From: Nitrospinales bacterium
Lineage (GTDB): Bacteria > Nitrospinota > Nitrospinia > Nitrospinales > VA-1
Length of the DNA stretch: 64,000 nucleotides
NCBI GenBank assembly: GCA_965223795.1
Contig: CBDCXL010000002.1
Location: 706,596 to 770,595, forward strand
Direction: 5' to 3'
Shown: positions 1 through 64,000 of the stretch, in pieces
How positions within the stretch are numbered: the first letter of the stretch is position 1
How the letters are laid out: each line of letters begins with the position of its first letter
Notes under the pieces: model-generated
The model's database searches: none
What the model saw: the letters and a program-made list of their open reading frames with translations, nothing else
What the model was told of the DNA's origin: nothing
Program-made: the position numbers and the translations under genes

Positions 1-1
1 G

Positions 2-673
2 CGCGCCAAGGCGATCACCTTCGGCATCGACGCACCGGCGGACGTGCGCGCGGAGGACATCGCGCCGAGGCAATCGGGCGGATTCGATTTCACGGTGCGG
101 CTGAAAAAGGAACGGTTCCCGGTCATCCTGCCCTTTCTCGGCCACTGCAATATCTACAACGCGCTGGCGGCGCTGGCGGCGGGACATTCTCTGGGGATCG
201 AACCGCAGGCGATGAGCCGCGGGCTGGCGGGCGTGAAGCTGCTTTCGCAGCGGCACGAAGTTCTCAAGCACGACGCGCGCACCATCATCAACGACGCCTA
301 CAACGCCAATCCAAGCTCGATGCGCGAAGCGCTGGCGACGCTGGCGGGGATGCCGGTACAAGGCCGGCGGTTCCTGGTGATCGGCGACATGCTGGAGCTG
401 GGCGACCTGTCCCGCAAGGCGCACACCGAGCTGGGGCGCGACATCGCCCGGCAGCCGATCGACGTGCTGGTGACGGTGGGCGAGCTGGCCTCCCTCGCCG
501 CCGAAGGCGCGGCCTCGGAAGGCATGGACAAGGAGCGCGTGCTGGCGCTCGAAAGCCGCCACGATGCGGCGGAATACCTCAAACGCAACACCCGCCCCGG
601 CGACTGCCTTCTGGTCAAGGGGTCGCGCGGGTCGGCAATGGAAGACGTCATCCGTGAGTTCATGGAGGCGTGA
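2..673 (+). CDS. murF: UDP-N-acetylmuramoyl-tripeptide--D-Ala-D-Ala ligase, 5' end outside window
   Basis: INDAYNANPSSM, GDMLELG and LVKGSRG motifs; directly upstream of mraY. Confidence 0.95.
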   Translation, partial: RAKAITFGIDAPADVRAEDIAPRQSGGFDFTVRLKKERFPVILPFLGHCNIYNALAALAAGHSLGIEPQAMSRGLAGVKLLSQRHEVLKHDARTIINDAYNANPSSMREALATLAGMPVQGRRFLVIGDMLELGDLSRKAHTELGRDIARQPIDVLVTVGELASLAAEGAASEGMDKERVLALESRHDAAEYLKRNTRPGDCLLVKGSRGSAMEDVIREFMEA

Positions 674-689
674 CCTCCGGGAAGAAGCG

Positions 690-1775
690 ATGTTTTATCA
701 CATTTTTTATCCTCTCAGTTCGGACTATTCGATCTTCAACGTGTTCCGCTACATCACGTTCCGTTCCGCCTATTCCGGACTGACGGCGCTGGGGCTCAGC
801 CTCATCCTGGGAACGTTCATGATCCGCATGCTGCAGAAATACCAGATCGGGGAAAAGATCCGCGAGCACGGACCGGAACAGCACCACCTGAAATCGGGCA
901 CGCCGACCATGGGCGGCATCCTCATCATCGTCACCTGCCTGACGGCGACGCTGCTTTGGGCCAACCTCTCCAATCCCTACATCTGGCTGCTCGTTTTCGC
1001 AACGATCGGGTTCGGGGCCATCGGTTTTTTCGACGACTTCATCAAGCTCAAAAGCGGCGACGGGCTGACGGTGAAAACCAAACTGCTGCTGCAGACTGTG
1101 CTGGCGGCGGTGATCGCGGTGTACCTGGTGTACTACGATCCGAGCCGCGCCGAGTACGCCACGCGGCTCTCGGTGCCGTTCTTCAAGCAGTTCCAGCCGG
1201 ACCTCGGACTCGGCTACATCGTGTTCATCATTTTCATCATCGTGGGCACGTCCAACGCGGTGAACCTGACGGACGGACTCGACGGGCTGGCCATCGGCCC
1301 GATCATCATCGCCACCCTCACCTACACGGGCATCGTCTATGTGTGCGGGCATTTCAAATTCGCCGAATACCTCGGCATCCAGTACATCCGCGAGGCCGGA
1401 GAAACGGCGGTGCTGAGTTCGGCGGTGCTGGGCGCGAGCCTGGGATTCCTCTGGTACAACTCCTATCCCGCGCAGGTGTTCATGGGCGACGTCGGCTCGC
1501 TGTCGCTCGGCGGGCTGTTAGGAACCATCGCGGTGATCGCCAAGCACGAACTGCTGCTCATTTTAGTGGGCGGCATCTTCGTCATCGAGGCGCTTTCCGT
1601 GATCATTCAGGTCGGCTATTTCAAATACACCAAGGGCAAACGTTTTTTCAAAATGGCGCCGCTGCACCACCATTTCGAAAAGTCGGGATGGTCGGAACCG
1701 AAAGTCATCGTGCGCTTCTGGATCGTCGCCATCGTGCTGGCGATGATCAGCCTCAGCACATTGAAACTGAGATGA
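690..1775 (+). CDS. mraY: Phospho-N-acetylmuramoyl-pentapeptide transferase
   Basis: KSGTPTMGG, NAVNLTDGLDGLA, VFMGDVGS and MAPLHHHFE motifs; ATG at 690 chosen over the longer ORF start. Confidence 0.97.
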   Translation: MFYHIFYPLSSDYSIFNVFRYITFRSAYSGLTALGLSLILGTFMIRMLQKYQIGEKIREHGPEQHHLKSGTPTMGGILIIVTCLTATLLWANLSNPYIWLLVFATIGFGAIGFFDDFIKLKSGDGLTVKTKLLLQTVLAAVIAVYLVYYDPSRAEYATRLSVPFFKQFQPDLGLGYIVFIIFIIVGTSNAVNLTDGLDGLAIGPIIIATLTYTGIVYVCGHFKFAEYLGIQYIREAGETAVLSSAVLGASLGFLWYNSYPAQVFMGDVGSLSLGGLLGTIAVIAKHELLLILVGGIFVIEALSVIIQVGYFKYTKGKRFFKMAPLHHHFEKSGWSEPKVIVRFWIVAIVLAMISLSTLKLR

Positions 1776-3112
1776 ACCTGGACCTTGAAAACAAAAAATT
1801 CACGGTGATCGGCCTGGGACGCTCGGGCATCGCGGCGGCGCACTTTCTTCACGAACGCGGCGCGCGGGTGACGATCCTCGAGCAGCGGCCGCAATCGGCC
1901 TTTCCCAGACCGCGCCCGGCGCTCGATCCGGCCATCGACGTCCGCTTCGGCAGCGACGCGCTGCCCGAGGACACGGAGGCCGTCATCCTGAGCCCCGGCG
2001 TGGACATCGAGGCGCCGTTTCTCGATCCGGCGCGGCAGCGCGGCATCCCGCTGTGGAGCGAGATCGAGCTCGCCTCCCGGTTCACGGCCTGCCCGATCAT
2101 CGCGGTCACGGGAACGAACGGCAAATCGACCTGCTGCACGCTGATCGCCGAGATCCTGCGCGCCGCCGGGAAAACCGCGCGGCTGGGGGGCAACATCGGC
2201 ACCCCCGCGGTCTCGCTGGTGAACGAAGGGCCGGCGGATTACGCGGTGCTGGAAATTTCGAGCTTTCAACTGGAAGCGGTGGAAACCTTCAAGCCCTGGA
2301 TCAGCGTCGTGCTCAACGTGACACCCGATCACCTGGACCGGCACAAGACCATCGACCGCTACTCGGAGCTCAAGGGCCGCATCGCCATGAACCAGACAGC
2401 ACAGGATTACATGATCCTCAACCACGACGAGCCGCGCACCCGCAGCCTGGGCGCGGGCAAGCCGGTGCGCCAGGTGCACTTCAGCCCGACCGCCGAACTG
2501 CAGTCCGGCGCGTTTCTCAGGCAGGGAGAATTGTGGGTGCGCTGGGCGGGCGATGAATACGCCATCTGCGGCGTGCGCGAGCTGGCGCGGACCATGCAGT
2601 GGCAGCTGGAAAACATCCTCGCGGCCACGGCGGCGGTCACCGTCGCCGGCATCGACGCGGCCCCGCTGGCCGAGACGCTCAAAAGCTTCAAGGGCATGGC
2701 GCACAGAATGGAATGGGTGCGCACGGTGGAAGGCGTCGATTACATCAACGATTCGAAAGGCACCAACGTCGGCGCCGTGCAGAAATCGCTCAGCGTGTTC
2801 GACCGGCCGGTCATCCTCATCGCCGGGGGAAAGGACAAGGCCACGGATTTTCTGCCGCTCAAGCCGGTGCTCAAGCGCAAGGTGAAACATCTCATTTTGA
2901 TCGGGGAAACCCGGCGCAAGTTCCGCGAAACCCTGAACGGCTCTTTCAGCTATGAAGAAGCGGACAGCCTGGAAACGGCCGTCCACCAAGCGATGACCAA
3001 AGCACAGGCTGGCGACGTGGTGCTGCTCTCGCCCGCCTGCGCCAGTTTCGACATGTTCAAAAGCTACGAAGAACGGGGCGATAAATTCAAGTCGCTGGTA
3101 AAGCAACTTTGA
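1772..3112 (+). CDS. murD: UDP-N-acetylmuramoyl-L-alanine--D-glutamate ligase
   Basis: GLGRSG, AVTGTNGKST, EISSFQLE, INDSKGTN and LSPACASFD motifs; ATGA overlap with the mraY stop. Confidence 0.97.
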   Translation: MNLDLENKKFTVIGLGRSGIAAAHFLHERGARVTILEQRPQSAFPRPRPALDPAIDVRFGSDALPEDTEAVILSPGVDIEAPFLDPARQRGIPLWSEIELASRFTACPIIAVTGTNGKSTCCTLIAEILRAAGKTARLGGNIGTPAVSLVNEGPADYAVLEISSFQLEAVETFKPWISVVLNVTPDHLDRHKTIDRYSELKGRIAMNQTAQDYMILNHDEPRTRSLGAGKPVRQVHFSPTAELQSGAFLRQGELWVRWAGDEYAICGVRELARTMQWQLENILAATAAVTVAGIDAAPLAETLKSFKGMAHRMEWVRTVEGVDYINDSKGTNVGAVQKSLSVFDRPVILIAGGKDKATDFLPLKPVLKRKVKHLILIGETRRKFRETLNGSFSYEEADSLETAVHQAMTKAQAGDVVLLSPACASFDMFKSYEERGDKFKSLVKQL

Positions 3113-3163
3113 GGCAACACGGTCCATGATACTCAATCCTTATCTCTGCAACGCGAGGCGAAT

Positions 3164-4276
3164 GTGAGCGCATCGGCACAACGGCACCACCACAGTGACG
3201 CCATCCTGTGCATCACGGTGGCCGCCCTCATCCTGACCGGCATCGTCATGGTGTACAGCGCCAGCGCGGTGTACGCGATGGAGGAGCACAACGATTCGTT
3301 CTACTTTCTCAAGCGCCAGTTTTTGTGGCTGGTGCTCGGCCTGGGAACGCTGTGGGCGGCGAAGCAGCTCGATTACAGAAGGTGGGAAGAGTACACCTAC
3401 CCGATCATGATCGTCACGCTCCTGCTTTTGTGCCTCATCATGGTTCCGGGTCTCGGCCGCGAGATGGGCGGGGCGCGGCGCTGGATCTCGATCGGCGGAT
3501 TCTCGTTTCAGCCTTCGGAGCTGGCCAAGTTCACGCTCATCCTGTTCATCGCCAAATCGGTGGTGAAGCGGGCGGACAAGCTGAAAAACTTCGCCTACGG
3601 CTACCTGCCCAACCTGATCGTGCTGTCGGTGTTTTTCGTGCTGATCCTGTTTCAGCCGGATTTCGGCACCGCCATGATCATCTGCACGGTCACGCTGGCG
3701 ATGCTGTTCATCGCGGGCGTGCGCAAACGCTATCTGTTTTTGTCGGTCGTCGCGGTGCTGCCGTTTCTGGTGTCGGCGATCGTCAGCGCCGAGTATAGGC
3801 TGCGGCGCATCCAGGCGTTCATCGACCCGTGGAGCGACCCGTCGGACACGGGGTTTCAGGCCATCCAGTCGTTTTACGCGTTCGGCCGCGGCGGCTTTCT
3901 CGGCCTGGGGCTGGGCGACAGCAACCAGAAACTGTTTTATCTGCCCGAAGCGCACACGGATTTCATCTTTTCGGTGATCGGCGAAGAGCTGGGGTTCGTC
4001 GGAGCCATGGCCATCGTGATCCTGTTCATCGTGCTGGTCTGGCGCGGCTTTGTCACTGCGTACAGAGCGCCGGACCCGTTCGGCGCGCATCTGGGGATCG
4101 GTCTGACGCTGCTGCTCGGCGTGCAGGCCTTCGTCAACATGGGCGTGGCGGTGGGCATCCTGCCGACCAAGGGACTCACCCTGCCCTTCATCAGCATGGG
4201 CGGTTCGTCGATGGTGGTCTCGATGCTGTGCGTCGGGGTGCTGCTGAATATTTCCGAACAATCCAGCCGCCATTGA
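3164..4276 (+). CDS. ftsW: SEDS family peptidoglycan glycosyltransferase FtsW
   Basis: GARRWI, FQPSELAK, QPDFGT and LPEAHTDFIF motifs; dcw context. Confidence 0.96.
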   Translation: MSASAQRHHHSDAILCITVAALILTGIVMVYSASAVYAMEEHNDSFYFLKRQFLWLVLGLGTLWAAKQLDYRRWEEYTYPIMIVTLLLLCLIMVPGLGREMGGARRWISIGGFSFQPSELAKFTLILFIAKSVVKRADKLKNFAYGYLPNLIVLSVFFVLILFQPDFGTAMIICTVTLAMLFIAGVRKRYLFLSVVAVLPFLVSAIVSAEYRLRRIQAFIDPWSDPSDTGFQAIQSFYAFGRGGFLGLGLGDSNQKLFYLPEAHTDFIFSVIGEELGFVGAMAIVILFIVLVWRGFVTAYRAPDPFGAHLGIGLTLLLGVQAFVNMGVAVGILPTKGLTLPFISMGGSSMVVSMLCVGVLLNISEQSSRH

Positions 4277-4285
4277 TGGGACGCC

Positions 4286-5422
4286 ATGTCGAAATCCATC
4301 GTGATCGCCGGAGGGGGAACGGGAGGCCATCTGTACCCGGGCATCGCTCTGGCGCGGGCTTTGAAAAACTTTGACGCTGCTATGGACATCACTTTCGTGG
4401 GCACCAAACGGGGAATCGAAGCGCGGGTCCTTCCCAAAGAGGGATTCGCGTTGAAGACGATCGACGCCGGCGGCCTGCTGGAAAAAAAATGGAGCGACCG
4501 GCTGGTTTCCTCTTACCGGCTGCTCAAGGGCATCGGCCAGTCGCTCGTGTTCCTGAAGGAGAAACGGCCCGGCCTGGTGGTGGGCGTGGGCGGCTACGTG
4601 TCGGCGCCGCTGGTGTTCGCGGCCTGGCTGTCGCGCATCCCCATTCTGCTGCACGAACAGAATTCCCTGCCCGGCTCCACCAACCGCTGGCTGGGAAAGC
4701 TGGCGGACAAGATCGCGGTGTCGTTTCCGGGATCGGAGCGCTACTTCCCCATCCACAAGGTGGTGGAAACCGGCAACATGATCCGCGAGGAGTTTTCCCG
4801 CACCGATGCCGAACCCGCGGCCGCGACGCCGTTCCGCATTCTGGTGCTGGGCGGTTCGCAGGGGGCGCGGTCGATCAACGCAGCGATGACCGATGCGCTC
4901 AGGGTGCTCAGGAAAAAACGCGACGCGATCCACATCGTGCACCAGACCGGCGAGAAGGATCACCATTGGGTGAGCAAGAAGTACCAGGAAAGCGGGATCT
5001 CCCACGACGTCCTGCCGTTCATCGACGACATGGGCTCGCAGTACAAAAAGGCGTCGCTGATCGTCTCGCGCGCGGGCGCCACGACGCTGGCGGAGATCAC
5101 CGCCGGCGGTAAAACCGCGCTGCTCATCCCGTTTCCCTATGCCGCCGCGAACCACCAGGAGCACAACGCGCGCGTGCTGGTGGAAGCGAACGCGGGCCGG
5201 ATGATCCGCGATCCGGAGCTGACGGGAACCGGGCTGGCGCACGCGATCCTCAAATTCATCGACGAGCCGGAAACGCTCAAGGAAATGGGACAAAATTCGC
5301 GCCGGCTGGGAAAACCGCAGGCCACGCAAAGCGTACTCAAGATGTGCCTCGATCTTTTGAACCACAGGAACGGAACGGTCCACTCCAATGGGAACGACGC
5401 CCGTGCATTGTCATGTTTTTAG
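4286..5422 (+). CDS. murG: Undecaprenyl-PP-MurNAc-pentapeptide GlcNAc transferase
   Basis: GGGTGGHLYPG, HEQNS, GGSQGA and HQEHNA motifs. Confidence 0.97.
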   Translation: MSKSIVIAGGGTGGHLYPGIALARALKNFDAAMDITFVGTKRGIEARVLPKEGFALKTIDAGGLLEKKWSDRLVSSYRLLKGIGQSLVFLKEKRPGLVVGVGGYVSAPLVFAAWLSRIPILLHEQNSLPGSTNRWLGKLADKIAVSFPGSERYFPIHKVVETGNMIREEFSRTDAEPAAATPFRILVLGGSQGARSINAAMTDALRVLRKKRDAIHIVHQTGEKDHHWVSKKYQESGISHDVLPFIDDMGSQYKKASLIVSRAGATTLAEITAGGKTALLIPFPYAAANHQEHNARVLVEANAGRMIRDPELTGTGLAHAILKFIDEPETLKEMGQNSRRLGKPQATQSVLKMCLDLLNHRNGTVHSNGNDARALSCF

Positions 5423-6831
5423 GAAAAACCAAGCAGATCCATTTCATCGGGATCGGAGGTTCGGGAATGAGCGGCATCGCTGAAGTTCTGATCAACCAGG
5501 GGTTCGCCGTGACGGGATCGGACCGCAGCCGTTCCGAGGTGACCGAGCACCTGGAGCAGCTGGGAGCGACGATCCGCTACCGGCACGCGGGCGAAAACGT
5601 GGAAGGCGCGCAGGTGGTGGTGGCTTCCAGCGCGATCCAGCCCGACAACCTGGAGGTGAAGGCGGCGCGCGAGAACCTGATCCCCGTGATCCCGCGGGCG
5701 GAGATGCTGGCGGAACTGATGCGCATGAAGCACGGCATCGCGATCGCCGGGACGCACGGCAAAACCACGACGACGTCCCTGGTAGCCACGGTGCTGGGCG
5801 GCGGCGGGCTCGACCCGACGGTGGTGATCGGCGGACGGTTCAAGAGTTTCAGCGGGCTCGCCAAGCTCGGCCAGAGCGAGTTCATGGTGGCCGAGGCGGA
5901 CGAGAGCGACGGCTCGTTTCTCAAGCTGTCGCCCACCTTCGCGGTGGTGACGACGCTGGACGAGGAACACATGGACCACTACGGCACGCTGGACGGCATC
6001 AAGGAGGCGTTTTTGACGTTCATCAACAAGGTTCCGTTTTACGGCGCGTCGATCCTGTGCCTGGACGATCCCAACATCCAGTCGCTGATCCCGCATATCG
6101 AAAAACGCACCATCACCTACGGCCTCACCAGCCAGGCCGATTACACGGCGCGCTCGATCTCCATCGAGGGGCTCAAGACCTATTTCACGGTGTACCACCA
6201 GGGACGGGAACTGGGCCGGGTTCACTCGGGCGCGCTCGGGCAGCACAATGTGCTGAACACGCTCGCCGCGGTGGCCGTGGGCATGGAACTCAACCTGGAA
6301 TTTTCCAGCATCGCCCGTTCGCTGGAGGCGTTCACCGGGGTGCGGCGGCGATTCGAGATCGTGCACCAGTCCGAGTCGCTGACGCTGGTGGACGACTACG
6401 GCCACCACCCGGTGGAAATCAAGGCGACGCTGAAAACCGCGAAGGACGTGTGGCCCGACCGCAACCTGATCGCCGTCTTTCAACCGCACCGCTTTTCCCG
6501 CACGCACCACCTGATGGATCAGTTTTTCCAGGCGTTCAACGATGCGGATCATCTGATCGTCATCGACATCTATCCCGCCGGGGAGGCCCCCATCGAAGGC
6601 GTCCATTCGCGCAAGCTGGCGGAGGGGACGCGGGAGTCCGGCCACAAACGAGTCGACTACATCGAGGACCGCAACGGCGTGGTGCCGCACCTGTTGAACG
6701 TGCTCAAGCCCAACGATGTGGTCATGACGCTCGGAGCCGGAAACGTGTGGGAGCTGAACCGACATCTGCTTGCCAATCTTCCCGAATCGGGATTCAACTT
6801 ACCATCCAGAGAGGATCCTTCCCTATGTTGA
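5413..6831 (+). CDS. murC: UDP-N-acetylmuramate--L-alanine ligase
   Basis: IHFIGIGGSGMSG, AGTHGKTTT, EADESDGSF and DDYGHHP motifs; ATG at 5413 overlaps the murG end. Confidence 0.97.
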   Translation: MFLGKTKQIHFIGIGGSGMSGIAEVLINQGFAVTGSDRSRSEVTEHLEQLGATIRYRHAGENVEGAQVVVASSAIQPDNLEVKAARENLIPVIPRAEMLAELMRMKHGIAIAGTHGKTTTTSLVATVLGGGGLDPTVVIGGRFKSFSGLAKLGQSEFMVAEADESDGSFLKLSPTFAVVTTLDEEHMDHYGTLDGIKEAFLTFINKVPFYGASILCLDDPNIQSLIPHIEKRTITYGLTSQADYTARSISIEGLKTYFTVYHQGRELGRVHSGALGQHNVLNTLAAVAVGMELNLEFSSIARSLEAFTGVRRRFEIVHQSESLTLVDDYGHHPVEIKATLKTAKDVWPDRNLIAVFQPHRFSRTHHLMDQFFQAFNDADHLIVIDIYPAGEAPIEGVHSRKLAEGTRESGHKRVDYIEDRNGVVPHLLNVLKPNDVVMTLGAGNVWELNRHLLANLPESGFNLPSREDPSLC

Positions 6832-7877
6832 GCGAACCATGGAAACGGAAACTGATCAATTTTACTCATTCCGGAATGGGTCAGCGGCTGCCGATCAAGA
6901 CCCAGCTGGATTTACCGAAAACCGTCTTGGGACGCAAACTACGACAGAGCCAGACCATGAGCCAAACCCTCCCCTGGATTCACAAGATCAAAGGTGAAGT
7001 GCGACGCGACGAGATGATGTCGGCGCACACGTCCATCCGCATCGGCGGGCCGGCGGACTATTTCGTCCTGCCCCGGGACCTCACGGACCTGCAGAGGATC
7101 TTCAGGCACCGAAGCGGCACGCCTCTGTTCATTTTGGGCGAAGGCACCAACCTGCTGGTGGGCGACAAGGGCATCCGCGGGGTGGTGATTTCTCTGAAGG
7201 ACAGCTTCAAGAACATCCGCAAACCGGTCTTCTCGGATGCCGGGGACGCGGCGCGGGTGAAGGCGGGCGCCGGGGTGAAGCTTTCCTACCTTGCGAAATA
7301 CGTGGGCAAGTACGGACTGACGGGAATCGAGCATCTGGTCGGCATCCCCGGATCGGTGGGCGGCGCGGTGATCATGAACGCCGGCGCCGAGGGCACCGAG
7401 ATCGGGCCGTTCATCAAAAGCGTGACGGTGGTGACGCCCGAGGGCGCCCTGGAAACCCTGTCCGGCGAGGAAATCGTGTTCAAGTACCGGAAATCGGTGT
7501 TTCCCTCGGAGGTGGGGGTCATTATCGAGGCGGAACTGGAACTGAAAAAGGGAGACATGGCGGCCATTCACAAAAAGATGGAAAGCCACCTGAGCAACCG
7601 CAGCGCCAAGCAGCCGCTGACCATCCCCAATTCCGGCTCCATTTTCAAAAATCCACCCGGCGACACGGCGGGACGGCTGATCGAGGCGGCGGGGCTCAAG
7701 GGACACACGATCGGCGAGGCGGGCATTTCGCTCAAGCACGCGAACTTCATCGTCAACAAGGGCGAGGCCTCGGCGGGCGATGTGCTGCAGCTGATCACGC
7801 ATGTCAAAGAGGTGGTGGAGGAAAAATCGGGCGTGCGTCTGGAAGCGGAGATCGTCATCATCGGCGACCAGGCATGA
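6825..7877 (+). CDS. murB: UDP-N-acetylenolpyruvoylglucosamine reductase (start either 6825 or 6957)
   Basis: HTSIRIGGPA, GIPGSVGGAVIMNAGA, GSIFKNP and KHANFIVN motifs; ATG 6825 has a GAGGA SD and overlaps the murC stop. Confidence 0.93.
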   Translation: MLSEPWKRKLINFTHSGMGQRLPIKTQLDLPKTVLGRKLRQSQTMSQTLPWIHKIKGEVRRDEMMSAHTSIRIGGPADYFVLPRDLTDLQRIFRHRSGTPLFILGEGTNLLVGDKGIRGVVISLKDSFKNIRKPVFSDAGDAARVKAGAGVKLSYLAKYVGKYGLTGIEHLVGIPGSVGGAVIMNAGAEGTEIGPFIKSVTVVTPEGALETLSGEEIVFKYRKSVFPSEVGVIIEAELELKKGDMAAIHKKMESHLSNRSAKQPLTIPNSGSIFKNPPGDTAGRLIEAAGLKGHTIGEAGISLKHANFIVNKGEASAGDVLQLITHVKEVVEEKSGVRLEAEIVIIGDQA

Positions 7878-7915
7878 AGACGCGTTTTTCTCAATGAATG
7901 TGAAGGGAGTGGTTC

Positions 7916-7985
7916 AGGTCCGCCACAAAGGCACCCCTCCTTCCTTTGTCTCCGGCCTTTCGCCCGAAGGCCGGAGAGCGGACCT
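7916..7985. other. Candidate structured element (three-way junction) between murB and ddl
   Basis: Three perfect nested stems: 7916-7923/7978-7985, 7925-7931/7943-7949 and 7950-7959/7967-7976. Confidence 0.5.
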
Positions 7986-8051
7986 TAAGGTTTTACTTTA
8001 AGCATTGGGCCGCCGGTTGATCCGGCCCGTTTCGATGAAAGGCTAAGTGCG

Positions 8052-8969
8052 TTGCAGGAGCTTAAGGGAAAAAAGATCGCGGTTCTCATGGGTGGCCTTT
8101 CCCCGGAGCGGGAAGTTTCGCTGGTCACCGGCCGCTCGGTTCTGGACGCGGCGAAAAAGAAAGGGCTGAACGCGGTGGGCGTCGACGTGGACCGGGACAT
8201 CGCCGTCCGCCTTAAGCAGGAGAAATTCGACCTCGCGTTCATCGCCCTGCACGGCAATTTCGGCGAGGACGGCACCGTTCAGGGCCTGCTGGAATACGCG
8301 GGCATCCCCTACACCGGCGCGGGCGTTCTGGGTTCGGCGCTGGCGTACGACAAGGTGAAATCGAAGGAGGTGTTCGCGATGCACGGCATCCCCTCGGCGG
8401 AGTACCAGGTGCTGCATAGCAACGGCGGGCCCGCAAGGAGGATCCTGGACCTTCCCGTGGTCGTCAAGCCCTCCAACCAGGGCTCGAGCCTGGGGATCAG
8501 CGTGGTGAAAGAGGAAAGCCAGTGGCAGTCCGCTCTCGACGACGCCTTCAAGTATGGCGACGAGGTGGTGGCGGAGCGGTTCATCGAAGGAAAGCTGCTG
8601 GCCATCGGCATGAACGGGACTTCGCCCCTGCCGGTGGTGCACATCGAGCCCAAGTCCGGTTTTTACGATTATGAGGCCAAATACACGAAGGGAAAAACCC
8701 TCTACCACTGCCCGGCGGCGTTGACGCAGGAGGAAACGCGCACCTGCCAGGACACGGCGTTGCGGGTGTATCACGCGCTCAAGGGACGCGGCCTGCCGCG
8801 GGTGGACGTGATCCTCGATCCGGCGGGCGTGCCCTACGTTCTGGAGATGAACACGATCCCCGGATTGACTCCGACCAGCCTGCTGCCGATGGCGGCGCGC
8901 GAAGCGGGCATTGAATTTGAGGACCTGGTGGTGACGATTTTGAACACGGCGCAGCTCGACAATCCGTGA
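8052..8969 (+). CDS. ddl: D-alanine--D-alanine ligase
   Basis: GGLSPEREVSL, HGNFGEDG, FYDYEAKY and LEMNTIPG motifs; TTG start. Confidence 0.96.
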   Translation: MQELKGKKIAVLMGGLSPEREVSLVTGRSVLDAAKKKGLNAVGVDVDRDIAVRLKQEKFDLAFIALHGNFGEDGTVQGLLEYAGIPYTGAGVLGSALAYDKVKSKEVFAMHGIPSAEYQVLHSNGGPARRILDLPVVVKPSNQGSSLGISVVKEESQWQSALDDAFKYGDEVVAERFIEGKLLAIGMNGTSPLPVVHIEPKSGFYDYEAKYTKGKTLYHCPAALTQEETRTCQDTALRVYHALKGRGLPRVDVILDPAGVPYVLEMNTIPGLTPTSLLPMAAREAGIEFEDLVVTILNTAQLDNP

Positions 8970-9113
8970 ACAAGCCACCTCAAAGTGAAACTTCGTGCAG
9001 GTGTTCAAGCGATGAAAATTATCTTGTTAAAAAATTTTTCAGCAAATGCTCTTTAAATGTCCATCGTGCAATGAAAATATTTTCAATGCGTAACGCAAGG
9101 GAATGAGCACACC

Positions 9114-10037
9114 ATGAACTACGTTCTCACAGGACATAAAAATCCGGTTCAGGCCTGGCAGGAATTCCGTTCGCCAAAAAAGCGTAAGTCCAATAAAGGA
9201 AGCGGCTCCAGAAAAAGCGGCGCGGCGTTCAACGGAATCTCCCGGCTCAACACGGCAATTAGATCGTTGATAAATTTACTAACTAAATTTATTATAGTTA
9301 CAGCATTTTTTTACGGAATTTATGCCGGATACCAATTTCTCACCACGTCTTCTCGCTTCGCCGTTTCCACAATTTCTTTCACGGGCAATGCCAAACTCAA
9401 GAACGAGGAATTGCTCAAATGGACAGGGACCGTCACCGGTGAAAATATTTTCCTGCTCGATCTCTCGCACGTTTCCGAACGCCTGGCCCAGCACCCCTGG
9501 ATCCAAAGCGCGTCGGTGCGCAAATCGTTTCCGCAGACCCTCAGGATCGAACTGGTGGAGCGCACGCCGTACGCGCGCGTCGAGCTGGACCGCATGTACG
9601 TGATGGACAACTTCGGGGTTCTTCTCGCCGAAGCGGGCGATACGGACGGCGATCTGCCGTTGATCTCGCTGCCGGGCGCCGGTTCCGGCAGACCGGGGAA
9701 AACGGTGGACGATGCCGAGGCGGAAGTGATCCAGAGTCTCAAGACGATGCACTATTTCAACCGTCTGCCCTTTTTTGCGGACAACGCCATCCATTCGGTG
9801 GAGATCGAGAAAAATGCCCGCATCACGCTGTTCGACAAGGACCGCGACATGCGGATCTACCTGACCGGAGACACGCTGAAAGAAAGCTTCGAGAATTTCA
9901 GCGTGGTGCTGGATCTGATCGAAGGCACGGTGGCGGACATCGAGTACATCGACATGACCAGCCGCAACCGGGTCGCCGTCAAACACAAGGAAAACATCGC
10001 TTCCGCCAAAGCGCAGCGCAATGCCTCGAAAACCTGA
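9114..10037 (+). CDS. ftsQ: Cell division protein FtsQ/DivIB
   Basis: Single TM helix, then a POTRA-like region (HPWIQSASVRKSFPQTLRIELVER) and C-terminal YIDM; lies between ddl and ftsA. Confidence 0.9.
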   Translation: MNYVLTGHKNPVQAWQEFRSPKKRKSNKGSGSRKSGAAFNGISRLNTAIRSLINLLTKFIIVTAFFYGIYAGYQFLTTSSRFAVSTISFTGNAKLKNEELLKWTGTVTGENIFLLDLSHVSERLAQHPWIQSASVRKSFPQTLRIELVERTPYARVELDRMYVMDNFGVLLAEAGDTDGDLPLISLPGAGSGRPGKTVDDAEAEVIQSLKTMHYFNRLPFFADNAIHSVEIEKNARITLFDKDRDMRIYLTGDTLKESFENFSVVLDLIEGTVADIEYIDMTSRNRVAVKHKENIASAKAQRNASKT

Positions 10038-10054
10038 TCTGAAGAAAGGAGTGC

Positions 10055-11287
10055 ATGTCCAAGAAGAATAACTACGTTGTCGGCCTCGACATCGGCACCA
10101 CCAAGATCTGCTGCATCATCGGGGAAGTCACCCCCGAAGGCGGAATCGATGTCATCGGGCTCGGCCAGTACCCGTCGCGCGGGCTGCGCAAGGGCGTGGT
10201 CGTCAACATCGACAGCACCGTCGAATCGATCAAAAGCGCGGTCGAGGAAGCGGAACTGATGGCGGGCTGCGAAATCGACTCGGTGTTCGTGGGCATCGCG
10301 GGAGGCCACATCAACAGCCTCAACAGTCATGGAATCATTGCCGTAAAGGGAAAGGAGATCGTCCAGAAGGACGTCGACCGGGTGATCGAAGCGGCCAAGG
10401 CCATCGCCATTCCCCTGGACCGGGAAGTCATCCATGTGCTGCCGCAGGAATACGTGGTGGACAACCAGGAGGGTATCAAGGACCCGCTGGGGATGGCGGG
10501 CGTGCGTCTGGAAGCGAAGGTGCACATCGTGACGGCGGCGGTCACCTCCGCCCAGAACATCGTCAAGTGCGTCAACAAGGCCGGGCTCGGCGTGCAGGAC
10601 ATCGTGCTCGAACAGCTCGCCTCCAGCGAGGCGGTGCTCTCGACCGACGAGAAGGAACTGGGCGCGGCCATGATCGACATCGGCGGCGGCACTTCGGACA
10701 TGGCGATCTTCTACCAGGGCGCCATCAAGCACACGTCGGTGCTGACCATCGCCGGATCGCAGATGACCAACGACATCGCGATCGGCCTTCGCACGCCCAA
10801 CAACGAAGCGGAGAAAATCAAGCATGCGTACGGCTGCGCCTATTCGGCGCTGGTCAAGGAGAGCGAGACGATCGAGGTGCCCTGTGTGGGCGGCCGCGAA
10901 CCGCGCACGGTTTCACGGCAGATCCTGAGCGAGATCATCGAAGCGCGGTCGCGCGAGATGTTCGAGATGCTCAACCATGAGCTGGAAAGCTCCGGTTTCG
11001 CCGAGATCATCTCCTCGGGAGTGGTGCTCACCGGCGGCTGCGCCTGCATGGAAGGCATGGCGGAACTGGCGGAGAGCGTGTTTCAGGGGCCCGTGCGGGT
11101 GGGTGCGCCCAACGGGCTGGGCGGTCTGATCGATGTGGTGAACAACCCCATGTATTCGACCAGCACGGGGCTGATTCAATACGGAATCCGGAAATTCAGA
11201 GCGGGTGCCACACGCGAACTCCAGGGACGCAACCTGTTTGAGAAAATATTCAGCCGCATGAAGGACTGGGCTGAAGAGTTCTTTTAA
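10055..11287 (+). CDS. ftsA: Cell division protein FtsA
   Basis: GLDIGTTKI and IDIGGGTSD motifs; C-terminal amphipathic helix. Confidence 0.98.
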
Positions 11288-11301
11288 TCCAGGAGGACAA
11301 C

Positions 11302-12465
11302 ATGGGCTTGATCGAGTTTGAAAACAACAACGAGTATTCCGCGTGCATCAAAGTGATCGGCGTCGGCGGCGGCGGGACCAATGCGGTGAACTCCATGGTC
11401 AGGGACAACCTGCGCGGAGTCGAGTTCATCGTCGCCAACACCGACATCCAGTCGCTCGATGCCTCCGGCTGCCCGGAGAAGATCCAGATCGGCACGGAGT
11501 TGACGCGCGGGCTCGGCGCCGGCTCCAACCCCGATATCGGCAAGCGGGCCGCGGAGGAGACCGAAGATCAAATTCGTGAGACGCTGCAGGGAGCGGACAT
11601 GGTGTTCATCACCGCCGGCATGGGCGGCGGCACGGGGACCGGAGCCGCGCCCATCATCTCCCGGCTGGCGCGCGAGGTCGGGGCGCTGACGGTGGGTGTC
11701 GTCACCAAGCCGTTCGCCTTCGAGGGCCGCAAGCGCACCAACCAGGCGGAGGAAGGGATTCAGGAACTCAAGCATTCGGTGGACACGCTGATCGTGATCC
11801 CCAATCAGAAACTGCTGGGGTTCGTGGGCAAGCAGACTTCGTTCACCGGCGCGTTCGGCCTGGTGGACGACGTGCTCAAGCAGGCGGTGTGCAGCATCTC
11901 CGATCTCATCGTGGTGCCGGGTCTCATCAACCTGGACTTCGCCGACGTGAAAGCCATCATGGGCAATATGGGCAAGGCGCTCATGGGCTCGGGCGTGGCG
12001 ACCGGCGACGCGCGCGCGGTGGAGGCGGCGCAGAAGGCCATCTCCAGCCCGCTTTTGGATGAAGCGACGGTGGACGGCGCGCACGGCATCCTGATCAACA
12101 TCACCGGCGGCGAGGACCTGACGCTGCTCGAGGTCAACGAGGCGTCGATGCTGATCCAGAAAAACGCGCACGAAAACGCGCACATCATTTTCGGCGCGGT
12201 GATCGACGCGCAGATGGAAGGCCAGATGCGGGTCACGGTGATCGCCACGGGTTTTGAGGATCACGTCGACGTGCCGGTCTCCAAACCGCCGGTTTTGAAG
12301 GCCATCAAACCCGAGGAGGAACCCAAGGTGATGGAAGAGCCCAAGGACCCGTCGTACAGCAACCTCAAGAAACTGGCGTCGGCGATCAAGGATGAAAATC
12401 CGGAGTTCACGCAGATGCCGGTCAACTTCGACATCCCCACGTTCCTGAGAAAGCACGCGGACTGA
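11302..12465 (+). CDS. ftsZ: Cell division protein FtsZ
   Basis: [17 protein letters not shown] and C-terminal DIPTFLRK. Confidence 0.99.
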
Positions 12466-12531
12466 ACCGGGCCCGGCCCGGTTCGGGAATGACGCCCCGA
12501 AATCCCGCCCTGCCCCATCCGGCGCACGATA

Positions 12532-12565
12532 CAAAAAAGGCCCTCCTTACGGGAGGGCCTTTTTT
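12532..12565. terminator. Bidirectional intrinsic terminator
   Basis: AAAAAAA-GGCCCTCC-ttac-GGGAGGGCC-TTTTTTT between convergent genes. Confidence 0.85.
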
Positions 12566-12593
12566 ATTGTCTGCGGTGCAACCGGAAGTCTAG

Positions 12594-13376
12594 TCACGCT
12601 CCGGCGTTTTTAGCCTCGGGGGTCTGCGCCGCGGGCATGCGCGGTTCTTTCTTTTTCATGTCGGACATGCTGGCGACCCAGGGATAGCGTTCGATTTCCT
12701 CGCCGGTGTAGCCCAGGTTGAATACGGTGGGGCTTCGCGGCATTTCATGGGTCTCGCCGTAGAAGGTTGAGAACAGGTGGTCGCACACGAAATTGGTGAT
12801 GCCGAAATTGCCCTGCTCGTTGTGGAAGTGATGCGCCAGGTGGTATTTTTTCATGCGCTTTAAAAATTCCCATTTGGGCGCATAGGCGAGATGCTGGATG
12901 CAGTGGCAGAATTCGTAAAAGCAGGTGATGATGCAGCCGGTTGCGAACGCCATGAGACTGCCGGGAAGGCCGCCGATCAGCCAGCCGATGGGCGCGGTGA
13001 TCCACAGGATGGTGGGCAGCGTGGTGGGCAGCGCACCGAACAGCACCCGGAGGTTGTTGGGGTCCTGGTGGTGGTCGAAATGAATGCGCTTCCACAGCGC
13101 CGCGGTGCGCGGGGATTTATAAAGAAACCGGCCGTGCAGAACGTAGCGGTGCAGAACGTACCAGACCGCGGGATAGATGACGATCGCGGCGATCACCGCC
13201 CCCGCCAGCGAGGCGGCGTCCTGCGCCAGGTAAAGGGACAGGGAGCACGACACCACCGCGAGGATCAGGTACGCCTGGATCGCCGGGTAGCTGAAATAGG
13301 CCCGCACCAGTTCCGCGAGCGTCATCTTGTTGAGGTAGTGTTCCCGGTCCTTCCAGAGACTGGAGCCTATCAGCAA
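12594..13376 (-). CDS. Fatty acid hydroxylase / sterol desaturase family protein
   Basis: His boxes HRYVLH, HFDHH, HCIQH and HLAHH, plus NFGIT; TM helices. Confidence 0.88.
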   Translation of the reverse strand: MLIGSSLWKDREHYLNKMTLAELVRAYFSYPAIQAYLILAVVSCSLSLYLAQDAASLAGAVIAAIVIYPAVWYVLHRYVLHGRFLYKSPRTAALWKRIHFDHHQDPNNLRVLFGALPTTLPTILWITAPIGWLIGGLPGSLMAFATGCIITCFYEFCHCIQHLAYAPKWEFLKRMKKYHLAHHFHNEQGNFGITNFVCDHLFSTFYGETHEMPRSPTVFNLGYTGEEIERYPWVASMSDMKKKEPRMPAAQTPEAKNAGA

Positions 13377-13401
13377 ATGCGGCCTCCGTGGGTGCTGGTT
13401 T

Positions 13402-14199
13402 TCACGATCCTTTGTTCAGGTCCCAGTTGTAATCCAGGTAGGCGACATCGATGCCGCCGCCGTTTAAGATTTTCTGATCGGCGGGCGACGCATACCGGGC
13501 CACGAACGGAACCACGCCTCCTTTGGGTTCAAAGTCTTCCTTGAACCACTTGAAGATAGAGGAAAGATATACTTTTCCTTTCTTCGCGTCAATCTTCATT
13601 CCCTTGCCGGCGTTGTCGAGAAATTTCCGGGTCTGCTCTTCGAGCTGTGCGTCGAGCTTCTCCGCCGTGAAGGCTTCCTTGCGCAGGTCGGGACAGCTGA
13701 CCGAAGCGCAGACGATGGCCATGTGGATGCGCGGCTCGTCCATCTTGCGCAGGATCTCGTGCTCGACCTCGTTGAGCGTGCGGATCTCCCCGGCGGCTTT
13801 GCCCGCGTCCCGGTTCCACACCGATTTGAACAGGCTGCCGACATCCTTGATGCTTTCGACGGGATAGTTGTCGGCGACCACTTTGACCGCGAGGAGGTTG
13901 TAGGCGTTGATCCAGAATGCCAGCTTCTCCTCACGGGTTTTCAGGCCGGACAAAGAAGCGCTGGCGAGCGCGTCCAGCGCCTTCTGATAATCCGGGTCCT
14001 GTTTGAGTTTTTCATACTGGACACCGCTGAGCTCAACCCCATCGATCGTCACCGGCTGAACGTATTTTTTCAGCAGTGCATCCCAGTGGGAAAAATCGGC
14101 GGCCAGCGCGGGCGCGGTGAAACAGGCAAAGAATGCCGCGATCGCTACAAAATGCATGCAAATACGGCGTTTACTCCTGCTGTTCTTGATCGGTTTCAT
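13402..14199 (-). CDS. Exported DUF547 domain protein
   Basis: Signal peptide; LAFWINAYN, EPRIHMAIVCASVSCPDL, LSSIFKWF and YNWDLN motifs; start uncertain (14158-14223). Confidence 0.88.
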   Translation of the reverse strand: MKPIKNSRSKRRICMHFVAIAAFFACFTAPALAADFSHWDALLKKYVQPVTIDGVELSGVQYEKLKQDPDYQKALDALASASLSGLKTREEKLAFWINAYNLLAVKVVADNYPVESIKDVGSLFKSVWNRDAGKAAGEIRTLNEVEHEILRKMDEPRIHMAIVCASVSCPDLRKEAFTAEKLDAQLEEQTRKFLDNAGKGMKIDAKKGKVYLSSIFKWFKEDFEPKGGVVPFVARYASPADQKILNGGGIDVAYLDYNWDLNKGS

Positions 14200-14464
14200 G
14201 GGTCTCTTCCTTAAACAATTCATTTATCAGGTTCTATTGCGTATTTCACAGCCACTCCAGGCTTGACTTTCCTGTTTCGATCGTTAGTATATTTTATTAA
14301 TAATTCCTTACAGAGTGTCGGCTTTCCAGCCATTCCGCATCCCCTTTTTACCTGGACTGAGGCCGATGGAATTTTAACGAGCCAAATCGATTTTTGCTTC
14401 TTTCGATGCAATCCGGCACTCCATCGCCGATCTTGCAACGTGAACAGAGAGGCGATGCATTCGC

Positions 14465-15403
14465 ATGCTGAATATCTTCCGCAATATTTTCACCGTGAAC
14501 GGTTCGTCGGAACCTCTGGTTCTGCGCCGCACCAAGGCCGATCCGAAAGACCTGCTTTTCATATCGGACCTCGACGGCACGCTGCTCGACAATTACGGTG
14601 AGATTTCGCAGAACTCGATCGACAGGCTGAACCGCCTGATCGACAACGGCATGCAATTCACCATCGCCACCGCCCGCAATTACGAATCGGTGTACCCGAT
14701 CCTGCAGGGGCTGAAACTGGAAATCCCCATGATCCTGTTCAACGGCGTCTACCTCACCGAATTCCAAACCGGCCGCAATGTCTTTCTCACGGAATTCATC
14801 ACGCGCGAAGTGGTTTCGCAGATGATGAAAATGGCCGCGCCCCTGGGCATCGACCCGTTCATCTACACGTATAACGGAGAGAACTCGCAGAACAACCACC
14901 GGGTGTATTACCGCAAAACCGCCAACGACGGCGCCAAGGCCTACGTCGAGAGCATGAAGGGCGAACGCAGGCTGACGAAAACCGACGACTTTCTGTTCAG
15001 CAAAGAGGAAAAGGTGTCCGGATTTCTGCTGATCGAAAAGAAAAAGGCCCTCAAACCCATCTATCAGGAACTCAAACGGCGGTTTTCCGACTGCATCAAT
15101 CTGTATTTCGCCCAGGACGTTTCGGTCAAGGGCTATTACTGGCTGCAGGCGTTTCACCAGCAGGCGACCAAGGGAAAAATGGTGAAGATCCTGTCCCAGT
15201 ACCTCAAGCACCCGCTCAAGGACGTGGTGGTGTTCGGCGATTACATGAACGACATGACCATGTTCAAGATCGCGGGCCATTCGGTGGCGATGTCCAACGC
15301 GGTTCCGGAGATCAAGGAGATCGCGCACGAAGTCATCGGCAGCAACGAGAGCGGCGCGGTGATCGATTATCTTGAATCTTTGGGATTCGACCACAAACCG
15401 TAG
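14465..15403 (+). CDS. Cof-type HAD-IIB hydrolase
   Basis: DLDGTLL, ATAR and GDYMNDMTM motifs. Confidence 0.9.
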   Translation: MLNIFRNIFTVNGSSEPLVLRRTKADPKDLLFISDLDGTLLDNYGEISQNSIDRLNRLIDNGMQFTIATARNYESVYPILQGLKLEIPMILFNGVYLTEFQTGRNVFLTEFITREVVSQMMKMAAPLGIDPFIYTYNGENSQNNHRVYYRKTANDGAKAYVESMKGERRLTKTDDFLFSKEEKVSGFLLIEKKKALKPIYQELKRRFSDCINLYFAQDVSVKGYYWLQAFHQQATKGKMVKILSQYLKHPLKDVVVFGDYMNDMTMFKIAGHSVAMSNAVPEIKEIAHEVIGSNESGAVIDYLESLGFDHKP

Positions 15404-15461
15404 TATACTTTTCCCGACAATACCCCGTTGCATGACTTTCAATTGAGGCAAAAAAGGCATC

Positions 15462-16067
15462 ATGTCCGATCAGGAATTCCCCGAGGAAGCGAAAAAAACC
15501 GTCTATCAGCGTGACAAGACGGCGAAGGAACCGGTCAAGCCGGAGGCGGCAGCGAAAAAACCTCCCGTCAAACCGAAGTTCAAGCCGAAAAAGGTGTTCG
15601 TCCCGAAAAAGGCGGTGCTGAAAACCGACAAGCCGCAGGAATACCGGGTGCGTCACCTGCGCATGTCGTCCGTGGAAGCGGCGGAGATGATCCGCCAGAC
15701 GCTGCTCGAATTTCAGAAAGAGCTTGAAGAAAAACCGGCGGACGACCCGGACAAGGAATTCCACGATCGGGAAAAGGTGGAGAAATTCTTCGCCAAGCTG
15801 GCGAAAAAATACAGCAATTGCGCCACGCGCGCGCTGGGCGGCGATCTTGGCTGGGTCTACAAAGGCATGAACATCCCCGAAGAGGTGCTGACCGCCGACC
15901 TGGTGGAGACCATCGTGAAGACCGAAAAGCACGCCATCGTGGAGCCGGTCCGATCCAAACTGGGCATCCACCTGCTGCTGGTGTGCGAGAGCCGCATCCG
16001 CGTGCCCAAAAATGAAGAAACGCCTTCGATGCCGAACCCCAAATCCATCCCCGGCGTCCCCAACTGA
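15462..16067 (+). CDS. Parvulin/PpiC-type peptidyl-prolyl isomerase
   Basis: VRHLR, LAKKYSNC, GGDLGW and VRSKLGIHLL motifs; K/P-rich N-terminus. Confidence 0.82.
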   Translation: MSDQEFPEEAKKTVYQRDKTAKEPVKPEAAAKKPPVKPKFKPKKVFVPKKAVLKTDKPQEYRVRHLRMSSVEAAEMIRQTLLEFQKELEEKPADDPDKEFHDREKVEKFFAKLAKKYSNCATRALGGDLGWVYKGMNIPEEVLTADLVETIVKTEKHAIVEPVRSKLGIHLLLVCESRIRVPKNEETPSMPNPKSIPGVPN

Positions 16068-16152
16068 TCCGCCCTGCCCCGCTCGCACCCCGCACTTACC
16101 CGAAAAGGCCAACAGGCGGAGTCGAACCGCATATTTTTAAAATGATTCTAGA

Positions 16153-16436
16153 TCAGAAGCGGATGTCTTTTCCCAGCTCGTCGCGCAGCACGATCTCGGC
16201 GGGGGTGTAGTATTTCTTGTTGTTGTTGCAGGATTTGCAGGAAACGACGAGGTTCCCCTTTGTGCTTTTGCCGCCCCGGGACAGGGGCACGATGTGGTCC
16301 ATCGTCAGTTCGGCGGGATCGAATTGCCACCGCAGTAATGACAGACGCCTTCGTTGAGCTTGTTCTGCCACCACTGCGTTTTGCGCAGTTTGCGCGCTTT
16401 GGCTTTTTCCTGTCGGAAGCGGTCGTCCTCTTTCAT
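16153..16436 (-). pseudogene. HNH endonuclease interrupted by a 1-nt frameshift (real or sequencing error)
   Basis: One frame reads MKEDDRFRQEKAKARKLRKTQWWQNKLNEGVCHYCGG; the next frame continues FDPAELTMDHIVPLSRGGKSTKGNLVVSCKSCN. Confidence 0.8.
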
Positions 16437-16491
16437 GCTGCTCGAATCAAATCGCGGCTTCGGCTGTCAGGCGGAAGCCGTTTTGGGTTCT

Positions 16492-16953
16492 TCATCCCAC
16501 AAGTTCCAGCCAGGCGGGATCGATCATCACCTGGGGATTCAGGCTCAGCCGGGCGGCGCGAACGGAGCCGGAGATGCTGCCCTGAGGATACCAGTGCATG
16601 TCGCCGGTGTCGAATTCGAACCCGAGGGCGGCCGAAAGCCGGGTTTCGCAGGTCCAGAAGCAGCTGCCGTAGCTGAACTCGAACACCGGATCGATATGCA
16701 GGATGAAGGTTTTGCCGCGCGACTGAAACGGTTTGCCGATTTCGTACAGGCTCTGGATTTCCAGCCGGCTGGGGAGGCGCCAGTCGTCGTGCCCGCCCAG
16801 TTTCCGCTCGTTCAGCTTGCGAACGTAGCTGTTGGCGTCGTACCAGTTGATGTAATTGCCGGTTTCGACATAGGCGTAACTTTCCTGCCACATCAGGCCG
16901 GTGTGGGTGTCGCTGATGGTCCCATCGCTGTTGCTTTCGAAACGGCTCGTCAT
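16492..16953 (-). CDS. DUF1566 (Lcl C-terminal-like) domain protein
   Basis: DGTISDTHTGLMWQ and GHDDWRLPSRLEI motifs. Confidence 0.85.
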   Translation of the reverse strand: MTSRFESNSDGTISDTHTGLMWQESYAYVETGNYINWYDANSYVRKLNERKLGGHDDWRLPSRLEIQSLYEIGKPFQSRGKTFILHIDPVFEFSYGSCFWTCETRLSAALGFEFDTGDMHWYPQGSISGSVRAARLSLNPQVMIDPAWLELVG

Positions 16954-17156
16954 CGCGGCTTGCAAATTATATAGAAATTTATATAAGTTTCACCAAATTA
17001 CCTCAAGTGAAACTTAAAGGATTTTCCTCACATCGGAAAAAATTTTATCACAACTTTCATTCAGAAAAGCACTATTAAAAACGATTTCAGTTCGTTCTCG
17101 GCCATTTTACGTCCAAAGGCATGCGCCTTTTTCTCCCCGTTCGGGCCAAGCCGCGC

Positions 17157-20100
17157 TCATTTTGCGGTGTAGGACACCAGTTCGTATTCCTCCGCATCGT
17201 TTGGAGCGGTGCGCGGAGGGTTGCGGAAATCCGGCTCCACCACCAGTTGAAGGCCGTCTTCACGCTGCCCGGCCGCGCGGATTTCGACGCCATGTTCGCT
17301 GTCGGCGAGCAGACCGAGCCTGCGCATCTGGCTGGGCGAAACGCGCAGCGTGTAGCGGCCGGGAGGCACTCGGGCAAAGAGGAAGCCGCCGTCGTAGGCG
17401 GATCGCACGCTCTGGACCACGGCCGCTTCTTCCATTTTAAGTGGCAATTTAAACCGTTCGATCAGCCGGGGCCGCTGCCCGGAGACTGCGGAAGTGAAAA
17501 ATTCCCGCTCCCGCATGTGGTGGAAATCGATCTTTCGGGCGATTTCGCCCTCGCTGTCGATGTAATGGCGCAGGGTTTGCCGTTTGAGCCGCTCTTCCAG
17601 CTCGTCGCGCTGCTTCACCAGCTCGACCTTCACGTTGGCGGCGGCGCGGCGGGACGCGCCGTGGCCGAGAAACACGCTGCCGCCAATCTCTCCGGTCGGG
17701 ATGACGGGGAAATTGATCAGGGCCGGGCTGCCCGGCCGGGGGACCACTTCCATGCCTTCGCGGGCCAGCATCCAGAACGGGTCCTCCAGGCTGGCCTGGT
17801 CCACCGACAGGGAAACCGGCTGGTAGCTGGCCAGTCCGGGCAGAAACGCCAGTCCCTGCCGGTCGGTGCGCACGCTGCGGGTGCCCTCCTGCACCTCGAT
17901 GTTCTCCAGCGGCTCGTCGGCCTCGTCGAAGGCGCCGTTGTGGTTCTTGTCGAGAAATACCCGCGCCGAGGCGGCTCCCTGGGTGGCCATGCGGTCCGCC
18001 AGCACCACCCAGCGTTTGCCGCGCGGCTCGCGCCCGAGGCTGAAGGTGAGCGAGGAGCCGAGCGCATAGTCGCCCTCATCGGAATAACTGCCCTCCATGC
18101 CGAGCGCGAACATGGGGAACCGGCGGTTGAGTCCGGCGGAATAGATGGTCTCGCGCTCGCCGTTCAGGATCCGGTCCACGGTGAGGCGGGTGCTCAGGTT
18201 GCGGGTCAGGTCGTAGTCGCCGGTCACCGAGGTGCGGGTCAGTTCGGTCACCGGCTCGATGCCGTAGTCGAGCGCGCCGCGCAAGGACAGTCTGAGGATG
18301 CGCCCGTTGGCGAGCAGGGTACCGTCGCCCTGGGTGAACGGCTCCTGCTGGCCGCCGCGGTTGAGAAACCAGTTTAAGGTGTTGGAGACGGAGACGCCGC
18401 CGAAATACATGGAGAGCCGGTTGGACAGGTCGATCTCGACGCGGCCGGATTCGCGCCGGTCCAGTTCGCCCTCGATGGTGATGGGAATGCGCGGCAGAAA
18501 GAAACCGGGGACGGCGCTGTCCAGCCTGAGGTTGGTGGTGCTTTCCAGGGGATCGGCGGCGCGCGCCACCCGTTCGCTGACGAAATCGAAAAAATGCCCG
18601 TGCTCCAGGAACAGGTTGACGCCGAACAGATCGGTCAGTGTCGCGATCTGCGCCGCCGTCCCGCCCTTGTCGTCCCGGGTGACGCCGAGGCGGGAAAACG
18701 CGCCGCCCAGCGAGGCTCTCAGTCCGAGGGTGCCGTAGTTCCTGCGGTCGCCCTCAAACGGCAGGCTGGCGATATTGCCGGCCACGGAAATGTGGCGGCT
18801 CAGGCCGCGCTCGTATTCGGCGAAGTAGCGCGCCCTGCCCTTTTCGGGTTCGAGCGAATTTGCATCCTCGCCCACCTGCACGAGGTCCTGTTCCTGAAAA
18901 TTGCCGGACAGCCGGAAATACTGCCGGCCCGCCCGCACCTGTTCCTCACCCACGAAGATGCGGCGGATGGTCTCGCGTTTCTGTCCCTGCGGACCGTAGA
19001 ACACCAGACGCAGGACGTTGGAACCGAACAGCAGCGGCACGTCGAGGAATTCGAAACGCCCGTCGGCGTTGGGCGTCACCTGGGAATCGAGCAGCACTTC
19101 GTTGCGGTACAGCTCCACCTGCCAGCCGACGGAAAGCTCGCCGCGCAGGTTGATGCGGTCGAACTCGCCCTGCCGGTAAAACGGAAAGCTGGAAATTTCA
19201 AACCCGGCTCCGGAGCGGCTGTCCGCTACCAGCGGCAGCTGCGGGTTGAAGATGTCTCCGAGCGCGAACTCGCGTGCGGAAAGCGGCCCGAACAGGCCGC
19301 CCTCGGGGTCCTTGCGCCCCAGCCGCAGGCGTACGTCGGATAACGAATCGCGTTCGTCTCCGGCCAGGAACACTTCGGAATCCATGTACAGCACATCGCC
19401 CGCAAGCAGCGCGCTGTACAGCGACTGCGCCTGGTCCTCTTCGCTCTTGTAGTTGAAGTCGTAGCTCAGGTCCATGGAAGGCCAGTCCAGTATTTTGTAG
19501 GGCGGCCGCACGCGCGGAAGCGAATCCGTTTCGGGCTGGCGTTTCGTTTCCTTCACTTTCTGCTGCCGGACCAGGCGGTTTTCCAGCAGCAGCGGTTCGT
19601 GGTTGAGGATCTCGATTTTCAGGCTGGACAGGTTGAACTCGAAATCGAGGGGAAACCAGCGGCTGAGCAGGGAGGTGTGGACGTACAGATCCTGCGGGCG
19701 GCGTTCCACGAGCCGGGTGTTGAGGGGAGAGCGTTTCCCCTCGACGGTCGCGGTGCCGTCGTTGAGATCGAGATAAAAGGCGCGGTTTTCGTTCTGATAC
19801 CAGCCCCAGGCGAAGCCGCTTTGCGGATCGACGGTGATCCCCCATTCGAGCAGAAACGCCAGCTCTCCCAGGGGCAGCAGCAGGCCCTCGCGGTGCAGGT
19901 GGCCGACCAGGTTTTCGCTGAGGATGAAATCGCGCAGGCGCACCTGCAAGACCAGCGGCGCCGTTTCGGAGCGATCGAACACGCTTTCCTGCTCTCCTGC
20001 GCGGAGGGCGCGCTTGCTCACGACGGGCGGTGCCTTCTGGCCGGGTGCCGGACTTTCCCCGCCGGATCGTTCTCCTGCACGGAGGGCGTGTTCGCTCGCG

Positions 20101-20414
20101 ACGGACGGCGCTTTCTGGCCGGGTGCCGGACTTTCCCCGCCGGATCGTTCTCCTGCGCGGAGGGCGTGTTCGCTCGCGACGGACGGCGCTTTCCGGCCGG
20201 GTGCCGGACTTTCCCCGCCGGATCGTTCTCCTGCGCGGAGGGCGTCTCCGCTTCCGCCGGGCGGCGGTCCGGTGCCATCGGGGCGCGCGGGTATCGCTTC
20301 GCTGCCTGCCCCGCCTTTGCCGGGCGCACCGGCGGCGGCCTCGGGATGGGCAAACTCCGCCCTTCCCGCCGTCAGGACAAATAGCACCAATGCGATGAGC
20401 GCCCGAAACCGCAT
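17157..20414 (-). CDS. Usher-like outer-membrane fimbrial biogenesis protein with C-terminal carboxypeptidase-regulatory-like domains
   Basis: Signal peptide; GWQVELYRNEVLLD...VPLLFGSNVLRLVFYGPQGQ; beta-rich barrel region; RVFLDKNHNGAFD; downstream of the chaperone and pilin genes. Confidence 0.75.
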   Translation of the reverse strand: MRFRALIALVLFVLTAGRAEFAHPEAAAGAPGKGGAGSEAIPARPDGTGPPPGGSGDALRAGERSGGESPAPGRKAPSVASEHALRAGERSGGESPAPGQKAPSVASEHALRAGERSGGESPAPGQKAPPVVSKRALRAGEQESVFDRSETAPLVLQVRLRDFILSENLVGHLHREGLLLPLGELAFLLEWGITVDPQSGFAWGWYQNENRAFYLDLNDGTATVEGKRSPLNTRLVERRPQDLYVHTSLLSRWFPLDFEFNLSSLKIEILNHEPLLLENRLVRQQKVKETKRQPETDSLPRVRPPYKILDWPSMDLSYDFNYKSEEDQAQSLYSALLAGDVLYMDSEVFLAGDERDSLSDVRLRLGRKDPEGGLFGPLSAREFALGDIFNPQLPLVADSRSGAGFEISSFPFYRQGEFDRINLRGELSVGWQVELYRNEVLLDSQVTPNADGRFEFLDVPLLFGSNVLRLVFYGPQGQKRETIRRIFVGEEQVRAGRQYFRLSGNFQEQDLVQVGEDANSLEPEKGRARYFAEYERGLSRHISVAGNIASLPFEGDRRNYGTLGLRASLGGAFSRLGVTRDDKGGTAAQIATLTDLFGVNLFLEHGHFFDFVSERVARAADPLESTTNLRLDSAVPGFFLPRIPITIEGELDRRESGRVEIDLSNRLSMYFGGVSVSNTLNWFLNRGGQQEPFTQGDGTLLANGRILRLSLRGALDYGIEPVTELTRTSVTGDYDLTRNLSTRLTVDRILNGERETIYSAGLNRRFPMFALGMEGSYSDEGDYALGSSLTFSLGREPRGKRWVVLADRMATQGAASARVFLDKNHNGAFDEADEPLENIEVQEGTRSVRTDRQGLAFLPGLASYQPVSLSVDQASLEDPFWMLAREGMEVVPRPGSPALINFPVIPTGEIGGSVFLGHGASRRAAANVKVELVKQRDELEERLKRQTLRHYIDSEGEIARKIDFHHMREREFFTSAVSGQRPRLIERFKLPLKMEEAAVVQSVRSAYDGGFLFARVPPGRYTLRVSPSQMRRLGLLADSEHGVEIRAAGQREDGLQLVVEPDFRNPPRTAPNDAEEYELVSYTAK
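19993..20244. repeat. 78-bp in-frame tandem repeat, 3 units plus a partial fourth
   Basis: Units start at 19993, 20071, 20149 and 20227; encode ALRAGERSGGESPAPG(R/Q)KAPSVASEH on the minus strand. Confidence 0.95.
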
Positions 20415-20433
20415 GCAGACCGCCTTGAACCGA

Positions 20434-21309
20434 TCAGGGTACCGGAATCCGCGCTTTGGCCAGGACGGTCCCGCCCTCTTCCCGGCGCTCGCGGTAAACC
20501 ACGTGCAGGCTGCCCCGCTCCGGCCGCATGCCTGCAGGAAAGTTCAAGGGAATCTTCAGATGGCGGCTGGCGTTGGGGGCGTAGACCGAAAGCCCCCCTA
20601 CCTGCCCCACCTTCATGCGCCCACCCTGCTTGTCTTTGAAGAATATGGATATGTCGCCAAACACCGACCGGTTGCCTTTGCGCAGAATTTTCGCGGACAA
20701 CAGCGGCGGCGCTTCGTTCGAATCTGTGGATTCCAGGCTCAGGTCGGCAAGGCCCACCTTCGCGCTGAGGTCGCCGTGACGCACGATGACCGGTATGGAG
20801 ATCGCCAGCACCGCCACGAAGCGGATCTTGAGCTCGTCGCTGGCGAGTGTGGTGCGTTCGATGTCCTCGCCCAGGGTCGGCGGCGGCAGGCTCTGGAAAA
20901 AAAGGTGCGACCGGTATTCACCGGGTTTCAGGCCCTGCGGTTTGCGGGCCAGCAGGCGGACCGAACGCGAACTGCGCGGCGGCACGGTGATCTGCCGCGG
21001 CGCGAAGCGGATGAACTCGGCGGCGAATTTCTCTCCCGGGGTTCCGTGCGCGACTTCCTGATAAGCGCCGTTTTTGTCCATGCGCAGGTTTTTGAAGAAC
21101 ACGCGGTAGGTCATCTCGCGGTTGGAGTTGTTGTGCAGCACCACCTCACCGGTGCGCTTGTCCCCTTCCAGCACGATCCGCTTGGGCCGCACGCTGATGC
21201 CGCCCAGCTCTCCGGCCTGCGCGACCTCCACGAGCGCGCACAGCGTGAACATGCACAGCATGTTCACGCAAAATACCGGGATCGCTGCATTGCCAAAGCG
21301 TTTCTTCAT
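20434..21309 (-). CDS. PapD-like periplasmic pilus assembly chaperone
   Basis: ISVRPKRIVLE, IRFAPRQITVPP, GEYRSHLFF, ISIPVIVRHG and GNRSVFGD motifs; signal peptide. Confidence 0.82.
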   Translation of the reverse strand: MKKRFGNAAIPVFCVNMLCMFTLCALVEVAQAGELGGISVRPKRIVLEGDKRTGEVVLHNNSNREMTYRVFFKNLRMDKNGAYQEVAHGTPGEKFAAEFIRFAPRQITVPPRSSRSVRLLARKPQGLKPGEYRSHLFFQSLPPPTLGEDIERTTLASDELKIRFVAVLAISIPVIVRHGDLSAKVGLADLSLESTDSNEAPPLLSAKILRKGNRSVFGDISIFFKDKQGGRMKVGQVGGLSVYAPNASRHLKIPLNFPAGMRPERGSLHVVYRERREEGGTVLAKARIPVP

Positions 21310-21347
21310 GTAGCTCCTGAAGGACTGGTTGCGCCGTGAAGCTGAAT

Positions 21348-21836
21348 TCAGTTGTAGTTCGCCGTCAATATGTATTCGCAGATGCCGTCGCCGCTGGCGC
21401 CGGCATGCACTTTGAGGTGTCCGCCGATGCGGATGCTGTTGGCGGAAACGCTGCTTTCGGTCTGCACGTCTGTGAGATCGGTTCCCGGCACGGTGCAGGT
21501 GCCTTTGAGAGGCTCGGCGGTGACGTTGAACTGCACGCCCGAAGCGAGCACGCTGCCTGTGGACTGTCCGTGCAGGAAGCGGCCGTCCCCTTCAATGCCC
21601 AGCTGCAATCCGCCGCTGGGCGTGATTGCGAATTCCTGGATTCCGGAGGAAGGCGGCTGGATGACGCCGAAATCGAGCGGCGCGGTTTCGATCAGCGCCA
21701 CCGGCTCGGGGCCGGGTGCAAAGGCGGACGTGTATAAATCCGGAGAGGCGGCGCGGAATCCCGTGCCGCCGAAAATGAAAACGCTCACACCCAGAACCGA
21801 TGCCATGATTGTTTTTTTGAATTTTGGGACGCTCAT
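21348..21836 (-). CDS. DUF4402-like putative pilin subunit
   Basis: Signal peptide, PLDFG motif, C-terminal IGGHLKV...LTANYN and two Cys; first gene of the chaperone-usher trio. Confidence 0.7.
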   Translation of the reverse strand: MSVPKFKKTIMASVLGVSVFIFGGTGFRAASPDLYTSAFAPGPEPVALIETAPLDFGVIQPPSSGIQEFAITPSGGLQLGIEGDGRFLHGQSTGSVLASGVQFNVTAEPLKGTCTVPGTDLTDVQTESSVSANSIRIGGHLKVHAGASGDGICEYILTANYN

Positions 21837-21915
21837 GGTGGGAATTTCCTTTTAAATAAAATTTAAAAAGGATCTCAATAATTCGAAATTTCTCTGTCTG
21901 GCAAATCGCGGCCCC

Positions 21916-22384
21916 TTAATGAATGAGGGGCGCTCGCGGCCAAACGCTATTATTTGAGGCACCCTGCAATTGATTGTCACCCCAGGACACGTTCGCCGGG
22001 TTCCGCGAATTGGAATGCAGGCTGCCCGGCGCTCCGTCCTGAAACAGGCTGCGGCCGGGGGTTTCCTTTTGCACCAGATCGTTTTCCAGAGCCTGATAAG
22101 CCTCTTTGAGCAGACGATGGAATTTCTGTTTTTGCGGATGGGTCCGCACCACGTTCGGCATGCGTTTGGGAAACGGGGGAAAGGGTTTCATCATCTCAAA
22201 TCCTCGTCAGAAGGAAGAACAGGAGGCCGTGGACTATCAGGGAAATGAACAGCCAGGCCGGTTTCAGCGGATCGATTTCGAAAAGCCAGGAGGTGGACAG
22301 GTTCTGCTTCAGGGCCAGCGCGCCTTTTTCGTGCCAGGATTTTGGCTCGCATTCCGCCGGGGTGGTTTGAGGGAGATCGTTCAT
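21916..22384 (-). other. Two small adjacent ORFs (22196-22384 with a TM helix; 21916-22194), possibly one frameshifted gene
   Basis: TM segment LFISLIVHGLLFFLL ends the first ORF; the second ORF starts immediately after in another frame. Confidence 0.35.
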
Positions 22385-22800
22385 GATGGGTCAGGGGCTG
22401 AGGTTAGTGAGTTTGAGGCCGGGCGGATGCGATCGGCATCGCCGCTTGCGGGCCTCGTTGAACCGGGACGTTCGATGCTGCGGCTTAAATATCGCGTTCA
22501 CTTCAATTAGATTTTCATTGAATTTCTTCTTATTTCATTTAGATTTACACGCGCCCGAATACTTTACAACTTTCAATTAAAATTACAATAGAAAAATTAA
22601 TAACTTATATAAAATTATTAAAATTTGTTTAAATTTAAACACAAGATCAACACGAAGCCCCACTCCTGCGGTCCAGGAGTCAACGCATTGATTTTTTTGG
22701 GAAATTCAGATCAAAAGAAAATCAGGAAAAAAGCAGGGGAGTTTTGGTCCGATGGTATGCGCGGGCGTTTGGCCCGGTCAGGCGGGTGTTGGGGATGCGT

Positions 22801-23169
22801 TCAACCGGCTTTCGCGCGGCCGGGAGCGGCTTCCTCCGCGATCGTGGGGGGCGCGGCGGTGAAGCGGTAGCTGCAATCGGAGATGTCCGGCGGCTCTGTG
22901 GGATAGCGGTGACAAAGAAGCGGTTTTTGCGGGCTGTTGTGCACCCGGCAGGCGTTGTCGGGGCCGAGTTGTTCACAGGGAATATCGAGCGAATAAAACA
23001 GCAGGTTGTTTTCCACGTCCTCGCCGACCACGCGGATGCCGCGGTAGCTGAGATAGAGAGCCAGTTCTTTGAGGCTGCCGTGCTGCCTGAGGGTGAGATC
23101 GCGCACGGCGGTGATGTTGACGGAGCGGCAGCATTCGCCGCACTGGTTGCACTCTCCGGTTCGATACAA
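22801..23169 (-). CDS. YkgJ-family (CxxCxxCC) Zn/Fe-S cluster protein
   Basis: CNQCGECC...CEQL...CRVH...CHRYP; TTG start behind AGGAGAGGGG. Confidence 0.8.
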   Translation of the reverse strand: MYRTGECNQCGECCRSVNITAVRDLTLRQHGSLKELALYLSYRGIRVVGEDVENNLLFYSLDIPCEQLGPDNACRVHNSPQKPLLCHRYPTEPPDISDCSYRFTAAPPTIAEEAAPGRAKAG

Positions 23170-23213
23170 GACCCCTCTCCTTTCTGCCAGAGCACCCGGC
23201 CCGGCAGACGCTG

Positions 23214-23609
23214 TTATTTTTTCTTTTTGCGCGCGGTTTTCGGTTTTTTCCCGGCCTGCGGGTACTCGACGGTGACGCTGGTGTGGATGCCGCCGCGCAC
23301 GTTGAAATCGCCGGTGACGGTCAGTTTGCGGGGTTTGAGCACTGTGACCAGGTCGTCCGAAATCTGATTGATCACCTTTTCGTGAAACCCTCCCTCGTTG
23401 CGGTAGGACCACAGATACAGCTTGAGCGATTTGAGCTCGACGCACCAGCGGTCGGGGATGTAGGCGATCTCCACCACCGCGAAATCCGGCTGCCCGGTCT
23501 TGGGGCAGAGGCAGGTGAACTCCGGGCATTCCATCTCGATGGTGTAGTCCCGGTCGGGATGCGGGTTCAAAAAAACTTCCAAATCGTTAACCTCTTTATT
23601 TTTAGACAT
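23214..23609 (-). CDS. queF: NADPH-dependent 7-cyano-7-deazaguanine reductase
   Basis: [28 protein letters not shown] and RGGI motifs. Confidence 0.96.
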
Positions 23610-23654
23610 TTATATATTTTTTCCTGTTTTTTCAGATTTTTTTACCAGGTCACC

Positions 23655-23715
23655 TTGACATTGGAAATCAGGATTTTATGGTATAGTGTCAGCACTCGCA
23701 TCCGGTGAGTGCTAA
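23655..23715 (+). promoter_or_regulatory. sigma70-type promoter plus CIRCE (HrcA operator) for groESL
   Basis: TTGACA at 23655; TGgTATAGT at 23679; TCAGCACTC-N9-GAGTGCTAA at 23689-23715, one mismatch to the CIRCE consensus. Confidence 0.9.
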
Positions 23716-23871
23716 GACAACGGCGATCCCAACGGTTGCGAACTTATGGAAAACCCCGGCAAATTATTGAATATTCATAACTTAAGTTCAAAACCCACAT
23801 TCTTGCCCCACTCCGGGGCTGTCTCAATCCAAGACCCCAAAGTCTAACATTTTTTCTTACGAGGAGTGATT

Positions 23872-24162
23872 ATGAAAATCCGACCATTGCAAGACCGTAT
23901 CCTGTTGCAGCCCATCCTGGAAAAAGAAGTGCGCAAGGGTGGCATCATCATCCCCGATTCCGCCAAGGAAAAGCCCATCGAAGGGCGCGTCAAAGCCGTG
24001 GGCAAGGGAAAAATCGGTGAGGACGGCAAGCACATCCCCATGGATGTCAAAGTCGGCGACAAGGTCCTGTACAGCAAATACGGCGGAACGGAAGTCAAGA
24101 TCGACGGCGAGGAATTCCTTCTCATGAGAGAAGACGACATTTTGGGCATCATCGAAAAATAA
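23872..24162 (+). CDS. groES: Co-chaperonin GroES
   Basis: [10 protein letters not shown] and [13 protein letters not shown]; GAGGAG SD. Confidence 0.98.
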
Positions 24163-24217
24163 CCCGTTTTAAAAACCGACAACGTCAAATACATCCCCTT
24201 CAAGGAGAGTTACCTAA

Positions 24218-25876
<1,659 letters not shown>

Positions 25877-25908
25877 GCCCGTTTCGCCGAGCAAGCCTGT
25901 AAATCAAG

Positions 25909-25941
25909 ACCCCCGGCCGGAATCCCGGCCGGGGTTTTTTT
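25909..25941 (+). terminator. Intrinsic terminator after groEL
   Basis: CCCCGGCCGG-aatc-CCGGCCGGGG followed by a T run. Confidence 0.85.
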
Positions 25942-26171
25942 GTGAGTTTTCTCACAACCCGCCGGTTTTTTATGAGTTGACAGGGGACCGCCCAATTAGA
26001 GTATAATTAATGTAAGTAGTTTAAAATTCAAGCGGTTCCGGGCATTGAGGGTCGCCGTTCGATCCCGGGGGGAGAAACCGGCCTGAGTTTGATTTTCTTT
26101 CCGCTCGCACCTCGTCTTCAGCGCAATCGATTCTACCGCTCCTGCCGCCTGTGTGAACCCTATCGGAGCTT

Positions 26172-27407
26172 GTGCGTGTGCAAAATATTCTTGGAATGAT
26201 CATGGCGGGCGGAGAAGGCAGCCGCCTTTATCCGCTCACGAAAGAGCGTGCGAAACCCGCTGTTCCCTTCGGCGGCAAATACCGGTTGATCGATTTTGTG
26301 CTGAGCAATTTCATCAACTCCAAAGTCTACGCCCTCTACGTCCTCACCCAGTTCAAATCGCAATCGTTGACGGAGCATCTGCAGGAAGGCTGGCGTTTCA
26401 GCTCCATCCTGCAGGACCATTTCATCCTGCCCGTACCCGCCCAGAAACGCACGGGCGAAAGCTGGTACCAGGGCACCGCCGATGCGATTTATCAGAACAT
26501 CAACCTGATCGAAGGGCACGGCTACGATCTGGTCGCCATCTTCGGCGCGGATCATATCTACCGCATGGACATCCGCCAGATGGTGGACTTCCACATGGAG
26601 AGGCGGGCGGACGTGACGGTCTCGGCGCTGCCGGTGTCCGTCGAGGAAGCGCGCTCGTTCGGCGTCATCCAGGTGGACGAGGAGCAGCGCATCATTGGAT
26701 TCCAGGAAAAACCGCATGACCCGAAAACCATACCGGGGCGGCCGGATGAGGTGTTCGCGTCGATGGGCAACTACATCTTCAGCACCGACTTTCTCATCCG
26801 CATGCTGTACGAAGACGCCGCGGACACCGAATCGAGCCACGATTTCGGCAAGGACATCCTGCCCAAAGTGGTGTCCACCGACCGGGTGTACGCCTACGAT
26901 TTTCGCACCAACCGCGTGTCCGGCAGCGGCGAACAGGAAGTGGGCGCCTGGCGCGACGTGGGGACCATCAAGGCGTTCTGGGAAGCCAATATGGACCTGC
27001 GCAACGTCAAACCGGTGTTCAACCTGTACAACCGCAAATGGCCGATCCGCACGACGCAGTACGGCGGCCCGCCGGCGAAGTTCGTGTTCAACGAGGACGG
27101 CCGCCGCGGCCAGGCGGTCAACAGCATCGTTTCCGAAGGCAGCATCATCAGCGGCGGCATCGTGCAGGATTCGGTGATCGGCGGCGACGTGCACATCGAC
27201 AGCGGCGCGGCGATCATCAATTCGCTGATCATGGACCGCGTCAATGTGGGGAAAAACTGCAAGATCAACATGGCCATCATCGACAAGGACGTGAACATTC
27301 CCGACGGCGTGTCGATCGGCTACAATCTGGACGAGGACAAGAGCCGGTTCTTCGTCGACGAGGAATCCAACATCACGGTGATCCCCAAGGGATACCGTTT
27401 CAAATGA
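26172..27407 (+). CDS. glgC: Glucose-1-phosphate adenylyltransferase
   Basis: AGGEGSRLYPLTKERAKPAVPFGG, WYQGTADA, ASMGNY and WRDVGT motifs. Confidence 0.97.
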   Translation: MRVQNILGMIMAGGEGSRLYPLTKERAKPAVPFGGKYRLIDFVLSNFINSKVYALYVLTQFKSQSLTEHLQEGWRFSSILQDHFILPVPAQKRTGESWYQGTADAIYQNINLIEGHGYDLVAIFGADHIYRMDIRQMVDFHMERRADVTVSALPVSVEEARSFGVIQVDEEQRIIGFQEKPHDPKTIPGRPDEVFASMGNYIFSTDFLIRMLYEDAADTESSHDFGKDILPKVVSTDRVYAYDFRTNRVSGSGEQEVGAWRDVGTIKAFWEANMDLRNVKPVFNLYNRKWPIRTTQYGGPPAKFVFNEDGRRGQAVNSIVSEGSIISGGIVQDSVIGGDVHIDSGAAIINSLIMDRVNVGKNCKINMAIIDKDVNIPDGVSIGYNLDEDKSRFFVDEESNITVIPKGYRFK

Positions 27408-27439
27408 CCGGCCTTGCCGCCTGAAGGAGGCGTCACAGC

Positions 27440-28621
27440 GTGAGCCACACCGTCACCGGACTCGACATTCTGCTTGCGGACCCCGAGCGCTTTCTGCAGG
27501 GGCAAAACGTCGGCCTTGTGGTCAACCAGACCAGCATGGCGGCGGACCAGAGGCACTCGATCGTCCATTTCAAGGAGCACCGCTGGTTCAGGCTGAAAAA
27601 GATCTTCGCGCCGGAGCACGGCCTGTACGGCGTGGATCAGGACATGGTGAAGGTGAACGACAACGAGGACCCGGTTTCCGGGCTGAAGGTGCTCAGCCTG
27701 TACGGGGACGTGGAAAACTCGCTGTTCCCCAGCACAATGCACCTTGCGGACCTGGACAATCTCATCTTCGACATTCAGGACATCGGCTCGCGCTATTACA
27801 CGTTCATCTACACGCTGGCCAACTGCATGCAGGTGTGCCGCGAAGCGGGCATCCCGATGATCGTATGCGACCGCCCCAACCCCATCAACGGCGTCGCGGT
27901 GGAGGGCAACCTGGTCGGGGAAGAATGGCGCTCTTTCGTCGGCAAGTACCCGATCGCCAACCGCCACGGCATGACGGTGGGCGAGCTGGCGCAGATGTTC
28001 AACAAGACCTTCGGCATCGAGTGCGACCTGACGGTCATCCCCATGCGCAACTGGCAGCGCGAAATGTGGTACGACGACACCGGCCTCGACTGGATCCCGC
28101 CGTCGCCCAACATGCCGTCGCTCCACACGGCGACGGTGTATCCGGGCATGTGCCTTCTGGAAGGCACGCTATTGTCCGAAGGCCGCGGCACCACGCTGCC
28201 CTTCGAGCAGATCGGCGCGCCCTACATCGACGCGCACCGGCTCGCCGACAAGCTGCAGCAGGAAAAGCTGCCGGGTGTGTTTTTCCGGCCGATCTATTTC
28301 AAACCGATGTTCCAGAAATGGTCGGGCGAAACCTGCGGCGGCGTGCAGCTTCATGTCACCGACCGCGGCCGCTTCAAATCCCTGCTCACTGGCATCGCGG
28401 TCATCCGCGTCATCGCCGGCCTGTACGAGAAAAATTTCGGCTGGCGCACCGCGCCGTACGAGTTCGTCAACGACCGGCTGGCCATCGACCTTTTGTACGG
28501 CAACTCCGATTTCCGCGAACGCTACCTGAACTGCGGCACGACGCTCGCCCACATCGAAGACTCCTGGCAGGGCGAATTCACCGAGTTCAACAAGCTGCGC
28601 AAAGAGCACCTGCTCTACTGA
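27440..28621 (+). CDS. Exo-beta-N-acetylmuramidase NamZ family (DUF1343)
   Basis: FAPEHG, FDIQDIGSRYYT, DRPNP, RHGMTVGELA, PSPNMP and SEGRGTTLPFE motifs. Confidence 0.92.
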   Translation: MSHTVTGLDILLADPERFLQGQNVGLVVNQTSMAADQRHSIVHFKEHRWFRLKKIFAPEHGLYGVDQDMVKVNDNEDPVSGLKVLSLYGDVENSLFPSTMHLADLDNLIFDIQDIGSRYYTFIYTLANCMQVCREAGIPMIVCDRPNPINGVAVEGNLVGEEWRSFVGKYPIANRHGMTVGELAQMFNKTFGIECDLTVIPMRNWQREMWYDDTGLDWIPPSPNMPSLHTATVYPGMCLLEGTLLSEGRGTTLPFEQIGAPYIDAHRLADKLQQEKLPGVFFRPIYFKPMFQKWSGETCGGVQLHVTDRGRFKSLLTGIAVIRVIAGLYEKNFGWRTAPYEFVNDRLAIDLLYGNSDFRERYLNCGTTLAHIEDSWQGEFTEFNKLRKEHLLY

Positions 28622-28651
28622 CCGCTTTGGCGATCGCCGCCCTCCCCTATT

Positions 28652-30082
28652 TCAGCCCACGTTTTTTCCGGCCGCGCGCGCGGATTCGAGCATTTCCTGA
28701 GGCAGCTTGGACAGTTTGTAACGGAACGTGGAGCGTGAGAGCCCCAGCGTCCGGGCCGCCTTGGTCTTGTTGAAGCCGGAGGTTTTCCACGCTTTCAATA
28801 ACAAAGTGCTTTCACACTGCTGCACATAACGGTCCAGGGAAAAGTGCTCCGGCAGGGTGCTCCCCCCTCCCGGTTCGGCCGCGGCGGACCTTTTGCGCTC
28901 GCGCAGATAACCCGGCAGGTCGCGGACGCCCACCCAGTCGTTGTGAGACAGGATCATCACACGTTCGACCACATTGCGCAGCTCGCGCACGTTCCCCGGC
29001 CAGTCGTAGTTCAAGAGCACGTCCATCGCTTCGGGTTTCAGGCCCTGAATCTGCCGCCCCATCTCAAGGTTCAGCTTCTTGATGAAGGCGTCGATGAGCA
29101 CCGGTATGTCTTCGGGCCGTTCCCTGAGCGGCGGTATGGTGATCGGGTAAACGTAAAGCCGGTAATACAGGTCCTCGCGGAACGTGCCTTTGCGCACCAG
29201 TTTCTCGATGTCCTTGTTGGTGGCGGCGATGATGCGGATGTCCGCCTTGAGTGTGCGGACCCCGCCCAGGGGCTGGTATTCGCGCTCCTGAATCACCCGC
29301 AGCATCTTGGCCTGGGCGGGCGCGCTCATCTCGGTGATCTCGTCTAAGAACAGCGTGCCGCCGGCGGCCAGATGCACTTTGCCGGGCTTGGATTTTTCCG
29401 CGCCGGTGAACGCGCCCTTTTCGTATCCGAACAATTCGCTTTCGATGAGCGTGTCGGGAAACGCCGAGCAGTTGATGGCCACGAACGGATGCGCGGAGCG
29501 CGGGCTGTTGAAATGGATCGCTTTTGCCAACAGCTCTTTTCCGGTTCCGCTTTCTCCAAGAATCAGAACCGTGGTGTTCTGCCGGGCCACCTCTCCGGTG
29601 AGTTTTAAGGTGTGCAGGATGCTGGACGCGCGGCCGACGATATCGGGAAATTCGTAGCGTTTTTCCAGATCCTGGCGCATCGCGTTCAACTGGGCGACGA
29701 GCTTTTCTTTCTCCAGCTCCAGCTGCTTTTGTTCGGTCAAATCCTTAATGACCCCCATCACGTAAGCGATGCCGCCGCTTTCCCGGTCGTAGATGGGGGT
29801 GAAGATGGTTTCGACCCACACCGTTTTTCCCCCTTTGTGCTCCAGGGTCATGCGTTCTTTTTTGCTGGCCAGCTCCCCGTAACCGGGGGCGTCGCCGCGG
29901 CGGTCCTGCAATGTTTTTTTCAGCTCCTCGATCACAGCGCAGGCCTTGTCGACCAGCCCCTCCCTCGAGATGCCGTACAGTTCCTCACAGGCCCGGTTGA
30001 ACAAAACCAGGCGGCGGTCGTTGGAAACGATGTAAATGCCGTCGAGGGCGCTGTCCAGAACGTATTCCAGATCGTATTTCAT
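28652..30082 (-). CDS. PAS-domain sigma54-dependent transcriptional activator
   Basis: PAS domain, [22 protein letters not shown] and Fis-type HTH. Confidence 0.93.
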
Positions 30083-30303
30083 GGATCCCTCATAGAGAAA
30101 AATGACGTTTTATTTGGTATTCGCAGGCGGCAACTTTCAGCCGCTGCGTGAAATTTTGGCTAGCCGATGGACTTCAATGAATTCAGAACGTTAACAGGAA
30201 AGCCTTGCAGGTTCCGGCCGAATTCCGCCGGTCCGATGGAATCGGCGCCGCGGAGGGTCCCGCGTAACCTAAAGGAACGTAACGAGATATGGGAAATTGA
30301 ATA

Positions 30304-30320
30304 CCGGCATATGAGTTGCA
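30304..30320 (+). promoter_or_regulatory. sigma54 -24/-12 promoter
   Basis: CCGGCATATGAGTTGCA (GG-N10-GC), divergent from an enhancer-binding protein gene. Confidence 0.75.
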
Positions 30321-30462
30321 ATATAACCATCATCAATCAATCCGCAAGGGGTTTTGTCGGAGCGACACTCGGGGAAGGGATTGGACTTTGCCTTGAGCCG
30401 GTGCGTTTTTCTGAACCCTCTGCGTATTCTTAACTACTCGACAATGCTAAAGGAGTCGAAAC

Positions 30463-30855
30463 ATGCATACGAAGAAAGCTGTGTTTGTGTTTCTTGTGGT
30501 GTTTGCGGTGTTCGGTTTCAATTCTCTGGCCGGCGCGGCCGATGCGGACCCCTGGTTCGTGGAAGACATAAAAGGCGATCAGGCCATCCTGGAGCCTGGC
30601 ACCACCACTTATTGCAACAAGGATTTCAAGGTGGAAAATATGAGCGACCAGGAAGCCGAGGTGCAGATTATTCTCGGCAACGGCGCCAAATACGCGCATG
30701 AAATGCTGGAGCCGAAAGCCAGCAAGAGCTTCAAGCTCGGAGGCGGTTACGAGATGGCTGAGGGATGGCATGCCCCGGAGAGCATCCATGTGGATGACGC
30801 CCGCATCGTGAACGTCACCGGTGGCACTTCCGAACTGAAAGTGCACTGCAAGTAA
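30463..30855 (+). CDS. Exported hypothetical protein
   Basis: AAGGAG SD, signal peptide, beta-rich mature part with two Cys. Confidence 0.8.
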   Translation: MHTKKAVFVFLVVFAVFGFNSLAGAADADPWFVEDIKGDQAILEPGTTTYCNKDFKVENMSDQEAEVQIILGNGAKYAHEMLEPKASKSFKLGGGYEMAEGWHAPESIHVDDARIVNVTGGTSELKVHCK

Positions 30856-31192
30856 GCAATCAACGGGAAAAAAATAAGTAAAGCAATCCCCGGTCTGCTT
30901 TCGGCCCCGCTTCTCAACCCTAGAGTGAGGACAATGCAATGCCTCACTGAGAGCGGGATTCCGGAGGCAGGCCGGAGAACCGTCCCCCCATCCCCGCCTG
31001 GAACCGTCTTGTTAAGCGGTAAAATTTATCCCTATTCCTGAAGTTATCGGCTATAATCGGCAGTGAGGGTGAAGGAATTTTGCGGCGTTGGCGTTCCCGC
31101 CGATGCCGAACTCAATCCAACTTATTGTTTTTAAAACACATACCTGACATTCACGTGCCGCAGGGCATGGAGAAGAAAACCCGGCCGGGGCC

Positions 31193-31221
31193 TTGACAAA
31201 TCCGGTGCGGGTCCCTATATT
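31193..31221 (+). promoter_or_regulatory. sigma70 promoter of yqeY-dnaG-rpoD
   Basis: TTGACA-17nt-TATATT. Confidence 0.7.
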
Positions 31222-31247
31222 CTCCCATTTACTTTATTTGTAAGCCT

Positions 31248-31697
31248 ATGAGTTTAAAGGAACTCCTCCTTTCCGACCTGAAAGGGGCCTTAAAAGCGCG
31301 TGATTCGATACGGCTCAACACCATCCGCGGCCTCAACACTGAGATAAAAAACCGGGAAATCGATCTCGGGCAAAAGGATCTGGACGACGAGGCCGTGGTG
31401 TCCCTCATCGCCACACAGATCAAAAAGAGAAAAGAAGCGATCGTCCACTTTGAAAAGGGCGGCCGCAAGGAGCTGGCGGATCAGGAAAAGCAGGAGATGG
31501 AGGTGCTGAAGCAGTACCTTCCGGAGCAGGTGTCCGAGGACGCCATCCGGAAACGGGTTCAGGAAGTGGTTGAAGAATTGAATGCTAAAAGCCTATCGGA
31601 TCTTGGAAAAGTAATGAAGGTGCTGGTCCCTGAATTCAAAGGGAAAGCGGACAACAAGGTGATCAAGGATCTGGTCGGCGAGCGGTTGAAACCCTAG
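31248..31697 (+). CDS. GatB/YqeY domain protein
   Basis: IKKRKEAI...GGRKELADQEKQEMEVLKQYLPEQ; upstream of dnaG. Confidence 0.92.
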   Translation: MSLKELLLSDLKGALKARDSIRLNTIRGLNTEIKNREIDLGQKDLDDEAVVSLIATQIKKRKEAIVHFEKGGRKELADQEKQEMEVLKQYLPEQVSEDAIRKRVQEVVEELNAKSLSDLGKVMKVLVPEFKGKADNKVIKDLVGERLKP

Positions 31698-31932
31698 TTT
31701 TATCTTCCCATCTGCAATCGTGGCGGTAACAAATCGGACTCCCTCAGGGGATCGATGAAACTGTGCTCCCCCTCGAGGCATGCCCGGATTCTGGCGGTCC
31801 GAACGCGGGGTGGCGGTCGGTATGCTATCGAAAGATCCGATTTCCCCTGGAAATCCGTTGAGTGAAATCCCGGCGCCGGGCCGGTTGCAGGGCGCATGAA
31901 TTGCGGTAAGCTGGGATTGAGGTCCTGATACG

Positions 31933-33705
31933 GTGAATCGATCGATACCGGAAAACATCATTGAGGAAATCCGTGCCCGCACGGATATCGTGGAGGTCGT
32001 ATCGGAAGTGGTGCTGCTCAAAAAGAGCGGCAAAAACCACAAGGGGCTTTGTCCGTTCCATGCGGAAAAAACGCCCTCCTTCACGGTGAGCCCGGACAAG
32101 CAGATCTACCATTGCTTCGGCTGCGGCGCCGGCGGCAATGTGTTCAAGTTCCTCATGGAGACGCGCAGTCTATCTTTCATTGAGGTGCTGAAGATTCTGG
32201 CCCCGCGCGCTTCGGTGACGCTGCCCTCGCCCGCCCGCAGCGGGCAGCAGGAAAAAGCCCACCGGGAACGCGAACGGCTGCTTCAGATCAACCGCTGGAC
32301 GGCGGACTATTTTCAACAGGCCCTGAAACATCCCGTTGCGGGCAAAGCGGCGAGGGAATACATTGAATCTCGTGACATCGAGGACCGCATCGTCGAGGAA
32401 TACCAGCTCGGGTGGGCGCCGCCGGGCTGGCGCAACCTGATCACGGCGGCGGGCAGAAAACGGGATGTTTCCCGGCAGGAGCTGGAAAAGGCGGGTCTGA
32501 TCGTCAAAAAAGAGAACGGCACGGACCATTACGACCGGTTTCGCGCCCGGATCCTGTTTCCGCTCAAGGATCTGTATGGATACACCGTCGGTTTCGCGGG
32601 CAGGGTGATCGATGAGGGCCAGCCCAAATACATGAACTCGCCGGAAACCGAGCTTTACAAAAAGAGCCGGATTCTGTTCGGCCTGGACAAGGCGCGCGAG
32701 GCGATCCGGCGGGAAAACCGGGTCTGCATCTTCGAGGGGTATTTCGACCAGATCCGCGCCGCCCAGCACGGGATCCGCCACACGGTGGCCACTTGCGGCA
32801 CCGCGCTGACCCCGGCGCAGGCCAGCCTGCTGAAAAACCACACGGACCACGCCGTTCTGGTGTTCGACGCGGACGCGGCGGGGCAGACAGCGGCGCAGCG
32901 GGGTTTCGATGTGCTTTTCGAGCACGGGATGAAGGTGAGCGTCATTGTTCTTCCGAACGGTCACGATCCGGATTCCTATATCCGGCAATTCGGCCCCGAA
33001 TCCTTTTTAAAACAAATTGAAAACGCCAGGCCCTTTATTGAATCTAATATAGAGAACGCCATCGCAAACGGAGATGTCCGGACCCCCTCCGGCCGGATGG
33101 AGATCGTCAACCAGGTGCTGCCGCTGCTGCTCAAGGTGAAAAACCCGCTCGAGCAGACCGAATGGGTGCGGTATTTTTCGGACCGGGTGGGCGTCGAAGA
33201 CAAAGCCCTGCACCAGCAGGTGAAACAGGCCTTGAGCCAGAACCGGAAAACGGTCGCTGCCCCGGCCCAACCCGCCCGGAGCAAACAGGATCCGGAGCTG
33301 TATTTAGTTCACTTGATGCTGGCCGATAAGGAAATTGCCGGAATCGTTCAGAACCGCATCGCTCTGGATGAATTCAGCGACCAGCAACTGCGCACGGTGG
33401 CCGGCATGATTTACGAGCTTCTGGACAAGGGACAGCCGGTCCAGATCGACCGCCTGGTGGACCGGACGGAACGGCCGGAAATCAAGACGCTGCTCACGCG
33501 CATCGGCATGCAGCCGATCGCTTTCGAAAAACCGGACCAGGCGGCGGACGACTGCCTGCGGGGAATGCGGAAACGCAACCTGGAAGCGAAAATCAAGGAA
33601 CTGAAACGGCAACGGAGCGAGGCGGAAAAGGCCGGCGAGTCGGAGCGTTCCCGGGAGATCCACAGCCGGCTGCGCGAGCTTCAGATGACTGTGTCTCCCG
33701 GATGA
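31933..33705 (+). CDS. dnaG: DNA primase
   Basis: CPFHAEKTPSF..CFGC zinc finger; KYMNSPET, EGYFD and FDADAAG (TOPRIM). Confidence 0.98.
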   Translation: MNRSIPENIIEEIRARTDIVEVVSEVVLLKKSGKNHKGLCPFHAEKTPSFTVSPDKQIYHCFGCGAGGNVFKFLMETRSLSFIEVLKILAPRASVTLPSPARSGQQEKAHRERERLLQINRWTADYFQQALKHPVAGKAAREYIESRDIEDRIVEEYQLGWAPPGWRNLITAAGRKRDVSRQELEKAGLIVKKENGTDHYDRFRARILFPLKDLYGYTVGFAGRVIDEGQPKYMNSPETELYKKSRILFGLDKAREAIRRENRVCIFEGYFDQIRAAQHGIRHTVATCGTALTPAQASLLKNHTDHAVLVFDADAAGQTAAQRGFDVLFEHGMKVSVIVLPNGHDPDSYIRQFGPESFLKQIENARPFIESNIENAIANGDVRTPSGRMEIVNQVLPLLLKVKNPLEQTEWVRYFSDRVGVEDKALHQQVKQALSQNRKTVAAPAQPARSKQDPELYLVHLMLADKEIAGIVQNRIALDEFSDQQLRTVAGMIYELLDKGQPVQIDRLVDRTERPEIKTLLTRIGMQPIAFEKPDQAADDCLRGMRKRNLEAKIKELKRQRSEAEKAGESERSREIHSRLRELQMTVSPG

Positions 33706-33767
33706 ACAGTGAATAAACCGGACATGAACCCATCACCCCGTTCTTTTTTTTAGGAGAAACCGCGGCA

Positions 33768-35540
<1,773 letters not shown>

Positions 35541-35554
35541 CCCCTTAGGCACGG

Positions 35555-35631
35555 GGGCCCATAGCTCAGTTGGTTAGAGCCCCCGGCTCATAACCGGGTT
35601 GTCCCAGGTTCGAATCCTGGTGGGCCCACCA
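35555..35631 (+). tRNA. tRNA with CAT anticodon, most likely tRNA-Ile2 (lysidine)
   Basis: Cloverleaf GGGCCCA/TGGGCCC, anticodon loop CT-CAT-AA, GGTTCGAAT, encoded CCA; the paired G1-C72 excludes an initiator tRNA; position after rpoD. Confidence 0.92.
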
Positions 35632-35747
35632 ATCCTGCGCGGATGGCGAGTTTGCTCACGACGCGCAGTCCTTTTTGATTTCGGTTCGAACTTTTTCTCC
35701 CGGCCTCGACCAATCCTGCGCGGATGGCGAATTTGCTCACAAAGGGC
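35628..35747 (+). repeat. tRNA-linked direct repeat, period 81 bp
   Basis: ACCAATCCTGCGCGGATGGCGA(G/A)TTTGCTCAC at 35628 and 35709, 31/32 identical. Confidence 0.92.
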
Positions 35748-35800
35748 AAGGACGTTTTACCGGAACTACAGACGGTTTCTGCATAAAAATCATCGAAATC

Positions 35801-35838
35801 AATGGGTCGCGGTTCAAATCGCGGCCCATTTTTTTTTG
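35801..35838 (+). terminator. Intrinsic terminator after the tRNA and its repeats
   Basis: AATGGGTCGCGG...TCGCGGCCCATT followed by a T run. Confidence 0.75.
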
Positions 35839-36126
35839 GAAGCATTCAACCACACTTCCCAATCCATTCTTTTTTATTAAGGAAAAACAGGAGAGCCGCG
35901 CGTATAGATATTATCCAGGCGTTGACGGGAATCCCGGTTGTGACTTGGAAATGAACTCATCCAAGAAATATGCAGGCTACTTTCTTTCGTTGCGGCATCG
36001 ATTTCCGGATTTTGAAGTTGCCGCTCATTATCCTGCAGGTGCCCCCGCCCATAAGCCTGATTTCGGGTTAAGCCGGGAATAGATTTTTTTCCATGTCTCA
36101 ATCGATTTATCAATCACCCGCTACGC

Positions 36127-37650
36127 TTATAAGCCAACGGGAATATCCCTGTAATCAAAAACCGCATTGGTGATGACTCCGTTATCCAATTTCAATTCGG
36201 TTTTTACGATTTTAGCTCCTCCTTCAAAGGCGTTTTTGACAGCGGCACGGACTTCTTTCCAGTCCGAAACTTTTCCGGTCAATCGCACCACTCCGTTTTC
36301 TACGGTAACAATGATGTCATCCTGGTCCACAAGAAAACTCCAAAACAACTCATCCCGCACATCCTCGTAAATTTCCAGATCGTTTTTCCAGGGCCAGGTA
36401 GACCGGACAGACAAATTATTTTCAATGCCCTCCACCCCCTTCACTACGGATACGACCTTTTCCACCAAGGCTTTATCTTTGAGAGCGTTTACTTCCCCAT
36501 TCAATCTGACTTTTTTTTCATCAACTGTAACCTCAATTTCAAACTTGCCGGTCAGCGGATGCGATGCGAGTGCCTCTTGGACAAGAGACTTCAATTTCCC
36601 TTCTTCAATGAGGGCTTGCTCATTCACTACCAGCAGATTATTGACGACCTGCCTCACACCAACCGTATTGGAAGCATCCTGCTCGGCCGCTTTTTTTGTC
36701 ATCAAGCGCCCCACTTTCCCAGTCAGGGTCACCACTCCATCTTCTACCAGGATATCAATGGAAAAGGGTTCCACCCTTGGATCCAACGCTAAAGTTTCTT
36801 CGACAGTTTTTTTGATTTCATCGTCTTTCAGGTTTTCCTCTGGATTTATTCTGAGAAGATCGTTTTTACGAATCCAAGAATTGATGATCAGAGCATCATC
36901 ATCGACCTCCTTGACTCCTGTAGTCCAGGAATTGAAGATCACTCTATTTTTTTCTTCTTCGCTGCCAACCACTCCATTGAGAATCACTTTTCCGTTCTTT
37001 ACATGAATATGAATTGCCTGATCAAAAATCCACACGTTGGACTTGAGGCGGCGCTGAATTTCAGCTTTGATCTCACGATCGGACCGGGTGGATGGTTTAT
37101 CCATTTCAATGACATTTTTAATTTTCTTGACGCCTTTGACACTTTTTGCAACCTCTGATGCCATAATTTTTTCCTGCGGTGAGTCTACTTTTCCACCCAG
37201 TGTGACCACGCCGTCTTCAACGTTTACCGTGATTTCATGAGCTTCCGTTGCGGGATCCCGCTCAAGAGCTTGCTCAATGTCCTGAACAATCGCTTCATCT
37301 GACTTTTTTTCCGGAATCACCTCAATCTGATCGACCACGGCTCGAACCCCCTGTATCGTTTGCACGATTTCTACAATCCGTTCTTTAGCCAGAAGGTTTG
37401 AAACGATTCCTGATACGGTCACTATTCCATTCTGGGTACTCACGTCGATCTGCAAAGCGTCCAAGGAGATATCATTAATATAAAAACTTTTCTGGATCGC
37501 GGAATTGATATTTTTATCGGTTATCTTTGGAATGAGTGCCCAAACAGAAGATGTCACACCAAGGCAAGCTATGACAATCAGACAGAGAGACAATAAATAC
37601 GCCCGCACGATTTTTTTATTCGCAAATTTTGTTTTTCTTCGAACTAACAT
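36127..37650 (-). CDS. Exported protein with six tandem BON domains
   Basis: Six ~70-aa repeats with the D..I...V.V..G.V.L.G.V pattern; signal peptide; AT-richer codon usage. Confidence 0.9.
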   Translation of the reverse strand: MLVRRKTKFANKKIVRAYLLSLCLIVIACLGVTSSVWALIPKITDKNINSAIQKSFYINDISLDALQIDVSTQNGIVTVSGIVSNLLAKERIVEIVQTIQGVRAVVDQIEVIPEKKSDEAIVQDIEQALERDPATEAHEITVNVEDGVVTLGGKVDSPQEKIMASEVAKSVKGVKKIKNVIEMDKPSTRSDREIKAEIQRRLKSNVWIFDQAIHIHVKNGKVILNGVVGSEEEKNRVIFNSWTTGVKEVDDDALIINSWIRKNDLLRINPEENLKDDEIKKTVEETLALDPRVEPFSIDILVEDGVVTLTGKVGRLMTKKAAEQDASNTVGVRQVVNNLLVVNEQALIEEGKLKSLVQEALASHPLTGKFEIEVTVDEKKVRLNGEVNALKDKALVEKVVSVVKGVEGIENNLSVRSTWPWKNDLEIYEDVRDELFWSFLVDQDDIIVTVENGVVRLTGKVSDWKEVRAAVKNAFEGGAKIVKTELKLDNGVITNAVFDYRDIPVGL

Positions 37651-37734
37651 AATCCCACCCCTAATAGTTAACAACGTTCCATGCAGCCATCACGAATCTT
37701 CCATAGAATTCTTTACTGAACCTGACGAAAACGA

Positions 37735-37782
37735 AAAATATCCGGCCTCTATTAAATTGAAAAAGAGGCCGGATATTTTTTT
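37735..37782. terminator. Hairpin / terminator
   Basis: AAAATATCCGGCCTCT ... AGAGGCCGGATATTTT inverted repeat. Confidence 0.7.
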
Positions 37783-37783
37783 G

Positions 37784-37972
37784 TCAGGCTGCCATTTTCC
37801 ATTCTTGTTTGTCTTGATTCTCATTCGTTACCGGGTTGTCGAGCGGCACCCTGTAGCCGCCTTTTCGGATTTTCTGATAAATCAGTTCACCTGTGAATGC
37901 GATGGCAATGATCCCGACAAGTGCAACCGAAAATACGTTAAAAATGGATACATTCATCAGAAATTCAAACAT
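37784..37972 (-). CDS. Small single-TM hypothetical protein
   Basis: 62 aa, one hydrophobic helix, strong AGGAGG SD. Confidence 0.65.
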   Translation of the reverse strand: MFEFLMNVSIFNVFSVALVGIIAIAFTGELIYQKIRKGGYRVPLDNPVTNENQDKQEWKMAA

Positions 37973-38403
37973 TGCTCATTCCCTCCTTTGATGAACAAGA
38001 AAATAAAAACAGTTGCCAAGGCGAGGCAATCCGCTCTTGGCTTGTACCGGTTGTCTTTTAATTCAATAAAATGAGAAAAAGGCTATGGCAAGCTTGGAAA
38101 AGTAAAATTTTTTTAATTTGATTCTATGATTGGATGTCCGAAAGGCACTGAGCAGGCACGGAAGGCGCGCGGTGGATGGAAATCTTGATCCCGAAAAAAT
38201 TAAAAACTTTTAATATTCTTGACTTTTAAAAAAGCGATTTTATCTCTCGCACAACAAAACAATTGCCCGGGAGGGCGGCGGCGAAAAACATTTTAATACC
38301 TTAAATTCAACTACTTAAAGGGGATAGCGAATTCGCTCAATACTGTTTTACTTAAACTGTTTTTCGCGCCTCATCATTCAATATTTTTCATCGGAGGTTT
38401 GTC

Positions 38404-38709
38404 ATGAAAAAGCTGGTGGTTCTGATGATTGCAGCAGCATTTTGCGTCGTTGGTTCAGGAGTCGCTTTGGCAGATGAACCTGCACCCCTTGAATGGGATC
38501 GTCATGCAGTTTGGACCAAATGGTCTGAAGAAGACGGCAATCGCTCTCCGGATAAGCCAGGCACCATGGAAACTCCTTCTGGCGCCAAAGAGAATGTGAC
38601 GATTCACACCACAAGCAATATGGATCGGACGGACTTTGTTTCCGGGTTCGATTTCATACGAGAAACCAAGGAATATGATTATTCAAGAGAAAAGGGGAAT
38701 TCTGCCTGA
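38404..38709 (+). CDS. Small exported hypothetical protein
   Basis: GGAGG SD, MKK...ALA signal peptide, terminator at 38742-38773. Confidence 0.8.
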   Translation: MKKLVVLMIAAAFCVVGSGVALADEPAPLEWDRHAVWTKWSEEDGNRSPDKPGTMETPSGAKENVTIHTTSNMDRTDFVSGFDFIRETKEYDYSREKGNSA

Positions 38710-38982
38710 TTTGAGTCTTGCTTCGTTGGTTTGAATAATTGAGCGGCTTCTCCTTAGGAGAAGCCGCTTTTTTCATTGTTTCTCAAATTTATATTCAATG
38801 AATGGATGCGGGATAAAAGTAATACAAATATCATGCTGCACAATGAGTTTAATAAAAAACTGCTTCTTTTGACTGTTATCTTAATAGTCGTGTCCTACAT
38901 CTATACAAGCTGGTGATTCATTCAATTGCATGAAATTGGCCTGCCTTTGTCAATCACACCGGCTTTCAGTTCAGTGATTCGA

Positions 38983-40494
<1,512 letters not shown>

Positions 40495-40657
40495 GGCGCG
40501 ATGGCTCCCCGTTGACGTCGTTGGCTGTAGCGATATTTCGTCACTCCCCCGGATTCTAGCACGATATCTCATCAATAGCGATTTTTCGCGACAACGCCAC
40601 ACCCGCCCAAAACCAGCCAACTCAATATATTTCAATGATTAATTTGACCACCGCCCG

Positions 40658-40674
40658 CTGGCACGCAACCTGCT
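40658..40674 (+). promoter_or_regulatory. sigma54 -24/-12 promoter
   Basis: CTGGCACGCAACCTGCT, near-consensus. Confidence 0.85.
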
Positions 40675-40734
40675 CTACCCCCTTTTAGAAAACAGACGCA
40701 AGTCCAACTTCAATTTGATTCGGAGGTTAAAACG

Positions 40735-41472
40735 ATGACGCAGAAAACCAAAACCGCATTGATCACCGGAGCCTCGAGCGGCATCGGTCTCGACGCCGCC
40801 AAGGGGTTCCTGGCAAACGGATTCAACCTGGTGCTCAACTCCCGCAGTGCGGAAAAGCTGGAGGAAGCCGCGCTGTCTTTGAACGCGGTGAACCGCATCG
40901 CCCTGGTCGCGGGCGACATCGGCGACCGCACGACCGGGGAACGAATGGTCGCCGCCGCCGTCGACCGCTTCGGCGGTGTGGATGTGCTGGTGAACAACGC
41001 CGGCATCTTCGGGTTGAAGCCGTTTTTGGAAAACACCGAGGCCGACCTCGACCGCTACATCCACATCAACCTCAAGGGCACGTATTTCGTCACCCAGGCG
41101 GTGGTGCGGCAGATGAAAAAGCAGGGCGGCGGCAACATCGTCAACATCGGCACCGTCCTCATCAACCATTCGATGGCCGGGCTTCCCGCCAGCGCCGCGC
41201 TGATCACCAAAGGCGGCGTGCACGCGCTGACCACCAGCCTGGCGAGCGAGCTGGCGGCGGATCGTATCCAGGTCAACGCCGTCGCTCCGGGCGTGATCCG
41301 CACCCCCATTTACGGCGATTCGGATATGGACGCGTTCGGCGGCGTCGCCCTGATGAACCGTGTGGGCGAAGTGCAGGAGATCACCGACGCGGTGCTGCAT
41401 CTGGCCACAGCGAGTTTCACGACCGGCGTCATTCTGCCGGTGGACGGCGGCTACGTCAGCGGCCGCAACTGA
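40735..41472 (+). CDS. Short-chain dehydrogenase/reductase
   Basis: TGASSGIG, VNNAG and VNAVAPG motifs; catalytic YxxxK replaced by ALITK. Confidence 0.92.
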   Translation: MTQKTKTALITGASSGIGLDAAKGFLANGFNLVLNSRSAEKLEEAALSLNAVNRIALVAGDIGDRTTGERMVAAAVDRFGGVDVLVNNAGIFGLKPFLENTEADLDRYIHINLKGTYFVTQAVVRQMKKQGGGNIVNIGTVLINHSMAGLPASAALITKGGVHALTTSLASELAADRIQVNAVAPGVIRTPIYGDSDMDAFGGVALMNRVGEVQEITDAVLHLATASFTTGVILPVDGGYVSGRN

Positions 41473-41501
41473 ACCGAAACAATTCCCAAAGGAGAAAGAC
41501 C

Positions 41502-41849
41502 ATGAACCCGAAACAAGCCACAGCCAGTCATGAAGTCCGACAGGTCCACGATGCGGATTTCGAATCCTCGGTGATCCAGTCCGGCAAACCGGTGCTGGTG
41601 GATTTCTGGGCGGACTGGTGCCAGCCCTGCCATCAGATCGCTCCCGCCGTGCAGGCGCTGGCGGAAGAGTACGGAGACCGCGTCCGGGTGGCGAAGCTGA
41701 ACGTGGACGAAAATCCGGCGAGCGCCGCGAAATACGGCATCCGCAGCATTCCCGCCCTGCTGCTGTTCAAGGACGGGCAGGTCGTCAAACAGATGGTGGG
41801 CGTGCGGCCCAAGCAGGAAATCGCGCGCGGCATCGAAGCGCATCTCTGA
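41502..41849 (+). CDS. trxA: Thioredoxin
   Basis: VLVDFWADWCQPC and YGIRSIP motifs. Confidence 0.93.
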   Translation: MNPKQATASHEVRQVHDADFESSVIQSGKPVLVDFWADWCQPCHQIAPAVQALAEEYGDRVRVAKLNVDENPASAAKYGIRSIPALLLFKDGQVVKQMVGVRPKQEIARGIEAHL

Positions 41850-41906
41850 TCCTTTCCAAGTCGAACAAAACCAAATACAAATCCTTAACAGAAAGGAAAA
41901 CACAAA

Positions 41907-42269
41907 ATGAAAACAGCTATCGTTGTACTTTCCGATCCTAAAAACGGCTCCGAGGAATCGCTGGGCCGCGTCTTCAACGCTCTGGCGGCGGCATACGATT
42001 TCAAGAACGCCGGCAAAGACGTTTCCATCCTGTTTCAGGGCGCAGGCACCCGCTGGCCGGAGGTTCTGCAGAAGGAGGACCACCCCGCGCACGATCTGTT
42101 CGAGGCGGTGACGGACAAGATCGAAGGCGTGTCCTGCGCCTGCGCGGAAGTGTTCGGCGCCGACACCACCGGTTACGACCTCATCAAGGACAATTCGGTT
42201 CCGAAAACCACCGGCCTGCCCAGCCTGAGCAAACTGCAGGAACAGGGTTACAACGTGCTCACTTTCTAA
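41907..42269 (+). CDS. DsrE/DsrF-like protein
   Basis: GRVFNAL, FQGAGTRW, SCACA and GYNVLTF motifs. Confidence 0.75.
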   Translation: MKTAIVVLSDPKNGSEESLGRVFNALAAAYDFKNAGKDVSILFQGAGTRWPEVLQKEDHPAHDLFEAVTDKIEGVSCACAEVFGADTTGYDLIKDNSVPKTTGLPSLSKLQEQGYNVLTF

Positions 42270-42341
42270 CAACCGGACACCCCCCTGCCTCAAGCAGGGG
42301 GTGTTCGATTCTCACACACTTAGAGGAAAGGACGGCGCACC

Positions 42342-42911
42342 ATGACTCAGAATTTCACCGAACTCGCGTTCACCGATGGTGTCAAAGCGCAGCAGGAAAA
42401 ATACGGCACACGGCCCTCATATGCAAAAATGGAGACGGCCGGGGACTTCCGCAACCGGCTGACCTGGCAGGAGAAAGGTTACATCGAGGGCCGGGACGGA
42501 TTTTACCTGGCCTCGGCCGGGGAAAACAGCTGGCCTTACATGCAGTTTCGCGGCGGCCCCAAAGGGTTTCTCAAAGTGCTGGACGAACGCACGCTGGCCT
42601 ACGCCGATTTTCGCGGCAACGGGCAATACATCAGCACGGGGAATCTGCTCGACAACAACAAGACGGTGCTGTTCCTCATGGATTACGCCGGGCAAAAACG
42701 GCTCAAGGTCTGGGCGGAAGCGAAGATCCTGGACGCCGCGGAGAATCCTAAGCTGCTGCAACAGGTCGTCGATCCGCAGTACGACGCGAAGGCCGAGCGT
42801 ATCGTCGTGCTCAAGGTGCAGGCGTTCGACTGGAACTGCCCGCAGCACATCACGCCGCGGTTTACGCAAGAAGAAGTGGAAAAGCGGCGGGTCGAACAGA
42901 TACACTCTTAA
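42342..42911 (+). CDS. Pyridoxamine 5'-phosphate oxidase-like FMN-binding protein
   Basis: WPYMQFRGGPKGFL, ADFRGNGQYISTGNL and FDWNCPQHITPR motifs. Confidence 0.9.
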   Translation: MTQNFTELAFTDGVKAQQEKYGTRPSYAKMETAGDFRNRLTWQEKGYIEGRDGFYLASAGENSWPYMQFRGGPKGFLKVLDERTLAYADFRGNGQYISTGNLLDNNKTVLFLMDYAGQKRLKVWAEAKILDAAENPKLLQQVVDPQYDAKAERIVVLKVQAFDWNCPQHITPRFTQEEVEKRRVEQIHS

Positions 42912-42961
42912 AGCGACAACACCTTCATGCACGCATCCAGCCGATTCAGGGATCCATCGCC

Positions 42962-43375
42962 ATGATCGTCATCCGAAAAATCGACCACATCGTGCTGCGC
43001 ACCGAAAACCCGGACGATTTGATCGCCTTCTACCGCGATGTGCTGGGCTGCGCGGTCGAACGGCAACTGGGTAAAGAAGTGGGCCTCACGCAGCTTCGTG
43101 CCGGTGAGTGCCTGATCGACATCGTCGACGTCAAAAGCGAACTCGGCAGGACGGGCGGCGGCGCACCGACTTCAGGCGCAAACAATCTGGATCATTTCTG
43201 CCTGCAGGTGGAGCCGTTCGACGAAGCGGCGCTGATCCGTTATTTACAGGAGAAACAGATCGCAACGACGGAGTTTGTGACGCGCTACGGCGCCCAGGGC
43301 AATGGCCGCTCTATCTATATTGAGGATCCGGACGGCAACACGGTCGAGCTGCGCGCCGCAAAGTCCGGCGGCTGA
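42962..43375 (+). CDS. VOC/glyoxalase family protein
   Basis: IDHIVLR, NLDHFCL and IYIEDPDGNTVEL motifs. Confidence 0.92.
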   Translation: MIVIRKIDHIVLRTENPDDLIAFYRDVLGCAVERQLGKEVGLTQLRAGECLIDIVDVKSELGRTGGGAPTSGANNLDHFCLQVEPFDEAALIRYLQEKQIATTEFVTRYGAQGNGRSIYIEDPDGNTVELRAAKSGG

Positions 43376-43493
43376 ACCGCGTTTTGATGCTGCGGATTCT
43401 CATCCGCGGCGATTCAAGCTTCTCTGAAAAGAAGACGATCAATCAGTAGACGAATTTTTTAGCGGCAAGAGCAGCACAACCCGCGGATACAGC

Positions 43494-44297
43494 ATGAAGA
43501 ACAGTCCGGAATACGAGCAGACACGGGTCGAGTTTGAAGAGGAATGGTCGCGCAGCGACATCGAAGACCTGCTGAAGACCAACGATTACCCGCGCGCCCG
43601 GCAGGAGCGGGATCTTTACGAATCCTTTCTGCCCAGGGGTGAACTCATACTGGAAGCGGGCTGCGGCCTGGGTCCGAAAGTCCTCTACTTCCGCGAACAG
43701 GGCCACCGGATCGTGGGGCTGGATTTTGTTTTCTCCGCGTTGAACCGGCTCAAGCGTTTTCGCGCGGACCTGCCTCTCGCCTGCGCCGATGTGCATCATT
43801 GCCCTTTTCCGGACAACACATTCGGGGCCTACCTTTCCTACGGCGTGGTCGAGCATTTTCCGGACGGTCCGGAGGAAGCGATCCGGGAAGCCCGCCGCAT
43901 CCTGAAACCGGGCGGCGTCCTTTTGATGATGGTTCCGGCGGACAATGTTTTGAGCCGGTTCATTCATGATCCTGATAATGTCCTCAACCGGCTGCGTAAG
44001 AATCCCTGGATTCGCCGCATCGCAGGAAAACCCGGCATTGGCGGCGCGCACGATCACGATTTATACATGAAGCTGCACAGCAAACAGGAAGTGCGCCAAA
44101 TTTTAGCGGCCGCTGATTTCCAAATTGAAGTTGAGGCGCCGGTGTCTCACAGTTTTTCACTGTTCATGCTTTGCGAGTGCTTTCAAAAAGACGCCCTGGG
44201 TCAGACCACCCGAACGGCAGAACGCATCGCCGCCATTCTGAAAAAAATCGCCCCCTGGGGCACGGCCAATCACCTGCTCTTCGTTGCCAGGAAATAA
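43494..44297 (+). CDS. Class I SAM-dependent methyltransferase
   Basis: ILEAGCGLG, GVVEHF and RILKPGG motifs. Confidence 0.9.
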   Translation: MKNSPEYEQTRVEFEEEWSRSDIEDLLKTNDYPRARQERDLYESFLPRGELILEAGCGLGPKVLYFREQGHRIVGLDFVFSALNRLKRFRADLPLACADVHHCPFPDNTFGAYLSYGVVEHFPDGPEEAIREARRILKPGGVLLMMVPADNVLSRFIHDPDNVLNRLRKNPWIRRIAGKPGIGGAHDHDLYMKLHSKQEVRQILAAADFQIEVEAPVSHSFSLFMLCECFQKDALGQTTRTAERIAAILKKIAPWGTANHLLFVARK

Positions 44298-44305
44298 AAA
44301 TAGTT

Positions 44306-45037
44306 CTACATCGCAGCCACCGCTTGCCGCCCCCTCTCCCAGAGCCGCCACGCCACAGCCAGGTTGATCAGCACGAGCAGGGGTACGCCCATCATGGACG
44401 CGACCGACATGGGATAGGTGAGCACGGCGAGGGAATCCGGAGTGCCGGTGAACACCTGCAGCGGGCCGGGCATGCCGAGCTGCAGCATGATGGGCGCCGC
44501 GGGCACGATGACCCCAAAACCGATCGCGTTCCAGATCAGGAAGCCTCGCTGGCTGAGTTCCCCCCGCCGGGCTTTGACCGCGATAAAGATCGCGGAGATG
44601 CCGAACAGCAGATCGGGAATGCCCACGGCGATTTCAAAAGCGAGGGGAAACTGCCCGGTAAAGGTTTTGTATGTGGTGCCGAGCGCCGCCAGCCGGATGG
44701 CGTGAAACCAGGCGAACACATGCCAGGGCGTGTCGTCCACGATGCGGCGGATGCCGCTGCGAACACGGCCGAACAGGATCACCGGGGCCGCGATCGCGGT
44801 GACGGGGATCAGCTGCAGCCAAAATCCCGGCAGCCAGGGAAGCAGATTTTCGGAAACGTACATCCCCCGCGATCCGGCCCAGACACTCACAAAACCACAA
44901 AACACAATCCACAGGAAATAAGCATAGACGGGCCGCACCGCCTCCGAGACCCGATCGCGCCGGCCGCTGCGCCACGCGACGGCAAACAGAAACGTCCATT
45001 CCAACGCCAGCAGTAAAAAAGTTGAGGAAAATTTCAT
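44306..45037 (-). CDS. Multi-TM hypothetical membrane protein
   Basis: About 6 hydrophobic segments; GGGAGGG SD. Confidence 0.8.
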   Translation of the reverse strand: MKFSSTFLLLALEWTFLFAVAWRSGRRDRVSEAVRPVYAYFLWIVFCGFVSVWAGSRGMYVSENLLPWLPGFWLQLIPVTAIAAPVILFGRVRSGIRRIVDDTPWHVFAWFHAIRLAALGTTYKTFTGQFPLAFEIAVGIPDLLFGISAIFIAVKARRGELSQRGFLIWNAIGFGVIVPAAPIMLQLGMPGPLQVFTGTPDSLAVLTYPMSVASMMGVPLLVLINLAVAWRLWERGRQAVAAM

Positions 45038-45085
45038 GACCGCCCTCCCCTCAGACAGAATGCGTTTTCAATTCCACTCATTTAA

Positions 45086-45126
45086 GTGCATATGCACACA
45101 TTAGGAGCATATACACCTATATTCAA
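45086..45126 (-). promoter_or_regulatory. sigma70 promoter with two operator-like palindromes
   Basis: Minus-strand TTGAAT-17-TAATGT; GTGCATATGCAC (45086-45097) and GAGCATATACAC (45105-45116) flank the -10. Confidence 0.6.
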
Positions 45127-45364
45127 AAAAACAAGGCTTTTTTTGTTGTCAATATTCAGCAAAAATTTTTTACGAAACGATTCCGCCATGTTGCAGAGGA
45201 AGCAAACCAGCCGGGCTGACGTTTTTAAAATGGCGGGAACCGGACTGCGAAGACGACTGCGCCGGAGCGCATTCTCCGGTTGCGATTTCAAAAACCGCAC
45301 CTATCTTTTAATTAGGAATTGCGACGTCCCACACTTCATCGACAACCCATCTTGAGGCTCCCTC

Positions 45365-45748
45365 ATGGAACTCGCACTCGTTGTGGAAAAGATCGTCGGC
45401 TACCTGTATTTCATTCTCGGCTGGTCGTTGCTGCTGCAGAAACGCTTCTGGATACAGCTCGTCCGGAATTTCGACCGCCAGTCCCTGTCGCTGCCGTTTT
45501 CGGCTCTGACCGGGCTCATCATCGGTCTCACGGTGGTGACGGTGCACAATATCTGGACGGCGGACCCGTCCGTGCTCGTCACGCTCATCGGCTGGATCGC
45601 GGTGTTGAAATCGACGCTGTTTCTGCTGGCGCCGGATGCCATGCTCGGATGGATCCCCGGCGAGCGCGCCGTCGCGAATTACTGCACGTTCGGCGGCGGT
45701 GCGGCGATCCTGCTTTCTTCCTGCATCCTGTACGGCGCGTATTACTGA
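45365..45748 (+). CDS. Small 4-TM membrane protein
   Basis: Four hydrophobic helices; HNIW...VTLIGW motif. Confidence 0.8.
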   Translation: MELALVVEKIVGYLYFILGWSLLLQKRFWIQLVRNFDRQSLSLPFSALTGLIIGLTVVTVHNIWTADPSVLVTLIGWIAVLKSTLFLLAPDAMLGWIPGERAVANYCTFGGGAAILLSSCILYGAYY

Positions 45749-45756
45749 ACGCCGGT

Positions 45757-46077
45757 TCAGGACGCCGCTTTCGCCAGCTTGTGCGGGTTGCGGTTGGGGC
45801 AGGTCTTGTCGCTGCAGCGGTCGGGGATGGTCTTGGTGCCTTCCACCATGAGCGCGCCGCATTTCTTCCCGCTCTTGCGGACGTGACCGCATTTTTTCCC
45901 GGTGGGTTTTGTCTCCGTGTAGAATTTGCACCTGGGTTTGGTGTCGGCGTCGCATTTCCAGATGACGCCGAAGCGCCCGCGTCCCGGCGCGAGCACGCCT
46001 TTTTTGCAGACCGGGCATTTTATGTCGCTGGGTTTCAGCTCGCCGCTCTCGATGGGACAAGCGTATTCTTTCGCCAT
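45757..46077 (-). CDS. Stand-alone topoisomerase I-type C4 zinc-ribbon protein
   Basis: CPVC...GRFG...C...C and CG...CGALMV...C...C; GGGAGA SD. Confidence 0.75.
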   Translation of the reverse strand: MAKEYACPIESGELKPSDIKCPVCKKGVLAPGRGRFGVIWKCDADTKPRCKFYTETKPTGKKCGHVRKSGKKCGALMVEGTKTIPDRCSDKTCPNRNPHKLAKAAS

Positions 46078-46256
46078 GACGTCTCCCGCGGTTTCATTCT
46101 GCCGGGCGCATTTCGGTCTCGGCCCATAGGCCGTATCGGAGCGCGGATGCCCGGGCAAGGAAATTTGATTTTGCTTTCGGATTAGTGCTAAATAGGGAGT
46201 CCGCTCCCGGAGTCCACGCTATCGCGTCCCCTGTTTTTTGATGAGGAGATTGTATC

Positions 46257-46670
46257 ATGGCGGAGCCGCACCGCAGGCGTTTCTCACTCGACGAGGTGAA
46301 GATCGATCCGCGCCTCAAAAACCGAATCCTGTCCGCCGACGGCGATGAAGAAGTCGGGGCCTGGGACGGCGAGAAGATCGAGGATCTGGTGACGGAGCTG
46401 GACCGCATCGAGGAACGGGTCGATGCGAATTACGCCGGGCTGCCGCACAACGAAAACATCCCCGAGGATCTGCGCGATCAGGTGGAGAAGGACCTCCCCA
46501 TCTGGGCCTGCGACAAGGCGGGGAACTGCCTGGTGGGCGAAGGCGCGACCAAAATCCGCAGCGTCGAGCAGATCCGCGCACACTACGATAAGAAATACGG
46601 CGGCGTCGACAAGTTCAAGGAGAAGCTGCGTAAGGAACGCGAGGCGCTGATCGCGCGGTTGAAGCAGTGA
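46257..46670 (+). CDS. Hypothetical protein
   Basis: GAGGAG SD; host-like codon usage. Confidence 0.8.
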   Translation: MAEPHRRRFSLDEVKIDPRLKNRILSADGDEEVGAWDGEKIEDLVTELDRIEERVDANYAGLPHNENIPEDLRDQVEKDLPIWACDKAGNCLVGEGATKIRSVEQIRAHYDKKYGGVDKFKEKLRKEREALIARLKQ

Positions 46671-46714
46671 CCGGGCGTTTTTATCGCAGCGTTTCTCCAT
46701 CCCAGACTGAATTC

Positions 46715-46789
46715 GGGCGCGTAACTCAGTGGTAGAGTGCTGCCCTCACATGGCAGAAGTCACAGGTTCGAACCCTGTCGCGCCCACCA
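46715..46789 (+). tRNA. tRNA-Val(CAC)
   Basis: Cloverleaf GGGCGCG/CGCGCCC, anticodon loop CT-CAC-AT, GGTTCGAAC, encoded CCA. Confidence 0.96.
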
Positions 46790-47134
46790 CTCGCCGTGGA
46801 GGCGGCTTGCTGACGACGCGCTGGATTCTCTGAGTTTGTGCCGTACGTTTGCTCCGGGCCTCTCCTCCTTCGCGGAGGGCGGGTTTGCTCACGTCGCGCG
46901 TTGCCCACTGTGTATAAGGGCGCAGTCTTAGGCCCCGTCCCCACTCCTTCGCGCAGGGCGAACCTGCTCACGTCGCGCGTTGCCCACTGTATAAGGGCGC
47001 AGTCTTAGGCCCCGTCCCCACTCTTTCGCGCAGGGCGAACCTGCTCACGTCGCGCGTTGCCCACTGTGTATAAGGGCGCAGTCTTAGGCCCCATCCCCTC
47101 TCCTTCGTGCAGGACGGATTTTCTCACGTCCCGC
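46790..47134 (+). repeat. tRNA-linked tandem array of 75-79 bp units (5 cores)
   Basis: Unit starts at 46790 (degenerate), 46865, 46944, 47021 and 47100 (partial); the three middle units are nearly identical. Confidence 0.93.
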
Positions 47135-47418
47135 TCCCTGCCCGGTTTCACGCTGGATTCCCCGCCGGTTCATCATCCCTGTCCAACCCGTGGTTCCGCT
47201 TCCGCCTGAACGGGCGTCCCGGCTCAACAACCCCTCCCAGCCCGAATTGCCCACCTAAATAATTGATTTATTTATACTTATATTTTTTTCACCGGCCGGC
47301 TTGACAGCGGGGATTGCGGATTTTATCTACTAACCAGAAAACAATGACCCGGGCATCGAGAAAAAGGCATCCCGAAAAATTCCATTTTCCAGATATCCGT
47401 TTAAAGGAGGGTTAAGCT

Positions 47419-47847
47419 ATGAAACTGGTCATGCACAATCCCGCTCGAAACTTTTTCGATTCGGACCCGTATCTCAATCAACTGCGTGGGGACCTGTTCC
47501 CGGCGCTCGCCCATAAAAAGACGGCCTGGCCGAAGGTCAACATCGTCGAGACGGACAATGAGTACACGCTGATGGCGGAAGTCCCCGGTATGACGGAAAA
47601 AGACATCGACATCGAAATGAAGGACGGCATCCTGTCCCTCAGAGGCAAGAAAGCCCTGGCGCAAACCGAAGGCACGGTTCACGTTCAGGAAATCGGCAGC
47701 TGGGATTTCGACCGCGATTTCCGGCTCGGTGAACAGGTCGATGCGGAAAAAGTGACCGCCCGGCTGGAGCACGGTGTGCTGTACATCTCCCTGGGCAAGA
47801 AAGAAAAAGCCAAGCCGAAAAAGGTCGAGATCAATATCGCGTCCTGA
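47419..47847 (+). CDS. Hsp20/alpha-crystallin small heat shock protein
   Basis: PKVNIVE, AEVPG, FDRDFRL and ARLEHGVL motifs; AGGAGG SD; terminator at 47867-47902. Confidence 0.93.
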   Translation: MKLVMHNPARNFFDSDPYLNQLRGDLFPALAHKKTAWPKVNIVETDNEYTLMAEVPGMTEKDIDIEMKDGILSLRGKKALAQTEGTVHVQEIGSWDFDRDFRLGEQVDAEKVTARLEHGVLYISLGKKEKAKPKKVEINIAS

Positions 47848-48147
47848 TTCGGGATTTTTCAGGAAAGAGCCGGTTCCCCTCCAGGGAGCCGGCTTTTATT
47901 TTTCCGCCTGCTCCTGTACAAAACCCCTTCCGAGTTTTCCGGCGTCCCTGTCCCGTGGGCGGATATTTTTTTCAAATGACGTGCGTTTTTTTAACTCTTG
48001 CGTTAAATTTTTTGGAATTTTAGGATATATTAATAGTGGGCGTGCCGGAAATCCGCTCCCACCTTCGATACTCAGTTATTGCCAGATCTGCAGCGTTGCG
48101 GCACGTGTGCAATTATTTTCAGTATTTTATCTCTTGGAAGGCAAATA

Positions 48148-48498
48148 ATGAAATCGCTAGCGTCGATCAGTGAAAAAGACATTGAAACCATAAAGATGGC
48201 TCTCAACGATTCCATTTCGGACATGAACACCGAATTGAAGGGGAATCTTTCCGATAAGAAACGGGACCTGCTTTTCGATTACAAATTGAAATACACGCGC
48301 GTCTTCGAAAAGCTGAAGCAGAACCCCTCTCTCTACGCGTTGAGCGAATCGGATCTGGATATCGTTGCGGGAGGTTTGAACGACGCGATCGATCTGATCG
48401 ATGAGAACATGACGGAGGATATGGGCGACGAGGACCGGGAGGAATTCATGACCTACAAGAACGACTGCAGCCGGCTTGTGGACATCCTGTCCAATTGA
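48148..48498 (+). CDS. Hypothetical acidic helical protein with an internal two-fold repeat
   Basis: LASISEKDIETIKMALNDSI matches LYALSESDLDIVAGGLNDAI. Confidence 0.75.
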   Translation: MKSLASISEKDIETIKMALNDSISDMNTELKGNLSDKKRDLLFDYKLKYTRVFEKLKQNPSLYALSESDLDIVAGGLNDAIDLIDENMTEDMGDEDREEFMTYKNDCSRLVDILSN

Positions 48499-48540
48499 TC
48501 CTGAATCCGCGCGGACTTGAAAGCCGGACGCGCGGAACCC

Positions 48541-48756
48541 TCATCTGAGAAAATTCACGTAGTAGCCGTAGTAGAACATCCAGCCGGTGATTCCCACTCC
48601 GGCGAGCATGCACAAAACCCACCCTTTCTTGCTGTCCTTTTTCATATTCTCCCTGTCTTCATACATGATCGCGGAATGGATCAGCATCCCCATGAAATAC
48701 GAGATGCCCAGAAACGACAGGATCAATATAAAGAACATGAATGGCGAGAATTCCAT
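48541..48756 (-). CDS. Small 2-TM membrane protein
   Basis: MEFSPFMFF... two hydrophobic helices. Confidence 0.7.
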   Translation of the reverse strand: MEFSPFMFFILILSFLGISYFMGMLIHSAIMYEDRENMKKDSKKGWVLCMLAGVGITGWMFYYGYYVNFLR

Positions 48757-48764
48757 GTCCGGTC

Positions 48765-48977
48765 TCATCCCAACACAAACCCCGACTGAGCGATTCCCAA
48801 ATATTCCATAAGTTCCGCGAACCCGAAAACCAGGGCGAACACCAGGATCACTGAAATCAGCACCTGCACCAGCACTTTGAAAATCTCCGGGGCGGTGCGC
48901 TTCTGTTTCCACACGCTGATCCCCGCGGTGATGGCCAGGACCAGAAGCGCTGTCATGATGTAGTAACGCGGCGACAT
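48765..48977 (-). CDS. Small 2-TM membrane protein
   Basis: MSPRYY... two hydrophobic helices, tandem with the neighbouring gene. Confidence 0.7.
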   Translation of the reverse strand: MSPRYYIMTALLVLAITAGISVWKQKRTAPEIFKVLVQVLISVILVFALVFGFAELMEYLGIAQSGFVLG

Positions 48978-49081
48978 GGATCGATTGTAGCAGGATTTTG
49001 CTCCGCGGAGAACTCCCTCTTCCGGGCCGCGGAAGCCCGGGCAGGCGCGCGGGTTTCGCAGCATTTTCTGACAGGGAGGAG

Positions 49082-50509
49082 TCAGGGGACGTTTTCAACG
49101 CGGATGACGTTGGTCCACTGCGGGATGCCGACGGGCACACCGGAAGCGATGACCAGCCGGTCGTTTTTTTTCACCAGCCGTTTTTTCTTCAACATGGCGA
49201 ACAACCCCACCACATCGCCGAGATAGTCGTCGGTGGATTTGGTGAGGAAAGGAACCGCGCCGCGCAACAGGGTGAGCCTGCGCGCCCGGTCCAAGCTTGC
49301 GGTGAACGCGAACACCGGCACCATCGGGTGCGGCGCGGTGATCATCCGGGCGGTGCCGCCGGTCAGCGTGAACACCAGGATGGCGCTGGCGTTCAGAAGC
49401 TCCACCATGCGGTTGGCGGAGTAGGACACGCCCAGCGGAATGGACGGGTCTTCTTTCTGAAAATACCAGCTCCAGGGCGGGATGTGCTGGGTCTCCTTCT
49501 GGTGGGCTTCGGTCTTGAGCGCGGTTTCGTGCATCATCTGCACGGCGGCTTTCGGGTGCTTGCCCACCGCCGTTTCCGCCGAGAGCATGATGGCGTCGGC
49601 GCAGTCCATGACGGAGTTGGCGATGTCCGACACTTCCGCGCGCGTGGGGCGGGCGTTTTCGATCATGGATTCGAGCATCTGCGTCGCCACGATGACGGGT
49701 TTGGACTGGTGCGTGCACTCTTCCAGAATGCGCTGCTGCACCACCGGGACTTCGGCGATGGGGATTTCGATCCCCAGATCCCCGCGGGCGACCATCACCG
49801 CGTCGGCTTCCTTGACGATCTCCTGCAGACGGGCCACCGCCTGCTTGCGCTCGATCTTGGCGATGATGTCCGCGTCGCCGCCGCCGGCCTTGATCAACCG
49901 GCGCAGCTGGCGGATGTCCCTGGCCGACCCTGCGAACGAAAGCGCGACGAAATCCACCCCCACTTTCAGGCCGAATTTGAGATCCTCCTTGTCCTTGCGT
50001 GTGAGCGCGCTGACCTGGATGGCGGTGTCGGGCAGGTTGACCCCCTTATGGTCGGACAGGATGCCGCCGTGGCGCACTTCCACGTGCACGCGTGTGCCGG
50101 AGACCTTCCTGACCTGGACGGAGATGTTGCCGTCGTCCATGAACACCATGTCGCCTTTGCGCACTTCCTGGTGAAACCGGGCGTACTGCACGGGAATCCG
50201 CGAATCGCCGCCGGTTTTTTTCTCGGTGGTCATCACCAGCTTCTGGCCTTTGTGCAGGTGGATGGAGCCGCCTTCGAATTTGCCGACACGGATCTTGGGA
50301 CCCTGCAGATCGAGCAGCACGCCCACGTAACGCCCGAGCTCGTGCTCCACTTCGCGGATCCACCGGATCCACTGCTCGACCTGTTCGTGCTTGCCGTGCG
50401 AGAGGTTGATGCGAAACAGGTCCACGCCGGACTGCACGAGGCTTTTGATGCGGCCTTTCGTGCCGCTGGCGGGACCCAGGGTGGCGATGATTTTGGTGAG
50501 GCGGACCAT
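49082..50509 (-). CDS. pyk: Pyruvate kinase
   Basis: TKIIATLGPAS, DLQGPKIR, MVARGDLG and ATQMLESM motifs. Confidence 0.98.
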   Translation of the reverse strand: MVRLTKIIATLGPASGTKGRIKSLVQSGVDLFRINLSHGKHEQVEQWIRWIREVEHELGRYVGVLLDLQGPKIRVGKFEGGSIHLHKGQKLVMTTEKKTGGDSRIPVQYARFHQEVRKGDMVFMDDGNISVQVRKVSGTRVHVEVRHGGILSDHKGVNLPDTAIQVSALTRKDKEDLKFGLKVGVDFVALSFAGSARDIRQLRRLIKAGGGDADIIAKIERKQAVARLQEIVKEADAVMVARGDLGIEIPIAEVPVVQQRILEECTHQSKPVIVATQMLESMIENARPTRAEVSDIANSVMDCADAIMLSAETAVGKHPKAAVQMMHETALKTEAHQKETQHIPPWSWYFQKEDPSIPLGVSYSANRMVELLNASAILVFTLTGGTARMITAPHPMVPVFAFTASLDRARRLTLLRGAVPFLTKSTDDYLGDVVGLFAMLKKKRLVKKNDRLVIASGVPVGIPQWTNVIRVENVP

Positions 50510-50575
50510 GGCGCTTTCCTTGGGAAAAGGGAGTAGCAGGAAACCGGGAGTGGATAGGTGCGAAACGAAACCGGT

Positions 50576-51364
50576 TCAGGGAATTTTTCGAAACGGGATC
50601 ATCAATAGATCCAGGAACCCCACTTCGCTCGGCTTGCGGAACGAGGGGACGCCGATGTCGATTTCGGGCTGCGGCTTTTTCGCGTCGTGGATGTAGGTGC
50701 CCAGCATGCGGTCCCAGATCGAGAGGTTGAACCCGTAGTTGGAATTGGTTTCCTTCATCTCGACGGAATGGTGGATGCGGTGCATGTCCGGCGTCACGAT
50801 CAGCCAGCGCAGGACGCGGTCCAGCCCCACAGGCAATTTGATGTTGGAATGGGAGAACATGGCCATCCCGTTCAGGATCGCCTCGAACACCAGCACCGCC
50901 AGCGGCGCGGGGCCCAGGGCGAAGATCAGACCGACCTTGAACAGCATCGATCCCAGGATCTCGACGGGATGGAAGCGCAGCCCGGAGGACACGTCGAGAT
51001 CCAGGTCGGAATGGTGCACGATGTGGAACCGCCAGAAAAACGGGATCATGTGCACCACGACGTGCTGAATGTAGATCATCAGATCGAGAAACACAACCGC
51101 GATCACCCCTTCAACCAGGGGAGGCAGCTCCCAGTAGTTCAGCACGCCCCAGCCGCGTTCGGCGGCGAAATGGGCGGCGCCCACGGCGGCGGCGCCGAAC
51201 ACGAGACGCACCAGGACGATGTCGAGCCCGGTGATGCCGAGGTTGATGCCCAGCCGGCGCGGCTTGGAATCGACCCGCGGGTGGCGCGGAGCCAGCTGCT
51301 CGATGAGGAGCATCAGGACGAACACGCCGATGAAGATGGTGAAACGGATCTGATTGACGTCCAT
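50576..51364 (-). CDS. Sterol desaturase family protein
   Basis: HVVVH, HIVHH, RFHP, HSN, HRIHH and NYGFNLSIWDR motifs. Confidence 0.92.
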   Translation of the reverse strand: MDVNQIRFTIFIGVFVLMLLIEQLAPRHPRVDSKPRRLGINLGITGLDIVLVRLVFGAAAVGAAHFAAERGWGVLNYWELPPLVEGVIAVVFLDLMIYIQHVVVHMIPFFWRFHIVHHSDLDLDVSSGLRFHPVEILGSMLFKVGLIFALGPAPLAVLVFEAILNGMAMFSHSNIKLPVGLDRVLRWLIVTPDMHRIHHSVEMKETNSNYGFNLSIWDRMLGTYIHDAKKPQPEIDIGVPSFRKPSEVGFLDLLMIPFRKIP

Positions 51365-51463
51365 AAAAAATTACGTATCCGGGCAAGTTTCGTTTTTACG
51401 CCGCCGCGCGTCCGGACGGCCTTTTGTTTGGATGCCCGCGCAACCGTTCCGGATTGAAAACGT

Positions 51464-53032
51464 TCAGGGAATGCGGAGCGCCTGCCAGAGGCTCACGGTT
51501 TTATCGGCGTTTTTTTCCTTGCGCGCGCCGTCCCACAACGCCACCGCGACGAGGACGGAATCGTCTTCAGCGAACGCCACATCGTAGGGGCTTTGGGTCA
51601 TTCGATCGCGCACCAGCACCACCTGCCACACGCCGTCCTGCCACATTCCTTCGCCCCGGATCTGCTGATCCTCGAGCGACTGCACCCAGAGCGTGCCCAT
51701 GCCCTCGGCGTTGATCTCCTCGGCGGAGGCCCCGGTGAACGGGTTCACCACAGCAGCCGCATGTTCTGCCTGCCCCGTTGGAGCGGATGCGGCGGTTTCG
51801 CGCACGACGGTCTGCGAGGCGTCGGCCTTCCAGTGCCAGATGTTGACCGGTTTCCCTTGCGACCCCATGCCGAAAAACGGGGTGTCGCGGATGCTTTTCC
51901 CTGCGGCCGCAAACTGCAGCGCGGCGGCGTCGAGGTAGAACCGGGGGCCGTCCACGGCGGCGTCGGGCGTGGCGTCTTCCCATTTGAGGCGAAACGCGAT
52001 CCGTCTTTCGTTGTGGATGGACTGGATTTTAAACCCGCGCACCGGCGCTTTTTTGGCCTTCATGGGAAACAGCCGCACGGGCCGGGCCGGGATGGTTTGC
52101 CACAGCGGATCGCCGGGATTGGTGCCGATTTCCCCCTCCACCCTGTGGCTGGTGAGCGCATCGAGGGGGGCGGACGCCGGAGCCGCTTCCTGTTTGAAGC
52201 CGGATCTCAGATAGTGCACCAGGTGCCAGATCTCGTCGTTGGAAAGGTAGTCGTAGGCGTTCATCGGCGTGCCGTCCATGCCGGTGACCAACGTCCGGTG
52301 CACCGCCCCGGCGGACGCACCGGCTTTGTAGCGGTCCGGGTGGCGCAGATCGTACACGAGCGAGGGATGCCCCCAGCTGTCGTTGAGCTCCGCTTCCAGA
52401 GCCCCTTCCCGCTCGCCCTCTTTGCCGTGGCAGCGGCCGCATCGCAGTTCGCGGTACAGACGTTTCCCGTGCGCGATGGAAAGCGAATTGACGGGCGGTT
52501 CCAGTTCCGGGTTGTAGACGAAATCGGGCGCTTCCAGCTCGAAACGGTGCGAAAAGGTTTTGATGTATTCCACCAGCGTGTCGATCGTCTCGTCCGAGAG
52601 GACGCTACCCCAGGACGGCATGGCGGTGCCGGGAATGCCGTTGCGGATGGTGCGCTCCAGATCCTGATCGAGAGGCAGGTTGTTGGTGCGGGTGGAACGG
52701 ATTTTAAACAGCCCCATGCTGAGGTCGCGCGGGCGCGGTGACAGGTAATAGGAAATCCGGCCGTTGCCCTGCCCCGCCCGGCCGTGGCAGTGGGCGCAGA
52801 ACCGCAGGTAGTGAACGCGGCCGCGCTCAATGCGGGCGCGCCGTTTCTCAACGAGCGAGCCCTGCTCCGGAAACGGTTCGGTGGCCTCAATCATGCGCTC
52901 GATGGTGCGCGACTCGATGGCCCACGCAAGCGAACCGCCCGATTGGGCCCAACCCAATAGCAGCGCGACGGCCGCGGCGAAAACGATGCACAGCCTTTGA
53001 CTGCAATGCGATTGCGATGGGAGCGTCTGCAT
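51464..53032 (-). CDS. Exported diheme cytochrome c fused to an ethylbenzene-dehydrogenase gamma-like (heme b) domain
   Basis: CAHCH and CGRCH with GTAMP/GTPM ligand motifs; C-terminal DAAALQF..FGMG..VNIWHWKA..WQVVLVR..VALWDG. Confidence 0.85.
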   Translation of the reverse strand: MQTLPSQSHCSQRLCIVFAAAVALLLGWAQSGGSLAWAIESRTIERMIEATEPFPEQGSLVEKRRARIERGRVHYLRFCAHCHGRAGQGNGRISYYLSPRPRDLSMGLFKIRSTRTNNLPLDQDLERTIRNGIPGTAMPSWGSVLSDETIDTLVEYIKTFSHRFELEAPDFVYNPELEPPVNSLSIAHGKRLYRELRCGRCHGKEGEREGALEAELNDSWGHPSLVYDLRHPDRYKAGASAGAVHRTLVTGMDGTPMNAYDYLSNDEIWHLVHYLRSGFKQEAAPASAPLDALTSHRVEGEIGTNPGDPLWQTIPARPVRLFPMKAKKAPVRGFKIQSIHNERRIAFRLKWEDATPDAAVDGPRFYLDAAALQFAAAGKSIRDTPFFGMGSQGKPVNIWHWKADASQTVVRETAASAPTGQAEHAAAVVNPFTGASAEEINAEGMGTLWVQSLEDQQIRGEGMWQDGVWQVVLVRDRMTQSPYDVAFAEDDSVLVAVALWDGARKEKNADKTVSLWQALRIP

Positions 53033-53137
53033 GCTTCATCCCTCATGCGGGCAAACCGGCGGATGGTCACGCATCCATTCTTGCCGAATCGCCGGGGCTT
53101 GTAAAGCGGGAATCCCGCTTTCAGGCCGGGGAACGGC

Positions 53138-53662
53138 TCATTCGGCCGGGTCGGAGCCGGAACTCACTTTTTTCTTCTGCTGCTGCCTGAGCGCCCGGCG
53201 CTTCGCGTGGTCCTGCCGCACCAGGATGATGGCACCCTCGGCCATGAGTCCGAGAAACCATACGGTGGTGAAAACGATGATCCATAAAAAGATGATGTTG
53301 AACCAGTACTGAAACGGAGTGTAGTCGGTGGAGATGTGAATCAGCGCGCGGATTTCCTCACGCTTGACTTCGGAGGAAGTCACGTATTTGGCGTAAAAAG
53401 GGTGCTTCTGTTTCTTGGCGAACTCCGCCTGCTCTTCCCGGGGAAGCTTGATGAACTTGCTCACCTCCATGATGTTTTCCTTGAAGAACAGGCGCATGTT
53501 CCTCATTTCGGGCGAGTCGGGCGGGTTCTGCCAGGCGTACCATACGGTCAGCACCGTCGATAAAATAAGGGATGACCAGAGGGAAATTTTTCGGTATAAG
53601 TTTTCTTTCTTATCATCCCGAAATTCATCGTCCTGAAATTCATTGTCGGCATTGGGTTTCAT
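53138..53662 (-). CDS. 2-TM hypothetical membrane protein
   Basis: Two hydrophobic helices flanking a ~75-aa loop. Confidence 0.75.
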   Translation of the reverse strand: MKPNADNEFQDDEFRDDKKENLYRKISLWSSLILSTVLTVWYAWQNPPDSPEMRNMRLFFKENIMEVSKFIKLPREEQAEFAKKQKHPFYAKYVTSSEVKREEIRALIHISTDYTPFQYWFNIIFLWIIVFTTVWFLGLMAEGAIILVRQDHAKRRALRQQQKKKVSSGSDPAE

Positions 53663-53862
53663 GTCTGCAATGTCTCTGTCTCTGGTTGGATGTGAGCTGA
53701 AAGCGGGATGGACCGCTTGAAATTTTTATGTTTAATCCTATTTGGGGCGGATTGTCAACCCAAACGGGGTTCACGGAGAAACGGGCGCGGCCCGGCGGCC
53801 TTCCCTCCCGCTGAAGCCTGCAGGTCCAGACCGGCCAGTTCTCTCCTTCCGGGACGCGCAGC

Positions 53863-55242
53863 GTGGACGAACGACCGAGAAAATCGGGATTCAATACAGG
53901 ATACCTGCGGCTGCTCAAGGGCAACAAGCCGTTTCGCCACCTGTGGTACGGCCAGGTGATCTCCGAACTCGGGGACTGGCTCAACAGCCTGGCGATTTAC
54001 GCCCTGATCCTCAAGATGGGCGGATCGGGCACGGCGATGGCGGGCGCGATGGTGGCGAAGCTTCTGCCGATTTTTTTCGTGAGTCCGATCGCCGGTGTGA
54101 TGATCGACCGCTTCCCGCGCAAATCGGTGATGATCGTGAGCGACGTGCTGCGCTTCATCGTCGTGCTGGGCTTTCTGCTGGTGGGTGGACCGGAAGACCT
54201 GTGGCTCCTGTACACGCTCGTCGTCGTCGAGATCTCGCTTGCGGGTTTTTTCGAGCCGGCGCGCAGCGCCATCATTCCCTCGCTCGTCCCCACCAAGGAC
54301 CTGGTGACGGCCAACGCGCTGAGCGGTTCGACCTGGTCGGTGATGCTGGCGTTCGGCGCGGCGCTGGGCGGCGTGGTGGTGAGCCTTCTGGGCATCCGCG
54401 CTGCGTTCATCCTGGATGCGGTGACGTTTCTGTTTTCCGCCTGGTTCATCGCGCAGATTCCGAAATCGGCCGACGCCGCGCGCAAAATGGACGCAAGCGG
54501 GGCCAGCGGCTGGCAGAACCTGATCGACGGGGCGCGCTACATTCTGGTGCGGCCGGTCATCCTGGCGCTGACGCTGATCAAGTCCGGGCTCGCGGTCTCC
54601 GGCGGCGCGATGACGCTGATCCCGCTGTTCGCCAACCGCCTGTTCACCAGCACCTCGGCCATTTCGATGAGCATCGGCATCATGTACTCGTCGCGCGGCA
54701 TCGGCGCCGCCATCGGCCCAATCCTGGTGAAGCACTTTTTCGGCGAATCCTCGCGCGCGCTGCGCATCTCCATCTTCGTGTGCTTTCTGTTGAGCGCCGC
54801 TTCGTACGTTGTGTTCGCCCAGTCGGAGTCTCTTTTGGGCGCCTGCATGGGCATCGGGCTGGCGACGCTGTTCGGTTCGGTCATCTGGGTGTTCAGCTCT
54901 TCGCTCATCCACCTGGAAGCGGAAGAACGGTTTCTCGGCCGGGTGTTCAGCACGGAGATGGGGCTTTTGACCCTGGTCATGGGGCTCAGCAACTGGGGCG
55001 TGGGCTATGCGGTGGATCACCTGTCGCTTTCGCTCACCGCGGTGACGCTGTGGATGGCGGGACTGCTGGCGCTGCCGGGCCTGCTTTGGGGCGGGTTCAT
55101 CACTCTCGAACGCGGCAAGCTCAAGCCGGGACCGTGCTATTCCACTGAGTGCCCGGTGGATGCCAGCGGCTTCAACCCGCTGCCCGTCAAACCCGGCCTC
55201 AATCCGGAAACGGTGGCGAAGGACGACTCCCAAACCCTTTGA
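53863..55242 (+). CDS. MFS transporter (DHA3-like)
   Basis: FRHLWYGQVISELGDW and GVMIDRFPRK motifs; about 12 TM. Confidence 0.92.
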   Translation: MDERPRKSGFNTGYLRLLKGNKPFRHLWYGQVISELGDWLNSLAIYALILKMGGSGTAMAGAMVAKLLPIFFVSPIAGVMIDRFPRKSVMIVSDVLRFIVVLGFLLVGGPEDLWLLYTLVVVEISLAGFFEPARSAIIPSLVPTKDLVTANALSGSTWSVMLAFGAALGGVVVSLLGIRAAFILDAVTFLFSAWFIAQIPKSADAARKMDASGASGWQNLIDGARYILVRPVILALTLIKSGLAVSGGAMTLIPLFANRLFTSTSAISMSIGIMYSSRGIGAAIGPILVKHFFGESSRALRISIFVCFLLSAASYVVFAQSESLLGACMGIGLATLFGSVIWVFSSSLIHLEAEERFLGRVFSTEMGLLTLVMGLSNWGVGYAVDHLSLSLTAVTLWMAGLLALPGLLWGGFITLERGKLKPGPCYSTECPVDASGFNPLPVKPGLNPETVAKDDSQTL

Positions 55243-55260
55243 GACGCAGCCCGGCTTCAA

Positions 55261-55483
55261 TCCTCCTCAAGCAGCCCGCTGTTACAGGGATTCCTTAATT
55301 ATAAAATGCCCGGCGAGGGATTTTCGGACAGCGGCTCGATTCCCTCAGGAACGGCTCAAGGTTATGAGGATTCGTTGATGATAAAATGCCCGGCGAGGGA
55401 TTTTCGGACAGCGGCTCGATGGTCTTGTGAGCAGCCCGATACTAAGGGGATTGATTGATTATAAAATGTTCAGCTAAAGATTT
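55261..55483. repeat. 80-bp-period array overlapping the 3' end of the 55442-55798 gene
   Basis: Exact 40-mer at 55301-55340 and 55381-55420; partial third copy at 55461; intervening 40-mers are related but diverged. Confidence 0.92.
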
Positions 55484-55798
55484 GCCGATGTCGAAGTGGT
55501 GGATCACGGAGGTGGCGTCGTCGCGCTGACGCGCCTTGTCGTAAGCGGCGGCGACGCGCTCCCGATCGCCCAGGGCGTGCAGCACGCCGACGGAAACCAG
55601 GCTGGTGGCCAGATCGGGGGACAGGGAATAGTCGGCGACCAGGGCCGTCATCTGCACGCGGTCCGCTTCGTTCAGAGCGCGGTAGGTTTCCACCAGCCGC
55701 ACCATGTTTTCTTCCCCGAACTGATTGGCGTACCCGGAACCGATCACCGGTTCGTGATAGAGGCTGAGGATCTTCTCTTCGAGGCTGGGTGCGTTCAT
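55442..55798 (-). CDS. Hypothetical helical protein
   Basis: 118-aa ORF downstream of def, host-like codon usage. Confidence 0.78.
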   Translation of the reverse strand: MNAPSLEEKILSLYHEPVIGSGYANQFGEENMVRLVETYRALNEADRVQMTALVADYSLSPDLATSLVSVGVLHALGDRERVAAAYDKARQRDDATSVIHHFDIGKSLAEHFIINQSP

Positions 55799-55873
55799 GA
55801 GGATGCCGGATGCGTCCGCGAGGCGGTCAGCGTGCCGGGCGGCACGGAGTGAGCCGGCGCACGTAAAAAGCGG

Positions 55874-56470
55874 TCATGACCCCGCCACCGTGTTTTTACC
55901 CGCACCGCTGCCCTGCGGGTCCACGGCCGGTTCCGCATCCATCCAGTAGGTCTGGTATTCATCCATGTAGGCGAGCTTGGTGAAATCCTTCATGCGGTCC
56001 AGGAACACGATGCCGTTGAGATGGTCGATCTCATGCTGCAGCACGATGGCCAGAAACCCTTTCGCCTGAACCACGGATTTTTTCCCGGTGCGGTCGTAGG
56101 CTTCCAGCGTCACTTCGCGCGAGCGGGAAACATAGCCTCTGAAATCGATCAGGCTGAGGCAGCTCTCCCAGCCCATGACCGTTTCTTCGCTGTATCGGGT
56201 GATCTTTGGATTGACCAGCACCGTCAGAGGGATCAAGGCTTTACCGGGATACCGCTCATTGTCCACGCATTCTAAGACCACGATCTGCACCGACCGCGAC
56301 ACCTGCGGCGCCGCCAGACCGACGCCGCCTTCCTTGCGCATGGTCTCGATCATAGCGTCAATGAAAACCTGAATTTCGCTGTCGGGGTCCTTGAGCGCCT
56401 CAAGGTCCACCGGTTTCGATTTCTGTCTTAAAATCGGATTCCCCAGCCGGGCCACTTTCAATGCCGCCAT
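55874..56470 (-). CDS. def: Peptide deformylase
   Basis: GVGLAAPQ, ESCLS and QHEIDHLNG motifs. Confidence 0.96.
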   Translation of the reverse strand: MAALKVARLGNPILRQKSKPVDLEALKDPDSEIQVFIDAMIETMRKEGGVGLAAPQVSRSVQIVVLECVDNERYPGKALIPLTVLVNPKITRYSEETVMGWESCLSLIDFRGYVSRSREVTLEAYDRTGKKSVVQAKGFLAIVLQHEIDHLNGIVFLDRMKDFTKLAYMDEYQTYWMDAEPAVDPQGSGAGKNTVAGS

Positions 56471-56784
56471 CTTCAGTTTCCTTTCGATGCGTCTTGCGCG
56501 TGAATGCGTGTTCAAAAACCGTTGCGGTTTGACTCCCCTGCCATGACGAATGGGTGCTAAATTTAAAAGTATACTTCACTCCGCTTGTGTTGTCCCGCCG
56601 CAACGCTTGCTTTAAAAGGGCTTGACGGACTTATTGTAACACAGGGGGCCTCAGGACGGCTTAAAATCTGGCTCTGACGGCCCATCCGCCCGCAAAGCCC
56701 CGGTTTTTTTGATTGACTTTTAAACGTGTTTTTTTATAATGCACGCGCCGGAATAACAATATTCATGAAAGGAGGGGATGGTCT

Positions 56785-57063
56785 TTGACAAAAGATGAAC
56801 TGATAGCCAGCGTAATCAAAACATGTAAGGATCCAAATCTTTCCAAAAGATTGACCAACGATGTGCTTGATGCTGCTTTTGAGAATATAACCAAAGCCAT
56901 CAAAAAGGAGAAAAGGTTTGCCTATCCCGGCTTCGGTACTTTCACGGTGCGCAGCCGCAAAGCCCGCAAAGGGCGGAATCCTCAAACCGGTGAGGAAATC
57001 AAAATCAAGGCAAGCAAAACGGTAGGCTTCAAGCCTGCTCCCACCCTGAAGAACTCCTTGTAA
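56785..57063 (+). CDS. hup: HU family DNA-binding protein
   Basis: GFGTF, GRNPQTGE and FKPA motifs; TTG start with AGGAGG SD; TTGACT/TATAAT promoter at 56713-56740. Confidence 0.95.
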   Translation: MTKDELIASVIKTCKDPNLSKRLTNDVLDAAFENITKAIKKEKRFAYPGFGTFTVRSRKARKGRNPQTGEEIKIKASKTVGFKPAPTLKNSL

Positions 57064-57089
57064 CGGCATTCGCCTGGTTTCAGGCCGTG

Positions 57090-57123
57090 AAAAAACCGCC
57101 TCCCTCGGGAGGCGGTTTTTTTT
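57090..57123. terminator. Bidirectional terminator
   Basis: AAAAAACCGCCTCCC-tc-GGGAGGCGGTTTTTT. Confidence 0.85.
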
Positions 57124-57150
57124 ATGGAATCCGGCAGGCAAACAGGGCGG

Positions 57151-59418
57151 TCAGGGCGCGATCAGGCTGAACTCGATGTCATTGGCTTTCAGATCGCGCG
57201 ACAACCTTGCGGCGTCTTTTTCCTTGGCGAACGCGCCCAGCAGAACGCGAAAGCGCGTGCTGGAAAAATCACCGTCGCTGGTGGTGAACAGGAACGGCGA
57301 CAGGCCCAATGAGCGCAGGGCGTCGATCTTTTCCTGCGCCTGCTCCTCGGCGTCGTACTCTCCCGCAAGCAGCGTGTAGGGATAGTGGACGGGCACCGCG
57401 AAGCGCGCGATGGGATACCGCTTCAACATCCGCGCCACGTCCCGCGCCAGCGTTTCATCGAAAAAACGCCCGACGTAGACCCGGAAGATCTTTCGCTTGC
57501 GGGAAATGTACACCGGCGTGGAATACGCATTGAATCCCTTGCTGCGCAGCGCGTTGATCGCCTGAGTCGCCATGTGTTGATCCATGTGGCTGGAAGCGTG
57601 AATGACGTAGGCCGATTCCAGGGGGCGCTCCCTGGAGAAAATCCCCACCGGTTCCGGTTCCTGCTGTTCGGGCCCGGAGAGGTCCGCCGGGGTGGCGGTC
57701 ATCTGCACGAACGGAACGAATCCGGCTTTTTCCTGATGCTCTTTCACGCGGAACGTTTCGTTGCGGATTTTCCATTCGGAGTCTTCCCAGACGATGTCGA
57801 TGTCCTTGCGCCCGAAGCTTTCCATTTTTCTCGATGAAAAACTCTGATCGAAGGACACCATCGGGCCGCCGGCCTTGAGCACCAGGATGGCGCGGTGCGT
57901 CCGGATGCGCACGTCCTGATGGCGCTTGAACATCCTGCGCTTGAGGGCGCGGATGCCGCCGCCCGCGGTGGCTGAAAGCGCCTGATCGGAAAACCGGTCC
58001 ATGTGCCCGTCGAGGTCTCCCGCTTCCCAGGTCTGCTTCCAGTCTTTGAGCATTTCGAAGATCTGCAGCTTGTCGCGGGCGTTTTCGGAAGGCAGGCGGT
58101 TTTCCTGGGACGCCGCGAACACGTCGTCGCCCGTGCCCAGCGGCGCGGAAAACCGCTGGCGGATCACTTTCCACTCCTGCCACTGGCTTTGCAACAGTTC
58201 CCGCGCTTTTTGCCGGTCGACCTCCGCCAGCCGCTCTTCCAGCTTTTCGAGGTTGAGGCGCGTGCCTTCGCGAAGGCCGTTCATGTTGCCGAACACGAAA
58301 CTGTCGGGATTGTCGAGCCAGACGGCGACCACGAAGCGGTTGGCGTCGGCATTCTCGATGCCCAGTTTTTTCGAGATGGAAAACAGGTTTTCCCCTCTTT
58401 GCAAGGGCCCATAGCGGGCCGGCCCCAGTCCTCCGGCAAGCGTGGTGTCGTCGCCTGTGGTGGACACGGCTTCCTCTTCCGCGGCCGTTGAGGACGGCGG
58501 CGGTTCTAAGGCGGGTTCGGGCTGCGGCTCCACTTCAGGCTCAGGCGTTTCGTCTTCCACCTTCTGTGCCACTTCCACCGGAGCTTCCTCCTGCTCCGGT
58601 TCGAGCTCCTCGGGTTCCATGGGCGGCGCTTCCGGCGCGATGCGTTTTCGCGCCCAGCGCGCGGTCTGAATCGGACGATCCGGTTCGCGTTTTCCCATCA
58701 ACGGCGACGGCGGCCTGGCCTGCGACGCTGTGGCCGAAACGGGCTGCGTGGGCGCATCGTCTTTGGGAGTCTCGACGCCCGCGGAAGCAACCGCGTCGGC
58801 GGCGTCGGATTCGGGCTTTTTGGTGGCAGCGGCGGACGGAGAATCCGAACCGCTCTCACCGCCTTTGAGCAGATCGACGGGTTCGTTGACCGGCGGCGGA
58901 GACTGGCTCTTCTTTCTGCCTTTGACGTTGAGCGCGAGACTCTGCCTGAAGTCCACGGTGACCAGGTAGTTCTCGATCACCGTACCGCCGTCGTGGGTGC
59001 CGCGCAGGACGAGGTTGAACGAGGGATAAAACAGGGGACGCTTGGAAACGACGCGGACGACCTTGCGTCCGCCCTGAAGCTGAATGGTTTTTTCGATGGC
59101 GAGGTTGTCGATGATGCGGGGCCGGTCGATTTCCAGCCTGCGGTAATCCTCCTCGCTGCCGATCTGGACGTCCACCTTGCCTTCCCCTTCCAGGATCAGG
59201 TCCAGCTCGGCATTGAAGCGCTCGCCGAAATTGCTTTTGATGTCGATGTCACCGAAGGAAAATCCCCAGACCGTAGCCGGGAGTGCGGCGAACAGAATGC
59301 AGAATAAGAAAAGCACAAGCGGCGGGATGCGTCGCTGGTTTGCTGGTGAGATCTCTGTGGAAGAAAAGCGCAATGGGAACAACCTGGAACTCATGGCATC
59401 GCTTGAAAGCCGGCGCAT
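57151..59418 (-). CDS. FimV-like N-terminal/LysM protein with an NTF2-like domain and two C-terminal SPOR domains
   Basis: FGDIDIKSNFGERFNAEL; YGPLQRGENLFSI...NPDSFVFGNMNGL; WKQTWEAGD...WKIRNE; FRVYVGRF and FRVLLGAF. Confidence 0.75.
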   Translation of the reverse strand: MRRLSSDAMSSRLFPLRFSSTEISPANQRRIPPLVLFLFCILFAALPATVWGFSFGDIDIKSNFGERFNAELDLILEGEGKVDVQIGSEEDYRRLEIDRPRIIDNLAIEKTIQLQGGRKVVRVVSKRPLFYPSFNLVLRGTHDGGTVIENYLVTVDFRQSLALNVKGRKKSQSPPPVNEPVDLLKGGESGSDSPSAAATKKPESDAADAVASAGVETPKDDAPTQPVSATASQARPPSPLMGKREPDRPIQTARWARKRIAPEAPPMEPEELEPEQEEAPVEVAQKVEDETPEPEVEPQPEPALEPPPSSTAAEEEAVSTTGDDTTLAGGLGPARYGPLQRGENLFSISKKLGIENADANRFVVAVWLDNPDSFVFGNMNGLREGTRLNLEKLEERLAEVDRQKARELLQSQWQEWKVIRQRFSAPLGTGDDVFAASQENRLPSENARDKLQIFEMLKDWKQTWEAGDLDGHMDRFSDQALSATAGGGIRALKRRMFKRHQDVRIRTHRAILVLKAGGPMVSFDQSFSSRKMESFGRKDIDIVWEDSEWKIRNETFRVKEHQEKAGFVPFVQMTATPADLSGPEQQEPEPVGIFSRERPLESAYVIHASSHMDQHMATQAINALRSKGFNAYSTPVYISRKRKIFRVYVGRFFDETLARDVARMLKRYPIARFAVPVHYPYTLLAGEYDAEEQAQEKIDALRSLGLSPFLFTTSDGDFSSTRFRVLLGAFAKEKDAARLSRDLKANDIEFSLIAP

Positions 59419-59440
59419 TCTTATGATTCCTTTTTGATTC

Positions 59441-59875
59441 CTATTTTTCCCTCTGTTCTTTGTTGGCTTTTTCGAACCGGCGGTACGCACCCCGATTGGC
59501 TTTTTCGGGATACCGGGTTTTGCGGTCGTACCGATTGCGCACCCAATCCTTCTCTATATAGTGGCAGGATCGGCACTGACGCGTGCGTTTGAAAAAGGGC
59601 CTGCGGTACGCGTCGCGCACCGAAACGATGTGTTCTTCGGCTTCAAAGTTTTTATGAATGTGGCAGCTTTTGCAGTATTCATTGATGATCTTGTTGTTTT
59701 TGTCGGCGGAATAGTCACCGTGAAACGCATTTTCCACTAGTTTGTCGGTGCAACCCGCTCCAGACAAAAGCAGCAGGACGGCAAAAACAATTCCCGGGAC
59801 GGTGCGGGGGATCGGATTCCAGGCGCCCTGTACCGGGACGGACGCAGAGGCCTCTGTGAACCGCGCGGCGGGCAT
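59441..59875 (-). CDS. Putative diheme cytochrome c lipoprotein
   Basis: Lipobox-like LSGAGC; CKSCH and CRSCH; start uncertain. Confidence 0.7.
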   Translation of the reverse strand: MPAARFTEASASVPVQGAWNPIPRTVPGIVFAVLLLLSGAGCTDKLVENAFHGDYSADKNNKIINEYCKSCHIHKNFEAEEHIVSVRDAYRRPFFKRTRQCRSCHYIEKDWVRNRYDRKTRYPEKANRGAYRRFEKANKEQREK

Positions 59876-60041
59876 CTTCAATACCTCAAACGTTTTCAAA
59901 ACAGCCGGATAGCGCGGGGTTTCTGCGTGTTCTCGCAAACTGCGGGCCTTTGGACTTCCGCGCCCGTGAAGGCGCGAATGCAACCGCTCTTTCATTGTTT
60001 CATGGAGCGCTTGCCCTGACAATAAAAATCGATAATTCAAA

Positions 60042-60713
60042 CTAGATAGGCCGGGATTTGATCTGTTCGTAGTGACGCAACACTTTTTGTGAATACCGCT
60101 TCGGCTGAATGCCTTTTTTCAGATAGCGCTTCAATTTGGTGGGACCGTAATTGTAGGCTTCCAACGCGAGGGAGATATCTCCGAAACGCTGAATCAGCTT
60201 GCTCAAATAAAGCGCGCCGAGCGCGATGTTGCTGGCCGGATCGTACAGCGTGTGCTGACCTTTCCACTCGAGCTTGGCCTCGGCGGCGAGCGCCACGCCG
60301 GTTTTGGGCCGGATCTGCATCAACCCAAGAGCACCCCGGTTGGAACGGGCCTTGTTGTCGAAGGAACTTTCAGTGATGATGAGCGCCGCCAAAAATAACG
60401 GATCGTGACCGTATTTTTTACTTTCGCGCATGATGTGTCCGGATATCTGGCTGCGTGTTCCGAGTTTGAGGTCGGTCTTGTACTCCGCGATCAAGCGCAC
60501 GATCTTGTTTTTGACGTTTTCATCTTTTTTGAGCGCGAGCGCCTTCTGGATTTCTTTCCGCTCTAAAAAAGCACGCTCCTGAAAATGATAAAGCGAAGAA
60601 GAATACGGAGTGAGCCCCTTCACCGCATGCGTCCTCTCTCCAGTGAAACTGCCGACAAGGGCGATCACCGGCAGCATCGGCAACAACAACGCGTGGGTTT
60701 TAGTGAGCTTCAT
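60042..60713 (-). CDS. Lytic transglycosylase (SLT domain)
   Basis: IITESSF, GALGLMQI and ALEAYNYG motifs; N-terminal hydrophobic segment. Confidence 0.93.
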   Translation of the reverse strand: MKLTKTHALLLPMLPVIALVGSFTGERTHAVKGLTPYSSSLYHFQERAFLERKEIQKALALKKDENVKNKIVRLIAEYKTDLKLGTRSQISGHIMRESKKYGHDPLFLAALIITESSFDNKARSNRGALGLMQIRPKTGVALAAEAKLEWKGQHTLYDPASNIALGALYLSKLIQRFGDISLALEAYNYGPTKLKRYLKKGIQPKRYSQKVLRHYEQIKSRPI

Positions 60714-60988
60714 GGTTTCACTCGCAAGGTCTCGGTGACATCGGGTGTCGGAATACCGGCTCCGTTCACAACAGGCGGCCGCCGTCCGGCTTCACCTCAA
60801 TCCTATCGCAGGATCGATTTTTCTTCGCGATTATAGTGGAACGACGAAGCCTTGTCAAATCCCTACTGATCTTTATAACAATAAGTTACAAGGGTTTGAG
60901 ACGGTTTTGAAGTTGAGGATTGGGTTGCTATTTATGGTTTTTGCAATATAATGTAACGGGGATCTAACCGACTATTTAACAAATTGTT

Positions 60989-63358
60989 ATGAAGATTGTT
61001 TGCCCGAGTTGTCAAACGGCATACGACGTCGACCTGCCGGCCGGGGCACAGAAGAAAGTCACGGCGCGGTGCGTTCGCTGTAAAAGCCTGTTCCGGGTGA
61101 ACCCGGCCGCGGTCCCCATCGAGGCCGGGCCGTCCGCAACCCCGAATATCCCCACCCGGGCACTGGAAAACGCCGCCGCGCAGGAGCCGGATCCCGCTTC
61201 CGAAGCCCCCCCCTTTCCGACCGCCAATGGATCGAACTCTGCTTTCGACACTGAAGTAGAAGAGGACAACCTCAACGAATTTCTAAACCGCTTCAGCGAA
61301 GACGACCCGGAAGACACGGACACCATCCCAAAAATTTTCGACGACCCTCCGGCCGTCCCGCAAAACGGCGAGACCCAGAATGAAGCGGCCGCGGACCTCA
61401 CTGAGGACGCGCACGATTTCTCCAATGAAGACCTGGACGAGCTGCTCGACACCATCATCAGCGAAGAGCTGGAAACCTCACCGGCTGAACCCGAACCCGC
61501 CCCGCCACCGGTACAGGATGAACCTGAAAATTTCGAGGCGCTGCTGAACGATCTCATCGCGGAGGAACCCGATAGCGGGCTCGAAGCGGATGGTCTGGAA
61601 GAAGCCGGACTTGCCGCGGAGAACGCGGCTCCTGTGGACTCGGTTGAGGAAACTCCCGCGGACGCCGGTCTGGAGCCTGTGGAACCCGCTGAGGCGGAAG
61701 AGGACGCGATGTTGTCCACTCCCGAATCGGTGGAAGAGCCCGTTGACACATTCGATGATCTGTTGGACCAGCCGCTGGAAGAAACTGCGGAGGAAACGCA
61801 ATCCGCAGATACGGAAACTCCGGAACCGGCAGCGGAATCGGTAATGGAAGAAACAAAATCCACGGACACGGAGGACGATCCGGAAGCCGCGCTGGCCGAG
61901 GCGTTCGCGGCTGAGAATCCGGAAACGGACACAGCCGTTGACGAAGAATCTGAAGCACCTGCCGCTCCCGCCGCAGAAGAACCCGAAGCCGTTCAAGAGG
62001 AACAGGCCGCCGAAGACACCGCGGATGAAGCGGAAAGCCAGGAAGAAATGAGCGACGAGGACCTGTGGGCGCAGGCCTTCGCCGATCAGGAAGCGGCGGA
62101 GCAGGCGGCAGGAGAAACGCAAGCAACCGCAGAGGAAGAAATGCAGGAGGTTGCGGAAACGGACGCTGCCGCTGTTGAAGAAACCGAAGCCGCCGCCGCA
62201 GACACTGCGGATGAAGCGGAAAGCCAGGAAGAAATGAGCGACGAGGACCTGTGGGCGCAGGCCTTCGCCGATCAGGAGGCGACGGAACAGGCGGCGGACG
62301 ATAAAGAGGAAACCGCGCAAGAAGAAGCCGCCGCCGCAGACACGACGGATGAAACGGAAAACCAGGAGGAAATGAGCGACGAGGACCTGTGGGCGCAGGC
62401 CTTCGCCGATCAGGAGGCGACGGAACAGGCGGCGGACGATAAAGAGGAAACCGCGCAAGAAGAAGCCGCCGCCCCAGATACCGGCGATGAAGCGGAAGAG
62501 ACGCAGGCAAACGAAGAGCAGGACGAAGCCGATGATTTCGACGCCATCGTCGGCGCTGATGACGAGGCTGAAGGGGAAAAAGAACAGGACAGCGAATGGG
62601 ACGATGCGGAGAGCGGTTACGACCAATACGACGATGACGATGACGATGACGACATCGAGGACATCAAACCGCGCGGCAAGCGGATCGGCCCTTTCACCCT
62701 GCCTGCGACCAAAACCGGCAAAATGATCCTGACGGGCAGCGTCGCGGCGGTGCTGCTGACCGCGGGCGGCGTGTACTTCGGACTGCAGACTCTGGCGCCG
62801 CCGGAATTGACAGAGATGGGCAAGGACAGCGCCGCCGTTCCGGAAGGCCTCACTCCCAAAACGGACGCCGCGTTCACCGATCCCGGCGATCCTGCGGCTG
62901 CGGGATCTCCGAGCGCACCGGACACGTCTGCGGAAACGCCGGGTGCGGCACAGCCCGCCCCGCCGGCGGCCGCGGAGCCGCCCAATCCGCCCGTAGCGGA
63001 CAGCGCGCCGGACGTCAATCCGGCCCTGCTCGCCGCGCTCGCCCCCACGGACAACGCGGTGCAGATCAACACCATCCTGCCGGTGGCCTACAACGTGAAC
63101 GACATCCGGGTTCTCAGCTTCGTACTGGAAATGGAGCTTTCCGACGCGCGCAGCGCCAAGGTGGTGCGGGAGGCGCTGCCGCTGTTTGAAAAGATCACCA
63201 TCAACACGGTTGAGAAGTTACTTGAGAAAAAGTTCTTCAACGACGTGCTGTACGTGAAGGAAAAACTCAAAAAAGATCTGCGCACCAATTTCAACAAGAC
63301 CATCGAAGGCGGCGGGCGGGTCAAGAAAATCGACTTCAAAAACTTCACCATTCAGTGA
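60989..63358 (+). CDS. MJ0042-type zinc ribbon + long acidic region + TM + FliL-like C-terminal domain
   Basis: CPSC...CVRC; acidic linker with repeats; TM helix; C-terminal KEKLKKDLRTNFN...VKKIDFKNFTIQ is FliL-like. Confidence 0.72.
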   Translation: MKIVCPSCQTAYDVDLPAGAQKKVTARCVRCKSLFRVNPAAVPIEAGPSATPNIPTRALENAAAQEPDPASEAPPFPTANGSNSAFDTEVEEDNLNEFLNRFSEDDPEDTDTIPKIFDDPPAVPQNGETQNEAAADLTEDAHDFSNEDLDELLDTIISEELETSPAEPEPAPPPVQDEPENFEALLNDLIAEEPDSGLEADGLEEAGLAAENAAPVDSVEETPADAGLEPVEPAEAEEDAMLSTPESVEEPVDTFDDLLDQPLEETAEETQSADTETPEPAAESVMEETKSTDTEDDPEAALAEAFAAENPETDTAVDEESEAPAAPAAEEPEAVQEEQAAEDTADEAESQEEMSDEDLWAQAFADQEAAEQAAGETQATAEEEMQEVAETDAAAVEETEAAAADTADEAESQEEMSDEDLWAQAFADQEATEQAADDKEETAQEEAAAADTTDETENQEEMSDEDLWAQAFADQEATEQAADDKEETAQEEAAAPDTGDEAEETQANEEQDEADDFDAIVGADDEAEGEKEQDSEWDDAESGYDQYDDDDDDDDIEDIKPRGKRIGPFTLPATKTGKMILTGSVAAVLLTAGGVYFGLQTLAPPELTEMGKDSAAVPEGLTPKTDAAFTDPGDPAAAGSPSAPDTSAETPGAAQPAPPAAAEPPNPPVADSAPDVNPALLAALAPTDNAVQINTILPVAYNVNDIRVLSFVLEMELSDARSAKVVREALPLFEKITINTVEKLLEKKFFNDVLYVKEKLKKDLRTNFNKTIEGGGRVKKIDFKNFTIQ
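62014..62480 (+). repeat. Intragenic repeats encoding EEMSDEDLWAQAFADQEA x3
   Basis: GAAATGAGCGACGAGGACCTGTGGGCGCAGGCCTTCGCCGATCAGGA at 62045, 62231 and 62369. Confidence 0.92.
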
Positions 63359-63427
63359 CGCAGTAACGGCGCCCTCTCCCCTGCCCCTAGCCCTGATCCA
63401 CTTCCCGCGAAACCCCGTATCCTCTCG

Positions 63428-64000
63428 TTAAATATTCTCGACAGGCTTTTTCGGCTGCGGGTGGTTTTCCAGATACTCTTTGATCGTGAACAGCAGATCG
63501 TCGATGCCTTCGCCGGTGACGGAGGAGATGGCGCGAAACCCCGGATCGATCTCTTTGAAGCGCGGTGCGAGCGCTTCAAATTTCGCCCGCGCCTCGGGAT
63601 GGTCCACCTTGCTCGCCACCAGGATCTGCGGCTTGGCATGCAGGTTTTCGCTGAAGCGTTTGAGTTCCGTTTGCAGCTTATTGTAATTTTCCAGCGGATC
63701 GTCGGGGCTTTGCGCGGAAAAATCCAGCAGGTGGACCAACAGCCGCGAGCGTTCGATGTGCTTGAGGAAACGGATTCCCAGCCCCTTGCCGGTGTGCGCG
63801 CCTTCGATCAGGCCGGGAATGTCGGCGGCGACGAAGGAAAAGTACTCGCCCACGCGCACCAGGCCGAGCTGCGGCACGAGGGTGGTGAAGGGGTAGTCCG
63901 CGATCTTGGGACGGGCGTTGGAGATTTTCGCGATCAGGGTGGATTTGCCCGCGTTGGGAAAACCGACGATGGCCACGTCCGCGAGCAGCTTGAGTTCGAG
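63428..64000 (-). CDS. obgE: GTPase ObgE/CgtA, 5' end outside window
   Basis: LELKLLADV, GFPNAGKST, ADYPFTT, DIPGLIEGA and FLKHIER motifs. Confidence 0.97.
   Translation of the reverse strand, partial: LELKLLADVAIVGFPNAGKSTLIAKISNARPKIADYPFTTLVPQLGLVRVGEYFSFVAADIPGLIEGAHTGKGLGIRFLKHIERSRLLVHLLDFSAQSPDDPLENYNKLQTELKRFSENLHAKPQILVASKVDHPEARAKFEALAPRFKEIDPGFRAISSVTGEGIDDLLFTIKEYLENHPQPKKPVENI

Follow-up and report, generated by a model that had tools for sequence, protein, structure and literature searches.

Two tRNA genes and one large protein gene, all within a 64,000-nucleotide stretch of a Nitrospinales genome (the window), carry what appears to be the same short repeat, which raises the question of what kind of element this is and whether it acts at the level of DNA or RNA. 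The first-pass annotation had described a core recurring at these three loci, and a search with its IUPAC form bore this out: allowing up to 3 mismatches, it recovered 7 matches, all on the forward strand (19995, 20151, 35633, 35714, 46866, 46945 and 47022), against 0 expected by chance in 100 shuffles of the window, with the copies at 20073, 20229, 46791 and 47101 being more diverged but still in register. The identities earlier counted by hand, namely 30/34 between the cores at 19995 and 35633 and 29/34 between those at 19995 and 46866, were the same on recounting.

The first array (19994..20266, forward strand) lies antisense inside the ORF of a large secreted protein of 1085 aa (17157..20414, reverse strand), and has 3.5 units starting at 19994, 20072, 20150 and 20228 with a period of 78 nt; Tandem Repeats Finder delimits it to 19993-20266 (period 78, 3.5 copies, 91% matches). 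The host protein reads the array in frame as 26-aa repeats located after its signal peptide. The label "usher" previously given to this protein is not supported by Pfam, which detects no Usher family in it and returns only sub-threshold matches to CarboxypepD_reg and SdrD_B. The insert of ~100 aa is missing from the orthologues in the congener G001 (81% amino acid identity) and in G017, and an element-like 12-mer is present at the unoccupied site in G001. Comparison of these sequences indicates that the array inside the gene was inserted in frame and is specific to one lineage.

The second array follows the CCA (35629-35631) of a tRNA gene (35555..35631, forward strand) that is recovered by both ARAGORN and Rfam downstream of the end of an rpoD-like ORF. 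The adjacency stands as first annotated, but the assignment to tRNA-Ile is not secure: the anticodon is CAT, for which ARAGORN gives tRNA-Met, and Met and Ile2 are indistinguishable by sequence. Unit 1 (35632..35712, forward strand, 81 nt) is flush with the CCA and contains, in order, the hairpin ATCC-TGCGC-GGAT (35632-35644), the core box, a T-loop-like GGTTCGAAC and a terminal CGACCA, while unit 2 (35713..35790, forward strand) has an intact 5' module and a diverged 3' part. An intrinsic terminator with a 13-bp stem and a T run (35801..35840, forward strand) lies downstream of both units, which would therefore lie inside the tRNA transcription unit. The third array is found at a tRNA-Val (CAC) gene (46715..46789, forward strand; ARAGORN and Rfam), as had been noted, although its first unit (46787..46864, forward strand) overlaps the CCA (46787-46789) instead of beginning right after it: the tRNA's own CCA is the 5' strand of the hairpin CCAC-TCGCC-GTGG (46787-46799). 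Units 2-5 (46865..47140, forward strand) start at 46865, 46944, 47021 and 47100 with periods of 77-79 nt, the last being decayed, and Tandem Repeats Finder reports 46865-47134 (period 79, 3.4 copies, 89% matches).

Examination of the units, which range from 75 to 86 nt (lengths of 75, 77, 78, 79, 81 and 86 nt were seen), reveals that the part common to all loci is a 5' module of ~35-45 nt, the remaining 35-45 nt being locus-specific. This module comprises a 4-bp hairpin (CTCC-N5-GGAG) followed by a near-invariant box, GGCG-NN-TTTGCTCACG. Non-core parts are 89-97% identical among the units of one array; between loci there is no detectable similarity outside the core, and blastn-short with whole units retrieved the unit's own array, 28-34-nt core matches elsewhere and nothing more. 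The segments between cores are locus-specific, as first described. The stem occurs as CTCC/GGAG, CCAC/GTGG, ATCC/GGAT, CTCT/AGAG and CCGC/GCGG. In an alignment of 90 sequences 96.7% of its cells are paired, with two-sided changes at all 4 pairs, and in the genome under study all 4 pairs form in 32 of 43 matches, which include five different fully complementary stems. The hairpin is hence conserved through compensatory changes. Support is weak for two other candidate helices, in which 84% and 80% of cells pair in the 90 sequences and little covariation is seen, and six units folded no better than shuffled sequence (z-scores -1.17 to +1.16). Inspection by eye revealed neither obvious terminal inverted repeats nor an obvious long palindrome in the units, and ARAGORN called none of them as a tRNA.

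In the whole genome, nhmmer (E<0.05) detects 43 matches that fall into 23 loci, in agreement with the earlier proposal that the element is dispersed and unannotated, that its core is conserved and that its units have a roughly fixed length. Exact or 1-mismatch matches to the core are found in 20 of 120 Nitrospinota genomes and number 1-14 per matching genome, save for one with a burst of 88; a reversed control gave 0 matches. The carriers are marine nitrite-oxidising Nitrospinota, and a box of 20 nt hardly varies between two families of the order. The element belongs to no Rfam family, in line with its first description as unannotated: at gathering thresholds Rfam 15 matches only the two tRNAs in the window, and the 5' module has no Rfam 15 match even at E<=10. 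Weak Rfam matches at 35713-35842, all below gathering scores, cover the diverged 3' part of unit 2 and the terminator. The core has no match in plasmid, phage and viral collections. The three window loci belong to a single family, confined to Nitrospinota, of small non-coding repeat units arranged head-to-tail.

As a rule, the first unit of an array is flush with the 3' end of a gene, beginning after the discriminator, the CCA or a stop codon. Of 133 copies, 14 begin 0 nt past the stop codon of an ORF that has the same orientation and at least 90 codons, every other distance being represented by at most 3 copies, and 15 begin at -1 or 0 from the end of an ARAGORN-predicted tRNA or tmRNA, such that half of the flush copies sit behind RNA genes. 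In the genome under study, units abut 6 of the 28 tRNA/tmRNA genes on the forward strand and 0 of the 21 tRNA genes on the reverse strand; eight arrays follow stop codons of protein genes, one lies antisense inside a coding sequence, and four loci are behind an oppositely oriented gene. The genes upstream of flush units are ordinary (LRR, DnaJ-MORN, cytochrome c, MsrAB, DUF4399 and MoaA), and in several genera the element is present in the trailers of tRNA-Leu(CAG), tRNA-CAT and tmRNA. Whether a discriminator, CCA, TGA or TAA precedes it, the 5' boundary stays flush, and where the hairpin takes its 5' strand from the tRNA CCA, the opposite strand is altered to match. This positional rule is unusually sharp, in that the same start point is used after RNA genes and protein genes, with a covarying hairpin. 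A terminator-like site occurs within 260 nt past 12 of the 23 arrays versus 66 of 300 random gene ends, and one array stops just short of the Shine-Dalgarno sequence and start codon of the next gene.

In units linked to tRNA or tmRNA genes the locus-specific part resembles a decayed tRNA end, from T-loop to CCA. The best identities to the cognate 3' end are 14/16 (tRNA-Leu, L050) and 12/16 (the tmRNA of the genome under study), and a tRNA-Leu(CAG) unit copies the TTCAAAT T-loop of that tRNA. A clear copy is present at 2-3 of 15 loci; over all 15 the mean identity is 8.5/16 for cognate and 8.0/16 for non-cognate ends (permutation p=0.088). At CDS-linked loci the gene end is not copied, with cognate upstream-versus-downstream similarity no better than non-cognate, and no target-site duplication was detected. 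These decayed copies, the lack of restriction to tRNA genes, the covarying 5' hairpin and the near-universal use of a single strand all go beyond the first-pass annotation.

We propose, at about an even chance, that the element is a co-transcribed 3'-trailer repeat at gene 3' boundaries, akin to the E. coli tRNA-linked repeats and to modular repeats of the BOX/MIRU type. Its action is probably at the RNA level, and we infer its transcription, processing and function from sequence features. The units would be transcribed with the upstream gene as a 3' trailer or 3' UTR, ahead of the real terminator, and the hairpin abutting the mature 3' end, along with the conserved box, could mark a site of RNA processing or stability. 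In tRNA-linked arrays the tRNA-like unit ends might let the tRNA 3'-end machinery excise pieces of ~80 nt; a cut of this kind has been proposed for one of the E. coli tRNA-linked repeats (PMC8144298). The spreading part would be the 35-45-nt 5' module, with arrays growing and shrinking through local tandem duplication or unequal crossing-over and new loci arising rarely, via a recombination step that needs no dedicated transposase. An RNA role leaves the strand bias (42 of 43 copies) and the 0 of 21 reverse-strand tRNA genes unaccounted for, and the fold z-scores, the sole small supported hairpin, the loci antisense to or behind opposite genes and the weak cognate end match also speak against it.

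The E. coli tRNA-linked repeats, an analogy already raised in the first-pass annotation, are the best known match. In the cited account (which draws on Egan and Landy 1978 and Rudd 1999) they immediately follow tRNA or rRNA genes and share their transcript, number one to five units per locus and have ends that repeat the upstream tRNA 3' end; most have no known function, the repeated end having been suggested to direct RNase processing of one such RNA (PMC8144298). Their 18-19-bp end copy is described there as identical (PMC8144298), whereas the Nitrospinota copy is decayed. Unlike the E. coli repeats so described, the Nitrospinota family has a conserved 35-nt 5' module at all loci, and its units also abut protein stop codons and in one case lie inside a CDS. 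When both tRNA-CAT units were compared by blastn with 5,426 E. coli genomes, nothing matched at E<=0.01.

Mycobacterial interspersed repetitive units (MIRUs) are known here from an account that cites Supply et al. 1997. Like the Nitrospinota units they are short tandem units between co-oriented genes with a boundary exactly at a gene boundary codon, but in that account they insert at start codons and carry an internal ORF that is coupled to the gene (PMC12548453). The Nitrospinota units instead abut stop codons and tRNA ends, have no consistent reading frame and do not fit the MIRU pattern of an internal ORF overlapping the start or stop of flanking genes, their lengths not being consistently multiples of three and half of the flush copies lying behind RNA genes. 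Pneumococcal BOX elements are likewise modular small repeats in transcribed intergenic regions, with an internal module in tandem arrays of variable number whose size differs between strains, and can create ORFs; they are reported with terminal inverted repeats and target-site duplications, and a flush gene-end rule is not among the features given for them in the cited account (PMC3049150). The Nitrospinota units show no obvious inverted termini by eye and no target-site duplication at CDS-linked loci. Two other identities are not supported: a MITE, in view of the termini, which show no obvious complementarity by eye, and the lack of target-site duplication at CDS-linked loci; and a CRISPR array, in view of "spacers" that are 89-97% identical within an array and 0 matches to Cas1 in six genomes. 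REP/BIME sequences are mobilized by RAYT (Y1) transposases (PMC3184786). The transposase gene is typically flanked by the repeats, and copies occur in both orientations, often as inverted pairs. They resemble the Nitrospinota units in being GC-rich extragenic repeats that bear hairpins and occupy 3' untranslated regions. The latter, however, are head-to-tail on one strand with a hairpin of 4 bp, and Y1_Tnp was not found in the genome under study or its congener. Rickettsia palindromic elements, the other analogy of the first-pass annotation, insert in frame into protein-coding genes and have a long palindrome; one Nitrospinota array is comparable in lying in frame in a protein gene, tolerated in a linker region, but this is 1 of 23 loci and no long palindrome is obvious by eye.

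A possible but doubtful alternative is that the family is primarily a DNA-level, non-autonomous mobile element moved in trans by a host or element enzyme acting on one DNA strand, for example on a hairpin in single-stranded DNA, any effect on RNA being a by-product. Lineage-specific insertions with empty sites in relatives would fit, although the same turnover also counts in favour of the trailer-repeat reading: the LRR-gene site has 3 units in the genome under study and 2 in G001, and is empty in G007 and G017, and the DUF4399 site has 2 units and, in G001, ~1.5 in a rearranged form, so that unit number at a given site varies between related genomes, as had been anticipated. The 88-copy burst and the element-like 12-mer at the unoccupied G001 site point the same way, as does the nesting of the element in other repeat modules or its position beside them; REP-like palindromes (CCAGCGTGACGCTGG) are joined to the core in one MAG. 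Moreover, 42 of 43 copies (22 of 23 loci), in arrays that are all head-to-tail, occupy the forward strand, on which third codon positions are enriched in G in each 150-kb bin. Among copies in relatives, the locally G-rich strand carries 15 of 23, and 8 of 11 if only skews above 2 standard errors are counted, but this tendency is not significant. Nor do the units show obvious terminal inverted repeats, target-site duplications at CDS-linked loci, or core matches in plasmid, phage and viral collections. For the trans-acting enzyme suggested in the first-pass annotation no candidate emerged: genes for Y1 transposase, Cas1, reverse transcriptase and integrase all fail to follow the distribution of the element. 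Y1_Tnp (PF01797) has 0 matches in six carriers (G000, the genome under study; G001; G007; G013; G060; G061), and Y1 genes at 9 loci in other genomes have no core copies alongside; Cas1 (PF01867) has 0 matches in G000, G001, G007, G010, G013 and G017, being absent from 6 of 7 carriers searched, and the single reverse transcriptase is common only to a non-carrier genome.

Less probable still is a new "end-seeking" module, in either of two versions that we jointly regard as unlikely: an RNA whose 5' edge is cut precisely, either autocatalytically or through a conserved RNase reading the hairpin and GGCG-NN-UUUGCUCACG, which would set the 3' ends of tRNA, tmRNA and mRNA; or a strand-specific mobile DNA that would target the exact gene 3' boundary without any known transposase family. 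Were it true, the one-strand orientation would be tied to the genome-wide G enrichment of that strand. Taken as a catalytic or enzyme-guided RNA forming the mature 3' end of the upstream gene (a ribozyme that cleaves itself, or an RNA cut by a structure-specific enzyme such as RNase P or Z), the unit would account for the uniformly flush 5' boundary, the near-invariant 20-nt box and the hairpin 3' strand that follows the CCA; an unrelated repeat in G006 likewise begins TGA|CTCC..GGAG. We nevertheless hold this improbable, as at E<=10 Rfam yields neither a ribozyme nor a tRNA-like family, none of the units is taken for a tRNA by ARAGORN, units fold no better than shuffles with one covarying 4-bp helix only, and certain copies lack the flush position or run antisense to the gene at their locus.

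The tRNA and tmRNA 3'-end copies would also suit att-site remnants of integrative elements that use such ends, and tmRNA and tRNA-Leu genes are classical integration sites. This reading is very improbable given the uniform unit length, the eight arrays after protein stop codons whose gene end is not duplicated and the lack of phage, plasmid or viral matches. None of the six tyrosine recombinases (PF00589) of the genome lies in the window or adjoins an array, and the two found beside tRNA genes (Thr-CGT and Pro-GGG) accompany tRNAs without units; among the flanking genes examined, the Pfam-matched ones are ordinary cellular genes and the rest unassigned, with no match to an integrase or transposase family. 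Translation of the repeats, as C-terminal extensions by stop-codon read-through or MIRU-like small coupled ORFs, is scarcely credible, since the single codon phase of variable core positions 6, 18, 30 and 33, in frame with the upstream stop, concerns four positions (~p=0.04) and fits the reverse frame equally well, unit lengths are not consistently multiples of three and tRNA/tmRNA genes precede half of the flush copies, even though 6 of the 7 flush stop codons listed in the genome are TGA with a C after it, one 3-unit array seems open in one frame by eye and the opposite strand reads through the in-gene array in frame.

Bacteria commonly carry small interspersed repeats, of which only a few have been traced to an origin or a role, and the Nitrospinota, the main marine nitrite oxidisers, are environmentally important and poorly studied. 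Strains of Nitrospinaceae could be typed by their variable unit numbers, and the arrays break short-read assemblies at tRNA genes. If the positional rule reflects insertion specificity, it would point to an unrecognised targeting mechanism; if it reflects RNA processing, as in the favoured trailer-repeat reading, it would point to a common 3'-end-forming signal for tRNA, tmRNA and mRNA in Nitrospinota.

As the first-pass annotation had claimed, the ~34-nt core recurs on the + strand in three arrays of the window, with seven matches at up to three mismatches (0 expected, 100 shuffles), and further diverged copies are seen in register. Tandem Repeats Finder places the in-gene array at 19993-20266 (period 78, 3.5 copies) and the array following tRNA-Val at 46865-47134 (period 79, 3.4 copies), while ARAGORN calls tRNA(CAT) at 35555-35631 and tRNA-Val(CAC) at 46715-46789. 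At tRNA(CAT) the first unit starts at 35632, the next base past the CCA; at tRNA-Val the hairpin of the first unit, CCAC-TCGCC-GTGG, opens with the tRNA's own CCA. When the contigs of four sequencing runs were compared, a 3714-nt contig (run X1) and a 781-nt contig (run X4) were found to span the tRNA(CAT) array with the same two units, and none of the contigs listed spans the tRNA-Val array; the best-matching run may be the window's own source sample. Two other tandem arrays, at 55287-55468 (period 80, 2.3 copies, 78% matches) and 62186-62497 (period 138, 2.3 copies, 93%), are unrelated to the core. The in-gene array lies antisense within a 1085-aa ORF and reads in frame as 26-aa repeats past the signal peptide. 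The label 'usher' for this 1085-aa protein finds no Pfam support, and the supposed usher/chaperone/pilin trio (17157-21836, - strand) recovers only sub-threshold Pfam matches to CarboxypepD_reg, Fn3-like and DUF4402.

A profile built from the 11 cores of the window bore out the expectation of further copies genome-wide: in the 3.92-Mb, two-contig genome from which the window (C2:706596-770595) derives (G000), it recovered 43 matches (E<0.05) that fall at 23 loci, without exception on contig C2. The exact 20-mer GGAGGGCGNNTTTGCTCACG is present in 68 stretches of a species-representative genome collection, of which 57 bear a Nitrospin- label and two, with full units, are labelled 'Nitrospirae bacterium'; the other nine are singletons from unrelated phyla, with ~17 chance matches expected in 596 Gb by our own arithmetic. 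Within Nitrospinota, the core (at most one mismatch) is found in 20 of 120 genomes and its reversed control in none; carriers account for 13 of 69 genomes in the window's family and for 6 of 21 in a second family, whose carriers belong to a single genus, and copy number in matching Nitrospinota genomes ranges from 1 to 88, with the MAG G058 at the upper extreme. Collections of E. coli genomes, plasmids, phages and viral contigs contain no match to the element. Nor does it belong to a catalogued Rfam family, a possibility raised earlier: gathering thresholds return tRNAs only, and at E<=10 the shared module of both tRNA arrays is unmatched. A text search of the Nitrospina gracilis genome paper finds no mention of such repeats, and no published description was found in the literature searched, supplementary repeat tables lying outside that search.

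Only the first 35-45 nt of the unit are common to all loci, and whole-unit queries match their own array alone. This shared module opens with a hairpin (stem 4 bp, loop 5 nt), after which comes the box GGCG-NN-TTTGCTCACG. When 90 copies are aligned, 22 columns show no variation or at least 90% conservation, and 96.7% of the hairpin cells are paired, with two-sided changes at 4/4 pairs; covariation is muted in this alignment because the copies were selected via the GGAG...box motif, and candidate helices 2 and 3 are weak. Among the own-genome profile matches 32 of 43 form all four hairpin pairs, and five fully complementary stems are represented (CTCC/GGAG, CCAC/GTGG, ATCC/GGAT, CTCT/AGAG and CCGC/GCGG). 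The 3' part of units linked to tRNA or tmRNA genes contains a T-loop-like GGTTCGAAC and terminates in ...CACCA. Some of these units copy the end of their cognate gene, with 14/16 matching at a tRNA-Leu locus (L050) and 12/16 at the tmRNA of the own genome, and the unit at tRNA-Leu(CAG) repeats that tRNA's TTCAAAT T-loop; this cognate signal is weak overall (p=0.088), and no gene-end copy was found in CDS-linked units. A long target-site duplication was rejected, given that cognate alignment is not above non-cognate at CDS loci and is weak at tRNA loci. An antisense partner RNA was likewise set aside: on the reverse strand, the five 10-mers that lie apart from copies of the element, four within CDSs and one outside called genes, look like chance occurrences.

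The unusual part of the family is its flush gene-end rule, which spans both RNA and protein genes. With own-genome gene ends taken from a crude custom gene caller, the first unit begins 0 nt past a co-oriented stop codon at seven loci and 0 nt past five RNA genes. Among 133 copies, 14 directly abut the 3' end of a co-oriented ORF of at least 90 codons (distance 0), every other distance accounting for at most three, and 15 have a tRNA/tmRNA end at an offset of -1 or 0. The three bases preceding the element in 123 unique copies are TGG (27; the final bases of a different hairpin module), CCA (24), TGA (15) and GCA (5). Where CCA is encoded, the element starts past it or recruits it as a hairpin strand, and where it is not, the element starts past the discriminator. 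The upstream genes are ordinary (LRR, DnaJ-MORN, cytochrome c, MsrAB, DUF4399 and MoaA). The element probably lies within transcription units: a terminator with a 13-bp stem is found downstream of the two tRNA(CAT) units; terminator-like sites, loosely defined, occur within 260 nt past 12 of 23 arrays versus 66 of 300 random gene ends, and one array stops just 5' of the following gene's Shine-Dalgarno sequence and start codon. Some arrays (G000:C2:1197000-1204000, 2473900-2474600 and 3224500-3225800) adjoin oxidative-damage repair genes, namely msrA, msrAB, an AhpC/TSA-like gene, photolyase and SelO, with a small GIY-YIG gene following one of them; this proximity could be chance. At G000:C2:1888190-1888225 a tRNA 3'-end-like stretch (...GAATCCCGCCTGCGGCACCA), where no tRNA gene is called, precedes a unit and may be a tRNA remnant.

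Unit number varies between relatives, as had been anticipated: the LRR-gene site has three units in the own genome, two in the congener G001 and none in G007 and G017, where a 5-40-nt spacer is seen, and the DUF4399 site has two in the own genome and ~1.5, differently arranged, in G001, both arrays being flush with the TGA and sharing an identical downstream end base. In G006 the LRR-gene site (L098, contig C107, ~1607-1900) holds two ~100-nt units of an unrelated repeat, whose initial CTCC...GGAG hairpin likewise abuts the stop codon (TGA followed by CTCCCCACGGGAG). The ~100-aa repeat region of the 1085-aa protein is missing from its orthologues in G001 (81% identity) and G017, and G001 has a 12-nt element-like string where the in-gene array would sit.

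Other modules are associated with the family. A second repeat family starts with the palindrome CCAGCGTG(A/C)CGCTGG, then ACCC..., and is found at G000:C2:1013745-1013850 and 1013920-1013990 and at many loci of the MAG G058 (e.g. L021, L025 and L041), where it stands directly before or after the core module to form mosaic repeats; at tRNA-Phe, the hairpin of this second family opens with the tRNA's CCA. A variant module, CTCCTCGCCGGAGGGGCGG..., is repeatedly nested directly past the GCTCACGCCG of another copy (G000:C2:1271180-1271253, 2474721-2474797 and 3225755-3225821; L001, L018, L042 and L072), which suggests a preferred internal junction.

The + strand holds 42 of the 43 own-genome matches (22 of 23 loci), and a unit is flush with 6 of 28 tRNA/tmRNA genes on the + strand and with 0 of 21 on the - strand. 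Replication direction was rejected as the cause of this bias because the copies stay on the + strand either side of dnaA and the GC skew step at C2:1.6 Mb. At third codon positions the + strand is G-enriched in all 150-kb bins of both G000 contigs (strand effect +0.03 to +0.12), an enrichment that persists after the coding-strand effect is cancelled and is present either side of dnaA; C3 is 0.46 in - strand genes versus 0.39-0.40 in + strand genes, and 694 11-mers display a strand asymmetry of at least 6:1. Such a chromosome-wide one-strand skew is unusual. The element's tendency towards the locally G-rich strand in relatives (15 of 23 copies) falls short of significance.

The main rival explanation, that the family is strand-specific mobile DNA moved by an enzyme outside the families examined, is possible at a rather low probability. 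The trans-acting mobilising enzyme suggested by the first-pass annotation did not emerge, as none of Y1_Tnp, Cas1, reverse transcriptases (RT) and tyrosine recombinases tracks the element, and the Pfam-matched neighbours of the arrays are ordinary cellular genes with no integrase or transposase match. Specific systems were rejected as follows: 1) RAYT/IS200, with no Y1_Tnp match in six carriers and existing Y1 genes without adjoining cores; 2) CRISPR or casposon, with spacers near-identical within an array and no Cas1 match in six of the seven carriers searched; 3) a retro-element, the sole RVT_1 gene encoding a 529-aa fusion of an RT with a trypsin-like peptidase (G000:C2:2638669-2640255, + strand), whose RT part is found, among 31 genomes, only here and in the non-carrier G029. 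This protein may be a defence-type RT. Cleavage of the RNA at its own 5' edge is improbable; a tRNA-like or ribozyme fold was rejected, as six units showed no folding advantage over shuffled sequence and RNAalifold yields almost no consensus from 26 full units. Still more doubtful is an origin as att-site scars, 0 of 6 tyrosine recombinases adjoining arrays. It is hardly credible that the family represents translated repeats.

The best-supported reading is that these are Nitrospinota-specific modular gene-tail repeats, most similar in kind to the E. coli tRNA-linked repeats and to BOX/MIRU-type units. From sequence we give roughly even chances to a putative RNA-level role, which is not exclusive of the mobile DNA reading, such that both can hold: the element would act as a co-transcribed 3' trailer whose hairpin and box would serve as the mark of a processing or stability site, and array size would shift via local duplication.

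Follow-up and report, generated by a model that had tools for sequence, protein, structure and literature searches.

Three 80-bp copies of a gene end at a convergent junction in a Nitrospinales bacterium, probably produced by lineage-specific tandem triplication

Direct repeats known as attL and attR are left behind by integrative elements that insert at the 3' end of a gene or a tRNA and restore it. In the CDI and Rhs systems, orphan cassettes encode whole toxin domains, are accompanied by immunity genes, and enter the main gene by recombination. Diversity-generating retroelements have pairs of template and variable repeats with a reverse transcriptase nearby, and the mismatches between the paired repeats are confined to template adenines. 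The locus described here, in a 64,000-nt stretch of DNA from a Nitrospinales bacterium (the window), shares with attL/attR a displaced partial 3' end downstream of a functional end, the two differing in sequence. With CDI/Rhs cassettes, it shares silent alternative C-terminal pieces arrayed downstream of an expressed gene, with homology at the 5' edge, and with the repeat pairs of diversity-generating retroelements, it shares a repeat at a gene 3' end, a nearby non-coding copy, and many point substitutions between them. Two papers (PMC3967940 and PMC6336857) concern orphan C-terminal toxin/immunity cassettes of this kind, found downstream of cdiA and rhs genes. Among the papers listed by full-text searches, none dealt with the separation of convergent bacterial genes by tandem duplication or with Nitrospina repeats. 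The comparisons below indicate that the array is probably a lineage-specific tandem triplication across a convergent gene junction, in which unit 1 is live, units 2 and 3 are dead relics, and no storage or swapping device is involved.

The array lies between two convergent genes, and its features are as follows.

55442-55798, minus strand: p118, a conserved gene of 118 aa with no known family, with its stop and final 13 codons inside repeat unit 1
55874-56515, minus strand: peptide deformylase gene, upstream of p118
53863-55242, plus strand: MFS transporter gene, converging on p118
55412-55491, minus strand: unit 1, the live copy, with codons 106 to 118, the TAG stop at 55444-55442, and a 30-nt tail
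55332-55411, minus strand: unit 2, a putative relic, out of frame, reading KSLAGHFIINESS and a stop in GC-rich codons
55252-55331, minus strand: unit 3, a putative relic, out of frame, reading KSLAGHFIIKESL and a stop, with a tail that adjoins the stop of the convergent MFS gene
55381-55420, no strand assigned: upstream member of a pair of perfect 40-nt direct repeats, across the junction of units 1 and 2
55301-55340, no strand assigned: downstream member of the pair of perfect 40-nt direct repeats, across the junction of units 2 and 3

A repeat search delimited three in-register, head-to-tail copies of 80 nt (55252-55331, 55332-55411, and 55412-55491) at a spacing of 80/80, with 75% and 61% identity to the reference copy, and Tandem Repeats Finder reported 55287-55468 with a period of 80, 2.3 copies, 78% matches, and 0% indels. 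The homology of units 1 to 3 spans their full length, with the non-coding tails and the junction sequence included. The ORF of p118 ends in KSLAEHFIINQSP and its stop within unit 1, and the corresponding peptides of units 2 and 3, each also followed by a stop, sit 80 and 160 nt downstream of this live end with the frame lost. The three gene ends spaced by 80 bp that had been reported in the original prediction were thus confirmed in all particulars by both searches and by the reading of the units; the location given there was right, but the repeat is slightly wider than had been described, covering 55252-55491. The 40-nt exact repeat, an exact run of 40 at offset 80, takes in 9 nt at the end of a tail and 31 nt at the start of the unit that follows, and outside this perfect tract, the units are about 50% identical. 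Between units 2 and 3, there are 3 differences in the first 40 nt and 17 in the last 40 (Fisher p=0.0005). At unit positions 1 to 31, all 11 of the 11 variable sites separate unit 1 from units 2 and 3, and positions 32 to 80 are star-like, with 7, 7, and 9 sites backing the three possible pairings. On the plus strand, a 50-aa ORF (55306-55458) has its ATG inside the unit 3 relic and no ribosome-binding site that could be seen, and is probably spurious; a 14-codon ORF starting in the unit 2 relic has the same first 11 residues.

The p118 gene was matched in 40 of 41 related Nitrospinaceae/Nitrospinota genomes, the only miss being a 75%-complete genome, and it has no Pfam match at the curated threshold, no NCBIfam match, and no PDB sequence match. 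Its C-terminal sequence HHFDIGKSLA[E/D]HF is conserved. Orthologue loci numbering 151 were taken from related genomes (20), metagenome contigs (80), and genome contigs (51), three sets that overlap, and they yield 120 distinct end sequences. Every one of the 151 loci ends with the motif K/x-S-L-A-x-H/Y-F followed by 1 to 7 residues, in which the residue after the A is D in 91 loci, E in 58, Q in 1, K in 1, and G in none. Because the orthologues end with the same peptide, unit 1 represents the true conserved gene end; none of the 151 loci ends before this peptide. Units 2 and 3 both carry Gly at the site that is Asp or Glu in 149 of the 151 loci, and downstream pseudo-ends, searched for by peptide motif, were found at 1 of the 151 loci, namely, this one. 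The array had been proposed to store alternative C termini of the upstream gene. A Gly at a nearly invariant acidic site argues against units 2 and 3 as stored, usable alternatives, and we read them as dead relics.

Of the 42 nt compared between units 1 and 2, 12 differ, 8 of them at third codon positions, and 11 of the 14 codons, the stop included, keep their meaning. When 12 changes were placed at random 20,000 times, 0.035% of the placements kept this many codons (P=0.00035), and the other reading offsets tried kept 5 to 6 of 14, so the earlier observation that many of the differences are synonymous is borne out beyond what chance would give. The third-position pattern would arise because only unit 1 stayed under purifying selection on the protein, and constraint on the relics would not be needed to account for it. 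The common stop position of the three units is simply a matter of common descent. Joining of the units by read-through or frameshifting was rejected on account of the 80-nt offset and of the unrelated peptide encoded in frame after the TAG, in agreement with the original argument that read-through is no explanation.

A convergent MFS match is present at 129 of the 151 loci, with a median stop-to-stop distance of 3 nt, and the 199 nt between the p118 and MFS stops here is the maximum. The distance is 11 nt in G001, the only genome of the same genus (74% protein identity), which is without the array. The 3' ends of the two genes overlap in about half of the 129 loci, with recurrent classes of -19 and -43 nt; the most negative stop distances (-189 and -261) may be artefacts of stop extension. 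A nucleotide echo test on 146 loci picked out only this locus (19/24) and the metagenome contig L099 (22/24), with the next best at 18/24. At positions 1813 to 1882 of L099, a 35-bp tandem duplication (two copies, 94% identical) spans the stop of the p118 orthologue and the antisense MFS stop, so that a 16-nt spacer takes the place of the common 19-nt overlap. The L099 duplication is independent and young, and its position across the same two gene ends indicates that this junction duplicates by ordinary means, with each gene keeping one copy. A search for closer relatives gave a best protein identity of 59% in metagenome contigs and likewise in genome contigs, from which records of or near the source genome were possibly left out. 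Shorter repeats are also present around the end of the MFS gene.

55167-55178, 55194-55205, and 55252-55263, plus strand: a 12-mer present three times, with GFNP/GLNP codons for the C-terminal tail of the MFS protein

Unit 3 ends with the third copy of the 12-mer, and units 2 and 1 end with weaker versions of it. Compared with the genus-mate, this genome has 6 additional nt in the MFS tail, and the recurrence of the 12-mer together with these 6 nt suggests repeated small slippage events at the junction. In addition, the unit tails contain a match of a 7-mer and a 9-mer to the MFS 3'-end sequence, interrupted by 14 nt, a hint that the duplicated segment may also have carried MFS 3'-end sequence.

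The proposed course of events is that an 80-bp segment at a tight convergent junction, running from p118 codon 106 through the stop into a short spacer, would have been duplicated in tandem to three copies after the split from the genus-mate, likely by replication slippage or unequal crossing-over. Only the first copy would have been joined in frame and translated, leaving copies 2 and 3 as untranslated relics in the 199-nt spacer. The live copy would accept only protein-keeping changes, so that differences between live and relic copies would gather at third positions, and later, a 40-nt tract across the unit junction would have been made identical at the two relic junctions by gene conversion or constraint. 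The full-length homology and the 40-nt exact repeat at both junctions point to tandem triplication rather than separate foreign arrivals, and duplication is also favored by the conserved syntenic junction without the array in relatives and by the orthologous peptide carried by unit 1. As is expected of a tandem-duplication relic, the copies are head to tail with a constant period, the first is continuous with the gene and the later ones are out of frame, the sister genome has no array at the orthologous site, the genome contains the unit at this locus only, and there is an independent 35-bp example at the same junction in L099. Different from such a relic are the heavy recoding of the live copy at synonymous sites beside native-like relics, the 61 to 75% identity of the units without indels, which is odd for an old neutral array, and the perfect 40-nt tract between the relic junctions. 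Two further points count against this reading: the live copy is more derived than the relics, which would not be expected of plain neutral relics, and divergence inside the units is very uneven.

The GC3 of p118 is 0.84 over codons 1 to 105 and 0.15 (2/13) over codons 106 to 118, with 0.62 and 0.54 in the relic copies, so the contrast previously described between an AT-rich live end and the GC-rich relics and gene body holds when measured by GC3. Codons used in unit 1 include TTA, TCT, ATA, CCT, and GCT, whose within-family shares are 0.02, 0.06, 0.07, 0.09, and 0.10, respectively. Among 1422 long ORFs, 1 has a GC3 this low in its last 13 codons, and 220 of 696,435 windows of 13 codons are as low. 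The recoded patch begins at the repeat boundary. Compared with the orthologue of G001, units 2 and 3 match at 24 of 27 nt, whereas unit 1 matches at 19 of 27, and a global alignment pairs the G001 gene end with unit 2, codons 105 and 106 being separated by a gap of exactly 80 nt. When changes were polarized with G001 and genus g13, unit 1 showed 6 derived changes in its first 27 nt, all of them synonymous, and the relics showed 1 to 2, with the shared GAG>GGG among them. Codons that encode the same residue as in G001 differ from it in 7 of 9 cases in codons 106 to 114 versus 23 of 76 in codons 1 to 105 (Fisher p=0.008). With polarity taken from one genus-mate and from codon-bias similarity, the downstream copies look older or native and the live end looks derived, and the order that had been proposed, with the downstream copies as the older ends, is upheld by the G001 matches and alignment. 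AT-richness alone would be uninformative as a sign of foreign origin, since a GC-ending codon becomes an AT-ending one through nearly any synonymous change, and the anomaly would instead be the density of changes. The live copy has indeed been rewritten in rare synonymous codons, for which the tandem-duplication model by itself does not account.

A rewritten live end in front of native-like copies could also be expected if the 3' end of the gene had been replaced one or more times by incoming homologous DNA, leaving site-specific scars or acting through homology-facilitated illegitimate recombination. The live end has foreign-looking low-GC3 codons and a 21-mer that is closest to low-GC3 relatives (18/21), the 21-mers of the relics are similar to those of high-GC3 relatives, the genus-mate among them (19/21), and the G001 alignment treats unit 1 and its tail as an 80-nt insertion before a native-like end. 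However, the tail of unit 1 is homologous to the relic tails with the same junction, which places unit 1 in the same tandem array, and both supposed old ends have the same damaging Gly and 31 identical nt, so that they would be copies of each other rather than successive functional ends. AT-ending codons would, moreover, be expected from almost any synonymous change away from GC-ending ones. Replacement of the coding part of unit 1 by a short foreign patch is unlikely: any such patch would be about 42 nt at most, with native sequence on both sides, and no donor was found among the 151 loci, the best matches (18/21) coming from genomes 53 to 57% identical in protein. In the 3.92-Mb genome, the repeat unit matched only itself, other matches having an E value of at least 0.44 and spanning 15 to 33 nt, and it had no match in phages and plasmids (blastn, E<=0.01) or in viral contigs (two exact patterns). 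With Pfam, the ORFs from 47.4 to 63.4 kb yielded no integrase, transposase, or reverse transcriptase; the neighbors have housekeeping functions (Hsp20, pyruvate kinase, cytochrome c/EB_dh, MFS, deformylase, HU, FimV/SPOR, and SLT). Unlike attL/attR repeats, the copies 80 nt apart have no element, integrase, or cargo between them, and their non-coding tails are repeated too. Incoming DNA as the source of the gene ends is therefore quite improbable. The original prediction had favored serial replacement by incoming ends, through att-like integration scars or through cassette acquisition and C-terminus swapping. The first is at odds with the homology of the units through their tails, the same junction, and the constant 80-nt spacing, which are the signature of tandem duplication; scars are at odds with the contiguous repeats and the lack of a recombinase, of element DNA, and of any phage, plasmid, or viral match; and swapping is at odds with the whole-unit tandem homology, with the Gly in both relics, and with nothing lying between the copies. 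A dispersed REP- or MITE-like repeat is ruled out by the single locus in the genome, where the 40-mer, searched genome-wide, is likewise unique.

In favor of programmed diversification or switching of the C terminus, as in orphan CDI/Rhs toxin-tip cassettes or diversity-generating retroelements, there is nothing beyond the layout, in which silent partial copies follow the expressed gene end. The payload here, however, is 13 residues of a small conserved protein, in whose orthologues the tail after HF comprises 1 to 7 variable residues, and no immunity-like genes, polymorphic toxin gene, or reverse transcriptase accompany it. In place of the toxin domains and immunity genes of CDI/Rhs cassettes, the 80-nt units, without toxin or immunity ORFs, hold 13 codons of a protein with a housekeeping context, with a damaging substitution and no switching seen, and the gene itself, of 118 aa and without a family match, is kept in 40 of 41 relatives. 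A diversity-generating retroelement was rejected: there is no reverse transcriptase nearby, the differences are not adenine specific, with 2 of 12 (unit 2) and 1 of 12 (unit 3) at a template A, and they are mostly synonymous, which is the opposite of diversification. Switching was also absent at the read level in the Logan contigs of four runs, and it is the least credible of the explanations considered, with next to no probability left to it. In run X1, which is probably the source sample, the contigs match the assembly with 0 differences and break only at the repeated 31-mers, and the 100-nt piece between the repeated 31-mers has a depth of 12.6 versus 17 and 15.7 in the flanks, a single-copy depth that indicates no hidden extra units. 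A mangrove metagenome (X5) contains a near-identical strain, represented by a 244-nt contig corresponding to 55396-55639, which extends over unit 1 into the beginning of unit 2 and has 2 substitutions, one of them a synonymous GCT>GCG at codon 109. No joints or indels at the array were found in the Logan contigs of the four runs, three of which, the metagenome runs, cover 10 to 11 of 30 bins. Variation in unit number, which had been raised as a question, was accordingly not seen in these contigs, patchy as the metagenome coverage is.

Folding of each unit on both strands gave structures no better than those of shuffled sequences (z, -0.58 to +1.44), as did folding of the 271-nt region (z, +0.59). 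Rfam at the gathering threshold found only two tRNAs in the window, and a scan for consensus promoters and terminators found nothing in the array. Intrinsic terminators combine a stable G+C-rich stem with a T-run behind it. Both relics contain, within the 40-nt tract and in both orientations, a weak hairpin made of an A-tract, 3 G-C pairs, and a T-tract (-5.3 and -5.6 kcal/mol), the stem of which is completed by the Glu-to-Gly codon change (GAG to GGG). The live copy gives -3.1 and -0.1 kcal/mol with other folds, and G001 is without a hairpin of the relic form. We read the 40-nt identical tract as a possible recent gene-conversion tract or a constrained element. The latter would fit exaptation of the relics as non-coding elements, in which the copies would still have originated by duplication and the 40-nt tract would be kept by selection as a candidate terminator, RNA-end, or binding site between the convergent genes. 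The perfect tract in two copies whose remaining sequence is so diverged, the closeness of the relic 5' part to the ancestral sequence, as judged from the 24/27 match to G001, and the bidirectional hairpin agree with such a role. Exaptation is nevertheless unlikely, as the hairpin is weak and missing from the minimum-energy folds of whole units, the consensus scan yielded no terminator or promoter in the array, the tract is known from two copies in one genome, and a single recent gene conversion accounts for the identity equally well.

The relics appear to homogenize each other, judging from the 40-nt identical tract, and they carry the damaging Glu-to-Gly change and sit 80 and 160 nt from the live end. 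Selection for synonymous divergence of the live end would lower conversion or deletion with the Gly-bearing relics, because rare synonymous codons break the homology of the live end with them. Tentatively, and with more doubt than confidence, the live end may thus have been driven into rare synonymous codons as a barrier against conversion or deletion by the relics, a suggestion linked to the notion that tandem duplication recurrently separates overlapping convergent genes.

The period of the array had also been connected with that of repeat arrays near tRNA genes. These belong to a family with a dispersed core of about 44 nt, often arrayed with a period of 75 to 81 bp, and its arrays in the window, found as profile matches with E values from 3e-11 to 0.03, are as follows.

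19994-20264: array of the tRNA-linked family
35633-35756: array of the tRNA-linked family
46865-47134: array of the tRNA-linked family

The family profile was built from 29 copies and searched with nhmmer --max, with filters off and E<=100. Genome-wide, there are 31 profile matches at E<=1e-3, and 10 family copies have a same-strand tRNA (Met, Val, Phe, and three Leu) no more than 400 nt upstream of them. Several family copies directly follow the CCA end of a tRNA, and some follow a CCA-like end without a called tRNA. The array at the end of p118 could be a diverged member of this family of about 78 bp made by the same process, given its similar period (80 versus 75 to 79), a common 7-mer, and the fact that tandem repeats with a period of 75 to 83 bp are common in the genome. 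However, the profile that finds the three known arrays finds nothing in 55252-55491 at E<=100, the nearest weak match (E=13, 55051-55067) being inside the MFS gene, and 30 of the 31 family matches are on the plus strand, whereas the only resemblance of the array is on the minus strand. The link is thus very unlikely, with a period that is similar and a sequence that fails the profile; by this profile comparison, the array is refuted as a sequence member of the family, and a common mechanism, namely, a preferred slippage length, may still be shared.

Other tandem repeats in this genome were also recorded. A 138-bp tandem repeat (2.3 copies, 93% identical) lies at 62186-62497, inside the gene for a 789-aa zinc-ribbon protein (60989-63358). 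Elsewhere in the genome, an 83-bp tandem duplication (contig C1, 636218-636376; 1.9 copies, 85%) is located at the junction of two same-strand high-GC3 ORFs and appears to repeat the start of the second gene, making it another duplication that overlaps a gene terminus.

The feature at the end of p118 is real, and its mechanism is ordinary. It calls for caution, as downstream alternative C termini with synonymous-looking differences can come from plain tandem duplication; the synonymous look misleads because only one of the copies is under selection. When a tight or overlapping convergent junction is duplicated in tandem, each gene obtains a private end, and this has happened twice independently here, in this genome and in L099. 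Neither this nor the sharp rare-codon patch of the live end, which is limited to the duplicated stretch, alters existing knowledge of gene-end swapping systems. If selection against exchange with the relics caused the rare-codon patch, the live end of p118 would be a natural example of synonymous sites shaped by the avoidance of recombination.
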